From: Nitrospirota bacterium
GTDB lineage: Bacteria > Nitrospirota > UBA9217
Assembly: GCA_963796285.1 (NCBI GenBank)
Contig: CAWCKW010000006.1
Coordinates: 1-64,000 of the forward strand
DNA length: 64,000 bases
Direction of reading: 5' to 3'
The translations under genes were made by a program, and so were the position numbers. The notes beneath the pieces were generated by a model that saw only the letters and a list, made by a program, of their open reading frames with translations, made no database searches and was not told the origin of the DNA. Numbering within the stretch: position 1 is the first letter of the stretch; each line of letters begins with the position of its first letter. This document shows, piece by piece, positions 1 through 64,000 of the stretch.

Positions 1-1118
<1,118 letters not shown>

Positions 1119-1336
1119 CTCGTGTGCCCCCCTTTCCTCGCGCGGTTCATCCGCCGTGGCCTCGCACAAAACCTCGCCATGCGTTTTTGCCACAAACTCC
1201 ATAATGTCTTGAAATCCAAAATCGAGCTTATCTTCCATAGTATTCTCCTCAATCCCTTGCGCCATAATCCTGGTCTCGGCATTGCTCTTCTTGGATCTTC
1301 TCGCCATGATCCTGCCCTCCGATCCGTTCCTTTGGA

Positions 1337-2557
1337 TTAGACGAATCCTTCCACCCACTTCCAGAGACGCTTCAGGCTCCCGCTGCTCCTGAATTTTCGC
1401 GGTGCCTCCTGCGCATTCTCGGCGCCGTAGAGCACAAGCCCCACTCCCGTGGCGTAGATCGGGCTGTTCACCACGTCCATGAGGCCGCCGATGTTTCTCG
1501 GAGTGCCGCGCCGGATCGGCAGGCCGAGATAGCGTTCCGCCGCATCCTGCGCCCCTTCCATCAGGGCCGTGCCGCCGGTCAGCACAACGCCGGAGGCGAA
1601 CATATCCTCGAACCCCGTTTTTTTGAGCCGTTGCTGTATCATGCCGAACAGCTCTTCGACGCGGGGCTCGATGATCTCGCACAGGATCTGGCGTGAGAGG
1701 AGCCGGGGCGGCCGCCCGCCCACACTGGGAACATCGAGGGTTTCCTCGTGCTTGACGAGGGAGGAGAGGGCGCACCCGTACTTGATCTTGATCTTTTCCG
1801 CCTCCGAGGCCGGGGTGCGCAGGCCGATCGCAATATCGTTCGTAAGATGGTTTCCGCCGATGGGAAGCACCTCGGTGTGCCACAGGCTGCCCTCGAGAAA
1901 GAACGCCAGGTCCGTGGTCCCGCCGCCGATGTCCACAACGACGACGCCGAGTTCCTGTTCCTCGGACGTGAGCACCGCCCTGCTCGAGGCGAGCGGCTGC
2001 AGCACCAGGTCGTTCACATGCAGCCCCGCTCGCGAGCAACTCTTCACGATGTTCTGAATGGCGGTCACCGCGCCGGTGATGATATGGACCTTGACATCGA
2101 GCCGCGTTCCCGACATCCCGTGCGGGTCCCTGATCCCGTCCTGGTCGTCAATGATGAATTCCTGCGGCAGGACATGAAGGATCTGCTGATCCATGGGAAT
2201 GTTCACAGCCCGGGCCCCATCAATGGCCCGCGCCACGTCCGCCGGTCCGACCTCCCGGTTCTTGATCGCCGCCACGCCGCGCGAGTTCATCCCCTTGATA
2301 TGGCCGCCTGAGATCCCCACATACGCCGAGTTAATCTCCACGCCGGCCATGAGCTCTGCCTCATGCACCGCTTTTTTTATGGACTCCACCGTACTGTCAA
2401 TGTTGACGACAACCCCTTTTTTCAATCCGTGCGAGGGACTGATACCGATCCCGATGATATCGACCTTGCCGTCGTCCTTGAGCTCGCCCACGATGGCGCA
2501 GACCTTGGTTGTCCCCAGATCCAGACCCACCAGCACGTTATTCGGTTTTCTCGCCAC
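1337..2557 (-). CDS. ftsA: Cell division protein FtsA
   Basis: Motifs VGLDLGTTKV, VVDIGGGTTD and VLTGG. GTG start at 2557 with an AAGGAGG SD. Confidence 0.97.
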   Translation of the reverse strand: MARKPNNVLVGLDLGTTKVCAIVGELKDDGKVDIIGIGISPSHGLKKGVVVNIDSTVESIKKAVHEAELMAGVEINSAYVGISGGHIKGMNSRGVAAIKNREVGPADVARAIDGARAVNIPMDQQILHVLPQEFIIDDQDGIRDPHGMSGTRLDVKVHIITGAVTAIQNIVKSCSRAGLHVNDLVLQPLASSRAVLTSEEQELGVVVVDIGGGTTDLAFFLEGSLWHTEVLPIGGNHLTNDIAIGLRTPASEAEKIKIKYGCALSSLVKHEETLDVPSVGGRPPRLLSRQILCEIIEPRVEELFGMIQQRLKKTGFEDMFASGVVLTGGTALMEGAQDAAERYLGLPIRRGTPRNIGGLMDVVNSPIYATGVGLVLYGAENAQEAPRKFRSSGSLKRLWKWVEGFV

Positions 2558-2600
2558 TGCTTCCTCCTTAAGAAGGGTCATGGGGCATGGCATGGATAAC

Positions 2601-3521
2601 CTACAAGCCGTGTTTTTTCTTGACCCCTGACCCCTGACCCTTGACCCCTGCCTTGTGCTCTACGCCCCCGACATTTTTCACCATCACCGCGGCCTGTCGC
2701 TCGGGACGAAGGTCCACGTAGGCGATCTCCAGGCCGCGCTGTTTTGCATCGGACAGGATCTCGGCAAGCCTGCTGAGCTTCTCCGCATGATTGCCCGTGC
2801 CGATCTTGAACTCGTGGTCGGCATATAAAACACTGAGCGTTTCGGGAGATTCCGCCCTGATAGTCACCTCATGCAGCTCCCACCCGCCCCGTTCGGCGAT
2901 CTCGGCAACAAGCATCAGCGCTTCGGCCATACCTTCGGACGTCACCTGCTCGCCCAACCGTACGCGATGCTCCTTGACAACAATGACGGGGAGCTGCCAT
3001 GCTGATGCGTTTTCATTCACGATCTTTTCTATGATGATGCCATCGTTGTCCATCACATACCGGCCGGCGCCGGTATCCAGCAGCGCAAAGGGGACCCGCT
3101 CGGTAACCACTATGCTGATCCTGTTCGGCAGGCGGCGGTAGATCCGGACATCCTGCACCCAGGGGTTCGCGCGCGCGCGCCTGGCAACGGTTTCAAGGTC
3201 AACCCGAAAAATGTTCTGGCCGGTGAATACGCCGGTGATCGTCCGGAGATCAGCCTCGCTCACCTGCTTCACGCCCGTTACATCCACGCCCGCGATTTGG
3301 AACATCTCAGCGTGCAGGAACGTCTGGTATGCCTGCCAGGCCAACACGCCGCCTGCGATGATTATGACGACCGTGATGATCCGCAGCGCGGCGGTTTTGA
3401 TCCCCGCTCCGCCTGTCCGGGACCATCCGGCAGCGCGTCCCGCCTCGGCCCGTTTAACGGTCACGCGGTTTGAGTTGCTGCGGTACGATCTCGGGACTTT
3501 TACGTTTTTATAGTCTCTCAT
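2601..3521 (-). CDS. ftsQ: Cell division protein FtsQ/DivIB
   Basis: One TM helix, a POTRA domain (NPWVQDVRIYRRLPNRI) and C-terminal YVDLR. Lies between ddl and ftsA. Confidence 0.9.
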   Translation of the reverse strand: MRDYKNVKVPRSYRSNSNRVTVKRAEAGRAAGWSRTGGAGIKTAALRIITVVIIIAGGVLAWQAYQTFLHAEMFQIAGVDVTGVKQVSEADLRTITGVFTGQNIFRVDLETVARRARANPWVQDVRIYRRLPNRISIVVTERVPFALLDTGAGRYVMDNDGIIIEKIVNENASAWQLPVIVVKEHRVRLGEQVTSEGMAEALMLVAEIAERGGWELHEVTIRAESPETLSVLYADHEFKIGTGNHAEKLSRLAEILSDAKQRGLEIAYVDLRPERQAAVMVKNVGGVEHKAGVKGQGSGVKKKHGL

Positions 3522-3525
3522 ATTC

Positions 3526-3600
3526 GATTGCGGAATGCCGATTGCCGATTGCGGAATGATCGAGACAAAACCTTTCAATCCGAAATCCGCAATCCGAAAT
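3526..3600. repeat. Inverted pair of heptamer arrays at the ddl/ftsQ junction
   Basis: GATTGCG GAATGCC GATTGCC GATTGCG, a spacer, then CAATCCG AAATCCG CAATCCG. Confidence 0.85.
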
Positions 3601-4527
3601 TTAACGATCCTTGAGCGCCAATCGCAGAATTTCCTCCACCAGGTCAGGGAACGACATGCCGACACCCCGTGCGATATCGGGCAAAAGGCTCGTGGCCGTC
3701 ATTCCCGGCAGGGTGTTCACTTCAAGGATATAGGGATCGCCGGCGGCATCAATGATAAAATCCACTCTGCTGTATCCCCTGCAGCCCAATGCACGGTGCG
3801 CGGCCAGCCCCGCGTCGAGCGTCCGCTTGTAAACTGCCTCGGGTACCCTCGCGGGGAAATAATGCTCCGACATCCCCTGTTCGTACTTTGCTTTGTAGCT
3901 GTAGAAGACGTCCTTCGGTACGATCTCGATGGCGCCCAGAGCGCGCTCGCCCAGGACGCCGACCTGTACCTCCATCCCGCGGATGTATTTCTCGATCAGG
4001 ACCTCGCGGTCATATGAAAAGGCAAGCTTCACCGCGGGAGCGAGCTCATCGCCCGTGTTGACCACGCTCACCCCGACGCTTGATCCCTCGGAGCTCGGCT
4101 TGACAACGAGAGGAAAACCAAGCTCCATCTGCGCTGTCGTCAGCGGTTCCTTATCGCCGACGGAAACAACCATGAATGGGCCTACGTGAAGACCATATGC
4201 CTTGAACACGGTCTTGGAGATGATCTTGTTCATGCCCATGGCGCTCGCGAGGATTCCCGAGCCCGTACCGGGAATGCCCAGGATCTCGAGCATGCCCTGG
4301 ATCGCTCCGTCCTCTCCAAACTTGCCGTGGAGCCCGTTGAAGGCGACCTCGACTCCCGATTTCCGGAGCTGCTCTCCCACATCTCTGCCGACATCAACTG
4401 CAACGGCATCATATCCTTTGCCTATCAGCGCTTCCAGAATTGCGTTTCCGCTCGCGAGCGAAACCTCCCGCTCCGACGATAACCCGCCCATGAGCACACC
4501 GATCTTTTTTTTCGTTATTAAAGCCAT
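3601..4527 (-). CDS. ddl: D-alanine--D-alanine ligase
   Basis: Motifs GGLSSEREVSL, HGKFGEDG and LEVNTLPGMT. Confidence 0.97.
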   Translation of the reverse strand: MALITKKKIGVLMGGLSSEREVSLASGNAILEALIGKGYDAVAVDVGRDVGEQLRKSGVEVAFNGLHGKFGEDGAIQGMLEILGIPGTGSGILASAMGMNKIISKTVFKAYGLHVGPFMVVSVGDKEPLTTAQMELGFPLVVKPSSEGSSVGVSVVNTGDELAPAVKLAFSYDREVLIEKYIRGMEVQVGVLGERALGAIEIVPKDVFYSYKAKYEQGMSEHYFPARVPEAVYKRTLDAGLAAHRALGCRGYSRVDFIIDAAGDPYILEVNTLPGMTATSLLPDIARGVGMSFPDLVEEILRLALKDR

Positions 4528-4580
4528 GTGATTATTCCGCGCCTTCTCAAGGACCCAAACACCAGGACCCCGGAGCCTTT

Positions 4581-5492
4581 TTACGCATCGTCTCCTATTA
4601 TCCTTATCTCCGGCTCAAGCCGAACGCCGGATATCTCCAGCACTTTCTCCTTAACGATCTCCATGAGCGACAGCACATCCGCTGCTTTCGCCTTGCCCGT
4701 GTTCACGATAACGTTGGCATGCTTTTCCGAAACCTGCGCACCTCCGACCTTCCTGCCCTTGAGCCCGGCAAGTTCGATCAACTTGCCCGCGGATTCTTCC
4801 TGCGCGTTTTTGAACACTGATCCCGCATTCGGGGACCCCCAGGGCTGACGCTGCTTTCTGGTGTGCATCAGTTCTTTGATCCGTGCCTTGATCTTCTCGG
4901 TATCGTCGCGCCGCAGGACCACCCGCACCTCCAGCACCAGATGTCCTGCGGGGATCGAGGTCGTCCGATAGCTGAACCCCATCTCCTGCGCGCCCCTGGT
5001 GATCAACTCGCCGTCAGGCGAGATCAGGGAAACGGATTCAATGACGTCCCCCATCTCGCCGAGAGCAGTGCCGGCATTCATGCAGACCGCACCACCCACC
5101 GTTCCCGGGATGCCGGCGGCAAACTCAAGTCCCGTGAGCCCCTGCTCCACGGAAAAGGAGAGAAGCTTGGCCAGGGACGCGCCGGCTTCCGCGTACACCG
5201 CGGCAAACGAGCCGCCGATCGATCGGTATTCCCGTTCGATCTTGATCGCATGCAGGTGCTTCAGGGAGATCACCACGCCGCGAAACCCGCCGTCCCGCAC
5301 GAGCAGGTTGGTGCCCCCGCCGAGGATGAAGGAGGGCAGCTGCCGGGTCTTGATCGCCTGCAGCAGACGGCGAAGGTCCTCCCGGTCAACAGGATAGGCG
5401 AGAATATCCGCCGGACCGCCGATGGCATACGACGTGTGCCTGCTCAGCGGTTCGTCTCGCTTGATCTCGCCTTTAAAGTTTTGTATTTCCAT
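4581..5492 (-). CDS. murB: UDP-N-acetylenolpyruvoylglucosamine reductase
   Basis: Motifs [29 protein letters not shown] and HAN. Confidence 0.97.
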
Positions 5493-6867
5493 GGTCCATG
5501 TGTTTCAGGCGCTCCACAACCTGTTCCCCGAGCTTCCACACGTCGCCGGCGCCGAGCGTGATCATGAGATCGCCCTTTTTGAGGACCGAGAGCATGTGCT
5601 CGACGATCTTCTCCCGCTCCGGGATGTAGGAAACGTCCCTGTGGCCGTATTTCTTGATCCCCTCGTACAAGGACTGGCCCGATATCCCGGGGATCGGTTT
5701 CTCCCCTGCCGCATAGATGTCCATCACCACCAGCGTGTCCGCCTGGTTGAATGCGGTAAAGAATTCCTCGAGCAGGTGCTGCGTCCTCGTATAGCGGTGG
5801 GGCTGGAACACCACGACCACGCGCCGCTCCATGCCCGCGGCCGCCGCGGCGAGCGTGGCCTTCACCTCGGTGGGGTGGTGGCCGTAGTCATCGACAATCG
5901 TGATCCCGCCCACCTCGCCCTTGATCTGGAACCGACGCTGCACGCCGCTGAAGTCCTTGAGCGCTTTTCTGATGACCTCGAGCTCGATGTCCAGTTCCCG
6001 CGCCACGGCAATGGCCGCAAGGCTGTTGTTGATATTGTGCACGCCCGGCACCGAGAGTTCGAACCATCCGAGGTCCTGGGCGTGGTGCAGCACTTTGAAC
6101 GAGGAGCCGAGCGGCTTGAGCGAGACGTCCCGTGCCTGGTAATCGGCCTGAGAGCTCATGCCGTAGGTCTGGTACCGTTTCTGCACCAGCGGGATAAGGG
6201 CCTGGATATGCGGCTGGTCCAGGCACAGGATGGAAACGCCGTAGAACGGGACCTTGTTGATGAACTGAAGGAAGGCCGACTTGATCTCATGGATGTCCTT
6301 ATAGTAGTCGAGGTGCTCCTCATCAATGGTCGTGACCACGGCGATCGTGGGAGAAAGTTTCAGGAAGCTCCCGTCGCTCTCGTCCGCCTCGGCCACGAGG
6401 AACTCGCCCTGACCGAGCTTGGCGTTCGTGCCGAGGCTGTTCAACTTGCCGCCGATCACGACCGTGGGGTCGATCCCGCCGGCCGCAAGCACCGTGGCGA
6501 CCATGGAGGTCGTCGTGGTCTTGCCGTGCGCGCCCGCGATGGCAACGCCGTACTTGAGCCGCATGAGTTCGGCGAGCATCTCCGCCCGCGGAATGACCGG
6601 GACCTGCTTCTCCCGCGCGGCGATCACCTCGACATTGTCGTTCTTCACGGCCGAGGAGATCACCACCACATGCGGTGTCGTGATGTTCGCGGCACGGTGG
6701 CCGATGGAGATCTCGCCGCCCAGTTTTTTAAGCCGCTCCGTCGTGTCCGACTCCTTCATGTCCGAACCGGTGACCTTGTACCCGAGGTTCAGGAGCACCT
6801 CGGCAATGCCGCTCATGCCGATGCCGCCGATCCCCACAAAATGAATGTGTTTAATTTTTTTGAACAT
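5473..6867 (-). CDS. murC: UDP-N-acetylmuramate--L-alanine ligase
   Basis: Motifs [27 protein letters not shown] and DDYGHHPTE. Confidence 0.98.
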
Positions 6868-7933
6868 AGTCGTTACAGATCCTTACAATCTCCTCCGCCG
6901 CCGTATTCTGCATCGGTGCCGCGCTCAGCGCGCCGGCCCCCGGTGCGCGATAATTCTTGATAACGCCGGCCAGCTTCTCCGGCGTGAGGTCCCGCTGGAG
7001 GATCACCTCGGCCATGCCGCGCGCTGCCAGCGCCATCGCATTGTACTCCTGGTGGTTGTCCGCGGCAAAGGGAAAAGGGACCAGCACCGCGCGTTTGCCG
7101 CAGACCGCGAGCTCTGCCACCGTGGTTGCACCCGACCTGCAGATCACGAGATCGGCAGCAGCATACGCCCCTGCCATGTCGTGGATATACGGGAGCACAA
7201 CCGCCTTCACTCCCGCATCACGATAACCAGCTGCGGCCTCGACAACGTCCTTTTCCCCGGTCTGATGAAGGACCTGAAGGTCGCGGACGTCTTTCAGATA
7301 GACAGCGGCCCTTTTCATTGCCATGTTGATGGCGTGAGCGCCGCCGCTCCCGCCCATCACAAAGACCGTGAACCTTCCCGGTTCAAGCCCGAATCCGGCG
7401 AGTGCCTTGTCGCGGTCGCCTTGTTCAATCCCTTTCCTGACCAGCGGACCGAGATTCACGGTCTTCTCAGGAGGAAAGAACTTCTGCGCCCCGGTCCCTG
7501 GAAAGCAGAGGACCACCTTATTAGCCAGTTTCCCCAGTTTCCTGTTCGCAAGCCCGGCATAGGAATTCGGCTCCACGATGAACAAGGGAATCCGGAGACC
7601 CAATGCCGCCAGGCCCATCGGGCCCGAGGAATAGCCGCCCACGCCGATCACGACGTCAGGCCTGATCTCACGAAGCATCTTCAGGGACTGCAGCACGCTC
7701 AGGGGCATCAGGACCATCGTCTTGATGATCGACAGGAGGTTCATGCCTTTGAGCTTTCCAACCGTGATAAAACGGACCGGCAATCCTTCTTTCGGGAGCA
7801 CCCTGGCCTCGATGCCCTGGGCCGTGCCGACGAACACGACCTCGTTGCCGCTCTCCTTCAGCAGCTCACGAGCGATGGCGATCCCCGGATACAGATGGCC
7901 TCCGGTCCCTCCCCCTGCGATCACAACCTTCAT
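6851..7933 (-). CDS. murG: Lipid I N-acetylglucosaminyl transferase MurG
   Basis: Motifs [25 protein letters not shown] and HQEYNA. Confidence 0.97.
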
Positions 7934-7980
7934 GCTCTATCGTGCTCTCCTTGACCCCTGCCCCGTGACCCGCGACCCTG

Positions 7981-9093
7981 TTAGGTTGTTTCTTTCGAAA
8001 TATTCAACAGCACCCCGAGGGCCCCCATGGTGATCACGAGCGATGAACCGCCGTAGCTCACGAGCGGCAGCGCGATGCCCTTTGTGGGCAAGAGCCCGGT
8101 CACGACCGCCATGTTGATCATCCCCTGGAAGCAGATCAGGAGCGTGATGCCGAGTGCGAGCATGCGGCTGAACATATCTCCCGAGGCAAGCGCGATACGC
8201 ACTCCCCGCCACAGGATGATAAGAAAGAGAACGACTACCGCAAGCGTGCCGATCAGGCCAAGCTCTTCCCCGATCACCGCGTAGATAAAGTCAGAATGCC
8301 GCTCCGGCAGGAACAGGAGCTTCTGCCTGCCCTCACCCAGTCCCCTGCCGAATATGCCGCCGCTGCCGAGGGCAAGGAACGACTGAATGATCTGATGGCC
8401 CGCTCCCTGCGGATCGGCCCAGGGATCGAGGAATGAGAAGACCCTGCGGGCACGATATGCGCTGTGGGCCACGGCAATATAAACGACCGGGAGCGCCGCG
8501 ACAACGGTGCCGCCGAGGTGGAGCAGGTTCGCTCCGCCGGCAAAGAGCATGATGCCGGCCACGCCCGCGAGCGTCATGCCGGCGCCGAAATCCGGCTGGC
8601 GGCTCGTCACAAGCAGGAACACCCCAATCACCACATATGCCGGGAACAATCCGCTCATGAAATCGCGGAGCTCGTTTCCCTTTTTAGCGATGTAGTGGCT
8701 CAGATAGACCACGACCACGAACTTGGCGAGCTCCGACGGCTGGAACGAGAACATGCCCAGCCTCAGCCACCGGCGGGACCCGTTGATCATCCTGCCTACG
8801 CCCGGCACCAATGTTGCCGCGAGCAGCACGAGGGAAACAACCAGCAGAGCGAGTACGACCCGCTTGTCTTGAAACACCGCGTGGTCCATACGCATCGTGA
8901 TCGCCATCAGGGCAAGGCCAATGACGGCCCACATGATCTGGCGCTTCATGAAGAACGCCGGGTCGTCGTAGGTCGTGAGCGCCACAACGCTGCTTGAGCT
9001 GTACACCATCACGATGCTGCCCACCAGAAGCGCCAGGATAGCCGCGAGCAGCGGCGCGTCGTAATGACCCTTATAGTGCATCACTCTCTGCAT
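7981..9093 (-). CDS. ftsW: Peptidoglycan polymerase FtsW (SEDS family)
   Basis: Multi-TM protein with FQPSELAK, LPERHSDFI and LPLVSYGGSS. Confidence 0.96.
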   Translation of the reverse strand: MQRVMHYKGHYDAPLLAAILALLVGSIVMVYSSSSVVALTTYDDPAFFMKRQIMWAVIGLALMAITMRMDHAVFQDKRVVLALLVVSLVLLAATLVPGVGRMINGSRRWLRLGMFSFQPSELAKFVVVVYLSHYIAKKGNELRDFMSGLFPAYVVIGVFLLVTSRQPDFGAGMTLAGVAGIMLFAGGANLLHLGGTVVAALPVVYIAVAHSAYRARRVFSFLDPWADPQGAGHQIIQSFLALGSGGIFGRGLGEGRQKLLFLPERHSDFIYAVIGEELGLIGTLAVVVLFLIILWRGVRIALASGDMFSRMLALGITLLICFQGMINMAVVTGLLPTKGIALPLVSYGGSSLVITMGALGVLLNISKETT

Positions 9094-9131
9094 GATTGTC
9101 GATCCTGTCTAACGAAACACCGGCCCCGTGA

Positions 9132-10467
9132 TCAGAGCCCCTTCACTGCTTCCTTGAACTGTCTCCCGCGGTCCTCGAAATCCCTGAACATGTCAAAGCT
9201 CGCGCACGCGGGCGACAGGAGCACGACGTCACCGCGGGCGGCACGGGTCGACGCGAGCCGGACCGCCTCCTGCAGCGACGCTGCGAGCACCGTCTCCGTT
9301 GCCGTACCGAGGACCTTCGCCATCTTGTCCGCAGCCTTGCCGATCAGGACCAGGAGCTTGACCTTGCGCTTGAACAGGTCGTAGAGCGGGCTGAAATCGC
9401 TTCCCTTGTCCAGGCCCCCGGCGATCAGGATAACGGGCTGGGTGAACCCCTCCACCGATTTGATGACTGCGCCGACATTCGTGCCTTTCGAGTCATTGAT
9501 ATAGCTCACGCCGTCTTTGGTTCGCACGAATTCAAGCCGGTGTTCAAGGCCGGGGAACTCCTGCAGCACCGCGGCCACCGACCGTACATCGGCGCCCGCC
9601 AGGATGGACAGTGCTGTTGCCGCAAGGGCGTTTTCGAGGTTATGCACACCATTGATCTTTAGTTCGTTAACGGCAATAACACGACGTCCGTTGAACATGA
9701 GGTGTCCATCAAGCACGCACGCGCCGGGGTTGAATCTGAGCTGCCGTGAAAAAGGAATGACCGTGGCGGCCGTGCGCCTGGTGTAGGACTTTACGATGGG
9801 ATCATCGAAATTCAGGACCAGATAATCTTCGTGTTGCTGGTTCATGAAGATCCGCGCCTTGGCTTCTCCATATTCCTCAAGATCTGGCATACCGGTCGAG
9901 ATGGTCCTGGGTCACGTTCAGGATCGTCGCGATCCGCGGCCTGAAGGTCTCGATGTCCTCAAGCTGGAAACTTGAAAGCTCGGCAACGATCCAGTCTTTT
10001 CCCGTCAGCTGCGAGACCTCTTCGGTGAGGGCGTTCCCGATATTACCTGCGACCAGCACGTTCTTCTTCGCCTTCGCGAGCATCAGCCCCACGAGGGTCG
10101 TGACCGTTGACTTGCCGTTCGTGCCCGTAATGCCGATGTACGGCGCATCAGAGAGCAGCCACGCAAGTTCGAGCTCGCTGATCACCTTGACGCCGCGCCG
10201 CTGTGCCTGCAGGACCGGCGCGATCTTGGGCACACCGGGGCTGAGCACGATGAGGTCGGCCTCGACGAAGATCCGTTCCGGATGTCCGCCCGCCTCAACA
10301 GCGATGCCGCTGCCGAGAGACGTTGTCGCCGCAGTCAGCTGGTCCAGCGGCTTCTTGTCCGTCACCGTCACGAGCGCGCCGAGCGCATGGAGCGCACGCG
10401 CAGCCGCGGCGCCGCTGCGCGCCAGACCGACGACCGTTACCTTTTTGCCCCTAAAATCCGGCTTCAC
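9132..10467 (-). CDS. murD: MurD ligase (one frameshift near 9885)
   Basis: ORFs 9877-10467 (GLARSG, GTNGKST, ELSSFQL, DHLDRY) and 9132-9890 (HRLE, NDSKGTN, SPACASFD) join if one base is removed. Confidence 0.94.
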
Positions 10468-10493
10468 AAGACCTCCGACATCAACACCTTTTT

Positions 10494-10672
10494 GCCACGC
10501 CCTGCACTCGCGCTCGCACTCGTAAACGCTGGGTGCAGGCAGAGATCACAGAGGGCACAGAGAAAAAGAGAAAAAAAGAAACTGAAAAATTTGGTTCATC
10601 TTGTCCAAGATCTTCTCTTTCCCTTACTTTCGTGTTCACGCTTTCCTCTGTGCTCTCTGTGACCTCAGTGGT
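10494..10672. repeat. Inverted nonamer-array element with a nested 42-bp insert at the mraY/murD junction
   Basis: GCCAC[insert]AGAGATCACAGAGGGCACAGAG ... CTCTGTGCTCTCTGTGACCTCAGTGGT. Confidence 0.85.
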
Positions 10673-10691
10673 AAATAGCTTTTTTCTCTTT

Positions 10692-11774
10692 TCATCTTAA
10701 CTTCAACGACCCGATCGAGATCAGCGCAAGGATGATCCCGATGATCCAGAAGCGAACGATGACCTTCGACTCCGGCCATCCGATCTGTTCAAAGTGATGG
10801 TGGATCGGCGCCATCTTGAAGATACGCTTGCCCGTCAGCTTATACGACGCCACCTGCATGATCACCGAGAAGGTCTCCATCACAAAAATGCCGCCCACGA
10901 TGACAAGGATCAGTTCGTGCTTCGTCACCACGGCCAGCGTGCCGAGCGCGCCGCCGAGCGACAGCGACCCCACGTCCCCCATGAACACCTCTGCCGGGTG
11001 CGTGTTGTACCACAGGAATCCGAGGCTTGCGCCGAGCATGGCGCCGCAAAAGATGGCGAGCTCGCCGCTCCCGGAGATGTAGAGGATCTTCAGATAGTCC
11101 GCGATGATCTTGTTCCCGCCGAGGTATACGATCACCGCATTCGCTGTGGCTGCGATGCCCACGAGACCGATGGCCAGTCCGTCCAGGCCGTCGGTGAGGT
11201 TCACGGCGTTCGACGAACCCACGATGACCACGGCAACAAAGGGGACGTAGAACCAGCCCAGGTCGAGGAATAAACTCTTCATGAACGGCACGGAAAGGAA
11301 CGTCGCCTCGTGGTCGCCGGAAAATTTATAGAGATATACGCCGATCGCAAGCGACGCCGCGATCTGGAGTCCGAACTTCTGAAATGCCCGCAGGCCGGTT
11401 GAATGCTTCTTCACCACCTTGAGGTAGTCGTCCCAGAACCCGATACCGCCGAAGGCAAGCGTGGCGAAGAGCACCACCCATACATACTTGTTCGTGAGGT
11501 CCGACCATAACAGGACGGAGGTCGCGAGGGAGGCAATGATCAGCAAACCGCCCATCGTCGGCGTTCCCTGCTTGGTAAGATGGGTCTGGGGGCCGTCGAC
11601 CCGGACCTGCTGACCGACCTTGAGCCTCCGCAGCCAGGCGATCATGGACGGCCCCAGCAGGAAGCTCGCGAGCAGCGCGGTCAATACCGCCCCTGCGCTC
11701 CGGAAGGTAATGTACCGGAAAACGTTAAAACCCGAGAACGCGTCACGCAGGGGATACAAAAGATGATAGAGCAT
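10692..11774 (-). CDS. mraY: Phospho-N-acetylmuramoyl-pentapeptide transferase
   Basis: Motifs [28 protein letters not shown] and APIHHHFE. Confidence 0.98.
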
Positions 11775-13142
11775 TAAAACTCCTCCAGGATCTTTTCCAT
11801 TTTCATGCCGCGGGACCCTTTGATCAGCACGGCATCTCCCGGCTGAGACAGCTTTGTGAGCAGAGCGGCGGCCTCGGCCTGCGAACCCGCCTCAAAGACC
11901 CGGTCCTTCGACATGCCGGCATCGATCGCCCCTGCTCCCACCTGTTTCGCGAGCGGCCCCAACAGTGATCACCAGGTCCACGCCGAGCCGCGCCGCAGTC
12001 GCGCCGATTGCGCGATGCGCATCGACGGTGACCGCCCCCAGCTCCAGCATATCGCCAAGCACGGCTATTGCCTTTCCTCCTGATCTCAGCGAGACCAGTG
12101 TTTCGAGCGCCGCTTCCATCGAAGCAGGGTTCGCATTATAACAATCGGCAAGCACGGTCCTTCCGTTGACCTGCCTGAGCTCCGAACGCATGGCAACCGG
12201 TATAAAATCATTGAGGCCTTCCTTCACGGCATCGATGGACATGCCCACCGCGAGAGCGGCCCCGGCGGCGGCCAGGGCATTATAGATATTGTGTTTCCCG
12301 ACGGCCCGCAGCCGCACGCTCACCGTGGAGCCGTTTGACCCGATCATGAATTCCGTGAAGTCCCTTTCCGGCCGGATTTCCCAAGCGCGCACATCGGATT
12401 TCTTGTCGATGCCGAAAGAAAGGACCCGTCCGTTGTACTTCTTTTTCAGCACTTCGAAGTAGTGATCATCGGCATTCAGCACCGCCGTACCGCCGGGCTT
12501 CAGGTGGTCGAACAGCTCTCCCTTTGCCTGCGCCACCCTGTCCATGCTCTTGAGAAACTCGAGATGTGCAGGACCGATGTTGGTGATCACCCCGACATCG
12601 GGGCCGATGAGCCGGGCGAGCAGATCGATCTCCCCCATCGCGCTCATGCCCATTTCCACGACCGCGGCCGTATGGTCCGCATTGAGCTTCAGGAGCGTGA
12701 GCGGCACGCCGATATGGTTGTTCAGGTTCCCCTCGTTCTTGAGCACCGGGCCTTTTTGCTTCAGGATGCCCGCGAGCATCTCCTTGGTCGTGGTCTTGCC
12801 GTTCGAGCCGGTAATGCCCACCACGGGTATCCCAAAATTCCTGCGATGCATGAAGGCCATCTCCTGGAGTGCGGAGAGCGTATCTTCCACGGGCACGATA
12901 TTCCGCAGCCCGCCGAGACTGGAGAACCTGTTCGAAAGCGCCGTCCGATCGACCAGCGCACCCCAAGCCCCTCGTTTCATCACCTCGGGAACAAAATCAT
13001 GGCCATCGAAACGGTCGCCCTTGATCGCCACGAACAGCTCATTCGCGCGAATGGTCCGGGAGTCGATGGAAACTCCCTTGATCTCCCCCCTCGTAATTTT
13101 CTTCAAGGTCTCCTTCAACAGGTTTTTTTCAGATTCGTTCAT
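11774..13142 (-). CDS. murF: MurF ligase (frameshift near 11960; start approximate)
   Basis: Motifs [28 protein letters not shown] and GDMLELG; the C-terminal KGSRGMKME is in a second frame. Confidence 0.93.
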
Positions 13143-13187
13143 GATCCGTGATACGGAATGCAGCAACAGGAAGACGGTATTTCGTAT

Positions 13188-14745
13188 TCATGCCGACTTC
13201 CGGTTCCTGACCTCAATCTCCTGACTCAAGCGTTTCCGTATCTCCTCCCGCGCGACCTCCCGATCATCAAAGTGCATTTTCTTCTCCCCGATGATCTGGT
13301 AATCTTCATGGCCCTTGCCGGCAAGCACAACCACATCACCAGGCCTCGCCAGAGCGATGGCAACGGCCACGGCTTCATGCCGGTCAGGTATGACGTAGTA
13401 TGGTTTTCTTCCGCGAGCGCGCTGTATCGCATCGTCCTGAGCTGCGATCTTGATGCCGCCTTCCACCAGTCCCTGTTCAATTTCGCGGATAATGCTCAAG
13501 GGCTCTTCGGTCCTCGGGTTGTCGGACGTGATGATCACGACATCGCTCCCCTTGATCGCGGCTGTACCCATTTTCGAACGCTTCGTCCTGTCCCGGTCGC
13601 CGCCGCAGCCGAAGACGGTGATGATCCGCTTTGCCGTGATCTCCCGCACTGCCTCAAGGAGCTTCGTGATCGCGTCTTCGGTATGGGCGTAGTCCACCAC
13701 CACGCCGTACGGTTGGCCTTCATCCACTTTCTCCATCCGGCCGGGCACGGCCTTCATGTTCCTGAGACCGCGTGCGATCTGGTCGCTGTTGATGCCAAGC
13801 GCCGTGCCGAGCCCGATCGCCAGCAGGATATTGTAGATATTGTGCCTGCCGACGAGCGGCGACTCGACAGGGATCGTTCCCGCGGGCGAGGCTGCGTCAA
13901 ACGTCAATCCATGGATGCCGTGGCGGATCGTTCCCGCCGGCCGCACGTTCGCAAGCTCTGAAAAACCGGTCGTGATGACCCGGGCGCGGGTCTTCCTGAC
14001 GATCTCGGCGCCGCGCGCGTCATCAATATTGACGACCGCCCAGGCCTCCGGGGATAGTCCAGTGAACAGCAGCAGCTTGGCCTGAAAGTAGGCATCCATG
14101 CTTTCATGAAAATCAAGGTGGTCCTGGGTAAGGTTCGTAAACCCCGCCGCTGCAAACTTGCATCCCGCGGTCCTGCCAAGCGTCAGTGCGTGCGACGAAA
14201 CCTCCATGACGCAGTGCTCCGCACCGAGCCCCACCATATCCGACAACAGCCGCTGCAGCTCGAGAGATTCGGGCGTGGTGTTCGGCGCGGGATACACCGC
14301 GTCGCCCACGCGGTAGTCGATCGTACCGATGAGGCCGGTCGTGTGCCCGGCGGCTTCGATGATGGATTTCAATCAAATAAGTGGTCGTGGTCTTGCCGTT
14401 CGTGCCCGTAATGCCGACGAGTTTAAGCCTCTGCGACGGATGGCCGAAGAACGCATTCGCCAGGAGGGCGAGCGCCCTGCGCGAGTCATCAACGATGATC
14501 AGCGGCGTGTCGGCAGGGACTGGCGGTCCCTCCTGTTTTTCAGCGACTATTGCCGTTGCGCCCTGCTGTATTGCCTGCGAAATAAACTGATGGCCGTCCG
14601 AGTGAAATCCCCGCACGGCCACGAACAGAGAGCCCGGCTTCACCTTCCGGGAATCATGGGCGATGTCTTGTACCTCCCGGTCCAACCAGCCCGGAGGAAG
14701 CGTTGTCCTGTTTTCCAGCGCGATCAGAAGGTCGCCGAGTTTCAT
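13188..14745 (-). CDS. murE: MurE ligase (frameshift near 14370)
   Basis: Motifs DSRKV, TGTNGKTTT, MEVSSH, DYAHT, DNPR and AGKGHE across two ORFs. DNPR indicates meso-DAP specificity. Confidence 0.95.
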
Positions 14746-16477
14746 CTTCCCACCAGGAGCATCCTGCCTCCCATGTCGTCCGGAGCCACCTGCAGGTACG
14801 CGAGGCTCTGTTCCGCCACCGCCTTGAAGACCGGCCCGGCCACGCTGCCGCCGTAGTGGACGGCGCCTTCCGGGGTGTCAACCATAACAAGGATCACGAG
14901 CTTCGGGGAGTTGGCCGGAACGAACCCAACGAAGGAGCTGACGTAATCCTTCTGCGAATACTTGCCGGTCCTCTGGTCGATCTTCTGCGCCGTGCCGGTC
15001 TTTCCCGCCGCTGTGTATCCCGCGGGCCGCGCCTTCTGGCCCGTGCCGGTCTCGACGACCCGCTGAAGCATCTTGTTCACCTTGGCGCAGGTCTCCTCGG
15101 TGATCACGCGGCCCACGGCCTGGGGCCGGAACTTTTTCCCTTCACCGCCGTCGTGGTCGACGATCTCCGAGACGATGTAGGGCTTCATGAGCATGCCGCC
15201 GTTTGCGAGAGCGCAGTACGCGGAGGCCATCTGGATCGGCGTTACCCCGATCTCCTGGCCGATGGCGATGGAGCCGATGGATACGCCGGACCAGAGATGC
15301 TGGTCCTTGAGCTGGCCGGGGATCTCTCCGGGGATGTCCACGCCGGTCTTCTTTCCGAAGCCGAAGGCGGTGATGTACTTGGCAAAGCGCTCCTTCCCGA
15401 GCCGCAGTGCCACCTGTGATGGTGCCGACGTTGCTTGACTCGGCGATCACGTCCGTGAAGGTCAGCACGCCGTTTTCGTGGGCGTCCTTGATCACCCGGT
15501 CGGCCAGATGAATTTCGCCTGCCGAGCAGTCGATCCGCTCGAGCGGATGCACAACCCGTTCCTCAAGCGCCGCTGAAGCAAGGAAGGGCTTGAAGATCGA
15601 ACCGGGCTCGAAGGCATCGGTCACCGCACGGTTCCGCCACTCGGCAGGTTTCGAGCGCTGAGGTTCATTGGGATTGAATGGCTGTTTGCCGTTTGCGGCC
15701 GACCGCACCGACAGGGCGAGCACTTCGCCCGTTTGCGGGTTCATGACCAGACAGACGCCGCCCTTTGCGCGCGAACTCGCGAGCGCCACGTCGAGCTCCT
15801 TCTCGGCGATATGCTGGATCACTTCGTCGATCGTGAGGAGGAGGTCATGGCCCGGCTTTGGCAGTTTGTACTGGAACCCCGGTCCGCCCGGGAAGACCGT
15901 TCTGCCCATGGCGTCCTTCTCCGCGATCACCCAGCCGTTCATGCCCCGGAGCGTTTTGTCGTAGGCGAGTTCCAGGCCCTCGAGGCCTTCGTTGTCCACA
16001 CCAAGAAATCCGAGCACAGGCCCGGCGAGGGTCTTTTTGGGATAGAATCGTTTGGCTTCGAGCCGGATCCCGATTTCCTTGTTGCCGAGCTCTCTGATCT
16101 TCTCGGCCCTTCCCGGCTCCACCTTTCGGCTGAGCCAGACAAACTGCTTGTTTCCCGCGAGCCGTTGTTCCAGACCGCGCCGGTCTTCCCGCAGGATCCG
16201 GGACAGCTGCAGCGCAACCTGGCGAGGATTGTCGATCCCTGACGGCACCCCGTAGACCGAATCCACATCGAGGCTCACGGCAAGCTCACGCCCCATGCGG
16301 TCGTAAATGGTGCCCCGCTTGGGATCGAGCTTCACGACGCGCTCCTGCTGCCGTTCGGCGCGGACGGAAAGCTCCGCCCGTTGATAGACCTGGAGGTACA
16401 CGAGCCTCAGTGCCACACAGCGCGAAGCCCATACCCATCAGGAGCAATACTGCGAGTATCCTCCCCCGTCTTTCCAT
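14742..16477 (-). CDS. ftsI: Penicillin-binding protein FtsI/PBP3 (frameshifts near 16410 and 15415)
   Basis: N-terminal TM helix, RGTIYDR, EPGSIFK (SxxK), SSN (SxN) and KTGTAQK. Confidence 0.94.
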
Positions 16478-16636
16478 CAATCGGCCGTCCTCACACCGTG
16501 TGTCCGTGTTCCGGCGAATGATTCCATTTGTGCCGGAACGGAAAAAACTTCAAATTTCAAGAAAGGGCTCCAAACAATATCCAAACTGCAAATCTTGCTT
16601 GTCCAGTCAGCGGTATTCGATCCTGGTTTTTGAGAT

Positions 16637-16996
16637 TTATTTCTCATTTGGGACCTGGATTTTGGAGGTTGTCCTATCCTTTTTCCGTTTCACCATCACG
16701 ACATTCTCCTTCGCCGGCCTGACCATACCCAGACGCTTGATCGCGATCTCCTCGATACGTGCCGGAGAGGAGAGACTCGACGCCTCGATCAGAAGCGACC
16801 GGTTCGCACGCTCAAGCTCACTCTTCTCGCGTTGAAGAACCTCGATCTGGTAGCCGAGTTGGACGATCTTCACCTTCCCGCCCACATACAGAAGCAGGCC
16901 GGAGATGATCAGGAGCGCGAAAAGAACCCGGCGAAAGTTGTCACGCCTGCTCCGCCCGAATACAAAAGAACCTATTTCACCTGATCGAGCATTCAT
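16637..16996 (-). CDS. ftsL: Cell division protein FtsL
   Basis: Single TM helix, coiled coil and LSSPARIEEIA..LGM. Lies between rsmH and ftsI. Confidence 0.88.
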   Translation of the reverse strand: MNARSGEIGSFVFGRSRRDNFRRVLFALLIISGLLLYVGGKVKIVQLGYQIEVLQREKSELERANRSLLIEASSLSSPARIEEIAIKRLGMVRPAKENVVMVKRKKDRTTSKIQVPNEK

Positions 16997-17102
16997 GCCC
17001 AAAAACTCCAAGATCCAAATCTCACATCTCAAACAAATTACAAATCATAAAATTTCAACGGGCGGACTTTTGTTTAAAGTGTGAAAATCAGAATCTTCCC
17101 GT

Positions 17103-18089
17103 TCATATCTTCTCCGCTGCCCTGAGCTTTGCGCTCCTCGACGCGGGGTTCTTTCTTTCCTCTTCCTCCCCAGGCACAATCGGCCTGGTGGTAAGGATCC
17201 TGAGGACCGGTTTCCTGCCGCAGGCACAGACCGGAAGTCGGGGCGGGCACACGCACCCTTTTGCCTCCTTCACAAAGGTCTGCTTCACCATCCGGTCTTC
17301 CAGGGAGTGGAACGTTATCACGGCGATCCTTCCGCCGGACTTCAGCATCGGGAGGATGCGATCAAGCCCTTCGCGGAGGGACCCCAGCTCATCGTTGACC
17401 GCGATCCTCAGGGCCTGAAACGTCAGCGTGGCGGGGTGAATGCGCCGTGGAGGGTAAGGGGGGAATACACTTGAAACGATCTCTGCAAGCTGAACCGTGC
17501 TCGTTATGGGTCCCCGGACCCTCGCTTTCTCAATTGCCCGAGCTATGGAGCCGGCCCTTCTCTCCTCCCCGTATTCACGCAGGATCTTCACGAGCTCTTC
17601 ATGGGGGAGTCTGTTTACCAGGTCGGCGGCAGTCAGCGGCCTGCTCATGTCCATGCGCATGTCGAGCGGGCCGTCCAGCATGAAGCTGAAGCCGCGCTCC
17701 GGGGTCTTGAGATGAAACCACGACATGCCGAGGTCGAGCAGGACCCCGTCGACAGCCTCATATCCCAGCCCGGAGAGGACCTCGGGCAGGTCACGGTAAT
17801 TTGCCCTCCTGATGATAACGCGATCGCCGTAAGAAGCGAGGTTTTTGCTGCACCGCTCCACCGCGTCCGCATCCTGGTCCATGCCGATCAACACGCCATC
17901 GGGCGCGGAGCGCTTCAGGATCTCCGATGCATGGCCGCCGGCCCCAAGCGTCCCGTCAACATACAGGCCGCCGGCTTTTGGCGCGAGCAAATCAACGGCC
18001 TCATGAAGCAGGACGGGAACGTGTGCCAATTGCGGATTTGGGATCTCGGATTGCGGATTATTATTTATCGAATGTTTTTTGTTTCTCAT
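17103..18089 (-). CDS. rsmH: 16S rRNA m4C1402 methyltransferase
   Basis: Motifs HVPVLL, DGTLGAGGH, PLDMRM, FQALRIAVN, FHSLEDR and SRSAKLR. Confidence 0.97.
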   Translation of the reverse strand: MRNKKHSINNNPQSEIPNPQLAHVPVLLHEAVDLLAPKAGGLYVDGTLGAGGHASEILKRSAPDGVLIGMDQDADAVERCSKNLASYGDRVIIRRANYRDLPEVLSGLGYEAVDGVLLDLGMSWFHLKTPERGFSFMLDGPLDMRMDMSRPLTAADLVNRLPHEELVKILREYGEERRAGSIARAIEKARVRGPITSTVQLAEIVSSVFPPYPPRRIHPATLTFQALRIAVNDELGSLREGLDRILPMLKSGGRIAVITFHSLEDRMVKQTFVKEAKGCVCPPRLPVCACGRKPVLRILTTRPIVPGEEEERKNPASRSAKLRAAEKI

Positions 18090-18119
18090 TCTGCAATCCG
18101 CAATCTAAAATCCGCAATT
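18028..18119. repeat. Inverted pair of heptamer arrays at the STAS/rsmH junction
   Basis: AATTGCG GATTTGG GATCTCG GATTGCG ... CATTCTG CAATCCG CAATCTA AAATCCG. Confidence 0.85.
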
Positions 18120-18121
18120 CT

Positions 18122-18481
18122 TCAGAGTCCCAGCGGCAGGTTCGTTTCGGGCTTACCGCCGCCAAAGCTCTTCGCCGCCAGCTGCGCCGTGTCAAAGACC
18201 TGAAATTTCTCGAGCACGCCGGTGGTGCGAAAGATGTTCTTGATGTAGTCCGACATCCCCGCGAGCCGGATATCGCCACCGAACGACTGCATCCGTTTCT
18301 GCTCTTCAACCAGCACCGAAAGGACCGTGAAATTGACATGCTCCACGGACTCGAAGTTCAGGATCAGGCCGTATATATCGCCCTTGATCAACTGGCCGAT
18401 GACGCGGTTGATCTCCGCCATCTTCGCCGAGTCGATCTCGCCTTCCAGGTTCATTTGAAATACTTTAAGTTTCGGCTCCAT
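18122..18481 (-). CDS. STAS-domain (anti-anti-sigma-like) protein
   Basis: 119 aa with the STAS-like pattern LEGEID...LILNFESVEHV...GGDIRLAG...IFRTTGV..F. Starts 1 nt after the mraZ stop. Confidence 0.8.
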   Translation of the reverse strand: MEPKLKVFQMNLEGEIDSAKMAEINRVIGQLIKGDIYGLILNFESVEHVNFTVLSVLVEEQKRMQSFGGDIRLAGMSDYIKNIFRTTGVLEKFQVFDTAQLAAKSFGGGKPETNLPLGL

Positions 18482-18482
18482 G

Positions 18483-18917
18483 CTATAAGCCCAATGCGGC
18501 GAGCGCCTCGCCGATCTTGTCGCCGTTCTGAGAATTTCGTGCCTCCCACGCCTTGGCGTCCCATATCTCTATTTTGTCGATGATCCCGACGAGCATCACG
18601 TTCTTCGCGATCCCCGCATGTTCACGAAGGGCCGGCGGTATCAGGACGCGTCCCTGCTTATCAAGTTCGCATTCCGTTGCAGAGGCGAGCAGGAACCGCA
18701 TGAAGTCCTTTACCTCTTTTTTCATAGTGGGAAGGTTCCTGATCTTGTCCTCAAGCTTTTCCCATTCCTCGAGCGGATAAACAGTGAGGCACTTATCATA
18801 GTCCATGGCGAGCACGAGCCTGCCGTCATAACGGTCCGCGATGATGTCGCGGAACCTCGACGGAACGCTCACCCTCCCCTTGGAATCAACCGTATGTTCA
18901 AAGCTGCCTCGAAACAT
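18483..18917 (-). CDS. mraZ: Transcriptional regulator MraZ
   Basis: MFRGSFEHTVDSKGRV and LDKQGRVLIP. Heads the dcw cluster. Confidence 0.97.
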   Translation of the reverse strand: MFRGSFEHTVDSKGRVSVPSRFRDIIADRYDGRLVLAMDYDKCLTVYPLEEWEKLEDKIRNLPTMKKEVKDFMRFLLASATECELDKQGRVLIPPALREHAGIAKNVMLVGIIDKIEIWDAKAWEARNSQNGDKIGEALAALGL

Positions 18918-18934
18918 TGGCCTCCCCGGTTCTA

Positions 18935-18959
18935 CCCACTGCTTCCCACTTTATACCAC
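18935..18959 (-). promoter_or_regulatory. MraZ autoregulatory binding boxes
   Basis: The minus strand reads GTGGTATAAA-GTGGGAAGCA-GTGGG: three GTGG(G) boxes at a 10-bp period just upstream of mraZ, matching known MraZ sites. Confidence 0.85.
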
Positions 18960-18970
18960 CTGCTGGGGAA

Positions 18971-18999
18971 AGTATATAATTCATGCGGGTCGATGTCAA
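18971..18999 (-). promoter_or_regulatory. Sigma70 promoter of the dcw operon
   Basis: TTGACA-17bp-TATACT on the minus strand. Confidence 0.8.
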
Positions 19000-19173
19000 G
19001 GAAAATATTAATATTTTGAGATGTTACAGGGTGGGTGGGATGCCGGGATAAAATCTGTTTTTCGCGTGACAACGGGGGATGAAAAAGGTACTATCAATCA
19101 CTGCGCAGCAGGAATCGGCTGCCAGGAGTTGACAAAAAATTTTGTGTCTATTCTGACCACTGACTCCTTCTAT

Positions 19174-19473
19174 ATGATGACCGAAAATTTCATTACCTTC
19201 GACGACGAGCACATCAAAAGGGAGAAGGCAAAAGCCCGTGAACTGCGCAATTCCCAGTGGTGGAAACGGAAGCGCTCTTCCGGTATCTGCTATTATTGCG
19301 GAGGCAAGTTCAAACCAACGGATTTGACCATGGACCATCTGATCCCGGTCGTGCGCGGCGGGAAGTCCGTGCAGGGGAACCTTGTGCCTGCCTGCAAAGA
19401 GTGCAATAGCAAAAAAAAATATCTTCTGCCAACTGAGTGGGAAGAGTATCTCGGCTCTCTCAATAAAGAATGA
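19174..19473 (+). CDS. Small HNH endonuclease family protein
   Basis: CYYC..MDHLIPVVRGGKS..NLVPACKECN. The likely start is MMTENF. Confidence 0.88.
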   Translation: MMTENFITFDDEHIKREKAKARELRNSQWWKRKRSSGICYYCGGKFKPTDLTMDHLIPVVRGGKSVQGNLVPACKECNSKKKYLLPTEWEEYLGSLNKE

Positions 19474-19615
19474 TCCAATCCCCGAACAACAATATACAAA
19501 CAGTGCGATTGCCTTTCTTGCATCTTCAGCATTATCATGATGACCAGGTCAAAACATACCGTTGTTGTTCTTCACTAACCAGGGATTCTGAAAAGAGCGC
19601 ATGTCCACCTAATCT

Positions 19616-21493
19616 CTAACGGGATCCCCTCTTCCTCTTTTCGAGCGCCACCATAAGGAGGGACAGCGCGGCCGGGGTAATACCGGAAATGCGCGATGCC
19701 TGGCCAAGCGAGACCGGCTGCACCTGCTTGAGCTTTTGCTTCACTTCGCTGCCAAGACCGGTCACTGCGTCAAAGTCCATGTCCGCGGGGATGCCCTTCT
19801 GTTCCAGTGATGCAAAGCGCTCCACCTGCTGGAGCTGGCGCTGGATATAGCCCTCGTACTTCACCTGGATCTCCACCTGTTCAGCTGCTGCTGCATCAAG
19901 CGGTGTGTCAGGCGGGCTGATCTTTTCAATATCCCCATATCCCAGCTCCGGTCGCTTAAGGAGCTGATCGAGCGATGCTTCTCCCGGAAGTTCCGTGGAG
20001 CTCTGTTGTGCCAGCACGGCATTGACCTCCGGAGTGGACTTGACCCAGGTTTTTTTAAGCCTCACAGTTTCACGCTCGATGCTTTCTTTTTTCTCAAGGA
20101 ATTGTTTGTGCACTTCCCCTGACACGAGGCCAAGCTCATATCCCTTGTCCCGGAGCCTCAGATCCGCGTTGTCCTCGCGGAGGAGGAGTCGATACTCTGC
20201 CCGGGAAGTGAACATGCGATAGGGTTCGTTCGTACCACGGGTCACAAGGTCATCGATCAACACGCCGATGTACGCCTCGGCGCGCGAGAGGATGAGCGAT
20301 TGGCGGTGCTGGATCTTGAGAGCGGCATTGATGCCGGCCATCAGTCCCTGGGCAGCGGCCTCCTCGTATCCCGATGTACCATTGATCTGTCCGGCAAAGT
20401 AGAGCCCGCTCAGCTTTTTTGTTTCGAGCGTATGTTGGATCTGGGTTGGAGGAGCAAAATCGTACTCGATGGCATAGGCAGGCCGCATGATCTCGACCTG
20501 CTCAAGTCCTGCGATGGAACGGTACATCTGGACCTGAACATCGTACGGCAGGCTCGTGGATACACCATTGGCGTAATATTCCTCGGTATCGAGCCCCTCG
20601 GGCTCAAGGAAAACCTGATGTCGTTCACGCTCCGAAAATCTTTTAACCTTATCTTCGATCGAGGGACAATAGCGTGGCCCGATGCCCTTGATCATTCCGG
20701 CATAAAGTGGGGAACGATCAAGGTTATTTATAATTATATCATGGGTTATGGTATTGGTATACGTGAGAAAACAGGGCATTTGTGGGAGCGGATGGCTTTT
20801 TTCAGTAAAAGAGAAGAATGGCGCCGGATCATCACCATGCTGCATTTTCATACGTGAAAAATCGATCGTTTTTCCGTTCAACCGCGCGGGTGTTCCGGTC
20901 TTGAGCCTTCCGATATCGAAGCCGAGTTCCCTCAAGCAATCCGAAAGTCCAAGAGACGGGAACTCCCCTGCCCTGCCCGAAGGATAATGCACCAGGCCGA
21001 TGTGGATCAGGCCCTTCAGGAACGTGCCTGTTGTCACGATCACCGCAGATGACAGGTAGTGCACACCGATTGTGGTCTCGACCCCGATGACCCTGTTGTC
21101 TTCAATGAGGAGCTTCTCGACTGTCCCCTGCTTCACATCCAGGTCCGGCTGCTTTTCAACCGCTTCCTTCATGGCGAGCCGGTACCGCTGCTTGTCGGCC
21201 TGGGCGCGCGTGCCGTGAACAGCCGGGCCCTTGCTCCGGTTCAGCGTGCGGAACTGGATACCTGTCCGGTCAATGATCTTCGCCATCTCGCCGCCAAGCG
21301 CGTCGATCTCCTTCACGAGGTGCCCCTTGGCCAGCCCGCCGATGGCAGGATTGCAGGACATGAGCGCGATGCTGTCGAGGTTCATGGTAAGCATAAGCGT
21401 GGAACAGCCCATGCGCGCGGAAGCGAGCGCGGCCTCGCACCCTGCATGGCCGGCCCCGATCACGATGACGTCGTATGTATTATTTAAAGACAT
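19616..21493 (-). CDS. mnmG: tRNA modification enzyme MnmG (GidA)
   Basis: Motifs GAGHAGCEA, SCNPAIGG, GPRYCPSIEDK, GQINGTSGYEEAAAQG and YRMFTSRAE. Confidence 0.98.
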   Translation of the reverse strand: MSLNNTYDVIVIGAGHAGCEAALASARMGCSTLMLTMNLDSIALMSCNPAIGGLAKGHLVKEIDALGGEMAKIIDRTGIQFRTLNRSKGPAVHGTRAQADKQRYRLAMKEAVEKQPDLDVKQGTVEKLLIEDNRVIGVETTIGVHYLSSAVIVTTGTFLKGLIHIGLVHYPSGRAGEFPSLGLSDCLRELGFDIGRLKTGTPARLNGKTIDFSRMKMQHGDDPAPFFSFTEKSHPLPQMPCFLTYTNTITHDIIINNLDRSPLYAGMIKGIGPRYCPSIEDKVKRFSERERHQVFLEPEGLDTEEYYANGVSTSLPYDVQVQMYRSIAGLEQVEIMRPAYAIEYDFAPPTQIQHTLETKKLSGLYFAGQINGTSGYEEAAAQGLMAGINAALKIQHRQSLILSRAEAYIGVLIDDLVTRGTNEPYRMFTSRAEYRLLLREDNADLRLRDKGYELGLVSGEVHKQFLEKKESIERETVRLKKTWVKSTPEVNAVLAQQSSTELPGEASLDQLLKRPELGYGDIEKISPPDTPLDAAAAEQVEIQVKYEGYIQRQLQQVERFASLEQKGIPADMDFDAVTGLGSEVKQKLKQVQPVSLGQASRISGITPAALSLLMVALEKRKRGSR

Positions 21494-21514
21494 GAATCAA
21501 CTCCAAACATTTTA

Positions 21515-21773
21515 ACCGCGGAGGCGTACCCTGCACTCGCGCTGAGCACTCGTTAACGCTGGGCACAGGCGGAGACACGGAGAAATGCATATTGAAATAA
21601 TTAGAGGCCGTATTTTTAATTGCCGTTTTCCTTAAGATCGTCATTCCTGCGAAGGCAGGAATCCAGTCTTTTCACAAGTCTCTGGATGCCGGATCAAGTC
21701 CGTTATGATGAAAAAGATAGTATAAATACAGACTCTCATTAGGATGTTCTCTGCGCCTTCGCGTCTCTGCGGT
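21515..21773. repeat. Composite repeat element at the mnmE/mnmG junction
   Basis: Nonamer inverted arms, a nested ~43-bp insert and an internal GTCATTCCTGCGAAGGCAGGAATCCAG repeat. Confidence 0.85.
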
Positions 21774-21818
21774 TAAATTCGATTTATTGAGAGATCATCA
21801 TGTATTCGTATTATCAAT

Positions 21819-23189
21819 CTACTTCCCGATGCAGAAATCATTAAAGATCCGCTCGAGGATGTCTTCCGTATACGTCGCGCCGATGATCAGCCCCAGACTG
21901 TCGAGCGCGCCCCGAAGGTCCAGGGCAATGAACTCCGGAGAGAGGCCGGACGTGATCGACTCAAGCGCTTTTTGCAAGCTTGCTTTCGTCTGCTCAAGCG
22001 CTGTTTTGTGCCGTTGGTTTACTGCCCAGACATGCTCCCTTGAGTTGATCGTCCCCTGCTTCACCTGGTCTGATATCGCGCGCTTCAGGCTATCAAGCCC
22101 CTCGCCGCTGCGGCACGATACGGAAACTTGTACCTGCGGCTCATTGAGCTGCTCAAGTTTTCTCGACAGGTCCGACTTGTTGATGATCGCGATCACGTGT
22201 TTGCCCTTGACCTCGTCCATCACGCGCTGGTCCTCTGCAGTAAGCGGCTGGGAACCATCGAGAACGAGAAGCACAATATCGGCGGACCCGATGGCCGCGA
22301 TGCTTCGGCGCACGCCCTCCTGCTCCACGACGTCATGGGAATGCCGGATGCCGGCGGTATCCAGAATTTTGAGCGGCACACCCGCGATGTTCAGATATTC
22401 TTCAAGAACGTCACGCGTCGTCCCCGGGACCTCGTTCACGATCGCCCGGTTTTGCTTCAAAAGCGCGTTTAACAGCGATGACTTGCCGACATTCGGCTTG
22501 CCCACGATGGCAGTCGCGAACCCGTCGCGGAGTATCCTGCCATAGGTGTAACCCGAAAGCAGAGATTCGACCCCGGCAAGCAAGAGGCCCACGTCGTCCG
22601 CGAGCGGCTGTCCCGTCCCGGTCTCAATATCCTCTTCAGGAAAATCGATCCCCGCCTCGACCGCGGCAATGAGCGACAGCATCCGGTCGCGCAGCGCGGC
22701 AATTTCTCCGGACAGGCCTCCGGACAGTTGTTCATTCGCCGCCCGAAGAGAGAGATCGGTCTTGGCACTGATGATGTCCATGACCGCCTCGGCCTGGGCT
22801 AGGTCAATCCTGCCGTTCAAAAAAGCGCGCTTCGTGAATTCACCCGGGTCCGCCTGCCTTGCCCCGGCCGCAACTAGCAGCCCCAGTGTACGCAAGAGCG
22901 GCATCATGCCGCCGTGGCAATTTATCTCGACCACATCTTCCCGGGTGTACGTTGCCGGCGCGTGCATCACGCTCACCAACGCTTCATCCACGTTCTCGCT
23001 CGAGGCAGGATCGAAAACATGGCCGTAGTGGAGTGCGTGTGAAGGGGCGATCATGAGGTCCTTATGCCTGTGCGGCCTGAATATTGTTGACGCGATCCCG
23101 ATCGCTGCACTGCCGCTGATCCGGATAATGCCGATCCCGCCCGCGCCCGGCGGTGTTGAGACAGCGCATATGGTGTCCTGGTCAGGCAT
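21819..23189 (-). CDS. mnmE: tRNA modification GTPase MnmE (TrmE)
   Basis: Motifs GEFTKRAFLNG, GKPNVGKSS, DTAG and NKSD; C-terminal FCIGK. Confidence 0.98.
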   Translation of the reverse strand: MPDQDTICAVSTPPGAGGIGIIRISGSAAIGIASTIFRPHRHKDLMIAPSHALHYGHVFDPASSENVDEALVSVMHAPATYTREDVVEINCHGGMMPLLRTLGLLVAAGARQADPGEFTKRAFLNGRIDLAQAEAVMDIISAKTDLSLRAANEQLSGGLSGEIAALRDRMLSLIAAVEAGIDFPEEDIETGTGQPLADDVGLLLAGVESLLSGYTYGRILRDGFATAIVGKPNVGKSSLLNALLKQNRAIVNEVPGTTRDVLEEYLNIAGVPLKILDTAGIRHSHDVVEQEGVRRSIAAIGSADIVLLVLDGSQPLTAEDQRVMDEVKGKHVIAIINKSDLSRKLEQLNEPQVQVSVSCRSGEGLDSLKRAISDQVKQGTINSREHVWAVNQRHKTALEQTKASLQKALESITSGLSPEFIALDLRGALDSLGLIIGATYTEDILERIFNDFCIGK

Positions 23190-23629
23190 GGCGGCATAGT
23201 ACCATAAACAGGGGAGGGGCGATAAGGAAATTTTGAACAGATGATGTAAGGCCCTTGATGATGCGGGGACTCAGGGTATCGCGTCGTCTATTATAAATAT
23301 GTACATCCGGAATATTTTTTATGATAAAATACACTCACTGCTAAGGCATTGTTAAAAATTCTGTGAAATCCGGAGAGGCAACGAATTAAACCACAGAGAT
23401 CACTGAGGAATGCTCGGGCAAAACCTGAACGCTGAGAATCTGATTTCTCAGTAAGATTCTCTGTTCCCTCTTAGGTTAAGAGATAAAAATAGAATCAAAT
23501 AGAGTTAGTAAGAAAAATATACCACGGGGGAGGAGGCCGCAGAGTCGTTTATTTCATATATTCACGATATTCTCTGTGCTCTCTGCGGTTAAATCTTGAC
23601 AATATGAATTCGCGGAAAAGGAAAAGATT

Positions 23630-25234
23630 ATGAAGAACACATTCCTCTGGGAAAAATACAAAAAATATCTCTGCGAGTGTCCGTCGACCGGCATGACGCT
23701 CGACATCAGCAGGATGAACTTTGCTGATGATTATCTCGTCACGCATGGAACCGGAAATCCAGAGGGCGTACGCGGCCATGGATGCCCTCGAAGCAGGGGC
23801 CATCGCCAACCCCGACGAGAACCGCATGGTCGGCCATTACTGGCTCAGGGCGCCGGGACTCGCTCCATCTCCGGAGATCAGGCAGGAGATCGAAGACACC
23901 CTCAAGGCGATCAAGGACTTCACGTTCATGGTGCACGCGGGAAAGATCTATCCCCGGAAGCGCGCCCGGTTCACGAATCTGCTGAGCATCGGGATAGGCG
24001 GCTCAGCCTTGGGACCGCAGTTCATCGCCGACGCGCTTGGAACAGCTGCCGATAACATGAGACCCCATTTCCTGGACAATACGGACCCGGACGGGATCAG
24101 CCGGGTACTTGCCGGGATCGGGAATGATCTCGCGGATACGCTCACCGTGGTGATCTCGAAGAGCGGAGGGACCGTGGAGACCAGGAACGGGATGCTTGAG
24201 GTTGCCGCTGCTTATCGAAAAGCCAATCTCTCATTTGAGCGACATGCCGTTGCAGTTACTGGGGTGGGGAGCAAGCTTGATGAAATAGCTAAAAAAGATT
24301 GCTGGATAGCTAGATTTCCGATGTGGGACTGGGTTGGTGGGAGAACATCAATAATGTCAGCAGTTGGGCTTTTACCAGCGTCACTACAAGGAATACATAT
24401 AGTTGAGTTGCTGAAAGGCGCTGCCCTATGTGATGAGCTCACACGACGAAAAGATACCCGCTCCAATCCGGCAGCGCTCCTGGCCCTTTCCTGGTATCAT
24501 GCAACAGGCGGCAGGGGACAGAAAGACATGGTGATCCTCCCCTATAAGGACAGGTTGATGCTCTTTCCGAAATATCTTCAGCAGCTTATTATGGAGTCGT
24601 TGGGCAAGGAAAAGGACCTGAACAACAAGGTGGTGAACCAGGGGATCGCCGTGTACGGCAATAAAGGCACCACGGACCAGCATGCCTATGTGCAGCAGCT
24701 GCGGGACGGGGTAAACAATTTTTTCGCCACCTTTATCGAAGTGCTCCACGACCTCGACGGCACTTCCCTGGAAGTCGAACCCGGCATCACGAGCGGAGAC
24801 TTTTTGAGCGCCTTTCTCCATGGGACGCGGAGCGCCCTCTATGAGAACAACCGCGAGTCGATCACCATCTCTATCGATAAGCTTGATGCGCGGTCCATCG
24901 GCGCGCTTATCGCTTTGTATGAACGGGCGGTTGGCTTCTACGCCACGCTGGTCAATATCAACGCCTACCACCAGCCCGGGGTCGAGGCGGGGAAGAAAAT
25001 GGCCGAAGCGGTCATCACACTGCAGCGCGAAGTCTTCTCCTATCTGCGCAAGAACCCCGGGGCATCCTTCACCGCAGACGAGATCGCAAACGCGCTCAGC
25101 ATGGTAGAGAACGCCGAGTCAGTGTTCAAGATCCTTGAGCACGCTAGCGGCAATCCGGACCACCGGATCATAAAGACCCCGGGGACCCGGGCCGTTGAAT
25201 CGAAGTATGCAGCAGCCGAGATCCTGGTGCGTAA
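23630..25234 (+). CDS. pgi: Glucose-6-phosphate isomerase (frameshift near 23740; 3' end approximate)
   Basis: Motifs [35 protein letters not shown] and QPGVEAGK. The track ORF runs on into the antisense of the next gene, probably through a second indel. Confidence 0.93.
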
Positions 25235-25352
25235 CACCTTAATCCAGAGAAACGGCTTAATCTTGCCACATGGACAACAGTCGCGGTTAGTTGGACATTC
25301 GCATGCTCTTCGTGCAACATGCCTCTTTACAGCGGGACATTCCGGCATTCAG

Positions 25353-26490
25353 CTAGGCGAGGTGGTCCAGCATTTTAAAGAAGGTGATTATCTCTTCCTC
25401 GGTATTATAAAAATGCGGCGATACGCGGATACCGCCGCCCCGGGCATTGACCATGATCCTCTTTTCCCGCAGCGCATCCCTCATCTCGGCAGGATCAAAA
25501 TTGCCCGAAACCGTGATGTTCCCGCCACGCTCATGCCGCGCACCGGGGGTCAGGCCACGATAGCCTCTTTTCTCCGCTTCCCGCAGGATCAGATCGCCGA
25601 GGTCGAGTACACGCTGTTCGATCTGTTCGATGCCGACCTCGAACAGGAGATCAAGTGCCGCGCCAAGCCCGAAAATGCCCAATAAGGTTCATCGAGCCTT
25701 CCTCGAATCGCAGGCAATTGGTTTTCAGAAGAAAGTCAGGGCGATCGAACGCTAATTCATTCCGAACGCTTTTCCATCCAATGAGGGGAGGGGAGAGCCG
25801 CTCAGCAAGGCCGTTGCTGCAATAGAATATCCCGATACCCTCGGGACCGAGGAGCCACTTGTGCGCGTCGGCCGAAAGAAAGTCGATATGAAAGGCCTTG
25901 ACATCCATCGGGACCATGCCGAGACTCTGGATGGCATCAACGCAGAGCAGGACCTGTTTATCCCGGCACAGTGAGCCAACCTTTTCTAAATCAATCCTGA
26001 AACCGTTCGAGAATTGAACAGAACTGATGGCAAGCAGCCGCGTCCGTGAATTTATGAGCCGCGAAATGTCGTCGAGGAGAATCCTGCCGTCCCGTGAAGG
26101 GATGGTGCGGACTTCTACACCTTTACTCGTGAGATTCAACCAGGGATAGATATTGGAAGGAAACTCTTTTTCATAGATAAGAACATTGTCACCAGGCCTC
26201 CAGTCAAGACCCTGTGCAACGATCGACAGTCCGTGAGACGTGCTCTTTACAAAGGCGATCTCATCCGGACATGCGTTGATGAGTTGCGCACAGGCCCTTC
26301 TGATCTCAACGATCCGTTCCGCCCACACGGGATAATGAAAAGACCCGCCTTCAGCCGACTCGGCAAGAAACATTTCGACCGCGGTCTTGACCCTGAGCGA
26401 TATCGGCGCCACGCCCGCATGGTCAAGATAGATGTAGTTCCCGGAAACGGGAAATTCTCGCCGGTATGTCTCGAAATAGTTGTTATCCAT
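25353..26490 (-). CDS. Class V PLP aminotransferase / cysteine desulfurase-like protein (frameshift near 25680)
   Basis: Motifs [27 protein letters not shown] and RFEEG; C-terminal IRVSPHFYN. Confidence 0.88.
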
Positions 26491-26764
26491 TGTCCCTGAG
26501 GTACTCTTCCTTTTTTTTCCGTGATAATCGCTTCATGGCATATTCTTTTTTCAGGGCCTGTGAGCGGCTGCGGCAAGGCTCGCTGAAGATAAGCATCACC
26601 GGAAGCCGGCTTCGGGTATAGCGCGAGGCTGTGCCGCTGTTGTGCTGCTGGACGCGGCGCGATACGTCAAGGGTAATGCCGGTGTACAGCGTGTTGTCCC
26701 TGCATTTCAGAACATAGAGCAGCCAGGCAGCTGCTTTCTTCCTTCTTTTCTTCGCAGGGGGCAT
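26483..26764 (-). CDS. GIY-YIG nuclease family protein (UPF0213-like)
   Basis: LYVLKCRDNTLYTGIT..RRVQQHNSG..YTR..ALKKE. Confidence 0.9.
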   Translation of the reverse strand: MPPAKKRRKKAAAWLLYVLKCRDNTLYTGITLDVSRRVQQHNSGTASRYTRSRLPVMLIFSEPCRSRSQALKKEYAMKRLSRKKKEEYLRDNG

Positions 26765-26878
26765 CGTCTGTAGATTGTAACCGAGACAGGTGCCTTAATC
26801 AAGCCTATTTACCGGCATTCAGATGCTTGCCTGCCCCGGTTGCTTTCATTCAGGCCGCTGTGTTATAGTGTTTTTCCC

Positions 26879-29800
26879 ATGCAGACCCTGCACGATATTA
26901 TCCAGCCTGTGCTCAGTACTATCCAGGCCGGACAAAAGACCGTCGAAGTGAGCGAACTCTGGGGGGCCTCGAAGGCCTTTTTTTTGTTCAGCCTGAGCAC
27001 TGAAGCTCGTTGTCCGGTCATTGTCGTCACTGCGAGCGAGGAAGAGGCGGAAGCGCTCGCGGAGGACCTGAGTTTTTTCGACCACGCGATGCCCCGGGAC
27101 CAGGCAGGGGAGCACACGGCGACGATCCGCGCCTTTCCCGCCTGGGGCGTGCTTCCCTTTGAGGCGGACTCACCCGACAGCCGCACCGTGGGGGAGCGCA
27201 TGCGCTTTCTGTACCAGTTGGTCTCCGGTATGCCTGGTATCTACCTCGTGCCTGCGCAGTCCCTGACGCAGAAGCTCCCGCCGTGGGCGCTTTTTGTGGA
27301 TTCCATAAAAACCATAACCGTTGAAACACAGATCGATCCCGACCGTTTAACCGCCGCTCTCGTTGCCGCGGGTTACGAATCAGCGTCACTGGTCACGCGC
27401 GTAGGCGAGTTCAGCCGGCGGGGAGGGATCATCGATTTTTTCTCACCGCTCCACGAAAACCCGGTCCGCATGGAATTCTTCGGCGACACCATCGAGTCTT
27501 TGCGAGAGTTTGATCCCGAGACCCAGCGGTCCACCGCGGAGATCAGGGAGGCGGTAGTGTTGCCGGTGCGGGAGGTCATGATCAATGACAAGGGGATCGA
27601 ACGGTTCAAAAAACGGTTTCCCGTAACTTCGGATGCAAACGGTTTATCAACGCAGAACACCATCGATCAGATACAGCAGGGCGTCCTCCCGCCCGGCGGC
27701 GAGTTCCTTGCCCCGTTCTTCTACGAGATGGAGAGCCTGTTCCACTATTTGCCCCAAAACAGTCTCTTCGCCCTCATCGAGCCCGATGATCTGAAAAAAG
27801 ATCTCGAAGAGCAGGGCCGGAAGAGGGAAGAGGGCAGACGAGAAGAGGTCGAGGAAGGGAGAACGCTGCCGGAGGTCGCTGAGCTGTATCTGGATCAAAA
27901 GGGGGTAGAGGCCGGGCTTTCAAACTTCCCCGTCCTCAATCTGCGTTTGCTCGGCACGGGCGAGGGCTTTCGCATGGACACGAAATCTTCGTCCTGGCTG
28001 AGCGTCCGTCTCACAAAGCCGGTCGAGCGTGAACAACGCGAGCAGGAACAAAGGCCCGTTGAAGGTACGATGGCCGGGCTCGTGGAAAAACTGAAACGGC
28101 TGAGAGAGTCCAACCGTGTCGCGATCGTATGCGGCACTGACGAGGCCGCCGCAGCGGCTCAAAAAACTTTTCATGGAATACGGCCTCGGAGTGGTCATCG
28201 GCCCGTCGGTCGCACCGCAGGAGCAAGGGCCCTGGCCGGTCATGGCACTGATCGGCAGGCTCTCGGAAGGGTTTGCCTGGCAGGAGCTGGGCCTCGCCTT
28301 CATCACGGAAGAAGAGATCTTCGGCAGGAAAGTACACCGCCCCTCAGCCCCGAAATCCAAGGTCGCTCCGTTCCTCTCGACGTTCAAGGAGCTCAAGCCC
28401 GGCGACTTCGTGGTCCACGCAGACTACGGCGTCGGCGAATACCAGGGCCTGACGCACATCAGCGTGGACGGGTTCGAGACTGACTTCCTCACGCTCCGCT
28501 ATGAACCGGACGCGAAATTATATGTTCCGCTCTACAGCCTGGACAAGGTCCAGAAGTATATCGGCGTCGAGGGCTCGGCCCCGAAGCTCGACAAGCTCGG
28601 CGCTCCCGCATGGGCACGGACAAAAGAAAAGGCGCGGAAGGACATCCTCGAGATGGCGCAGCAGCTTGTGGCCGTCTATGCCGCCCGCGAGGCCATGCAG
28701 CGTCCATCCTTCTCGCCGCCGGACAACCTCTACCGCGAGTTCGAGTCCGCGTTCCCCTATGAGGAGACGCCGGACCAGCAGAAGGCGATCGAGGACGTGC
28801 TCGCGGACCTGCAGCGGCCGCGGCCCATGGACCGGGTCGTGTGCGGCGACGTGGGGTACGGAAAGACCGAGGTCGCGCTCCGGGCCGCGTTCAAGGCCGT
28901 GGAGGACGGGTACCAGGCAGCGGTGCTCGTGCCCACGACGCTGCTTGCGGACCAGCACTTCCGCACCTTCTCCCAGCGGCTAGCGCCATTCTCGGTCAGC
29001 GTGGACATGCTCTCCCGCTACCGGACGAAAGCGGAACAGAAGGGAACACTCAAGGGCTTAAAAAGCGGCACTGTGGACATGGTGATCGGCACGCACCGCC
29101 TGCTCCAGAAGGACATTGCTTTCAAGAACCTCGGCCTGCTCGTCGTGGATGAAGAGCACAAGTTCGGCGTGAAGCACAAGGAGCGCATAAAGGAATTCAA
29201 GAAGCTCGTGGACGTGCTTACGCTCACTGCCACGCCGATCCCGCGCACGCTCCACATGTCGCTTGCCGGCATCCGCGATCTCTCGATCATCCAGACCCCG
29301 CCCCTCGACCGCCAGGCCATCCAGGTGGTGCTCGCCCGATTCGGCAAGCGCGTGATCCGCGAGGCGATCACCCACGAACTGGAACGCGGAGGGCAGGTGT
29401 TCTTCGTGCACAACCGGGTCCAGGGCATCGAGCGCATGGCCGACTTCATCCGGAACCTGGTGCCCGGGGCCAGGGTCGGCATCGCCCACGGCCAGCTCAA
29501 GGAGAACGAGATCGAGGACGTCATGACGAAGTTCCTTGCCGGGGACCTGAACGTGCTGGTCACCACGACGATCATCGAATCCGGCATCGACATCCCGACC
29601 GCCAACACGATCATCATCAACCGCGCGGACCGCTTTGGCCTGGCGGACCTGTACCAGATCAAGGGCAGGGTCGGCCGGAGCAGGGACAAGGCCTATGCCT
29701 ATCTGCTTGCCCCGGCGGACGAAGCGCTCTCCGATGTGGCGCGCAAGCGGCTCCGCGCGATCCAGGAGCTGTCCGAGCTCGGGGCCGGGTTCCGCATTGC

Positions 29801-30380
29801 AGCGCAGGACCTCGAGACGCGCGGCGCCGGCAATCTGCTCGGCAGACAACAGTCCGGCCATATCGCTGCCGTGGGCATCGACCTTTACACCCAGATGATG
29901 GAAGAAGCCATGGCTGAGCTGCGCGGCGAAGCGGTTTCAGAAGATCCGGACACGATCATCACGATGCGGGCGTCGGCCTTTATCCCGGAGGACTACATCC
30001 GCGACGTGAGCCTGCGTCTCGCGGCGTACAAGGAGATCTCGAGCGTGATCAACGAAGCGGAATTAAGGGACCTCGCTGAAGATCTTCGCGACCGCTACGG
30101 CGTACTGCCCGAACCGGCAGCGAACCTTCTTGAGATCATGGGCGTCAAGCTCATTGCTAAACAGGCGCATGTTGCGCGTATCGACGCCGGCAGGGAGCTC
30201 GTGACCATCACGTTTGCTGAAAACGCAGGCATTTCGCCGGACCGGGTCATGACACTCCTCAAGAGGAACAAGGGACGGATCAGGCTCGTTCCGGAATATA
30301 CGCTCCAGATCCAGTTACCCGACGAATCTCTCCGAACAGCGTCTGAAGCGGTGAAAAAGTGCTTGCAGGAACTATTGTAG
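26879..30380 (+). CDS. mfd: Transcription-repair coupling factor (frameshift near 28150)
   Basis: UvrB-homology GEFSRRGGIID, RID domain VVHADYGVG, GDVGYGKTE, DEEH, TATPIPRTL and the TRCF C-terminus. Confidence 0.96.
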
Positions 30381-30577
30381 TGTGTTATAAGAAAGAGCGT
30401 TTCGTTTAACAGAGACAGGCTGTTCCTGGGACGTAAATTTCCGTAGAGAGCACCGTCCTGACGATGATCGGTGAGCGTGGTTATGAGACACAATCCCCAA
30501 GGAATCCTCTACCCACCCGCAGGAATCAGCGGCTTTCGCTAAACAGAGCAAATTCACTTACCGGAGGAAATCATTTC

Positions 30578-31279
30578 ATGAAGAAGTTCAGCTCGGCACT
30601 CACATTAGTTGTCCTGGCGCTCGCGATCGCGATGTCCGGATGCACCAAGGGCCAGGACGGCGCGGTTCTGGCCAAGGTGAACCGCGGCACCATCACCGCG
30701 TCTGATTTCAAAAAACAGATCGAGGAGCTGGCGCCCCAGATGCAGCAGGCCGTGGTGGCCGACCCCAAGGCGCGCAAGGAATTCCTCGATGACCTGATCG
30801 GGATCGAGCTGGTGATCCAGGAAGCGAAGCGGCAGGGGTTGGACAAGGACGCGGACTATAAAAAGCGGCAGGAACAGCTCAAGAAGGAGCTGGAGCGCCG
30901 GATCCAGGAGGAAGCGAAGAACGATCTCTTTAACAGCCTGTTGAAGAAGGAGCTGGGCGACAAAATGAGCAAGGTGGTGCCGCCCACGGACAACGAAGTG
31001 CGGGATTACTACAACCAGAACAAGGACAAAATCAGCAAGGCAGCGGGAAAGCAGATCAGCCTCCAGGAGATCGCGCCACAGCTCAAGATGAGGATGACGC
31101 AGGAAAAGCGGCGTGACCTCTACCTTGAGTACGCCAAGGTACTCAGGGCCAAGGCCAAGATCTCGGTGGACGACAAGGCACTGGATACCGCAATGGCCGA
31201 ATTTACCAAGCCCGTGGACCTGTCCGGCCTCACGGTGACGAAGTCCCCGGCAGCGGGAAAAGAAGAGACACATAAATAG
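30578..31279 (+). CDS. SurA/PrsA N-terminal-like lipoprotein chaperone
   Basis: Lipobox MSGC, LAKVNRGTIT and LVIQEAKRQGLD. GGAGG SD. Confidence 0.75.
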   Translation: MKKFSSALTLVVLALAIAMSGCTKGQDGAVLAKVNRGTITASDFKKQIEELAPQMQQAVVADPKARKEFLDDLIGIELVIQEAKRQGLDKDADYKKRQEQLKKELERRIQEEAKNDLFNSLLKKELGDKMSKVVPPTDNEVRDYYNQNKDKISKAAGKQISLQEIAPQLKMRMTQEKRRDLYLEYAKVLRAKAKISVDDKALDTAMAEFTKPVDLSGLTVTKSPAAGKEETHK

Positions 31280-31306
31280 CGGCTACGATGAATATTCACG
31301 CGTCTC

Positions 31307-32313
31307 ATGAATTATCTGGCCCCGGTGCTGCTGCTGGGGCTTCTCTTTTTTTCCTGCACGAAAAAGAGCGAGGAGCAACCCCGGGGCACTGCGGCTACAG
31401 TCTCAGCCGACAGCAGGGTCGTGGCAACAGTGAACGGGGACCCCATCACACTCGCCGAGTTTCAGGAACGGTTCGGACGTACCGGTATCAAGCCCGAGCG
31501 CGATGCCGAGCTCGAGATCAAGGCGGAGTTCCTCAACCGGCTTATCGAACGCAAGATGATGCTGGGCGAGGCCCAGCGGAAGCGGATCAAAGTCGGGCTG
31601 CCCGAGATCGACAAAAAAATGGAAGGGCTTCGCGTGGAGTATGGAAAAGACGTTAAGGACGTACTTGCGAGCCAGGGCATTGACTTTGAAAAGTGGAAAT
31701 CCGACCTCTGGGAAGATATGATGATCGATCGGCTGGTCGCACGCGAGGTGAACCGGCATATAACCGTGGCGTCGTCCGACGTGCGGCGGTACTACCAGGC
31801 GAATGCCCAGGAATTTGAGAAGCCCGAGCAGGTCCGGGTACGGCAGATCGTGGTAGCCACCGAGCAGGAGGCCCGCAAGATGCTGGATCTCCTGCAGGCA
31901 GGGACCGACTTCTCCACGTTGGCGCGCGAGAAATCAACGGCGCCCGAGGCCGAGCACGGCGGCGATCTGGGCTACTTTGCCATGGGCGAAATGCCGGCGG
32001 AGTTCAACGTGGTCTTCGGAATGCCCATAGGCGGCATCAGCGGGATCGTGAAGAGCCCGTATGGGTTCCACATCTTCAAACTTGAAGACGAAGCGGCGTG
32101 CGGGCAGGGTCGGCCTTGACGAAGTTCTCGAAGGAGATAGCCGAGAAGCTGCGACGGAAAAAAGAGGACCAACGGTACAAACAATGGCTCACGGAGCTCC
32201 GCTCGCGGACGAAGTTTGAGGTGAATTACCAGGCGCTTGAGCAGCGAGCCCCGTTAGAGGGGACAGGAGAGCACGCTGATTTGGTCTCTCGATCCGCAGC
32301 CACTCCGCGTTAA
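31307..32313 (+). CDS. PpiC-type peptidyl-prolyl isomerase / foldase (indels near 32090-32130)
   Basis: Lipobox FSC, VATVNG, and parvulin motifs FSTLAREKS, GGDLG and SPYGFHI. Confidence 0.85.
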
Positions 32314-32555
32314 CCTGAAAAAAGCATTTCGGCGGATGAAAATCAAAGAAAAGTTCAATTCGACAGGTCAACAACAATCCAAAGAAAAATCCGGTGTCGT
32401 CCGGTCCTTATCCGATTTAATCAGTGTCAAAATACTTTTTTCAGGTTTTTAAAAGTGACGCGTCTGAAGCGATAAGCCGCAGAAACGGTTGTTATCGGGA
32501 TGAACGCACGGCAGGATCGGCTTTCTCTGACGGCAAGAGCAGGAGCGTCCCGCGG

Positions 32556-33567
32556 TCATTCGTCAATATCCAGTTTTGTCTTGAACCGTTCCGATCCGGC
32601 GTTGATGCTTTCGAGCACATCACGCGCTGCCTGGCCGGTCAGCACACGCGGCCGGTACTGCACCCGGTAGTTGTTCACATCCAGCGGCACGGCTTCTACC
32701 CTCGCAAGGCTCTTGCCCTGAAACGTCAAAAGGAGTATCATGCTGGTGTTCGTGCGGTTGCTCTCTGACCCGAATACGAAGTTGCCGAGACTGTAGGCGA
32801 TGAGTCGGCCTTGGTACACCTCGAGCTCCTGCAGCACATGCGGATGGTGTCCGAGCACGAGGTCAGCGCCCCAGTCAATGGCCTTGCGGCCCAGCTCGAC
32901 CTGGTAGTCCTTGGCAGCGGTCATGAGTTCCGCTCCCCAGTGGAATGAGACCACGACCAGGTCCGCCGTGGGCCGTGCCTTTTCAATGTCGGACTTTCAC
33001 AAATTCCGCATACCCCGGCGCAGTGCCGGGCCTGCTTGCTGATGCGAAGAATTCGAGCGGAAAGGTGAGGGAATACGAGAGGAAGGCGATCGTCTTCCCC
33101 TTGATCTTCAGGACCGCCGGTGTGCGGGCGTCATCGAGGTCCATGCCTGCGCCGGTGTAGAGGATCTCGTGCTGGTCAAGGACCCCGAGGGTGTCTTTGA
33201 GCGCCAGCGGGCCGAAGTCCATCGAATGATTGTTCGCGAGCGAGACCACTCGGATGCCGGCATTCTTCAGCGCCAGTGCGGCGATCGGTCCGGCTCGGAG
33301 CGTGAACTTCTTGTTCTCCACAGCGGTGCCGCGGGTGGAGATCGAAGACTCAAGGTTGCCCACCACCACGTCTGCCCGGGAGAGAAACGGCATCACGTCG
33401 GTGAAAGGGTAGTCCGGGCCGAACTCCTTGAGAAATGGCTCGACCCTTCCGCCGAGCATCAGGTCGCCGACCGCGGCGATGGTGATCTCGTCCTGCACCG
33501 ACTGGTCAGCAGCAGCGGGGGAGACAACGGCAAGAAGAAGAGTGAACGTGACAACGAATATTTTCAT
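32556..33567 (-). CDS. CapA family metallophosphatase-fold protein (frameshift near 32990)
   Basis: Motifs VGDLML, NLE, LANNHSMDFG, HWG, GHHPHV and YSLGNF. Confidence 0.9.
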
Positions 33568-33649
33568 AACAGGTGATGTGGATATTAATCAACTCGCCGC
33601 CAAAAGGCAACAGGAAAAGGCGGTAAAACTAAGAGCACGGAGTGGGGCC

Positions 33650-34589
33650 ATGAAGAAATATTTAGTGACATTCATTACTATGATCGGCATTCTTCTCACG
33701 AACACCATGCCGGGCATCGCGAGCGGTTCGGTGGTCGTGGACCGGGTGGTCGCGGTGGTGAACAACGAGGTCATCACCCTGAGCGACCTTCAGCGCGAGG
33801 AGGCCTTGAAGAAACGCGACACGGTGCACGACGACCGGCTGGTCCTCGAGGACATGATCGATCGAAAGCTCCAGATGGCTGCCGCGAAGCGCGAGGGCGT
33901 GGATGTGACGGATAAAGAGCTTGAAGACGCCGTTGCCGATATCATGAAACGGAACAGCATGGACATGATGCAATTCAGCGCTGGCGCTGGCCAAGGAGGG
34001 GCTCACCCTCGAACAATACAAGGCAGAGCTCCGGGAGCAGATCACGCTTTCGCGCCTGTTCAATAAATACGTTCGCTCCAGCGTGAACGTGGACGAGGCG
34101 GAGGCCCGTGCGTTTTATCGGAACAACCCGAAAACGTTCTCCCTGCCTGAGGAGATCCGGGTGCGGCGGATCTTCCTGGCAGTGCCGGAGCAAGCTTCGC
34201 CTGACCAGGCCGCGGCAATCAAGGAAAAAGCGCAGTCCGTGTATGCACGCGTGCAAAAAGGCGAGGATTTCATTCATCTCGTCCGCGAGGCCTCGCAGGG
34301 CGAGACTGCTTCACAGGACGGCGATCTGGGGTTCATGCAGCGGGAGGACGCCCTTCCCGAGATCGTGGAGGCGGCTCGCGCGCTCAAGCCGGGTGAAAGT
34401 TCAAGCCCGTTTCGTTGCGCCGGCGGCTACAATATCATCAAACTTGAAGAGGTGAGAACGCCGGTCAAGCCTTTTGAAAAGGTGAAGGACGAGATCATGA
34501 AGACCCTCTACGAACAGAAATTGGAGAATACCTACCGAATCTGGCTCCAGGCGCTCCGGGGCGATTCGCATATCGAGAACCGATTGTAA
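33650..34589 (+). CDS. SurA-like chaperone/PPIase (frameshift near 33985)
   Basis: Signal peptide, VDRVVAVVNNEVITLS and a parvulin domain with GDLGF. Confidence 0.85.
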
Positions 34590-34698
34590 GCAAGCCGCAA
34601 AGGGCTGAGAGCATGGCGCAGAGCGTCTGGTGTAACTAATTCTGTTTTGCTGTCGCTCCGTGAGTTGTGCTCTCTGCCCTTTGCGCTCTGCGCGATGC
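34590..34698. repeat. Inverted pair of heptamer arrays at the surA-like/rlmI junction
   Basis: GCAAAGG GCTGAGA GCATGGC GCAGAGC ... TCTCTGC CCTTTGC GCTCTGC GCGATGC. Confidence 0.8.
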
Positions 34699-34709
34699 TT
34701 CTCCCCATC

Positions 34710-35873
34710 ATGAAAACCGTAAAACTCAAAAAAAAAGAAGAACGCCGCATCCTGCGCGGACACCCCTGGGTGTTCAGCAACGAGCTCGATCGTTCTCCCG
34801 CTGAATGCACACCCGGCGAGATCGTCGATGTGTTGGACAACACGGGAAGGTTCATCGGCCGCGGCACAATAAATCCGCACTCCCTTATTGCAGTGCGCCT
34901 CCTCACGAGAAAACCGGAAGAGATCAACAGAGATTTTTTCAGAAAGCGGATCGCTGCTGCCCGCAGCCTTCGGACCATGCTCGGATTCGGCGATTCCTTT
35001 CGCGCTATCTTCAGCGAAGGAGATAATCTGCCGGGGCTCATTGTCGATAAATATGCTGACACGCTGGTGGTCCAGTCCTCGACCGCGGGGATCGACGGGA
35101 TGCTGAACGAGATCCTCGCCGCGCTGCAGGAAGAATACGCGCCGACGGCTATCGTGCTCAGGAACGACACGGCCTCGCGTGAGATCGAAGGCCTTGCCCG
35201 GGAAACGCGGGTGGTGCACGGAGCAATTTCCGGGCCGGTGACGTTCGAGGAGTCCGGCATAAAATACCGCGCTGACGTTCTCGAAGGACAGAAGACAGGG
35301 TTCTTTTTCGACCAGCGCGAGAACCGGCTGGCGCTCAAAGAGTATGTGCCGGGCAGGCGTACGCTCGACTGCTTCTGCTACGTGGGCGCCTGGGCGCTTT
35401 CGGCAGCGCGTTTCGGCGCAGCGGAGGTCATCGGCCTTGACTCATCGGAGAAGGCGATCGCATTGGCCACAGAAAACGCCGCATTGAACGGTCTTGCGGC
35501 GCAGTTTAAGAAGGCCGATGTTTTCGAGGAGCTCCGCGTCCTGGAAAAACAGCGGGAACGCTTCGGCTGCATCATCCTCGATCCGCCCGCGTTCGTAAAG
35601 AGCAGGGCAAAGGTGCGCGAAGCGTTAAAGGGCTACAAGGAGATCAACCTGCGCGCCATGAAACTGCTCGAGCCGGGCGGCGTGCTCGTGACCTGCTCCT
35701 GCTCCCATCATATCGATCAGGAACTGTTCCGGGAAATGCTGATCGACGCGGCATACTCAGCCGGTCGGCAGGCAAGGCTCCTGGAAATGCGCTCCCAGGC
35801 CAGGGACCATCCGGCCCTGCTCGCGGCCCGGGAAACGCAGTATCTGAAATGCGCGATTTTGAAAATGGATTGA
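34710..35873 (+). CDS. rlmI: RlmI-like class I SAM-dependent rRNA methyltransferase
   Basis: Motifs GHPWVFSNE, SEGDNLPGLIVD, GQKTGFFFDQRENR, LDPPAF and CSCS. Confidence 0.88.
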   Translation: MKTVKLKKKEERRILRGHPWVFSNELDRSPAECTPGEIVDVLDNTGRFIGRGTINPHSLIAVRLLTRKPEEINRDFFRKRIAAARSLRTMLGFGDSFRAIFSEGDNLPGLIVDKYADTLVVQSSTAGIDGMLNEILAALQEEYAPTAIVLRNDTASREIEGLARETRVVHGAISGPVTFEESGIKYRADVLEGQKTGFFFDQRENRLALKEYVPGRRTLDCFCYVGAWALSAARFGAAEVIGLDSSEKAIALATENAALNGLAAQFKKADVFEELRVLEKQRERFGCIILDPPAFVKSRAKVREALKGYKEINLRAMKLLEPGGVLVTCSCSHHIDQELFREMLIDAAYSAGRQARLLEMRSQARDHPALLAARETQYLKCAILKMD

Positions 35874-35906
35874 ATCAAATTCACCACACAATGGAATAGA
35901 ATTTTT

Positions 35907-36008
35907 ACCGCGAAGACGCGATGAACGCGAAGGCAGTCAACACCAACGGGATTTTAGCCTTCATTCAGACCTGTAAGAAATTCTTCGCGACCTTTGCGCC
36001 ATGGCGGT
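35907..36008. repeat. Inverted array pair after rlmI
   Basis: ACCGCGAAGACGCGATGAACGCGAAG ... CTTCGCGACCTTTGCGCCATGGCGGT. Confidence 0.75.
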
Positions 36009-36111
36009 TACTAAGGTTTTTATTCCGGACTTGTTCGCTCGGATTAGGTCTGTAGAGAAGAGATTTAGCTTGACGAACCAGCGTTCCCTGTGTTAAAAAG
36101 TATCCGTTCCC

Positions 36112-36186
36112 GGGCGATTAGCTCAGCGGGAGAGCACTGCCTTCACACGGCAGGGGTCGCAGGTTCAAACCCTGCATCGCCCACCA
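36112..36186 (+). tRNA. tRNA-Val(CAC)
   Basis: Cloverleaf GGGCGAT...ATCGCCC-A-CCA; anticodon arm CTGCC-TTCACAC-GGCAG; T-loop GTTCAAA. Confidence 0.97.
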
Positions 36187-36198
36187 TGACCTTTCAAG

Positions 36199-36228
36199 GA
36201 GTCAGCGGATAGCTTGCTGACTCTTTTT
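36199..36228 (+). terminator. Intrinsic terminator after tRNA-Val
   Basis: Stem GAGTCAGC/GCTGACTC followed by a T run. Confidence 0.75.
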
Positions 36229-36373
36229 ATATTCCCTCATTTTCTTCTCTTGCCATTTACAACTTACCGTAGTACCGTTTAGGAACGCAAAGCGCTCTGT
36301 TCCAGCGCGAACATCGAACCGTGAACAGTGAGCTTATCATTTAACGTATCCAATTTAGTATGAGGATGGAACC

Positions 36374-37183
36374 ATGTGCGACCTCTGCACCAAACACGGT
36401 GAAGGGAAGATCTGGTATAAGAATGCGAGAAATTATGCCGATGACCTCCTGTCAGACCTAGAACGCCGCAGTTATATCGAGAACTTCCTGACCACTGCGT
36501 TCAGCGAAGGATTCCAGACACTCGGGAGGCTTGAGACCATTTATCGAAAAAAAGGCAAGCTCCCTGAGGCGGTCAAGGCTGCCATGGTCAAGAAGGCAAA
36601 GGCGGAGCATTTCGGCCAGGTGCTGCCTATCGAGGAGATCAGCGAAGTGGTGCGCCGGTCCAGGACCGTAGTGCGAATGCCCTGTGCCTGCCGCTGGAAC
36701 ATCGGAAAGAAAGAGGAGCGCTGTTGCTACGCGGTCAGCTACGGTCCTGAGGCCTGGTACAAAGACATCGACATGGGTTATTTCGGAATGGCCTCGGATG
36801 AGGGCCTTGAGTCGCTCTCTCCGGACACGGCCATCGAGCAGATGAAGGCCATGGAGGCGAACGGATCGGTCCATACCATCTGGACCATGATGACACCGTT
36901 CATCGGAGCGATCTGCAACTGTTCACCTGATGAGTGCCTTGCCATGAGGACCCTGTCCCGGACCAGTGTCGAAACCATGGAGCGGGCCGAGTATGTGGCG
37001 AACGTGGATGAAGCGCTCTGCACCGGGTGCGGGCTGTGTGATGCGCCCTGTCACTTTCGCGCGATCGAGGGCGTGACCCGGAATGGCAGGTCACGTGCCC
37101 GCATTGATCCGCACAAGTGTTTTGGCTGCGGTCTGTGCCGCGGGGCATGCGTCGTCGGAGCGATCTCGCTGGTGCTGCGATAG
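36374..37183 (+). CDS. 4Fe-4S dicluster domain protein
   Basis: CTGCGLC..PC and CFGCGLC..AC, plus N-terminal Cys clusters (MCDLC, CAC, CNC). Confidence 0.85.
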   Translation: MCDLCTKHGEGKIWYKNARNYADDLLSDLERRSYIENFLTTAFSEGFQTLGRLETIYRKKGKLPEAVKAAMVKKAKAEHFGQVLPIEEISEVVRRSRTVVRMPCACRWNIGKKEERCCYAVSYGPEAWYKDIDMGYFGMASDEGLESLSPDTAIEQMKAMEANGSVHTIWTMMTPFIGAICNCSPDECLAMRTLSRTSVETMERAEYVANVDEALCTGCGLCDAPCHFRAIEGVTRNGRSRARIDPHKCFGCGLCRGACVVGAISLVLR

Positions 37184-37204
37184 GTGAGAAGGGGAGAGAA
37201 ACAA

Positions 37205-37240
37205 TAAAAAAAGCAGGTCCTGAATGAACAGGACCTGCTT
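37205..37240 (-). terminator. Terminator between the convergent 4Fe-4S and csp genes
   Basis: Hairpin AAGCAGGTCCTG/CAGGACCTGCTT with an A run on the left. Confidence 0.8.
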
Positions 37241-37259
37241 AATAGGCTAACGCGTAGGC

Positions 37260-37460
37260 TTAGAGCTTTACAACGTTGGCTGCCTTCGGGCCCTTGGGCG
37301 AGTCGACAACGTCGAACTGCACTTGCTGGCCTTCGGCCAACGACTTAAAGCCGCTGTCCTGAATGTCGCCGAAATGAACGAACACATCGCCGCCCTTTTC
37401 GCGGGTAATGAATCCAAATCCTTTGGAATCATTGAACCACTTTACTGTACCTGTTTCCAT
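37260..37460 (-). CDS. cspA: Cold-shock protein
   Basis: [24 protein letters not shown]. The upstream promoter TTGACA-17-CATTAT (37602-37574) implies a ~100-nt 5' UTR. Confidence 0.95.
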
Positions 37461-37899
37461 GGTGAGCTACCTCCTTCTTTGGAATTGAAGCTCACGGAAA
37501 AGGCCAAAAAAATCCGCAAAGCCTAACGTACTTTGCGGTCACCCTACAAATACATCCGGAACTTCTGAGCGACATAATGACACTTCTGTACCGGGATGTC
37601 AAGAACTATTAATAATAAATAGAGGTCTCCCCCTGCTCGCGCGAAGAACGTCTGATTCAAGATCCAATCTTATAGCCTGTTGGGACCCATTGATATGCTG
37701 CCGAACTCGGCATTCAGGAGGTCTAGACTAAGCTTAGCCAATCGTGAGCTGCAACTAAGTTTCTTCTGAACAGGGTCAGATGTGGAATAAGTTCAACTGA
37801 CGGACGATTGTCGTAAGATTGGAGAGCGAACTGACAGAGCCAGGGATTTTGCAGCCCAAGCGAAGAAGGGATTAACCTTCTCATGGTCGCGGAAAGTGG

Positions 37900-38313
37900 C
37901 TATTGGTTTGTTTCTTTTTGGATGGATTCGAGCAGCGAAGCTATGATCTTATCAGGAGCCCGGGGCGCCACGTCGAGATCTGGCTGTTGAACGTGCTCCA
38001 GGATGTGCACTTCCTCTTCGGAGGACAGGACCACGAATTTTATGCCTGCCCGATATCGGTCTCCGCGCTGATTGCTCCAGACCAGCACGCCGAACTTCTG
38101 CCCTCCCACTGGTTCCTTGAAATGGACCAGGCCGGGCTCTATCCGTTCAGACAACTCTATCCCCACGCCAACCACGCTGATATCCACGATCCGGACAATG
38201 TGTTCTGTCCGCGTGGATTGGGCGAAACCAATGACATCCAGAGAATACGCTCGCGGTGAGGTAAGACGATACCGCTGGATCCCCCGTGTCATTTTTTTTT
38301 CATTCTCAGACAA
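37900..38313 (-). CDS. PilZ-domain protein
   Basis: QRYR and DISVVGVG PilZ-like motifs; VWS..YRAGIKF. Confidence 0.65.
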   Translation of the reverse strand: MSENEKKMTRGIQRYRLTSPRAYSLDVIGFAQSTRTEHIVRIVDISVVGVGIELSERIEPGLVHFKEPVGGQKFGVLVWSNQRGDRYRAGIKFVVLSSEEEVHILEHVQQPDLDVAPRAPDKIIASLLESIQKETNQ

Positions 38314-38498
38314 GAAAGAAATTCCTCCTCTACAGCGTGCACTGTCTGTCTGCTCCAGTTATATCAAAAAAATGATCAAGAGTGAAGGAAATAATGCAGC
38401 CTGTTCTTTTTTTTCAGCCCACGATGCCCGGTAATCCCCTTGACCCCGTCCCTTCAAATCGGTATTATAGTGCGCAGGTGTTGTATGCCGGCACTCCC

Positions 38499-39575
38499 AT
38501 GACAGTAGACAAAACCATATTCGGCCTCCGGTTCCGTTCGAACGAACGACTCCAGCCATCGCTCGAAGAACTCAGGAATTTCCTCGACAACCCTAAAAAG
38601 GCGGACAAGGGAAAGCTGCACAGCGACGACCTGGCAGCGTACCGCGATCTGCTTAAGGCCATCGAGTCCTTCGAACACGGCCAGCAGTGGGGCTTCCGCG
38701 ACAGAATGCTCTACAGCGTGCTCGGCCATTCCCACCTCGTCAAACCCGCGCTCAAATTGGCCGTGGAGCAGTATAAATTTCACGTGCACACCCTGTCAGA
38801 GCTCGACCTCAAAAAACCGTCCGCGTTCATCACATCGGCAGAAGACGAGATTGCAAGGCTCAATCCGAAAAAGAAAGATGAAGCTGCGCGAAAAGAACGG
38901 CTGTCGGGAATGGTTGAAGAGAGAAAACGGGCACTCAACGCTATGAAGAAGCACTGGCACGCGCTTGCTGAAGAGCTGGGGCACATCATCGAGTACGTCA
39001 GGGACAATCTCTCCAAGATCGAGAAGCTTTCCGAGGAGTCGATCGGCATCCTCGTGCATGAGCAGATCGGCAGAAAAAAAGAGGCCGTCATGATCGAGGA
39101 CATCAAGACGCAATTCAAAGAGCGCCTCCGGGAGTCCCTTCACCAGGGAACGATCACGAAGGAGCAGCTCGCGTCGGCACAGGAAGAGGTTGCCGGCCTC
39201 TCGAAACGGACCGCGGACCTCCTGCGGTCGGATGGTTACATGTTGGCGCAGCTGTACGAGGCCATCCACGATTACAGCAAAAAGATTTCTCGGGAGCTCG
39301 AGATCGTGATGGGCAAGATCGAACGTAAAAAACACACCAGCTATGATGAGGACCGGGAACTCTACATGCAGGCTGAAAAGATCCTGGTATCGCTCACCCA
39401 TGATTGTTATTTTGAGATACAGGCGTCTGACATCGGCACCGAGACAGAGCATAAAGAGATTCTCATCGAAAAAAGAAGGGAGATGCTCGATCACCTCTTT
39501 GACCTGCTGCGGAAAGGGCATCGTCCTAATCAGGACACCCCGCTGAAGTCGGGGCATGCCGGAAAAGCTTTTTGA
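38499..39575 (+). CDS. Hypothetical helical/coiled-coil protein
   Basis: Long ORF with host-like codon usage and no recognised motif. Confidence 0.65.
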   Translation: MTVDKTIFGLRFRSNERLQPSLEELRNFLDNPKKADKGKLHSDDLAAYRDLLKAIESFEHGQQWGFRDRMLYSVLGHSHLVKPALKLAVEQYKFHVHTLSELDLKKPSAFITSAEDEIARLNPKKKDEAARKERLSGMVEERKRALNAMKKHWHALAEELGHIIEYVRDNLSKIEKLSEESIGILVHEQIGRKKEAVMIEDIKTQFKERLRESLHQGTITKEQLASAQEEVAGLSKRTADLLRSDGYMLAQLYEAIHDYSKKISRELEIVMGKIERKKHTSYDEDRELYMQAEKILVSLTHDCYFEIQASDIGTETEHKEILIEKRREMLDHLFDLLRKGHRPNQDTPLKSGHAGKAF

Positions 39576-39854
39576 CGGGAGAACAGGTTAGAATCTGAGT
39601 TAAATATTTACACATGCTCTTAGATACAATACATCCTGCTATGTTATCGAAGGGGTAAGCCCTTTTTACCAGTTTTGAGAAAAATTTGGTTCTTAGGTAG
39701 GGTTATGATCACTATAACGCGAAGGGATTCTCGCATTTCTCTGCGTCTCTGCAAATGGCGTTTCGAACAGAACCTGCCCTGATCCTAACCACGGGCACCG
39801 GGAGGTCTGACCCTGCGGAATCCCGCAATATCCAATACCGACGCATGAAAGAGA

Positions 39855-40445
39855 ATGAACGCTATGGTGAATACATCAACGAACTACTCCGATGACAACG
39901 CGTTGCGCGAAGCGCTTGCCAACGTCAACGTGGACAGAAAGCTTCATGAGGTCTATGGTCTCTTTTACGGGTGCATGGCTGCGCCCAATGTTGCCGAGCC
40001 TGCGCAGTATCTGGCGATGATCTGCGATGGTGACCATACCGCCGCTGCATCAGCGGAAGAGGCCGCCGGCGTCCTGGACAATCTGATGTCTCTCTGGAAC
40101 TTCATTGCCCGATGGAAGCCTGACGAGGAGCCCTTTTACTTTCCCGACATGGCGTATCCGGCCACGACCCAGGGCCTGCAGCAGCGCATGGCCGACGATC
40201 TGTCGTTGATCAACTATTTCATCTCCGGGCTTAAACTTGGCGGAACAGAAGAGAATGATTTTGACGATGAAGCTGTTGACGCAATGCATGCCCTTGCGGA
40301 GGCGGCAACCCTGCTTCAGAAACAGATCGAATCCAAGAAAACATCCGACGTGAAGACAACGACAGAGCTGATTGATGACCTGGAAGATTTCATGGCCGAC
40401 AGCATCGCAAGGGTATCCATTGGACTGAAGGGTGCGAAACGCTGA
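39855..40445 (+). CDS. UPF0149/YecA-like protein
   Basis: EVYGLFYGCMAAP...YFISGL..G, acidic composition. Confidence 0.55.
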   Translation: MNAMVNTSTNYSDDNALREALANVNVDRKLHEVYGLFYGCMAAPNVAEPAQYLAMICDGDHTAAASAEEAAGVLDNLMSLWNFIARWKPDEEPFYFPDMAYPATTQGLQQRMADDLSLINYFISGLKLGGTEENDFDDEAVDAMHALAEAATLLQKQIESKKTSDVKTTTELIDDLEDFMADSIARVSIGLKGAKR

Positions 40446-40575
40446 CCCGCAATGAGCGCTTACTCAATGGTTTTTGATACGAATCATCTTGTTATTTGCT
40501 CAGGACGATTATGAACTGCTGGCAACGTTGTTTTAGACCGGACAATCAATATTCCAATCTCCTTTATGGGAGCAC

Positions 40576-40809
40576 ATGAGCATGACAGGATTGATCTCAA
40601 AAAGACCATTCATAGGCTTCGCGACAAGCATCCTCTTCAGTGCTCTGGGCATGCTCCTGATCCAGATCGACCCATCACCGGTCCCTTCAAAAGGCATGCT
40701 GTGGTTGTTCAGGGTCGTGGGATATTTCACGCTCTTTGTCGCTCTCGGGTCCCTGGTGAACGCCGTTTTTGCAGTGTGGGCACATAAGAGCGAAAAGAAT
40801 ATGAAATGA
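40576..40809 (+). CDS. Small two-TM membrane protein
   Basis: 77 aa with two hydrophobic stretches; abuts the next gene. Confidence 0.5.
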   Translation: MSMTGLISKRPFIGFATSILFSALGMLLIQIDPSPVPSKGMLWLFRVVGYFTLFVALGSLVNAVFAVWAHKSEKNMK

Positions 40810-40810
40810 G

Positions 40811-41665
40811 ATGGTGCCTGCAATGATTGCAATGATCACAACGGTGTATCACTCGTGTCGCAGGTGGGGACGTGCGGTGGTAACGGTGTTGTGCGTCCTG
40901 ACCCTTGGTTTGATGCTTGTTCCCCGCGTGTTCAGCGCAGAAGACCGAACGAGATCAGCCATCCCTCTGGCCGCCCAGGCATTCTTGCCGGGCGAAACAC
41001 TGACCTATGAGATCAGCTGGTCGAACATCGTCACGGCAGGGACCGCGGTCATGGAGGTCATAGGGGATAAGTTGCCAAACGGGCGGAAGGTTCTCCGGTT
41101 CATCGCATCGTCCCATTCCGTGGGTGTGGTGGACGCGATCTATCCGGTGAACGACAGGGTCGAGAGTCTCTTTGACCCTCAAATCATGCAAAGCCTCTCA
41201 TTCAACCTCAACGAGAGCCACGGCAAGAGAAAAAGACGACGTTCGCTGACCTTCGACCATACTGGCCGGACAGTTATCAGCAGGCTGAACAACGACCCGC
41301 CGCAGACGTTGACTATCCCGGACCCGGTGCAGGATGCCTTGTCATCGCTTTTCTACCTCCGGACGCGAAAAGATTTCACGATTGGCACGACCCACGTCAT
41401 CGAAGTCCATGACAGCGGCAAGAACTGGTCCGTCGAGGTCCATACCCTGGCGCGGGAGAAAGTGAAGACGCCTGCCGGGGTGTTCGATACGATCAAGGTC
41501 AAGACCTTTCCCAAGTACGAAGGGGTCTTTATGAACAAAGGGGAGATCTTTATCTGGCTCACTGATGACAGCCGGAAGATCCCGGTGCTCATGAAGAGCA
41601 CCATCGCTATCGGGTCCATCATGACCACGCTGACGGACATGAAACTGGGAGCAGTTGAGCACTGA
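40811..41665 (+). CDS. DUF3108 domain exported protein
   Basis: Motifs PGETLTYEISW, DALSSLFYLR, TPAGVFDT and IWLTDDSRKIPV. Confidence 0.85.
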   Translation: MVPAMIAMITTVYHSCRRWGRAVVTVLCVLTLGLMLVPRVFSAEDRTRSAIPLAAQAFLPGETLTYEISWSNIVTAGTAVMEVIGDKLPNGRKVLRFIASSHSVGVVDAIYPVNDRVESLFDPQIMQSLSFNLNESHGKRKRRRSLTFDHTGRTVISRLNNDPPQTLTIPDPVQDALSSLFYLRTRKDFTIGTTHVIEVHDSGKNWSVEVHTLAREKVKTPAGVFDTIKVKTFPKYEGVFMNKGEIFIWLTDDSRKIPVLMKSTIAIGSIMTTLTDMKLGAVEH

Positions 41666-41869
41666 GGCGCCGCCAACGCCCATCTGGAGGCATACTACCG
41701 CTGGCACAAGATCGAGTGGGCCAGGAAGAGGACCCGGCCTCCGTCGATTCGATCTCCGGCGCGCGCGTACGCCGGCGCTGCCTCCATCATGATTCCTAAA
41801 CAGAGCACTGCTCAAATGGTACGCATTGTATTTCTCCTTTCCGATTTGGAGCTATTCAAGACAGGAAGA

Positions 41870-42428
41870 ATGGCCCTAAAAAAGCAACCATTTTTAAAGC
41901 GGAACTGCAGATCTCCGACATGGGCCGAAATTACTACCATGATCATGTGCTCACCATTGCACGCGACCCCTCGGAAAATGAATGAGCGTATGATGGTGCG
42001 CTTGCTGGCGTACGGCTTCATGCCCATGAAGCATTGAACGTTGCCAATGGGATGGGTATTGATGACGAACCTGATCTCTGGAAAAGGACCTGACCGGCGC
42101 GATCGACCTTTGGATCGAGGTTGGCCAACCCGATGAAAAAGAGGATCCGCAAGGCCTGCGGGCCGAGCAAAACAGGTAATCATGACAGCTATGGAGGCAA
42201 GAGCGTATCCGGGTGGCGGGAGCAAATCTGCGGCAAATAAGAACGGTCTGGAAATCTCACGATGATAACTGCCAGTAGCTGAGAGTTAAAACTGGAAAAG
42301 TCGTTTAGCGCAGTATGCAGATTCAATGTATGATAGAGGACGGGCAGATCTGGGTAGCTGATAAGAATAACACCGTGCATATAGATCTGTCCGTGGCAGC
42401 CTCCTGCTGCGTTGAAAAGCACTTCTAA
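41870..42428 (+). pseudogene. yaeQ: Degraded yaeQ-family gene
   Basis: Fragments in shifting frames: [45 protein letters not shown]...[32 protein letters not shown]...MQIQCMIEDGQIW. It has many more indels than its neighbours, plus a stop. Confidence 0.8.
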
Positions 42429-42499
42429 GCTCGATGATGGATTAAATTCGTGGCGCTGACGGCTTCCACGCATACGAACAATAAAACGCGGATGTGATT

Positions 42500-42963
42500 A
42501 TGAAGATCAGGGTATTGAAAAGAGGTTTCTCCTTCGCTTTAGTGCTTTCTTTGCTGGTGTTGCCAGCTGTTTCAGGCGGCCAGGAACACCACGTGCATGA
42601 CACCGCAACAGCCCCGTAGGCCGGGCGACGATCCTCTCATCGAGGAGATGGTGCAGCTCGACGCCGTGTTCCGTGAGGTCGTGTCAGGTGTGTCTCTTGG
42701 AGACGGGGCGCGGGTTCACCGGGCGCTGGAGACCCTGCACAGCACTATGGAAAAGACCCTTGAGGGTGTGCACTGCGGAAGGTGAAATCCCGAAAAACTC
42801 TGGCCGGGTGAAGGAAATCGTGAATCTGGACAAGAAATTTCATACCAAACTGGACGCCCTTGCCCAGGCTGCGCGTAAAAACGACCAGCAGGCCGTGCTG
42901 AAGCTGACGAAGGAGCTCCTGGACGGCTGCGTGCAGTGCCACCGCATGTTCCGGAATCCCTAA
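42500..42963 (+). CDS. Cytochrome c'-like (class II) periplasmic protein (frameshifted)
   Basis: Signal peptide MKIRVLKRGFSFALVLSLLV, helical body and C-terminal CVQCH..FR. Confidence 0.75.
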
Positions 42964-43221
42964 TCGGCATCTGAAAGAACGCACCAAGGCAGGAACATGC
43001 GAGAACGAGGCCGTCATGTGCGCTGCCGGGCCGAACACTGGTCCCGGTAATGAAAGTGAGGCGTTGCAAGTGACCGATCATGCGGACGGCGGACAGAATA
43101 TCAAGTTGCTGACTGGCCACCAAAACGGTCTTACTAGTTGTATGGGACGGTCGCAGAAAAATCGAATGTGACGAACTGATCGGGAAGTGGATTAGAAGGC
43201 GCAAGCTTGTCTGAGAAACAA

Positions 43222-43256
43222 CAAAGGGGTTCGACGATGAGCGACGAACCCCTTTT
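43222..43256. terminator. Bidirectional terminator downstream of the dksA-like gene
   Basis: Hairpin AAAGGGGTTCG/CGAACCCCTTTT. Confidence 0.7.
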
Positions 43257-43285
43257 CATTGAATTCATGGCAGATTACTGATTCA

Positions 43286-43653
43286 TTACCCCGCCTGCAG
43301 CTTTTCTTCTTCTTCCTGGCGGGTCTTGCATTCAATGCAAAGCGTGGTTACCGGCCTGGCCTCTAGCCGTTTTAGGCTAATCTGTTCACCGCATGACTCA
43401 CAGACACCATATTCACCGCTATCGATCCGTGCTATGGCTTCCTCAATCTTTTTAAGCAGCTTTTGCTCTCTTCCTCGTAGACGGAGAACGAAGTTGTTGT
43501 CAAGCTCAGCCACAGCCTGGTCGGTGGGATCGGGAAAGCTTTCCTTTTCCGAGCTGATCTTGCTTGTCAGTGTGTGTTCCGCCTCGGTGAGAAGGTCTGC
43601 CTCTGTTTTACAAGCTTTTTTTTGATAATCAGAAGTTTCGAATCCGCAACCAT
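43286..43653 (-). CDS. dksA: RNA polymerase-binding protein DksA (frameshift near 43600)
   Basis: FPDPTDQA..E and the zinc finger YGVCESCG..RLEARP..LCIECK. Confidence 0.9.
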
Positions 43654-43830
43654 ATCCACGACCTCTCCATACAGTATAAAAGGGCTGGTATCGCCGATGT
43701 GGCGATGCAGCCCTTTGAAAATTAATAGCGTACTATATCAAAAAACTGCGCATGAGTCAATTGTTAAATATCAATGGAGAGTACTCTATTCGCCAATTGA
43801 CAAACCTGGACAATATCGATACTATAACTT

Positions 43831-45061
43831 ATGTCGAGTGAGAAGCAGAAACTCAATACGGTCATGCGATTGGGTGTGGAGCTCACCGAGGTAAAGGACG
43901 TCGATGTGCTCCTGGAGCGGATCCTTCTCGAGGCCCGGCAGCTTACGAACGCCGATGCGGGTTCGATCTATATAAAAGAAATCGACAAACTGAAGTTCAG
44001 CTATACCCAGAACGATACGCAGCAGAAAAAACTTTCGCCGGGCAAGAAGCTGATCTATGAACATTCTCCATCCCCATCAACAACCAGACGATCTCGGGCT
44101 ATGTTGCTAACACGGGTGAAGCTGTCAACATTCCCGATGCTTACCGGCTCGCGTCCGGACTTCCCTATTCGTTCAGCAGGGCATACGACGACCTCTCGGG
44201 ATACCGAACGCAGTCCATGCTGACGTTCCCGCTCAGGACCAACCGGGGCGCTACCATCGGCGTGCTCCAACTGATAAACGCGAAGAATGCGAGGGGCAAG
44301 GTCGTTCCGTTCTCGAAAAAGGACGAGCCCCTGATCCTTCATTTCGCCAACATGGCTGCTGTGGCCATCAAACGTGCCCAAATGACCCGTGCCATGATCC
44401 TCCGGACCATTCGGATGGCAGAGCTGCGCGACCCCAAGGAGACGGGCGCCCATGTGAACCGGGTGGCGTCCTATGCTGTTGCGATCTATGAAGTGTGGGC
44501 GGAAAAGCAGGCTGTTCCCAATGACGTGATCGACAAGAACCGCGACATTCTCCGCATGGCGGCCATGCTCCATGATGTGGGCAAGGTGGCGATCGCCGAC
44601 TCGATCCTAAAAAAACCGGGTCGGCTCGATGACGCGGAGCGTGAGGTCATGAAACAGCACACCATTCTGGGCGCGAGGCTTTTTTCCGACCGCTATTCAG
44701 AGTTTGATGAAGCGGCCGCGATAGTTGCGCTCAATCACCATGAGAAATGGGACGGGACGGGCTATCCAGGTTTTGTCAACGTACATGATGGCCACGCGCT
44801 TCCTGGCTACGAGAATAGCGATGGAACAGCGCGGCCCAAGAAGGGGGAGGAGATCCCGGTGTTCGGAAGGCTCGTCGCCCTTGCTGACGTATATGACGCG
44901 CTCGGATCACGCAGGGCATACAAAGAGCGGTGGGACGAGGCCAAGTCCTTGAGGAATTGAGGGCCTGTTCCGGCACGTTCTTCGATCCGGAGATCGTCGA
45001 GACGTTCTTCTCTTGCATTGAGACCATCCGCAGCATCAGCGCGAGGTATCCTGACCATTAG
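43831..45061 (+). CDS. GAF + HD-GYP phosphodiesterase (frameshifts near 44060 and 44945)
   Basis: GAF features ADAGSIY and GVLQLIN; RDPKETGAHVNRV, HDVGK, HHEKWDGTGYP and ADVYDAL. Confidence 0.9.
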
Positions 45062-45351
45062 TGAAGAAACAATTATTATATGTCAAAGTGCCAGGAACAA
45101 GAAACAACAGGAACGGTCTTAGCCTGGATGACCAAATTACTGGAAGTGAAACGGGTTTTATCTGATGTTACCGGTTTTATCCATAATCCGCATAAAAGTA
45201 TTCGGTTCTGGCTTAGGGTCGGTTCTTGAAGACTGAGGATATCTACGGGCTGACGGAAGGAGCCGTATTTGCAAGCCGATCATAATCCTGAACCTGCCGG
45301 CGAACAACCGGAGTGCTTCCAGCTCATCTGTCTGGTTCATCAACTCCTTGT

Positions 45352-46029
45352 ATGAAAAAACGCAAACCATCTGAACAACCACAAGCAGATTTCAAAAACA
45401 CTCCTTTTAAGTCCCTGAAAGGCCTTGCGCCCTCAACGCCCTTACCCTCAAACAAAACCACACCTCCTCAGGCGCGCAAAAAGATCGACACCAGCGATGA
45501 AGACGATGCCTCGCTCTTTCTACGCGCAGCCGAGGGCGCGAAGAGATTCGGCCGTGTTCCTGATTCGCCTGCTGTCACAGCCGGGCAAGACCCGGAAAAA
45601 CCCGTGGTACGCGCACCTGAAGAAAGCCAGCTTTTTCTCGCAGCCATGAAGAAGATCGGGACGGCCTTCCACGAGACATTGCCAGAGCAAGAACCGGAAG
45701 AGGCCGGTCAACGATCACCGACAAGCAGAATGCGGCAGCTGAAACGCGGCACCGTCCGGATCAGCCAGGAGCTTGATCTTCATGGTTATCTCAAAGATGA
45801 GGCTCTTGTGCGGCTTGAACAGTTTATTGCTGATGCACGCAGCCGAGGGCAGCAGGCGGTGCTCGTGATCACGGGCAAGGGCATCAACTCTCCCGAGGGG
45901 CCGGTATTGCAAGGGGCCGTGGCAGCGTGGCTGAGGAACAAAGGGAAGGGGCTTATTGCTGAGTTTTCATCAGCGCCTCGCGAACTGGGTGGGAGCGGCG
46001 CCTTTGTGGTGTTCTTGAAGAAGAAATGA
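45352..46029 (+). CDS. Smr domain protein
   Basis: Motifs ELDLHG, LVITGKG and GGSGA. Confidence 0.9.
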   Translation: MKKRKPSEQPQADFKNTPFKSLKGLAPSTPLPSNKTTPPQARKKIDTSDEDDASLFLRAAEGAKRFGRVPDSPAVTAGQDPEKPVVRAPEESQLFLAAMKKIGTAFHETLPEQEPEEAGQRSPTSRMRQLKRGTVRISQELDLHGYLKDEALVRLEQFIADARSRGQQAVLVITGKGINSPEGPVLQGAVAAWLRNKGKGLIAEFSSAPRELGGSGAFVVFLKKK

Positions 46030-46222
46030 TCTTTATTCGAACCAAATGAACGGAATTTTATTCCTACGTTATCACTCGCCACAGGACATGTTCGTCTTTC
46101 CCGGTAATGCGGCACCATTAAAAAATCTCTTTGGGTTTTCGTGTCTATTCCTGGCCAACAGCTGTTTATTAGTATAAAACTAGGCTTCGCGCTAACCGAC
46201 AAGGAAACTCGGGTTTTTACCC

Positions 46223-46251
46223 TTGACAGCTACCCGGGTTTTGGATATAGT
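46223..46251 (+). promoter_or_regulatory. Sigma70 promoter of the tRNA-Gln/Glu operon
   Basis: TTGACA-17bp-TATAGT. Confidence 0.85.
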
Positions 46252-46269
46252 GCTCAAGCTGTGACCGAC

Positions 46270-46343
46270 TGGGGGATCGTCCAGTGGTAGGACGACAGGC
46301 TCTGAACCTGTTTACGGGGGTTCGAATCCTCCTCCCCCAACCA
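46270..46343 (+). tRNA. tRNA-Gln(CTG)
   Basis: TGGGGGA...TCCCCCA-A-CCA; anticodon arm CAGG-CTCTGAA-CCTG. Confidence 0.96.
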
Positions 46344-46453
46344 GATAACAACTGATTTTAAAATGAAGATTGAAAATTTCAAATTTTAAAATCGTGGCAA
46401 ATTAATCGATCATTCTGCACTTTACAATTTTCAATCTTGCGCCTCACCAAGCA

Positions 46454-46529
46454 GGTCCCATCGTCTAGCGGCCTAGGACGCTGGCCTCTCACGCCGGAGA
46501 CACGGGTTCGATTCCCGTTGGGACCACCA
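46454..46529 (+). tRNA. tRNA-Glu(CTC)
   Basis: GGTCCCA...TGGGACC-A-CCA; anticodon arm CTGGC-CTCTCAC-GCCGG. Confidence 0.96.
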
Positions 46530-46599
46530 TTCTACCCGTTTCATACAATTCAGCGAAGTGCATAAGCCCCGTGATAAAGGGGCTTTTTCTTTGTCCATT

Positions 46600-46869
46600 T
46601 TGCGGTCCTCTGCCCGCCCGATAAGCAACAACGCCATTCTTGCCGTTTTGCGCCGCATGGGGTACAGCAAGGACGAGATGACCGACCACGGCTTCCGGGC
46701 AATGGCGCGGACAATCTCTGACGAAGTTCTCCAGGTTCGGCCGAAATTCATCGAACATCATTTGGCGCATGCTGTTCGAGATCCGAACGGTAGGGCGTAT
46801 AACCGGACAGCTCACGTGGATGAGCGGAAGAAAATGATGCAGCAGTGGAGTGATCATCTGACGGTTTGA
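46600..46869 (+). pseudogene. C-terminal remnant of a P4-like tyrosine integrase
   Basis: ISNNAILAVLRRMGY..HGFRAMART..IEHHLAH..AYNR..RKKMMQQWSD. The N-terminal domains are absent, and it lies right after tRNA-Glu. Confidence 0.88.
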
Positions 46870-47036
46870 AGGCAGGGGGAAGATATCGCCTTTCGCAAAG
46901 AAGGCGAGGTGAAAAGTAGCACGCAGCGGTCATATATCAGATAATAATACGGGGCCCCGGGGCAACCTGGGGTCTTTTTTATGCTTTCGCTGTTGCATGC
47001 CTCACATATATACCATCTCTTTTCTGGACAATTTCA

Positions 47037-47160
47037 GAATACGGCAGGCTCCATACACAGCTCAATGGAACTAACGTATACAAGCGTCTTGTTCAGCTCT
47101 TCAGCCAGGCTGATGATCGGTACAACTCCGGCCTGTTCCATTTTCAGAAAGAAAAAGAGC
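47037..47160 (+). pseudogene. Probable fragment of an Eco57I-like (type IIG) restriction-modification gene
   Basis: A frame absent from the track reads EYGRLHTQLNGTNVYKRLVQLFSQADDRYNSGLFHFQKEK. I recognise the ADxRYNSGLF motif from this family from memory. Confidence 0.6.
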
Positions 47161-47370
47161 TGCATCGCCCGACATTGTATTGTCAAGCGGGCTGACAATG
47201 ATGTCTCCCTCATTAAACTATGGCTCCATGAGCAATGCGGGAACGAGGAACTGCTCGTCGGGAACGACTTGTTCCGCTCGCTCAAAACAATCAATAAGGA
47301 CGTCATCACCCTCTATATCAGGCTACAATCACAGTAATTTTGCCAGCATCAATAAACTGCAATGAACGTC

Positions 47371-49315
47371 TCATGTTGTCTGCGTCCTTGTATAGTTCAG
47401 CATCCCGCCTGCCAGAAGAATGTCGCGCTGCCGCATGCTCAATGCGAATTTCAGCTGAACAGTCTTGCCGTTCGTCGTGTCTTTGAGCATCAGGTCTGTG
47501 CCCTCTCTCGAGCGCAGCCTTGATCTTGCCGATCTCGATCGTATCATTGGCTCCGATCGCATCATAATCCGCTTCGTTCGCGAAGGTGAGCGGCAGAATG
47601 CCGAAGTTGATGAGGTTCGCAGCATGGATGCGCTCGAACGATTTCGCGATCACCGCCTTGACACCCAGGTACATGGGACAGATGGCCGCATGCTCGCGGC
47701 TCGAACCCTGACCGTAGCTCGCACCGGCGATCACAATATTGTGCTTCCCGGCCTTTTTGTTCTCGAGCGCCTTTTTCGGGAATGTCGCATCCACACCCTC
47801 GAACACGAACTCTGCGTATTTCGGAATGTTCGAGCGGTACTTCAGTCTCGATCCAGCGGGCATGATGTGGTCCGTGGTGATCTTGTCGCCGACCTTGATC
47901 GCCACCACGCCCTGGATGATATCAGGAAGCGGTTCTGCTGCAGGCGGATCGCCGATGTTCGGGCCCCGGTAGACGGTCACCGACAGCGGGTCTTTGGCCG
48001 GAGGCAGGATCATCGAGTCGTCGATCCAGAATTGCTCGGGCATGGCGATCTCGGGATAGGGGATGCCGAGATCACGGGGGTCCATGATCCCGCCGGTGAG
48101 CGCGGCTGCAACAGCGGACTCGGGACTGGCGAGATAGACCTTCGCGCTTTTGGTTCCGGAGCGGCCTTCAAAGTTCCTGTTGCTCGTACGGACCGAGACC
48201 GCATCGGTCTTCGGGGCCTGGCCGCTCCCGATGCAGAAACCGCAGGTCGATTCGAGGATCCTTGCTCCCGCGGAGACGATATCGGCCATGGCGCCGTTCT
48301 TCGCGATCATCTCGAGCACCTGGCGGGAGCCGGGCGCTACGCCGAAGCTTACATCCGGGAAAGACCCTTCTTCCTTTCAACATCGAGGCCACGATCATCA
48401 GGTCACGATATGATGAGTTGGTGCAGGAGCCGACCATGACCTGGTCTACTTTCGTTCCCGCCAGTTCCTTCACCGTGCCGATATTGTCCGGGGAGTGCGG
48501 CTTTGCCATCATCGGTTCGATCGATGCCAAGGTCGAGGTCGATCACTTTTTCGTATGTCGCGTCAGCATCAGCAGCGAGTGCGGTCCACTCGGATTCTCT
48601 TCTTTGCGCCCTGAGGAATGAACGCGTGATCTCATCGCTCGGAAAGACTGATGTGGTCACGCCGAGCTCCGCGCCCATGTTCGTGATGGTCGCGCGCTCG
48701 GGCACGGAAAGCGTTTTGATCCCGTCGCCGCCATATTCGATCACGGTGCCGACGTTCCCCTTGGTCGTGAGCATCTTGAGAATCGTGAGGATGACGTCCT
48801 TGGCCGACACCCAGGGCCGAAGCTTTCCGGTCAGGTTTATCTTCACCACCTTGGGACAGGTGAGGTAGAAGGGGCCGCCGCCCATGGCCACGGCCACGTC
48901 GAGTCCGCCCGCGCCGATGGCGATCATGCCGATGCCGCCGCCCGTGGGCGTATGGGAATCGGATCCGAGCAGCGTCCTGCCGGGCCTGCCGAAACGCTCA
49001 AGGTGCACCTGATGGCAGATGCCATTCCCTGCTTTTGAATAGTGGATCCCGTATTTTGATGCAACGGTCTGCAGATACCGGTGGTCATCGGCATTCTCGA
49101 ACCCGTCCTGGAGCGTGTTGTGGTCCACGTAGCTCACCGAGAGCTCGGTCTTGACCCGCGGCACGTCCATGGCCTCGAACTGCAGGTAGGTCATGGTGCC
49201 GGTCGCGTCCTGGGTCAGCGTCTGGTCGATCCTGATCGCGATCTCAGTCCCCGGCTTCAAGCTTTCCCGTGACCAGGTGGGCTCCCAATATCTTATAAAC
49301 GAGATTTTTACCCAT
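47371..49315 (-). CDS. Aconitate hydratase, short type (several frameshifts)
   Basis: Motifs DQTLTQDATG, DHN, GICHQ, DSHT, GSCTN, CGFCIG, TTDHI and GSSREHAA. Confidence 0.93.
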
Positions 49316-49548
49316 AGTGTTACTCCTTCATCACATTGAATGCCCGCACATTATATTTCAAGAGCGTGGATAAGGCAACGGGAATTTGACGGCGGCTTAT
49401 TAACCACTGATAAAACGGTACCGTGTAATACTTTCTTTTCATGATGACATCGACATGTTTTGCAAACCTTATTTTTCTGTGCTATAGTTAGCATATTCAC
49501 AAGCACCCGAAACGGCAATCTACCTACAATTCTCAAAGGAGGCGCATC

Positions 49549-49975
49549 ATGGTACAGAAAGCGAGTCCCAAACTCACGGAAATGATGAACCAGGCAATAG
49601 CAGGAGAGCTCCAGGCCATCGTCCAGTATATGTGGCACCACATCATGGTAAAGGGTATGAATTCAGCGTCCCTGATGGAGGTGTTCGAGGATATTGCAAT
49701 GGACGAAATGAAGCATGCCGAGAAAATCGCGGAACGACTATTCTATTTTGACGTGAACCCCACCATCAAGCCGAATCCCATCGCCGTCGGCGGCACGCCG
49801 GAGCAGATGCTGAAGGCTGATGTGAAGGCCGAGGAAGAGGCCATCACGCTTTATAAGGACATTATCAAGCAGGCCACTTCCGAAGGCGGATGAAACCACG
49901 CGGCTCCTCTTCGAAGAAATCCTCTCGCAGGAAGAGGACCACCACGATACGTTTACCACGCTCCTGGGACGGTAA
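49549..49975 (+). CDS. Bacterioferritin-like / ferritin-like protein (frameshift near 49888)
   Basis: Diiron ligands in ELQAIVQY, DEMKHAE, AEEEAI..Y and EEDHH. AAGGAGG SD. Confidence 0.88.
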
Positions 49976-49980
49976 TAGAC

Positions 49981-50011
49981 AGCAAGGGCAGGCCAAAGGC
50001 CTGCCCTTGCT
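49981..50011. terminator. Hairpin between the convergent ferritin-like and USP genes
   Basis: Perfect stem AGCAAGGGCAGGCC-AAA-GGCCTGCCCTTGCT. Confidence 0.75.
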
Positions 50012-50111
50012 CACTCGTTAAATCTCAAATTTCAACTCCCAAATAAATCCCAGAAATAAAAAGGGCCAAACGCCAAACGTTTCAGTCATTTGAATTTGGT
50101 GTTTGTCGCAA

Positions 50112-50574
50112 TCACGGCATCTTGAACTCCTTGCCCGCGATCCGCACCGTAAGCACGGGGCAGGCCGCTTTGCGTACGACCTTCTCCGCCGTGCTGCCGA
50201 AGAGCATATGGTCGATACCTGTCCTGCCGTGGGTACCGATGACGATCAAGTCGGCGTTCCTCTCCTTCGCTGTCTGGATGATCTCGACGAACGGCACGCC
50301 GCGTACAACCATCTTCTCCACATCTTTCACCTGTTTGGAGACCTCTGCAGATCCATTTGTCCATTTCCTGCCAAGCGCTTTTTTGCATATCCTCGACCAG
50401 TTCGCCCGCGGAGATCGACGATGGGATGTACCACTCGGCAATGCTGATGTCCTGGATCACATACAGCAGGATGAGCTTTGCCTGGTAATCCTTTGCCAGC
50501 GAGATGGCGTGGTCCATGGCCGCGCGAGCGCCGTTCGAAAAATCGGTCGGAAATAGAATGGTCTTGATCTGCAT
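50112..50574 (-). CDS. Universal stress protein (frameshift near 50350)
   Basis: ILFPTDFS, DLIVIGTHGRTG and GSTAEKVVRKAACPVLTV. Confidence 0.93.
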
Positions 50575-50889
50575 AGGACCTCCTCGGGTTGGATTGTATA
50601 GTAAGTTTAGCTCCACTCCGGGACACTGTCAAACGAAAAGACAAGGGACTGACGAGCCCCTCATCGTAAAGATCAAGCGTCCGCATGGGATGGCGATCAC
50701 CGTGAGAAGACGGTAACTATTCACTTGACCGGAAAGGAGCGCTCACTTACAATAGCAGGAGCAAATGCAGTGTCCAGGTTGCAGCTCAATTATTGTGACC
50801 ACGACCCCTGCGTTAATCGGTTCTGAGGATCCTGCGATTCCGGCGTACTCGTTTCCGAACAACGGAGATCTGAACACGGAGAGTCAATA

Positions 50890-53760
50890 ATGACCTTGTT
50901 CCATCTCATCAGCTATTCGCTTTTTTTAATCGCTGCCCTGGAAATTATCCTGGGGACCATACTTCTCAGGAATAATCGACGAAAGAGCTCTGTCCAAAAG
51001 GCCGTAGCGGCACTCTCTCTCTTCTCAGCCGCGTTTTCCCTCACCTCGGCGATCATGTATTTACGTGCCTCGCTGGCCTTGCCGATCGACCTTGTTGCCC
51101 GCTTCAACTGGATCGGCTGGTTCACGATCCCTGCCGGGCTCCAGATCATTTATTATCTTAAGGACGAGCGAAGTCGTGTCGGCTATATCATTGGCCTCCT
51201 CCTTTATCCCCTCTGGCTCATCATTCTCGGTCTGTGCCTCTTTACCGATCTGATCGTAACACCCGGCTATTCCGTGATCCCCTTCATCAATCATCCCGGA
51301 CCGCTTGAATATCCGGCACGGCTGTTCGGTTCGCTTCTGGCCTTCTGGTTGCTTGGCACTATTCTCCGGTTCAAAAAAGAGCTGCAGGGGATCAAGAGGG
51401 CCCAGCTCAACTACTTTTTCCACGGTGTGCTGATCTTCGGAGGCGGCGCGTCAACTACCGCAGGCATCTTGCAGCTGTTCGGGGGATTCGGATTTGAACC
51501 CGGGCTTGCAGCTTTTTTCAGCCTGCCCTGGGTGGTCCTTACCTATTACGCGATCACCCGGCACCGGCTCTTCGATATACGGTACCTTCTCTCTCGCGTG
51601 CTTTCCACTGCCCTGGTGCTGTGCCTGTTCTTCGTCGTTCAGATCAGTGTATTCAATCTCCTCGCGCCGGCGATCGGTGAATCATTTGCAATCCTGATCT
51701 CTCTCATCGTCATCGGCATCGTTTTCTTCACGACCCGGCTCAATTCAAAGATGCAACGCTGGATCCAGCGGCTGGTCCTGCAGGACAGGTATAATTATCA
51801 GGGTGTTCTGAGGGAATCGATAAAAGCGATGATCTCGATACTCGACCTGGATGAGCTGCTGGACTATATCCTTGCCAGCATGAAAAAAGGTCTGGGGGCG
51901 GAAAGCGCCTGTTTTTCACTGCAGGAAAAGAGCGGGTGGGTTTCTCTTCGGAAAGGGCAGGGCACTCGCAGCGGCATGGCAAACAGCCGCCCGCTGAGTG
52001 ATGAAGTCGTCGACTGGCTGCGCCAGACCGGCCATGTTATCGTGCGGCAGGAACTTGAGCAAACATTCTCTGATGAAAAAAGCATTATGGTCCACGAATA
52101 CCTGGAGAAGATGGGGGCAGAACTCGTCATCCCTCTGCTGTATAAGGGGGACATCAAGGGTTGGATCGTGCTGGGGCAGAAGAGCAATGAGCAGCCCTAT
52201 CTGCAGAGCGACATAAACCTGCTGGAGGTGATCGCTGGTCATGCTGCAATCGCCATCGAGAACGCCCAACTCTATGAAGAGGCCAGGCAGGCAAAAGAAT
52301 TCACGAGGGAGAGCGAGGCTAAGTTCCGCACCCTGGCAGAAACCGCTGCGATTGCAATATTTATGCACCAGGGTGGCAATTTTCTTTACGCAAACCGCGC
52401 GGCTGAAGTCATTGGCGGATATGCTGTTGATGAATACCTGACCATGAATTTTATGAGTCTCGTGCATCCTGATTACATCGACCTGGTAAAAATGCGCGCG
52501 CGCGAACGCATGGACGGCGGAACCGAAGTACCAGCGCAGTATGAGTTCAAGATCATAAAGAAAAGCGGCGAAGAACGCTGGGTCCTGATGACCGCAGGCA
52601 TCACCGTGTTCGAGGGGAAGACGACGGTCATGGGGACGTTGATCGATATTACAGCACGCAAGCAGGCCGAGGAAGAACGGGAGAAGCTTTACCTGCAGCT
52701 GCAGGGGGCTTTGCTTTCCCTGAAAGAAAGCGAGGCCAGGTTCAGGACACTGGCGGAAACAACGACTGCAGGAATATTCATCCATCGGGGTGGAAGATTT
52801 ATTTATGCGAACCCCGCCATTAAGACGATCACCGGTTATGAGAGCGATGAATTTCTTGCCCTTGACTTCTGGACGATCGTTCATCCTGAGTATCGTGAGG
52901 TGGTGCGGGAGCGGGGCTTGGCCCGCCAGCGCGGGGCGCAGCTGCCGCAGGAATATGAGATCAAGATCATCATCAAGAACGGCGAGGAACGATGGGGTAA
53001 TCTGTCCGTCGGGATCATTGATTATGAAGGAGAGCCGGCGGTCATCGTGACCTTTTTCGATATCACGGACCGCAAGCGAGCGGAAGAGGAAACGATGAGG
53101 CTGTTCGAGCAGCGAATCGCTGAAGAAAAGCAGCACCTCATGGAAAAAGAAAAGATCCTGATGGACCTCCACGACGGCATCGGGGGCATAACGACGAATA
53201 TCAGCATCCTCTCTGAGCTGGCGCAGAAAGCGACAGACATTGACAACATCAAGAAAACGCTCTCTACCATCTCACGGCTGTCGCGCGAAGGGGTCTCCGA
53301 GATACGGAGCTTCATGCACGGCCTCGATTCCCAGGAGCTGAACTGGCGCTCACTGGCCGCGGAGCTCAGAAGCCAGGGCACCAATATGGTCGAGCTGCAC
53401 CGGATAGCCTTTGCGCTCGAAGCTTCCGTGGAAGACATTCAGGAACAGCCCGGCAGCCTCCTTTGGGTGAACCTCTTCAAGATCTACAAGGAAGCGCTGA
53501 CCAACATTATCAAACACTCAAAGGCCGACTCCATCATCGTTTCACTGAAGATAACCAAAGAGGGGATTCTGCTGGATATCCTTGATGACGGGGTCGGCTG
53601 GGAGGAAAGGCGGGGCAACGGCCGGGGCTTATCGAACATGAATAAACGCGCCGAAGAGCTGGGGGGGAGGATAACCCTGTCCTCCGGGGGGAGAGGTGCC
53701 CGGGTGACCTTGGAAATTCCCCTACCCTTAAAATACCCCATATCGGGTATGGCAATTTAG
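50890..53760 (+). CDS. Membrane sensor histidine kinase (multi-TM, GAF, two PAS, HisKA_3-type)
   Basis: Hydrophobic N-terminal third, AIAIENAQLY, two FRTLAE...DIT.RK PAS repeats, DLHDGIG, EALTNIIKH and DDGVG..GRGL. Confidence 0.93.
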   Translation: MTLFHLISYSLFLIAALEIILGTILLRNNRRKSSVQKAVAALSLFSAAFSLTSAIMYLRASLALPIDLVARFNWIGWFTIPAGLQIIYYLKDERSRVGYIIGLLLYPLWLIILGLCLFTDLIVTPGYSVIPFINHPGPLEYPARLFGSLLAFWLLGTILRFKKELQGIKRAQLNYFFHGVLIFGGGASTTAGILQLFGGFGFEPGLAAFFSLPWVVLTYYAITRHRLFDIRYLLSRVLSTALVLCLFFVVQISVFNLLAPAIGESFAILISLIVIGIVFFTTRLNSKMQRWIQRLVLQDRYNYQGVLRESIKAMISILDLDELLDYILASMKKGLGAESACFSLQEKSGWVSLRKGQGTRSGMANSRPLSDEVVDWLRQTGHVIVRQELEQTFSDEKSIMVHEYLEKMGAELVIPLLYKGDIKGWIVLGQKSNEQPYLQSDINLLEVIAGHAAIAIENAQLYEEARQAKEFTRESEAKFRTLAETAAIAIFMHQGGNFLYANRAAEVIGGYAVDEYLTMNFMSLVHPDYIDLVKMRARERMDGGTEVPAQYEFKIIKKSGEERWVLMTAGITVFEGKTTVMGTLIDITARKQAEEEREKLYLQLQGALLSLKESEARFRTLAETTTAGIFIHRGGRFIYANPAIKTITGYESDEFLALDFWTIVHPEYREVVRERGLARQRGAQLPQEYEIKIIIKNGEERWGNLSVGIIDYEGEPAVIVTFFDITDRKRAEEETMRLFEQRIAEEKQHLMEKEKILMDLHDGIGGITTNISILSELAQKATDIDNIKKTLSTISRLSREGVSEIRSFMHGLDSQELNWRSLAAELRSQGTNMVELHRIAFALEASVEDIQEQPGSLLWVNLFKIYKEALTNIIKHSKADSIIVSLKITKEGILLDILDDGVGWEERRGNGRGLSNMNKRAEELGGRITLSSGGRGARVTLEIPLPLKYPISGMAI

Positions 53761-53784
53761 GCTCTTCCATGGTAAGGTGCGGCC

Positions 53785-54408
53785 ATGCGACTTGTCATAG
53801 TTGAAGACGACCCACTGCTTCTTGAGAATCTCACCCTGCTCCTGAGCGGCGAGGGCGGAATAACGGTTACTGGCTCTTACCGCTCCGCTGAAGAGGCGTT
53901 AAAATTGTTCCGCAGCGCCAAACCCGAAGTGATGCTTACCGATATCGGATTGCCCGGCATGTCGGGGGTTGAGCTCATCAAAAAAGCCAAAGAAGCAATG
54001 CCCGGTCTCGAAATCATGGCCCACACCGTTTTTGAAGACCGGGAGAACGTGTTTTCTGCGATCAAAGCCGGCGCTTCAGGATATCTGCTCAAAGGCAGCA
54101 GCCCGCGGGACATCATAGAGTCCATCCATGCGCTCTACAAAGGCGGGGCGCCAATGAGCCCCAAAATTGCCCGCAAGATCATACATGAGCTTCAGGATGA
54201 TGTAGCAAGTGACGATTTTCTGTTAACCTCACGGGAAAAGGAGATCGTCAAGCTCGTCGAAGAAGGGCTCACCTATAAAGAGATCGGCGAGCAATTGAGT
54301 ATAAGCACCCACACCGTGCATACCCATATCAAGAACATCTACGAGAAGCTGCAGGCAAAAAATCGCCACGACGCCATCAAGATAGCGAGAAAAAAGGGCA
54401 TTATTTAG
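53785..54408 (+). CDS. NarL/LuxR family response regulator
   Basis: Receiver motifs VEDD, TDIGLP and GYLLK; HTH LTSREKE..TVHTHIKNIYEKL. Confidence 0.95.
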   Translation: MRLVIVEDDPLLLENLTLLLSGEGGITVTGSYRSAEEALKLFRSAKPEVMLTDIGLPGMSGVELIKKAKEAMPGLEIMAHTVFEDRENVFSAIKAGASGYLLKGSSPRDIIESIHALYKGGAPMSPKIARKIIHELQDDVASDDFLLTSREKEIVKLVEEGLTYKEIGEQLSISTHTVHTHIKNIYEKLQAKNRHDAIKIARKKGII

Positions 54409-54833
54409 CCAGGTCCCGCGATTGACCGTTGCACCCATTTAGCCTTTGTAGAACGGACGAATACCTTGCCGCAAAAAGAATCGCTGAAATCCTAACCTGC
54501 TCAATATTCTGTGCATTTCACTGTGTACTACCTTACCCGTCCCACGCCCTACGAATACCAGGGATGATGGCATTATGTGACCTATTCACAAAGATGGCTC
54601 CTCCTTATACTTTTACCCCCTTCCATGATGTAGAAAGGGGATTGTTATATTTGATTAGCGTGAGTCGCCCTCCCCTGAGCACTTATCGAAAGAAAAAGAT
54701 GCGGTGCGAGAATAGAATCTCAGAAGAGAAAAGAAACGATGAAACGTTTTAAAGAAGGCCTGGCGTGAAAAGGCCGGAAAAACTGGAAAAAAACCATTGA
54801 CAATTTTGCATCAGGCTGTTATAAATGTCGCCT

Positions 54834-55770
54834 ATGCTTGAGGCCACGGAAAAGATATGGATGAACGGACACGTTCGTGAAGTGGGACGATGCGAAGGTG
54901 CATGTACTTACGCACACGCTCCATTACGGGACCGGCGTGTTCGAAGGCATCCGCTGCTACAAGACCGATTCCGGTCCGGCCGTGTTCAGGCTGCAGGAGC
55001 ATGTTGGCCGGCTCTTCGACTCGACGCATATCCTTCAGATGGAGATGCCGTTCACGCGGGAGGCGGTGGCAGAAGCGATCCTCGAAACGATCCGCGTGAA
55101 CAAGATCGAGGCATGCTATATCCGTCCAATTGCGTTCCTGGGATACGGCGCCATGGGCATCTTTCCCAAAGAGAATCCGGTCCAGGTCTCGATCGCGGTC
55201 TGGCCCTGGGGCAGCTACCTCGGCGAAGAGGGGCTCAAGAACGGCATCCGCGTGAAGATCTCGTCCTTTAACCGGCCCCATGTGAACGCGACCATGGTCC
55301 GCTCCAAGACCACAGCGAACTATGCGAACTCGCTGCTTGCCAAGCGCGAAGCGCTGAAGGACGGCTACGATGAAGCCATGCTGCTCGATACCGACGGCTA
55401 CGTAGCCGAGGGAAGCGGTGAGAACGTGTTCATAGTACGGAAAGGCGTGATCAAAACGCCTCCGCTCACGTCCATTCTGGAAGGCATCACCCGTGACGCG
55501 ATCATACAGCTTGCTGCCGAGCGCGGAATGCGTCTCGTGGAAGAGCGGTTCACGCGGGACGAGCTCTATGTCGCCGATGAGGCGTTCTTCACCGGTACGG
55601 CAGCTGAGATCACGCCGATCCGTGAAGTGGACAACCGCCGCATCGGTGAAGGCAAGCCGGGACCGGTAACGAAGGAGCTGCAGTCCGCGTTCTTCGACAT
55701 CGTCCACGGCCGTGACAGCCGGCATGCGGATTGGCTCACCTTACGTTACTGCAGAAACAGCCGGCGATGA
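54834..55770 (+). CDS. ilvE: Branched-chain amino acid aminotransferase (frameshift near 54870)
   Basis: Motifs [27 protein letters not shown] and TGTAAEITP. Confidence 0.95.
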
Positions 55771-55795
55771 ATAAATAAACATGTTTTCAACAAGT

Positions 55796-55880
55796 GCCGA
55801 AGTGGTGGAACTGGTAGACACGCACGTTTGAGGGGCGTGTGGGGCAACCCATGGGGGTTCGAGTCCCCCCTTCGGCACCA
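55796..55880 (+). tRNA. tRNA-Leu(GAG)
   Basis: GCCGAAG...CTTCGGC-A-CCA; anticodon arm CACGT-TTGAGGG-GCGTG; long variable arm. Confidence 0.96.
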
Positions 55881-55942
55881 TTTTTTTCGTACCGCACAGC
55901 ATGCAAGCGCAGTACTCCCTCTCGCAGTCCTGAATCGACCTG

Positions 55943-57558
55943 ATGAAAAAACAATTCGCCATACTGCTGCTCTGTTGTTTCGCTGTTCTCGTTCCCGTCG
56001 CTGGCTCCGGTCAGGAGCCTGGCAACGGCGATCTGGGGATCGTGTCCGCTCCGCTCGCAAATGTGCATGCAGACGGTCCGGCGTCGAGGTCCAGGCTGGA
56101 AACGCAGGTGCTCATGGGCGATGAGGTGCGGATCCTGGAAAAACAGGACAATCGCTACCGGGTGACAATCCCGAACCAGGAAAACCGGGAGGGCTGGATC
56201 CAGCAGGAAGCGGTCCACATCCCGAAGGACAAAGGCCGCTCCTATCTGAACGCAAACCGGCAGTGGATCGTTATTACGGCCCCGAAGGCCGAGGCCATGA
56301 TCCTGGACAGGACCGGTGACCACAAGGTTTCGCTGTATGCGCGGCACGCGGCTGCCGGTGATCCAGACAACCGAAACGAGCCACAAGGTCCAGTTCCCCG
56401 ACCAGTCGGTTGCGATCATCGATGTTTCGGAAGCCATGCCCGCGAAGCCCTCTGATCCCGTCATAAACGATACAAAGCCCGAGGAGATCGCAAAGACAGC
56501 AAAGCAGTTCCTGAACGTGCGGCACCTGGCGCGGCGGAATTTCCGAGCAGGGCATGGACATCAGCGGTCTGATCTATCTCACCTACCGGATCCACGGCGT
56601 CTTGCTCAGTACGGACCATACCTCGTTCAAAAGCAAGGCCGAACGTGTATCGAAGAAGGATCTCGAGCCCGGCGACATCCTCGTTTTTTATGGTGATAAC
56701 CTCGGCCTGTACCTGGGGAACGGTCGGTTTATCCAGATCCCCAATAAAAAAGCCGCGCAGTTCGCCGGGATCCACGATCGGCGGTTCGTCAACTCCCTCC
56801 AGTACGGTCTTCGGATTATCGGCTCCGGGCAGCCGGACGAGAAGAAGAACATGGCTGCAATGACGGCCGATGATATCCTGCTTGCACAGGCGCGGCTGGC
56901 GAAACTCCCGCTGAACAAGCGGATTGCCTCCTGGGCCGGCCGCTTTATCGGCACACCCTATGATCCAGACCCCCTCGGCCTCTATGTGCGCACCAACCGC
57001 ATCGTGGCTGACGAAAAGGTCGATTGCATGTATCTTACCTTCCGCTCGGTAGAGCTCGCTCAAGCCAGCACGCCCGGCGCGGCCATTGACCGGGCGCTCA
57101 ACCTGCGGTTCATCACCCAGGGCAGGGTCCAGGATGGCCTTGTCACGAACTACGACCAGCGCTTTCAGTACGGCGAGGACATGGTCATGAGCGCCAAGTG
57201 GGGCAGGAACATCACCGCCGACCTTGGCGCGACCAGGCAGATCGCGGGCTCGCGCGGCAGAGACGTAGTCGACATCCTGCCGAAAAATGTCCTGGCGACG
57301 CAGGCACTCCAAAAGAAGCTCCAGGACGGCGATATCATCTACTGGGTCAAGGACCCGCAGAAGCGCGTGGTTGAGGAGATCGTGGCCCACCTCTCAATCG
57401 TCCGTATCAAGTCCGGCAAGCCGTATTTGATCCATGCCGCAGGCGATAAGGACCGGCAGGACAGGCCCGGTGGCGGCGTCGTGAAGGAAGTGCCCTTTGC
57501 CGACTATGTCCGGAGCATGCGGTTCATCGGCGCCTTCGTCACGCGGTTCGAGCAGTAG
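55943..57558 (+). CDS. Secreted SH3 + degenerate NlpC/P60 + DUF1460 (AmiA-like) amidase fusion (frameshifts near 56340 and 56530)
   Basis: Signal peptide, SH3b ([13 protein letters not shown]), NlpC-like AKQFL..GMDISGL..GDILVF, then FIGTPY..VDCM..GDII..AHLSI..IHAA. Confidence 0.75.
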
Positions 57559-57645
57559 CCTTCCTGAAGCCACTCGTTCTTAACGTACTTCACGAACCGC
57601 CATCTTGAATTTTGAGTCAAATTTTATCAAAACCTAAACCAATTT

Positions 57646-57719
57646 TCACACGAAGCCACAAAGCCGCAAAGAAAAGAATTTATTTTTATCCTTCTTCGTG
57701 TCTTCGTGCCTTTGTGTGA
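57646..57719. repeat. Inverted octamer-array pair upstream of comM
   Basis: CACGAAGC CACAAAGC CGCAAAG ... CTTCGTGT CTTCGTGC CTTTGTGTGA. Confidence 0.8.
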
Positions 57720-57877
57720 GGCCGGTTTCAACTTTTTGGTTCATGCTTCATGGTTTGAGGCATTGCTTCGTTAATATTATATTCAGTTTGACTTTTCCGC
57801 GGCTTCTCTGCTATTCTCTGCTGTAAATCATCTTTCCAAACCCCGAACCCTGAACTCTGAACTCATCAAGGAGCCCT

Positions 57878-59411
57878 ATGCTCTCCAAGGTCATCAGCGC
57901 GGCGGTGCTCGGTATCGACGCCTATCCGGTTGAGGTTGAAGTTGACATCGCGAGCAGGGGGCTTCCCTTTTTCTCCACCGTGGGCCTTCCCGACGCGGCC
58001 GTGAAAGAGAGCAAGGAGCGGGTGCGCGCCGCGCTCAAGAACACGGGCTTCGATTTCCCCTTGAAACAGGTCGTCGTGAACCTCGCGCCCGCTGACATCA
58101 AGAAAGAAGGGTCCGCCTTCGACCTGCCCATCGCCATCGGCATGCTGATCGCCGAAGGCGTGCTCACGCAGGAGATGGTGAGCGGCTATCTGATCGTGGG
58201 CGAGCTCTCGCTCGACGGCAGGGTAAAGTCCGTGCGGGGCGCGCTCTCCATGGCCGTGCTTGCGAAGAAGGCCGGGTACCGGGGCATGGTGCATCCCCGC
58301 GGACAACGCGCAGGAAGCGGCGGTCGTCGAGTCTGTCAAGATCTTCGGCATGCAGACGCTGCCGCAGGTGGTGGAGTTTCTCATCGGCAAGGCGGCGGTC
58401 GAACCGGTGAACATCAATATACAGAATGCCTTCGAAACCTACTCCGCGTATCAGGAAGACTTCTCCGAGGTACGGGGACAGGAACACGCCAAGCGAGCCA
58501 TCGAGGTCGCGGCAGCGGGCGGGCACAACATCATCATGATCGGGCCGCCGGGCTCGGGCAAGACCATGCTCGCGCGGCGTCTTCCCTCGGTCCTTCCCCA
58601 GATGAGCTTCGATGAGTCCATTGAAACGACGAAGATCCACAGCATCATGGGTCTGCTCAAAAAAGGCCAGCCGCTTATCGCCACACGGCCCTATCGTTCG
58701 CCGCATCACACGATATCCGATGCAGGTCTGATCGGCGGCGGCCAGATCCCGAAGCCGGGCGAAGTGAGCCTGTCGCACAACGGCATTCTTTTTCTTGACG
58801 AGCTGCCGGAGTTCAAACGGAACGTGCTCGAAGCCCTCCGCCAGCCGCTCGAGGACGGCCAGGTCACGATCTCACGCGCCATCACGTCGCTCACCTATCC
58901 CGCATCACTGATGCTGGTCGCCGCCATGAACCCCTGCAAGTGCGGGAACTGGGGCGATCCTGCACATCAATGTCAATGCACTCCTCATCAGGTTCAGACC
59001 TACCGATCACGCGTGTCCGGCCCGCTCATGGACCGGATCGACATCCACATCGAAGTGCCGGCCATCAAATTCAATGAAATCTCTTCCGACAAGCCGGCTG
59101 AGGCGTCATCAGCGATCCGCGAGCGGGTCACCAGGGCGCGGGCCATCCAGTATGATCGTTTCAAGAGCGACGGCATCTACGCAAACGCGCACATGAAGCC
59201 GCGGCATATTCGGAAGTATTGCAAGATCGACGAAGACTCGCTCAATCTGATGGAAAAGGCCATGAACCGGCTGGGCCTTTCGGCGCGGGCGTATAATCGC
59301 ATTCTCAAAGTAGCGAGAACGATCGCGGATATCGAGGGTAGCGAGAAGATCGCGACCGAACATATATCCGAGGCGATCCAGTACCGGAGTCTGGATAGAA
59401 GAATGAGCTGA
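57878..59411 (+). CDS. comM: ComM/YifB Mg-chelatase-like AAA+ ATPase (frameshift near 58292)
   Basis: Motifs [37 protein letters not shown] and SGPLMDRID. Confidence 0.93.
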
Positions 59412-59722
59412 TACGATTGCAAAAGCTTGATTCATCGAAAAAACACTCTATCCTGAAACGGAGAGCGGTCATTGATGCTGTAACTGCCTTACCAATAACA
59501 ATACGCCATATCATCCCCCCTCCCGATACATAGCTGATTTCGTTACCCGAGATTGCGATTTCAAATGACACATATTGCATCTTTGTGAAATTCATAATCT
59601 GCGGCTTTCTGGTATACTCCTCAATAGTTCCTTTTGATGATCCTTATCTATTGCAACGGTTCAAGTCTATATAAGCGAAGTTCTTTTTTATATTGCGGCG
59701 AACTACCAATGGGAGGTGCGGA

Positions 59723-60424
59723 ATGACAAAGAAAACGGCATTCTGGATTTTTTTCTTCGGCACGGTTTCCTCGGCAGTCCTATTCCTGGGGCTGACGTGG
59801 GACACCCATCGCCAGATCGAGACGCTGTCCCATGTGGACAAGCTGTCCGACAAGGTGGTGGAAGGGAAAAGAACATTCGAGAAGTACAACTGCAATGACT
59901 GCCATACGATCCTGGGGTTCGGGGCTTACTATGCCCCTGATCTCACGAAGGTCGTCCAGCGCATTGGCGAGGATGGCATCCGGATCCGCATAAAAGATCC
60001 GGAGAAGGCCTTGGCCGCCTCGTGGCGCAAGATGCCGAATCTGAAGGTCTCGGACGCCGAGATCGACAATCTCATTGCGTTCTTTACCTGGGTCGGGAAC
60101 ATCGATAACGGAGACTGGCCTCCCCAGGACAGCAAGAAGCGCCTCTCCCGCAGCGAAGAGCGAATGGTCGCGAGTGTTGGGATTTCGCCAGGCGCCGCGG
60201 TCTTTCAATCGCGGGGATGCATGAACTGCCATTCCTTGCACGGGACCGGAGGGACCTTCGGTCCGGCACTGGATACGATCGGCCGGAAGCTGAGCATGGA
60301 GCAGATCGAACATTACATCAAGAATCCCAAGGCAGTGAACCCCAAAGCCATGATGCCGGCCCAGACGACACTCTCCGAAAAAGAGTTCAAAGAAGTCGCC
60401 GGGTTCCTGGCGAATTTAAAATAG
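59723..60424 (+). CDS. norC: Nitric oxide reductase cytochrome c subunit with an extra cytochrome c domain
   Basis: N-terminal TM helix, CNDCHTILGFGAYYAPDLT..MP and a second heme motif CMNCH..GPAL..MMP. GGAGG SD. Confidence 0.9.
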   Translation: MTKKTAFWIFFFGTVSSAVLFLGLTWDTHRQIETLSHVDKLSDKVVEGKRTFEKYNCNDCHTILGFGAYYAPDLTKVVQRIGEDGIRIRIKDPEKALAASWRKMPNLKVSDAEIDNLIAFFTWVGNIDNGDWPPQDSKKRLSRSEERMVASVGISPGAAVFQSRGCMNCHSLHGTGGTFGPALDTIGRKLSMEQIEHYIKNPKAVNPKAMMPAQTTLSEKEFKEVAGFLANLK

Positions 60425-60430
60425 GAGGAT

Positions 60431-61766
60431 ATGATGGAATACCGCTCACAGAAAATAGCATACTGGTATTTTGCCATTGCCCTGCTCCTGTTCACGCTCC
60501 AGGTTGTCATGGGACTCTGGCTTGCATTCAGTTACAGCTTTACCGTGCCGCAGTGGATCGTGGATAAATTCTCCTTTGCCACGGCGCGCGCCATGCACAC
60601 CAACCTGCTTGTGCTCTGGATGCTTCTCGGGTTCATGGGAGGCACGTACTACATCGTACCCGAGGAGACAAAGAGCGAAATTTATTCAACGAAGCTCGCC
60701 TGGTTCCAGCTTCTCGCCCTGGTCGCTACGGGGGTAGTTGCTCTCGTGGGTTTTATCTTCGGTTGGACACAGGGACGCCCGCTTCTGGAAATACCGACGT
60801 CACTCGATCTCGTTGTGGTCGTGGGCGCGCTTGTATTCCTGTTCAATGTCGGCATGACCATGTACCTGGCGAAGCGCTGGACCGTGATTCAGGGCACCCT
60901 CCTCGGCGGACTGCTCTTTCTGGCGCTCCTGTATCTCTTCGGTATACCGTTTTACAGGAATGAGGTCATTGACTGGTACTACTGGTGGTGGGTCATCCAT
61001 CTCTGGGTTGAAGGCGCCTGGGAACTTGTCACCGCCGCTATCTTCGCGTTCGTCCTGATGAAGCTCACCGGCGTGGACCGGCAGGTTGTGGAGAAGTGGC
61101 TCTACGTGGAGATCGGTCTCTTCCTCTTTACCGGGATCGTCGGCACCGGCCATCATTACTACTGGATCGGCGCGCCCAAGTACTGGCTGTGGTTCGGAGG
61201 GATATTCTCGGCACTTGAGCCGCTTCCGATACTGCTGATGCTCATAGACACCATGAACCATGTGAAGGAGCGCAAGCTGGAGATTAAGAACCGGCTCACC
61301 TGGACCATCGCGATCGGCTGCGCGGTGATGCACATGATCGGCGCCGGGGTATGGGGCTTCATGCACACCCTGCCGCAGATCAACTACTACACACACGGCT
61401 CACAGGTCACGGTTTCGCACGGCCATCTCGCGTTCTTCGGGGCCTATGCGCTGTTGAACATCATGGTCTTCTATTACGCCATGCCGAAGATCAAGGGGAT
61501 CGAGGTCTACGATGCCATCGCGCGGTAAAGTGGCATTCTGGACCATGTCCACTGCCATGATGCTGATGGGGATCTCCTTCGGCATCGCCGGTGTCGTCCA
61601 GTCCTATATCGAGCGGGTGCTCGGCATGGGTTATATGGTCGCCCAGTCCTACATGCGGCTCTGGCTGGGAGTGACGTTCTTTCTCGGCCTCTGTTTCTTC
61701 GCTGGACTGTTGATCATGGTAACGGATCTTCTGACCCTGCGACCGGCGCGGAAGACAGCCGAGTGA
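60431..61766 (+). CDS. norB: Nitric oxide reductase large subunit (cNOR; frameshift near 61517)
   Basis: Motifs RAMHTN, HLWVEGAWE, GTGHHYYWIG, SALEP and HGHLAFFGAY. Confidence 0.94.
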
Positions 61767-61893
61767 AGCATACGTGGTAGTCGTGAGTAAAAAAGGTCAC
61801 AATGAAGGACATCAGGGAGGCAGTGACCATGAAAGAAGGATTGTCCGAAGCGCGCTTTGCACGTGAGTGGGATTTTGTTATAGTTATTTACAG

Positions 61894-61928
61894 AAAAAAA
61901 CGGGACCTCCCGTTCCTGGAGGTCCCGT
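61894..61928 (-). terminator. Intrinsic terminator of the ybcL-like gene
   Basis: Stem ACGGGACCTCC/GGAGGTCCCGT with A7 on the left. Confidence 0.8.
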
Positions 61929-61950
61929 CGTATAAAGCTGATATGCCTTC

Positions 61951-62499
61951 CTATCTCCCGTAATACGAGATCAAAGAAGCTTTCTCGATGGCATGCCCGT
62001 TCAGCATGAACCCAACGAGTGCGGCATTGGCCTTTTCATCCAGATCGAGTTTTGGTACGTCCAGGGCGAAAACCGTGAAGACATAGCGATGCGGCTTGTC
62101 GCCCTGAGGAGGGCACGCGCCGCCGAACCCCGGCTTGCCGTAGTCCGTCATGCTCTGCACGCTGCCTTTCGGCGCCAGGTTCTTTTGCGGGTTCCCGGCG
62201 TCGGTCACGAGCCCAGTTATGTCTGCGGGGATATTGAAGATCACCCAGTGCCACCAGCCGCTTCCTGTGGGCGCGTCAGGATCATAAACAGTGATCGCGA
62301 AGCTCTTCGTGTTTTTCGGCGCGTTCATCCACTTAAGCTGCGGTGAGATGTTTTTTCCTGTGCAGCCAAATCCCGAGTAGACCTGGTCGTTGGTCAGCTG
62401 CCCGCCGATCTGATCGCTTTTCAAGGTGAAGTCCTCGGCGCCGGCGATATTGACACACAAAAACAAGGCTAATCCTGTTGCTAGAAACATCTTTTTCAT
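61951..62499 (-). CDS. YbhB/YbcL family (PEBP, Raf kinase inhibitor-like) periplasmic protein
   Basis: Signal peptide, GCTGKNISP, YDPDAPTGSGWWHW and GACPP..HRY. Confidence 0.93.
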   Translation of the reverse strand: MKKMFLATGLALFLCVNIAGAEDFTLKSDQIGGQLTNDQVYSGFGCTGKNISPQLKWMNAPKNTKSFAITVYDPDAPTGSGWWHWVIFNIPADITGLVTDAGNPQKNLAPKGSVQSMTDYGKPGFGGACPPQGDKPHRYVFTVFALDVPKLDLDEKANAALVGFMLNGHAIEKASLISYYGR

Positions 62500-63017
62500 A
62501 GTACTTCTCCTTTCCAGGGTGTAATTAAGATCAAGTGTACATTCCAGTGCAGTAACAGGTGATAGGATGATTATACCACGGCCAATAGAACCATAACGGA
62601 TAAGTGAGAATGCCATTGTTGCTGATCCATCGACCCCCAGTTGTTACATTTGCACCTCGATCCTTACTGACGATACATGACCCTATCTTCTTCAACCCCT
62701 CGTAATGGTTCTGATCAAAAGGAATACTCAAATTGCACGGATATCATCGATTAAATCAAAACTGACTTACAAGGTTAGAATCATCGCCTATCAACGAAAT
62801 CTGCGGATTGATCGTTATTCTAAAGTGTGAAAGCTGTGCATCAGGCAGAATCATTGTGGATTTACAATTCAACTTGAAAACCTAATTAAAATATAATTTT
62901 ATCAATTAGTTACGCATTCCACCTCCGCTAAAATCCGTCACGCCTCCGAGTAGGTTGCGCTTGGGATTTCAGTTGCAACGGGTGACCAATTAACGTGGCC
63001 GGCCAATGTCCTGTCAT

Positions 63018-63046
63018 TTGACAATAAATCTTCAACCGAGTAAAGT
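63018..63046 (+). promoter_or_regulatory. Sigma70 promoter upstream of rsmG
   Basis: TTGACA-17bp-TAAAGT. Confidence 0.7.
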
Positions 63047-63159
63047 GCACATTGCGGGTCATTCATGACGCATGACCCTCCCCCTTTTATGGGGGCTGTT
63101 ATGAGCTGAATTATTTGCGAAAGGAAGCATAATCCGCAAATAACACCAAATATTACAAT

Positions 63160-63807
63160 ATGATGACTCCTAGGGAATTATTACATAGCGGCGCAAAAGA
63201 TCTTGGCATTTCTCTGACCATCGAACAGATCAATTCGGTATTCATCTATCTGGCGGAACTTAAAAAGTGGAACCAGAAGATCAACCTCACTGCCATCAGG
63301 GACGAGGAGGATATTATTATCAAACATGTGCTGGATTCTCTCTCGTACATCCTCGGCTTCACCCCCGCGCCGGGACTGCGACTGCTTGACATGGGGACAG
63401 GAGCGGGCTTTCCAGCGCTGCCGATCAAGATCGCCTATCCCGGACTGTCGATCACCATGGTCGATTCAATAAAAAAGAAAGCCTCCTTCCTGCGCCATAT
63501 CATCAGGACCCTCAAGCTTACGGAAACCGAGGTTTGCGATACGAGGGCAGAAGAACTTCCTGTTTCGCTCCACTCGACTTTCGATGTTGTCACTGCCCGT
63601 GCCTTTGCAGACATGAAGTCAGCCATCGCTACGGGACTGCCCTTGCTCAGGCCGGGCGGGCTCATGGTCCTCAGCAGGGGACCGGAAGAGACGATCAACG
63701 AACAGGACCTGGCTAAGACAGGCGTCTCGTTGGAACGCCGAATCGATCTAACCCTTCCGCATTCGAATTATCAAAGGGCTATCTGGGTATTTAAAAAGAT
63801 TGGTTGA
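63160..63807 (+). CDS. rsmG: 16S rRNA m7G527 methyltransferase (GidB)
   Basis: Motifs WNQKINLTAI, HVLDSL, DMGTGAGFP, RAEE and ARAF. Confidence 0.96.
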   Translation: MMTPRELLHSGAKDLGISLTIEQINSVFIYLAELKKWNQKINLTAIRDEEDIIIKHVLDSLSYILGFTPAPGLRLLDMGTGAGFPALPIKIAYPGLSITMVDSIKKKASFLRHIIRTLKLTETEVCDTRAEELPVSLHSTFDVVTARAFADMKSAIATGLPLLRPGGLMVLSRGPEETINEQDLAKTGVSLERRIDLTLPHSNYQRAIWVFKKIG

Positions 63808-63880
63808 ACCACAAAGGGTTCACCTCAGATGTGTCAGAGAGGGGAGTGTATTTGATTAGACCTGTGCTAAAGGTTGAGAT

Positions 63881-63896
63881 TGTTCCACGTGGAACA
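63881..63896. promoter_or_regulatory. parS chromosome-partition site
   Basis: Perfect palindrome TGTTCCACGTGGAACA downstream of rsmG, matching the canonical parS consensus. Confidence 0.9.
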
Positions 63897-64000
63897 TTAC
63901 GTGCGATAGGTTTATTCAAAAGGATCAAAATCCTGTACAATGGGACATATAAAAAACATTAAGGCACGATAATTCACTAGGTCTATTTCTGCACAAGATC

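Follow-up and report, generated by a model that had tools for sequence, protein, structure and literature searches.

What are the short tandem arrays that recur at gene junctions in an uncultured soil Nitrospirota bacterium, and to which known elements are they related? The window analysed here is a 64,000-nt stretch of DNA from that organism, with a gene map built from crude ORF calling and Pfam matches. It was compared with 80 dcw loci, 20 from Nitrospirota and 60 from other phyla.

Heptamer arrays at gene junctions

The original prediction claimed degenerate 7-bp arrays at ten sites. At all ten, lag 7 gives the highest self-match (0.42-0.88) among lags 4-10, and just 0-2 of 1000 dinucleotide shuffles per site equal the observed value, which upholds the claim. 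TRF, run on the window at a minimum score of 30, returns 30 rows, eight of them with period 7 (at 2621, 3525, 3577, 18029, 18093, 27819, 50065 and 57839); the row at 27819-27848 is coding low complexity within mfd and was excluded from the system. Enrichment over shuffled intergenic DNA, as the original prediction implied, is seen in a diagonal scan (threshold 9; 100 shuffles; 9,880 nt intergenic versus 55,893 nt coding), which finds six intergenic period-7 arrays against a shuffle mean of 0.06 and maximum of 1. The same scan gives two intergenic period-8 arrays against 0.06 expected and three coding period-7 arrays against 0.35, two of the three at gene ends. Eight of the 12 lag-7 regions in a sliding scan (42-nt windows, threshold 0.55) are intergenic, where intergenic DNA makes up 15.6% of the window, and other non-codon lags yield one to three intergenic regions apiece. 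These tests confirm the repeats as genuine, with a specificity for a period of 7 and for non-coding DNA. A long-read artefact was ruled out, since arrays also occur in relatives with short-read-type assemblies, as judged by contig names.

The dcw cluster lies on the minus strand, and seven of its nine gaps longer than 30 nt are made up of arrays. The best inverted pair is found at STAS|rsmH (18028..18119), where GGATTGC x4 and AATCCGM x4 enclose a 30-nt loop; the inverted repeat of 30 nt is 83% complementary and folds at -34.4 kcal/mol (z -6.6). At ddl|ftsQ (3526..3600), an inverted pair of GGATTGC and AATCCGM with an 18-nt spacer fills the entire 77-nt gap; its arms are 84% complementary and form a duplex of 23-24 bp, with a whole-site fold z of just -0.9. 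The pair at mraY|murD (10500..10668), CACAGAG at 10540-10566 and CTCTGTG at 10642-10668, is 88% complementary (-53.0 kcal/mol, z -4.9) and adjoins a 45-bp palindromic insert at 10500-10545, a palindrome with further copies. At ftsQ|ftsA (2573..2650; TRF score 53), a sense-strand (GGGGTCA)x4.3 array at 2621-2650 lies inside the ftsQ ORF, in its open 3' tail, and a partly complementary arm at 2573-2590 sits directly 5' of the ftsA ribosome-binding site AAGGAGG (lag-7 match 0.88, 0/1000 shuffles; inverted repeat 83% complementary). Alignment with the relative L064 places the ftsA ribosome-binding site and start downstream of this hairpin. A single sense-strand (GGGTCNC)n array without a partner extends into the murG ribosome-binding site at ftsW|murG (7949..7980; lag-7 match 0.70, 2/1000), a junction where L064 has another unit type, GGAGTNC. 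The remaining dcw sites are degenerate: ftsL|ftsI (16546..16672) has A/C-rich and G/T-rich period-7 stretches of loose complementarity (lag-7 match 0.42, 0/1000) that fold no better than shuffles (z 0.1), and rsmH|ftsL (17002..17056), a junction that does not align with L064, has a single period-7 array with no partner (0.56, 1/1000; fold z -1.4).

Also on the minus strand, a composite element at 21517..21790 separates mnmG (19616-21493) from mnmE (21819-23189). Its GCGGAGA-type arm is split at 21528-21572 by a copy of the 45-bp palindrome seen at mraY|murD, its loop carries a second MITE-like sequence at 21650-21720, and its complementary TCTCTGC arm at 21758-21790 terminates in GGTTAAAT, with an arm duplex of 16-17 bp.

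Several further sites lie on the plus strand. Upstream of pgi (23390..23592), CACAGAG-type and TCTCTGC-type arms 154 nt apart form a duplex of 23-27 bp (fold z -2.6), and the right end, TCTCTGCGGTTAAAT, is the same as that of the mnmE|mnmG element. Between ppiC and an rlmI-like gene (34594..34699), arms of GCAGAGC/GCAAAGG and GCTCTGC units give two inverted repeats, each 94% complementary (-51.6 kcal/mol, z -5.0), and between the rlmI-like gene and tRNA-Val (35908..36006) an inverted pair is built of 8-9-nt units, CGCGAAGN and NCTTCGCG (duplex 19-23 bp, fold z -1.3). The tRNA-Gln|tRNA-Glu spacer (46364..46438) holds an A/T-rich inverted pair, GATTGAAAAT / ATTTTCAATC, whose 27-nt repeat is 78% complementary (lag-7 match 0.51, 0/1000; fold z -0.3). 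At nlpC/P60|comM (57649..57716), 8-nt units CACRAAGC / TCTTCGTG form an inverted pair around a 21-nt loop (TRF period-8 rows; -24.9 kcal/mol, z -5.3; duplex 26 bp), and directly upstream of the comM ribosome-binding site (57804..57864) two copies of TTCTCTGCTA precede a lone (GAACYCT)n array, unpaired at 57837-57864 (lag-7 match 0.86, 0/1000). Between the convergent ferritin-like and usp genes (50021..50106), with no strand assigned, lie degenerate AAATYYC units, two copies of GCCAAAC and a loosely complementary stretch (lag-7 match 0.47, 0/1000; TRF row 50065-50079; fold z -2.5). Six sites are additional to those first listed: 10540-10668, 21517-21790, 23390-23592, 35908-36006, 57649-57716 (period 8) and 57804-57822.

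Arm pairing and turnover among relatives

Inverted pairing was verified at 3526/3577, 18028/18090, 34596/34668, 46366/46412 and 2573/2625, and arm duplexes in the window span 13-29 bp. The architecture first described as common to the sites, a few units, a short spacer and a reverse-complement array at a junction, is thus real, but several arrays are single (7951-7980, 17002-17056 and 57837-57864). Over 14 sites, the fold z is -4.9 or lower at four, -1.9 to -2.6 at three and no better than about -1.4 at seven. The AAAT-type sites at 16546-16670, 17002-17056 and 50021-50104 are periodic and degenerate, and their folds are not significantly better than those of shuffles (z 0.1, -1.4 and -2.5).

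Relatives provide a test of the pairing. Among the STAS|rsmH junctions of 13 genomes, with the window's own fold as the tested structure and controls that ignore relatedness, the paired fraction of cells is 79.4%, compared with 71.8 ± 1.3 when shuffled (0/500), and 21 cells are altered in both arms against 11.1 (0/500). Pairing falls to 19-46% when the partners are slid, and 15 of the 21 doubly altered cells lie at columns 22, 29, 36 and 43, that is, at one unit position every 7 columns. L064, whose genes are 92-96% identical to those of the window and whose STAS|rsmH flanks are almost identical, has GGAGTGC in place of GGATTGC in three units and ACTCC in place of AATCC in three units. These comparisons show, at the level of aligned sequences, that compensatory changes have kept the two arms able to pair, in line with the hairpins of the original prediction.

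The two strands fold about equally well, and sense-strand G-U cells (19) are balanced by A-C cells (20); the data are therefore equally compatible with a role at the DNA and at the RNA level. The purine-rich arm comes first in 11/11 window pairs, 12/13 of the gene-bearing cassettes discussed below and 19/26 other pairs, an order that is unchanged on the other strand and hence uninformative on the direction of transcription. A reading of the hairpins as terminators was rejected, as U-tract sites never coincide with them.

Array turnover among relatives is fast. Units are alike within an arm, and their number differs between close relatives; the STAS|rsmH junction measures 11 nt in L011 and 34 nt in L009, both array-less, and at murB|ddl an element-free gap of 53 nt in the window corresponds to a GCAGAG-type pair in L064. 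Array density is 14-15 per 100 kb for the window and 18 close relatives, against 2.4 in two distant Nitrospirota loci, and 62 of the 90 arrays in other phyla fall in five loci (four titled Terriglobia, one Acidobacteriota).

Such turnover, the variable unit number, the patchy distribution among these loci and the presence of degenerate and single arrays would all suit a neutral by-product of mutation, in which slippage favours 7-nt units that pile up in intergenic DNA, where selection is weak, with neither function nor kinship to any cassette. This corresponds to the idea of long simple sequence repeats put forward by Mrazek and co-workers. It also suits this account that heptamers, according to passages of PMC4679880 and PMC4692102, rank first among the classes of long repeats in many genomes and are patchily spread across lineages (Mrazek 2007). 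Slippage alone, however, does not generate a second, reverse-complement array some tens of nucleotides distant, and compensatory changes at the matching unit position in both arms are left unexplained, so that we consider a purely neutral origin unlikely.

Position relative to start codons raises a different possibility, that of regulatory sites, either protein-binding arrays in DNA or mRNA or G-quadruplex tracts. Many arrays stop a few nucleotides from a ribosome-binding site or start (murG, comM, ftsQ, rsmH and ftsA); the G-tracts of (GGGGTCA)x4.3 match a G-quadruplex motif, GGGGTCA x4 and GGGTCNC each having four on the sense strand; and four units between co-oriented ORFs agrees with the arrays in the cited part of PMC4692102. 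Proposals of this kind exist for TAACTGA repeats, Nostoc heptamers and Xanthomonas GGGAATC repeats, with translational or transcriptional roles put forward in the cited portions of PMC4679880 and bioRxiv 10.1101/2022.06.06.494920. One regulator, however, cannot read many different unit sequences per genome, and G-quadruplex potential is present at just 2 of about 15 sites. The unit type also switches at the same gene between close relatives, some of which lack an array, and this is hard to reconcile with conserved regulation of essential dcw genes. We regard a regulatory role as very unlikely.

Four-helix-bundle genes between array arms

The original prediction proposed that similar arrays flank stand-alone four-helix-bundle genes in other bacteria. 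This proves true of 13 of the 14 plasmid-borne TIGR02436/PF05635 genes retrieved from Cyanobacteria, Gemmatimonadota and Bacteroidota, where arrays of period 7 or 8 lie at most ~150 nt from the gene ends, with complementary arms on both sides in 11 of the 13; slippage does not explain such bracketing of one small selfish gene family across phyla. Duplexes between the cassette arms span 22-38 bp, comparable with those of the window. In all four wider regions, the flanking arrays are the strongest at the settings of the plasmid-gene survey, the wider-region scan's own settings having overlooked part of them in two regions. They are the only arrays in a 21.5-kb region, and three 40-kb regions contain one to four others.

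The same architecture occurs once at mraY|murD, in the Terriglobia locus L054, where a TIGR02436 gene lies between CGAAAAT and CGATTTT arms. The gene scores 96.1 bits against TIGR02436 (cut-off 24) and 111.9 bits against PF05635, and its protein matches the Xanthomonas XCC0516 structure 2gsc (E 6e-14). At this junction the pair is ORF-less in the window and loaded in L054, and within L054 CGAAAMT units occupy four junctions, two loaded and one empty. A relative thus does carry cargo between homologous arms, so that one possible objection to the proposed transposase-less cassette system falls away, but neither the window nor the 20 Nitrospirota loci contain any. The window arrays may be scars of lost cargo, hairpin-only elements or targets for insertion. 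None of the 234 window ORFs of at least 80 aa matches PF05635 or DUF559; tblastn finds four-helix-bundle genes in 0/20 Nitrospirota loci, 1/60 loci of other phyla and not in the window, and no remnant in any loop of the 80 dcw loci and the window.

These sites could also be mobile elements or scars at the DNA level, either MITE- or REPIN-like hairpins moved in trans or arms left after cargo loss, as in the empty sites or scars of the original prediction. Close relatives differ in which junctions carry an array, as at murB|ddl; unit types recur within a genome, GGATTGC at two junctions of the window, the GCAGAG type with its TCTCTGCGGTTAAAT end at several and CGAAAMT at the four of L054; further small elements are inserted in or beside arrays; and equal folding of the strands is in keeping with such elements. 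Against this, there was no sign of a mobility mechanism, target-site duplication or conserved termini, Pfam assigns none of the 64-kb window's 234 ORFs to a transposase or RAYT family, junctions of the window and L064 are replaced and not cleanly filled or emptied, and the loops hold no four-helix-bundle gene remnant. Unit sequences grade into each other with no single conserved family, unlike REPINs as characterised in the cited parts of PMC3116915 and PMC3337134. An origin as mobile DNA appears doubtful.

We tentatively favour, with a probability of about 0.45, the reading that the arrays are lineage-specific, fast-evolving hairpin elements, ORF-less relatives of S23p intervening-sequence cassettes that are processed by RNase III. 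Two tandem arrays of 7-nt, sometimes 8-nt, units in inverted orientation would form a long imperfect stem-loop of ~13-29 bp, and unit number would change by slippage-type expansion and contraction. The window copies would represent the ORF-less form of the S23p/TIGR02436 cassette type, in parallel with the intervening sequences of 23S rRNA, which exist with and without an ORF. We infer this kinship from architecture, not from common sequence. In a polycistronic transcript, the stem may be a substrate of double-strand-specific RNase III, as is the S23p intervening sequence in 23S rRNA, and such cutting would allow insertion at operon junctions and in the tRNA spacer to be tolerated. If so, the stems would at most change the coupling or stability of adjacent cistrons.

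Comparison with known systems

Heptamer arrays, inverted pairs included, are already known from Xanthomonas and cyanobacteria. The STRR of the cyanobacteria Calothrix and Anabaena are short tandemly repeated repetitive heptanucleotides that resemble the window arrays in being intergenic, in having several unit types per genome and in having no known function; they occur in Cyanobacteria, a different phylum from Nitrospirota, and inverted-pair hairpins and covariation are not known to be part of their description. The Calothrix report is mentioned in PMC4692102, whose cited part concerns the Xanthomonas GGGAATC and Nostoc GGGGA(C/T)T heptamers (Rehm et al. 2015). These are likewise 7-nt tandem units over-represented in non-coding DNA, mostly between co-oriented ORFs, no more than ~50 nt from gene ends and typically with about four units. 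Each Xanthomonas genome contains 70-75 inverted pairs in convergent orientation, potential stem-loops, and the single or paired type is conserved between species and length is variable. Each genome there has one G-rich, G-quadruplex-forming consensus, whereas the units of the window fall into at least five or six unrelated types, mostly without G-tracts; arm covariation and a four-helix-bundle link are not described in the cited part of that paper.

The TAACTGA repeats of marine Beggiatoaceae, Cyanobacteria and Bacteroidetes (MacGregor 2015, PMC4679880, in the part cited) are heptamers in two to six copies, and like the window arrays they directly precede start codons, among them those of essential genes, and are patchy across phyla. 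They consist of one unit in 169 direct sets versus 1 indirect, in contrast to the many units and frequent inverted pairs of the window. REP/REPIN sequences, in the cited parts of PMC3116915 and PMC3337134, share the extragenic position, the operon junctions, the inverted hairpin pairs and the many copies per lineage, but form one conserved palindromic family per RAYT, whereas the window arms are tandem arrays of many unit types.

The 23S intervening sequences of Coxiella, Leptospira and others (Warrier et al. 2016, PMC4990558, in the part cited) reside in rRNA helices, whereas the ORF-less elements of the window occupy junctions of mRNA operons and a tRNA spacer; excision of the rRNA elements by RNase III, which cuts the stem in 23S rRNA, is shown, and that of the window stems would be expected by analogy. 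In both, a stem of about 28 bp formed by inverted repeats surrounds a loop, the repeats bordering the S23p ORF in the rRNA case. Both carry tandem heptamers of variable number in the arm region, directly upstream of the S23p ORF and strain-variable in 23S rRNA, and S23p is itself TIGR02436/PF05635, the cargo family of L054 and of 13/14 plasmid loci.

Heptamer arrays at gene junctions

Short tandem arrays of 7-nt units occupy gene junctions along the window, as the original prediction held, and lag-7, shuffle, TRF and sliding-scan tests all concur that they are real. TRF with a minimum score of 30 returns 30 rows, eight of period 7, and the 3.4–4.4 copies in these rows give at least three head-to-tail units per array. 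A diagonal self-match scan of the 9,880 intergenic nt finds six period-7 arrays against a mean of 0.06 in 100 dinucleotide shuffles (maximum 1), together with an inverted pair of period-8 arrays. The 55,893 nt of coding DNA contain three period-7 arrays where 0.35 are expected, two of them at gene ends, and heptamer arrays are over-represented in non-coding DNA relative to both chance and coding DNA. When lags 4–10 are compared, lag 7 gives the best match at all ten predicted sites, at a level reached in 0–2 of 1000 shuffles. An unbiased sliding scan yields 12 lag-7 regions, eight of which fall within the intergenic DNA that makes up 15.6% of the window; signal at lags 6 and 9 is confined to coding DNA. 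Array pairs also supply eight of the 25 longest inverted repeats of the window.

The arrays extend beyond those predicted, with further sites at 10540–10668, 21517–21790, 23390–23592, 35908–36006, 57649–57716 (8-nt units) and 57804–57822. Three A-rich AAAT(C/T)YC sites keep their predicted periodicity but are degenerate and have no significant fold. A stricter diagonal scan (mismatch −2) retains only two arrays, the setting being too strict for degenerate units, and autocorrelation pooled over intergenic DNA shows a small lag-7 bump (0.274 vs 0.259 at lag 8) because unannotated coding sequence dilutes it in our gene map, a crude codon-usage ORF call corrected with Pfam matches. The period-7 row at 27819–27848 was rejected as an array; it is coding sequence, a low-complexity charged segment of mfd.

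Pfam matches to 234 ORFs of at least 80 aa and tRNA calls describe an ordinary piece of bacterial chromosome. A complete dcw (cell-division gene) cluster, assigned with Pfam, lies on the minus strand, with ftsZ at the left edge of the window and mraZ (18483–18917) at its other end; beyond it lie mnmG, mnmE and then plus-strand housekeeping genes. MraY is 82–90% identical in protein sequence to that of about 18 uncultured Nitrospirota genomes, and the closest relatives are two Nitrospirota dcw loci, L064 (92–96% nucleotide identity across dcw genes) and L001. Seven of the nine dcw gaps longer than 30 nt are made of arrays, which are effectively the spacers of the cluster. Array density is 14.1 per 100 kb in the window vs 14.6 in the 18 close Nitrospirota loci for period 7, and 2.4 in two distant Nitrospirota loci. 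The ftsQ frame is open across a GGGGTCA array (2601–2650), so that the predicted FtsQ tail is repeat-encoded; this tail differs in L064.

Several other features of the region deserve record. Between mraZ and rsmH lies a STAS-domain (anti-sigma-factor antagonist-like) gene (18122–18481), found in 17 of 18 close Nitrospirota loci (L003 stops short of the junction) and absent from the distant L023 and L015. A small stand-alone HNH endonuclease gene (19021–19473), divergent from mraZ and kept in close relatives, matches Cas9d and IscB models in the HNH domain only, far below cut-offs. The best promoter-like site of the first 20 kb lies upstream of mraZ (18918–19020) on the minus strand (TTGACA, 17 nt, TATACT; 18999–18971) and is followed by spaced GTGGG-type repeats, which we take to resemble MraZ boxes. 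Genes change orientation across the 531-nt gap between mnmE and pgi, and the minimum of cumulative GC skew, near 20–26 kb, is origin-like. A replication origin at about 23 kb, where GC skew turns, was considered and rejected: perfect DnaA boxes are absent, and the gap (23190–23720) lacks even a box with one mismatch. The roughly 2 kb at 41666–43830 have no confident ORF or Pfam match and may hold degraded or frameshifted genes. The conserved genes murD, murE, ftsI, mfd, aconitase (three pieces), usp, comM and PGA_cap are broken into overlapping ORFs in different frames and murF ends early (split or shortened genes at 9132–10467, 13188–14745, 14742–16416, 26840–30380, 47318–49260, 50086–50616, 57878–59411, 32556–33567 and 11775–11891). 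L064 has the same kind of breaks, which look like long-read assembly indel errors rather than true pseudogenes.

Stems and covariation of the arms

A typical element consists of three to five units, a loop of 18–75 nt and then the reverse-complement units, the loop reaching about 165 nt where other small elements have inserted. Arm-to-arm duplexes in the window span 13–29 bp (−13 to −43 kcal/mol), and in eight of ten arm pairs the duplex is 19 bp or longer on each strand, in keeping with the stems of about 20 bp or more that S23p-type cassettes form. Strong folds relative to shuffles are found at four junctions only, namely mraY–murD (−53.0 kcal/mol, z −4.9), STAS–rsmH (−34.4, z −6.6), ppiC–rlmI (−51.6, z −5.0) and nlpC–comM (−24.9, z −5.3); the remaining sites are weak. 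Unit types recur between junctions: GGATTGC at two, GCAGAG/CACAGAG at five or six (the right end TCTCTGCGGTTAAAT being common to two of these), CGCGAAG/CACGAAGC and GGGGTCA at two each. The 64 kb hold at least five or six unrelated types, where intergenic heptamer repeats of the known kinds have one consensus unit, or a few, in each genome. Four G-tracts, with sequence potential for a G-quadruplex, are present only at 2621–2650 and 7949–7980.

Rfam at gathering thresholds matches only four tRNAs in the window and no rRNA, and the array hairpins therefore fit no curated RNA family. Intrinsic terminators were rejected, as no U-tract follows the array hairpins; positions 1–20000 hold 18 terminator-like sites against 16.6 expected, none at an array hairpin on the sense strand.

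Two smaller repeats were seen among the arrays. Nine copies were seen of a palindrome about 45 bp long, CCCTGCACTCGCGCT...GCTGGGTGCAGG: two in the window (10500–10545 and 21528–21572) and the others in loci L002 (13741 and 18279), L008 (4659), L014 (8488, 13854 and 17438) and L018 (121). Seven of them sit within an array arm or immediately next to one, frequently following TGCAG, and the element resembles a tiny mobile insert with arrays as its target. A second repeat (cgtcattcc..ggaatccagtc...) sits in the loop of the mnmE–mnmG hairpin (21650–21720), and a relative of it occurs at another junction, ftsL–ftsI, in L001.

We compared the STAS–rsmH junction in the 17 relatives possessing both genes. 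Heptamer arms are visible by eye in 14, L004 has a hairpin without clear units, and L011 and L009 have no element (junctions of 11 and 34 nt). The unit depends on lineage (GGATTGC, GGAGTGC, GGAATGC or GGGGTGC), and the 3′ arm changes accordingly. Across 13 aligned junctions, with the stem taken from the fold of the window, itself among the aligned sequences, 79.4% of cells are paired against 71.8 ± 1.3 in shuffles and both partners have changed in 21 cells against 11.1 ± 2.2, neither value being reached in 500 shuffles, which ignore relatedness. Sliding the partner by one to three columns drops pairing to 19–46%, and 15 of the 21 double changes fall in columns 22, 29, 36 and 43, one unit position repeated every seven columns. 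The stem is preserved between the arms. A cross-genome matrix of arm-duplex energies shows only modest self-preference because unit families are similar and arm lengths unequal, the column-wise pair count being more informative, and RNAalifold recovers only 10 stem pairs.

The window and L064 display the co-change directly. Their STAS–rsmH flanks are almost identical (two mismatches over about 37 nt at one end, a perfect match over 35 nt at the other), yet three 5′-arm units carry T to G with the matching A to C in three 3′-arm units. The unit type differs at ftsW–murG, murB–ddl shows a presence/absence difference and rsmH–ftsL is unalignable; ddl–ftsQ differs by about one unit. The genes thus evolve far more slowly than the elements, which are homogenised within and between arms and keep their pairing. 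That the arrays are neutral products of slippage is a live alternative, to be weighed with the difference of about one unit at ddl–ftsQ on one side and the matched arm changes at STAS–rsmH on the other.

A transcript-level signature was sought in fold energies and mismatch types, and no strand asymmetry was found: sense and antisense energies are about equal, and the sense strand has 19 G-U and 20 A-C cells. Next to this symmetry stands a second live rival, that the arrays are DNA-level mobile elements or their scars. A MITE would leave clean filled and empty sites with a target-site duplication; between the window and L064, junctions are instead replaced or altered in their units, with no delimited insertion flanked by such a duplication. 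All 11 window pairs place the purine-rich arm first, as do 12 of 13 cassettes and 19 of 26 other pairs, a real shared trait. Arm polarity was rejected as a mark of transcription; an inverted repeat reads the same on both strands, and purine-first order therefore carries no information on transcription direction. As a speculation, the bias may exist because a leading C-rich arm would present an exposed Rho-loading site in transcripts of either direction.

Four-helix-bundle genes between array arms

The original prediction mentioned similar arrays beside stand-alone four-helix-bundle genes in other bacteria. None of the 234 window ORFs (at least 80 aa) matches PF05635, and tblastn of the window with a four-helix-bundle query gives nothing better than E 2.2. 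Across 80 loci and the window, tblastn locates one such gene, in the Terriglobia dcw locus L054. Outside Nitrospirota, 62 of 90 period-7 arrays are concentrated in five of 60 dcw loci (four titled Terriglobia, one Acidobacteriota), with differing unit sequences.

At the mraY–murD junction of L054, an ORF of 123–159 aa scores 96.1 bits with TIGR02436 (cut-off 24) and 111.9 bits with PF05635, the models of the S23p four-helix-bundle family carried by 23S rRNA intervening sequences. The protein matches the solved structure of Xanthomonas XCC0516 (2gsc, E 6e-14). Four CGAAAAT units stand on one side of the ORF, which extends into the array, and CGATTTT units on the other. This arm type recurs at three other L054 junctions, as a single array, as an empty pair with a 4-nt loop and as a pair around an ORF of 161–192 aa. 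That second enclosed ORF (16739–17224) matches no Pfam or NCBIfam family, and Atlas places it in unnamed clusters only.

Other inserts were seen between mraY and murD. Many Terriglobia (L048, L055, L056, L062, L065 and others) have a conserved insert of about 245 nt (about 11129–11375) that contains a small ORF of some 60 codons and a TTGAC motif resembling a promoter, distinct from the four-helix-bundle cargo. In L023 (11052–12035) and L015 (10531–11610), a D-alanyl-D-alanine carboxypeptidase-like gene, recognised by eye from motifs, lies where the window has its array hairpin. Nuclease genes were rejected as cargo, as the HNH (19021–19473) and GIY-YIG (26483–26764) genes of the window have no flanking arrays.

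A plasmid search with the L054 protein returned 24 records, 14 of which were fetched, picked for distinct organisms or records. The association holds here: period-7 or period-8 arrays lie within about 150 nt of the gene ends in 13 of the 14 loci (none in L089). Complementary arms bracket the gene in 11 of the 13; the L090 gene has direct arms and the L093 gene a downstream array only. Each organism group uses one unit of its own, and the arms pair over 22–38 bp. Arms built of tandem heptamers are common to the window, L054 and 13 of the 14 plasmid loci.

We also scanned 21–40 kb around four plasmid genes. With the settings of the 14-locus flank test, the gene-adjacent arrays are the strongest in all four regions; the 21.5-kb region has no others and the three 40-kb regions have one to four. 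The wider scan's own threshold and low-complexity filter miss the upstream arm in one region and recover the flanking arrays partially in another. Several plasmid genes sit tightly in operons (gaps of 35–45 nt), and some are array-flanked inside CRISPR-Cas operons (L086/L095, a Picosynechococcus plasmid; L092, an Anabaena sp. 90 plasmid; L090, a Pseudanabaena plasmid), one at cas10/cmr3 and two at cas6/cas4. One cas6/cas4 insertion is 44 nt from cas4; the other has wider, array-filled gaps.

Interpretation and relation to known repeats

We read the arrays as ORF-less, intervening-sequence-like hairpin elements at operon junctions, a reading to which we give a little under even odds (about 0.45), and from the shared architecture we infer kinship with S23p cassettes. 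By analogy with the S23p intervening sequence of 23S rRNA (PMC4990558), the window stems might be processed by RNase III. Stand-alone regulatory sites are a further live rival, to be weighed with a preprint describing effects of Nostoc heptamers on expression (10.1101/2022.06.06.494920) and with the variety of units among the window junctions.

A far bolder extension, which we consider improbable, would see in the inverted arrays the cis-acting termini of a selfish cassette system that spans phyla and has no transposase, the window hairpins forming its non-autonomous majority. Its sole dedicated protein would be an S23p/Avd-like four-helix-bundle pentamer, and the system would settle at sites whose RNA is structured and processed, for example rRNA helices, tRNA spacers or operon junctions. 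ORF-less hairpins would relate to loaded cassettes as MITEs do to insertion sequences, and arrays would be made by templated repeat addition, not slippage. Spread might use an RNA intermediate and a host reverse transcriptase, a route proposed because Avd proteins are partners of reverse transcriptases in diversity-generating retroelements.

To our knowledge, the intergenic heptamers of cyanobacteria, Xanthomonas and Beggiatoaceae have decades of records and no accepted function or origin, and no better explanation exists for the S23p ORFs within rRNA intervening sequences. The window and its relatives connect the two: an inverted-array stem is empty at essential cell-division operon junctions and, at one such junction in another phylum, loaded with an S23p-family gene. 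If the intervening-sequence-like reading were true genome-wide, it would offer a testable model of RNase III-processed insertions in mRNA, a warning for annotation that arrays extend or mask gene ends (here ftsQ, rsmH and ftsA) and natural compensatory variants for experiments.

Among known systems, REP/REPIN elements differ in that they form one conserved palindromic family, whereas the window arms are tandem arrays of differing units. In the 64 kb of the genome covered, with 234 ORFs, no RAYT (IS200/IS605-like) gene was found. Among the open-access papers searched, no report describes such arrays in Nitrospirota or Acidobacteriota, and none states that inverted arrays bracket four-helix-bundle genes as a rule. 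According to Mrazek, as cited in PMC4692102 and PMC4679880, long repeats are most commonly heptamers. Rehm et al. (2015) describe Xanthomonas GGGAATC heptamers, typically of four units, over-represented between co-oriented ORFs, with 70–75 convergent inverted pairs per genome as potential stem-loops and similar arrays in Nostoc (PMC4692102), and MacGregor (2015) describes TAACTGA arrays upstream of start codons (PMC4679880). The window arrays belong with these intergenic repeats, especially the Xanthomonas paired type, with which they share nearby convergent inverted pairs; they differ in their many unit types, co-changing arms and an architecture tied to S23p cassettes. The 23S rRNA intervening sequence described by Warrier et al. 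(2016) contains an S23p ORF, is bordered by inverted repeats with a 28-bp stem, has a variable number of tandem heptamers immediately upstream of the ORF and is excised by RNase III (PMC4990558). Whereas that element occupies a 23S rRNA helix, the window arrays lie at mRNA junctions and a tRNA spacer without a four-helix-bundle ORF; stems and tandem-heptamer arms are common to both.

Follow-up and report, generated by a model that had tools for sequence, protein, structure and literature searches.

A 43-nt intergenic hairpin of Nitrospirota genomes that looks like an undescribed miniature mobile element

Bacterial MITEs, among them Correia, RUP and Nezha, are 100-400 nt long and have target duplications made by DDE transposases. 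IS200/IS605 insertion sequences make no target duplication. Some insertion sequences target other repeats: IS1397 and ISKpn1 are found in the loops of REPs, and IS1111-family elements in REPs. REPs are 21-65 nt long and have a guide beside the hairpin foot that pairs with the flanking target and the final tetranucleotide, and REP/RAYT systems display a conserved GTAG (GT[AG]G) 5' to the hairpin foot, according to two papers (PMC6006769, PMC8266576).

We describe a hairpin element of about 43 nt that occurs twice in a window of 64,000 nucleotides (the whole stretch of DNA that was analysed) from a Nitrospirota bacterium, and that looks like an undescribed miniature mobile element. Similar to classical MITEs, it is small, non-autonomous and intergenic with inverted-repeat ends, and the arms of its stem could pass as inverted repeats, but unlike a DDE-type MITE it shows no target duplication. 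It shares with IS1397, ISKpn1 and the IS1111 family the landing of a mobile element in another repeat family, although those elements are kilobase-sized and autonomous with their own transposase, whereas the element here is 43 nt long and non-coding. It also resembles the REP/REPIN-RAYT systems as portrayed in these two papers: short, extragenic, non-coding hairpins with a high copy number in a lineage and largely vertical inheritance, which have a short guide beside the stem and are presumed to be mobilized in trans as single strands. Unlike these, the element has no GTAG or GT[AG]G at its foot on either strand of the consensus, occurs mostly as single hairpins rather than inverted doublets (REPINs), has a sharply defined insertion site inside other repeats, and showed no RAYT gene within 2 kb of about 72 of its loci. 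The IS200/IS605 elements are matched in the insertion beside a specific short sequence, in one orientation, with hairpin ends and no target duplication here, and apparently in a final tetranucleotide complementary to the bases beside the hairpin foot, a rule drawn from PMC8266576 and PMC6006769. They differ in that one 43-nt hairpin would have to be both ends, no transposase was found beside the element, and the replication-strand bias expected of them was not seen in a weak local GC-skew test. Among the papers listed in literature searches, none gave a REP or miniature inverted-repeat account of the element in Nitrospirota (the miniature inverted-repeat search listed a bioreactor study), and strings of the element led to mouse and human cell studies and, judging by titles and the opening lines of abstracts, to nothing bacterial.

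Two copies within the arms of intergenic inverted repeats

The two copies of the window lie within the left arms of two intergenic inverted repeats made of 8-9-nt units, here called hosts A and B. The features are:

10483..10497, + strand: outer portion of host A's left arm, whose end is the first half of a split 9-nt unit (gapless 42-nt match after excision)
10498..10539, + strand: hairpin element, copy A (42 nt), in the mraY-murD spacer, 31 nt upstream of where murD, a minus-strand ORF, starts
10540..10566, + strand: inner portion of host A's left arm, the remainder of the split unit followed by two CACAGAG-type units (inverted-repeat pairing and excision match)
10642..10683, + strand: right arm of host A, unbroken (inverted-repeat pairing and excision match)
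21510..21526, + strand: outer portion of host B's left arm, with a TTTTAACC cap, one 8-nt unit and the beginning of a split unit (excision match)
21527..21569, + strand: hairpin element, copy B (43 nt), in the mnmE-mnmG spacer, 34 nt upstream of the mnmG start
21570..21585, + strand: inner portion of host B's left arm (excision match)
21640..21710, + strand: a third small repeat, a hairpin beginning GTCATTCC..., enclosed by the two arms of host B
21747..21777, + strand: right arm of host B, unbroken (gapless match after excision)

A sequence-only reading had proposed that a hairpin of about 42 bp was present in two similar copies 11 kb apart, that each copy interrupted a left arm at a different position, and that its removal restored the arm. 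All three proposals were borne out. The copies share identical blocks of 15, 8 and 9 nt, and an 18-nt core of the element occurs twice in the window against 0.10 occurrences expected (two or more in 0 of 100 shuffles); blastn-short and nhmmer detected no third copy within the 64 kb. Copy A splits the outermost 9-nt unit of its arm and copy B the second 8-nt unit. With 10498-10539 excised, the left arm of host A aligns without gaps over 42 nt to the reverse complement of 10642-10683, as opposed to 25 nt unexcised, and excision of 21527-21569 extends the gapless match of the left arm of host B to 21747-21777 from 16 to 31 nt. The identity between A and B ends where the element ends, and their flanks are unrelated, which rules out a segmental duplication as their source.

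One detail of the earlier description was corrected: relative to its boundaries (10499-10540 and 21528-21570), the best ends lie one base to the left. On both strands, copy A folds into a hairpin (-10.9 and -10.2 kcal/mol; z -2.3 and -1.8). In the variant represented by copy B, the first base is T and alignment columns 47-48 read C-A; its stem is kept on the minus strand only, through two G.T pairs, and is weak (-5.0 kcal/mol; z +0.8).

Short tandem-unit inverted repeats of this kind vary in sequence and not in architecture, and many of their arms are without the element. The hairpin at 21640..21710 matches sequences at two loci of the family scan described below (89% to L020 and 86% to L025), and in other genomes, relatives of this hairpin type have loops that contain the 43-nt element (L015, L025, L027 and L061).

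A family with a specific, oriented insertion site

A scan of species-representative genomes gave at least 120 loci and at least 122 distinct matches. About 105 family members are among the matches listed, of which 100 pass the family filter and 5 more were recognized by eye. Of the 28 assemblies that contain these members, 25 are labelled Nitrospirota, Nitrospirae or Nitrospiria, and at least 14 copies occur in one MAG (contigs CAVUHW...). This count, together with the unrelated flanks of A and B, disposes of the possibility that only two copies exist and stem from a duplication that includes the flanks. Copies are 42-46 nt long and located in spacers. Searches of plasmid and phage collections using blastn with a 52-nt query returned no match. 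Most copies are single, and the observed pairs are either in tandem or hundreds of bases apart around ordinary genes. Head-to-tail arrays also occur, and one copy lies inside another, after GGGCA.

Flanks were tabulated for 92 copies. The element lies in one orientation within a fixed motif, C-A / element / C-R-G-A, with C at -2 in 61 copies, A at -1 in 55, C at +1 in 85, a purine at +2 in 68, G at +3 in 55 and A at +4 in 61. The junction CA/C (the slash marking the element) is found in 45 of the 92, so the copies are not randomly located. A C is common to both junctions and leaves an ambiguity of 1 nt. No target-site duplication was seen in the family flanks or the window arms, where the host units become whole again at a net offset of 0. 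Strongly periodic flanks were present in 17 of 99 copies, and this offset was best in 14 of those; a looser periodicity test was noisier, with offset 0 best in 17.5 of about 50, and a stricter filter was passed by just 2 of the 99. A unit-restoration statistic was of no use, because its null, made by swapping flanks between copies, differed too little from the data.

The element usually splits one unit of unrelated short tandem repeats, and sometimes sits in the loops of other hairpins. Host units are of at least eight unrelated types (CACAGAG, CGCGGAG, CACGAAG, CACGGAT, GCGGAAT, CAGGGGG, CAAGGGT and CAATTTG). Because the motif falls in the middle of the 7-9-nt units of many inverted-repeat arms, the element mostly lands inside arms. 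The proposal of a secondary mobile element that targets the nonamer repeats is supported by comparison, but the target is broader: a short motif which nonamer units carry and which is also present in GCGGAAT-, CAGGGGG- and CAATTTG-type units, in the loops of other hairpins and in the element itself. No clean empty orthologous site was found on comparing the window with L119, L053, L044 and L015; whole spacers differ in these four comparisons, and therefore nothing follows from them on filled or empty sites.

Consensus, covariation and the search for an enzyme

In the orientation of the window + strand, the consensus reads C/T, A/G, C, CCTGCAC, TCGCG, a variable loop of 5-9 nt, CACTCG, TAA, N, CGCTGGG, Y, G/A and CAGG. 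The family sample was conditioned on 19 fixed bases, which hides any covariation within the 5' arm. Outside the searched bases, CACTCG is conserved at 90-100% and TAA at 93-96%, and the loop columns at about 35-60%; copies of one genome have different loops and a conserved remainder. This pattern could reflect selection for host function rather than recent transposition.

The first base of the element (column 6) covaries with an internal base (column 48), the combinations being CG in 81 copies, UA in 10, UG in 5 and others in 4 (n = 100). The covariation score was reached in 0 of 500 shuffles, pairing was 91% compared with 37-47% in slid controls, and Fisher's test gave a p of 2e-9, uncorrected for relatedness. 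It is this covariation that places the boundaries one base to the left of those first read. Retargeting was tested by comparing flank positions with the element, and no covariation was seen (p 0.2-0.8); of the guide pairing of the IS200/IS605 type, the terminal bases show covariation and the flanking target shows none. Only 1 of 21 copies with G at column 7 has C at column 47, unusual if the two formed a simple base pair. At the free columns of the 3' arm, departures from the consensus are C at column 47 (39 copies), A at column 48 (11) and a base other than G at column 51 (16, mostly A by eye). These are mismatches on the top strand and G.T pairs on the bottom strand, a hint that the bottom strand may be the active one. 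The strand was also approached through replication and gene orientation. Local GC skew, a weak local test, was positive at 35 of 63 loci (p 0.31), with no bias seen. Gene orientation relative to the copies was mixed, with 20 loci same/same, 9 opposite/opposite, 17 mixed and 26 of 72 unassignable; as a proxy for strand, the 20 versus 9 would if anything favor the top strand, against a bottom-strand model.

Loci of 0.6-4.5 kb around the copies were retrieved, with 2-kb flanks for 80 of them, and their ORFs were searched for an enzyme. Pfam searches of 290 of the 300 ORFs within 2 kb of copies revealed no Y1/HUH transposase domain at E<=1e-10 (1e-5 for the first 15), the 10 left out being those of L058 and L073, duplicates of L057 and L072; nor was such a domain found in the 47 ORFs of the window. 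The sole transposase-like match near copies was one rve_3 domain at a distance of 1.3 kb. All-against-all clustering of the 300 flanking ORFs identified no recombinase recurring beside copies, the only recurrent ORFs being paralogues of kinases, response regulators and ABC ATPases. No candidate enzyme for movement was seen among these flanking ORFs. A gene between two inverted copies (L057) was considered as a transposase and rejected, as its translation resembles a housekeeping hydrolase and had no Pfam match at E<=1e-10.

Explanations and significance

In our best explanation, to which we assign a probability of about 0.6, the element is a non-autonomous, REP-like, single-hairpin mobile DNA of about 43 nt that is widespread in Nitrospirota and is probably moved in trans as single-stranded DNA. 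The element forms a family with base-exact boundaries, a specific and oriented site, nested and tandem copies, and covariation between its first base and an internal base. Mobility is what we infer from these sequence features, and that the element is inserted and site-specific is very probable; the HUH mechanism is tentative. The element inserts precisely, in one orientation, between C-A and C-R-G-A, which on the other strand is 3' of Y-G. It would move as folded single-stranded DNA, with cleavage and rejoining performed in trans by a tyrosine HUH enzyme, either REP-associated or of the IS200/IS605 kind, that may be encoded elsewhere in the genome. The 4 nt beside the inner stem (CACC on the bottom strand) could pair with the last 4 nt of the element (GGTG) in the manner of a guide sequence.

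A mobile, site-specific element could also be handled by a different enzyme, either a tyrosine or serine recombinase acting on a short core, comparable to integron integrases on folded attC, or a new enzyme class. Precise, oriented insertion without target duplication would fit such an enzyme, as would the C common to both junctions, whose 1-nt ambiguity is as expected from a crossover core, and the lack of both an HUH gene in the 290 flanking ORFs and strand bias in local GC skew. This explanation is nevertheless unlikely, considering that the flanking ORFs encode kinases, response regulators and ABC ATPases with no recombinase recurring beside copies, that the common core amounts to just 1-3 nt, and that a first base paired with an internal one is better suited to guide-type recognition. 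The hairpin could alternatively be mainly a functional motif of the host, a protein-binding site or a structural signal in RNA or DNA, maintained by selection after an old spread in which movement has ceased. Its uneven conservation, with CACTCG-TAA and the stems kept and the loops free to differ even within one genome, agrees with this, and so do the position of A and B, which precede start codons by 31-34 nt, and the presence of a copy in the mnmE-mnmG spacer of a relative. We consider it distinctly improbable, since the orientation to neighboring genes is variable, copies are nested in one another and in head-to-tail arrays, and Rfam 15 holds no family that matches the hairpin (the window at gathering score gave 4 tRNAs only, and 20 loci at E<=1 gave two weak matches, both unrelated to it). 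Moreover, function fails to explain why the same 43 nt split many unrelated repeats at one motif, so a host role would add to insertion and cannot replace it.

There is very little to recommend the idea that the hairpin is not independently mobile and is a module copied along with larger inverted-repeat elements, like BIME or BOX modules. Some copies are clearly passengers, including 7 copies of a composite repeat with about 170 nt of common flanks, and in relatives, other loci (L011 and L042) contain B-like copies that share the variant bases of B and have similar arms. Yet empty copies of the composite repeat lie next to a filled one, many arms are without the element, and its removal restores arms exactly; its presence in at least eight unrelated unit types, in the loops of other hairpins and inside itself largely refutes this idea. 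A more far-reaching reading is speculative and seems doubtful to us: a minimal new transposon substrate in which one 43-nt hairpin would supply both ends and its own guide, with phylum-wide upkeep by a single-copy enzyme, HUH-like or new, and with the tandem-unit inverted repeats as co-evolving landing pads or products of the same machinery.

If active, the element would rank with the smallest known site-specific mobile DNAs, and would be a natural case in which one repeat family colonizes a second with base-pair precision. Given a candidate enzyme, the mechanism is directly testable with oligonucleotides, as the boundaries, the target motif and the covarying pair have been mapped. Together with its host repeats, the family accounts for much of the fast spacer turnover in these Nitrospirota MAGs and is a likely cause of assembly breaks and spurious small ORFs.

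Two hairpin copies and the repeats that hold them

Both sequences described in the sequence-only reading are present in the window where it placed them. Each interrupts, in its left arm, a small inverted repeat between genes (host A or host B), and the parts are arranged as follows on the forward strand.

10498-10539: copy A, 42 nt, in the mraY-murD spacer
10642-10683: segment of host A whose reverse complement matches the restored left arm
21527-21569: copy B, 43 nt, in the mnmE-mnmG spacer
21747-21777: segment of host B that matches the restored left arm

The copies were said to be highly similar, and in pairwise alignment their identity starts and stops at the element; the flanks are unrelated, which contradicts an origin of the pair by a duplication that included them. 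An 18-nt core occurs twice in the window against 0.10 expected by chance (2 occurrences were reached in 0 of 100 shuffles), and neither blastn-short nor an nhmmer profile detected another copy in the 64 kb. Each copy lies upstream of a minus-strand gene, 31-34 nt from its start codon. Copy A can fold into a hairpin on both strands, and copy B, with two altered bases, keeps its stem on the minus strand only, via two G.T pairs.

Removal of the element was predicted to restore the host arms, and does so. Excising 10498-10539 yields a gapless match of 42 nt, versus 25 nt unexcised, and excising 21527-21569 yields one of 31 nt, versus 16 nt. Each arm is a tandem of 8-9-nt units, two or three in number, with TTT(A)ACC-like caps at the ends; as had been noted, the split position differs, with copy A in the outermost unit and copy B in the second. 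Several further such inverted repeats in the window hold no hairpin and have quite different unit sequences.

Tandem-unit inverted repeats in the window (intergenic, arms of tandem 7-9-nt units)
2573-2642
3526-3594
18028-18119
23390-23592
34596-34685
35903-36010

The units of these six are unrelated (GGGTCA, GATTGCGGA, CACAGAG/CTCTGCGG, CGCAAAGGG, CGCGAAG), and the architecture is common to all. Host B also encloses, at 21640-21710, a further dispersed hairpin repeat of the GTCATTCC...GGAATCC type; other MAGs have copies that match it at 86-89% identity (L020 3733-3870 and L025 2139-2193, loci from the family scan described below), and relatives of this hairpin hold the 43-nt element in their loops. 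At 9132-10467, 47318-49260, 33428-34589 and 32556-32954, several conserved genes appear to be truncated or divided between adjacent ORFs: murD (9132-10467), aconitase and a SurA-like protein are each in two ORFs, and there is a PGA_cap fragment. These are either assembly indel errors or pseudogenes. An open-ended ORF with FtsZ domains at 1-2039 (679 aa) has its Tubulin/FtsZ domain beginning at residue 320, and the long N-terminal part may stem from read-through out of a gene that precedes it.

Family membership and element boundaries

Species-representative genomes were scanned with a pattern of 12 + 7 bases from the two stem halves and a 13-17-nt gap, and the family sample is conditioned on these 19 fixed bases. 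The scan yielded at least 120 loci holding at least 122 distinct matches. Among the 122 matches listed, 100 passed a simple family filter and 5 of the 22 rejects were still member-like by eye. The other 17 are unrelated and lie in coding-like DNA of other phyla, as expected because arithmetic predicts ~20 chance hits for 19 fixed bases in the scanned collection. The element thus exists beyond the two window copies, with members in at least 28 assemblies. Among the matches listed, 25 of the 28 assemblies are labelled Nitrospirota, Nitrospirae or Nitrospiria; the remaining three are MAGs labelled Syntrophobacterales, Betaproteobacteria and Acidobacteriaceae, and the copies in them (L007, L010, L043, L069) could stem from Nitrospirota contigs binned in error or from real transfer. 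A single MAG carries at least 14 copies. Two loci match the window at 85-87% identity in coding DNA, and the window's source is therefore a relative of these MAGs.

At positions that the pattern left free, conservation among the matches listed is uneven: CACTCG is at 90-100% and TAA at 93-96%, and the 5-9-nt loop varies freely, as does one other position. The sequence-only reading located the element correctly, with a start and end that we move one base to the left. The base before its start is C in most copies and T in 10 of the 11 copies in which alignment column 48 is A and not G; the two positions form CG in 81, UA in 10, UG in 5 and other combinations in 4 of 100 copies. Pairing is 91% versus 37-47% in slid controls, its score was reached by 0 of 500 shuffles, and the association gives a Fisher p of 2e-9 with kinship of copies ignored. 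When this base is counted as element, the restored host unit, read from the junctions, has the consensus C in six informative cases (window copy B, L011, L042, L051, L052 and L072), and true flank positions show no covariation with the element. The shift rests on these observations taken together.

As an alternative to the long stem, GGGTG close to the 3' end can pair with the element's first five bases, and the neighbouring pair is odd (A:T 33, G.T 20, C:G 8, G:C 1, unpaired 37). The long stem is 93.7% paired; its 5' arm is fixed by the search pattern, hence covariation there is invisible. Where the free 3' arm departs from the stem, the + strand has mismatches and the opposite (bottom) strand has G.T pairs, a hint that the bottom strand may be the one that folds.

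Sites occupied by the copies

Joining the flanks of 99 copies restored, in case after case, a unit of some short tandem repeat, the split types including CACAGAG, CGCGGAG, CACGAAG, CACGGAT, GCGGAAT, CAGGGGG, CAAGGGT and CAATTTG. The proposal that the element targets the repeats seen in the window holds in that tandem units are restored; it is too narrow in that other unit types and the loops of other hairpins are also hit, the latter in L015, L025, L027 and L061. Joined flanks are strongly periodic in 17 of the 99 copies, with net offset 0 the best restoration in 14; a looser local test also has its mode at 0, more noisily. Because net offset 0 restores the host period best, no target duplication is seen in the periodicity of the 99 joined flanks. 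In a tally of 92 sites, from which seven copies of one composite subfamily were left out, the 5' side has C at -2 (61) and A at -1 (55), and the 3' side has C at +1 (85), a purine at +2 (68), G at +3 (55) and A at +4 (61).

Insertion has further signs in L016, in L105 and in a composite repeat. In L016, two successive 7-nt units each hold a copy. In L105, one copy is nested in the loop region of another, immediately after GGGCA, adjoining a head-to-tail array (214-343 with the nested copy). A copy at L015 3433-3498 has its 3' half duplicated, and one at L033 3299-3349 has a 9-nt insertion. A composite repeat of ~170 nt includes the element in seven copies (L006, L012, L014, L024, L040, L085, L111), and in L006 and L012 the filled repeat is adjoined by an empty copy of itself. 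The hairpin in this composite has a diverged 3' end, and the composite has multiplied in one MAG to at least six copies. At L119 (87% coding identity to the window) the mnmE-mnmG spacer also has a copy, with different host units and loop; in three further relatives a copy is present at a place where the window lacks one, and their entire spacers differ. These four comparisons gave no clean filled/empty pair at orthologous spacers.

How the element may move

We consider insertion by a site-specific process the probable explanation (about 0.85). How varied the host repeats are contradicts pure co-propagation of the element as a module of them, even though passenger spread does account for some copies. 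The conserved CACTCG-TAA part possibly has a host function, which is compatible with insertion.

In the proposed model, a site-specific process would insert the folded element, the bottom strand being the folded one and an HUH enzyme a candidate. According to PMC6006769 and PMC8266576, IS200/IS605 transposases and REP-associated enzymes bind small hairpins of single-stranded DNA, and their cut sites are set by base pairing of a tetranucleotide next to the hairpin foot, both with the target at the flank and with the tetranucleotide that ends the element. The element resembles these systems in its hairpin, exact insertion and single orientation beside a short motif; in addition, its bottom-strand CACC beside the inner stem complements the final GGTG, with covariation, and the flanking target shows none. 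Unlike REP systems, it has no GTAG.

The sequence-only reading proposed a look for a nuclease or transposase gene bounded by the same ends. No HUH or Y1 domain was found in the window or, among 300 ORFs lying at most 2 kb from a copy (2-kb flanks covered 80 loci), in the 290 that were searched; the sole transposase-like match among the 290 was one rve_3 domain. Local GC skew, a weak test, gave no sign of a bias to one strand (35 of 63 loci, p 0.31). Relative to neighbouring genes the copies follow no fixed orientation: of 72, 26 could not be assigned and 17 were mixed, and the rest divide 20 versus 9, which leans opposite to the bottom-strand model. We hold the HUH assignment tentatively, at somewhat below even odds, and a recombinase of another kind is possible.

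The element has no Rfam family and no match in plasmid or phage collections, and we found no description of it in the literature. In the way it works it resembles a REP or a small derivative of IS200/IS605, and it lacks defining features of both.
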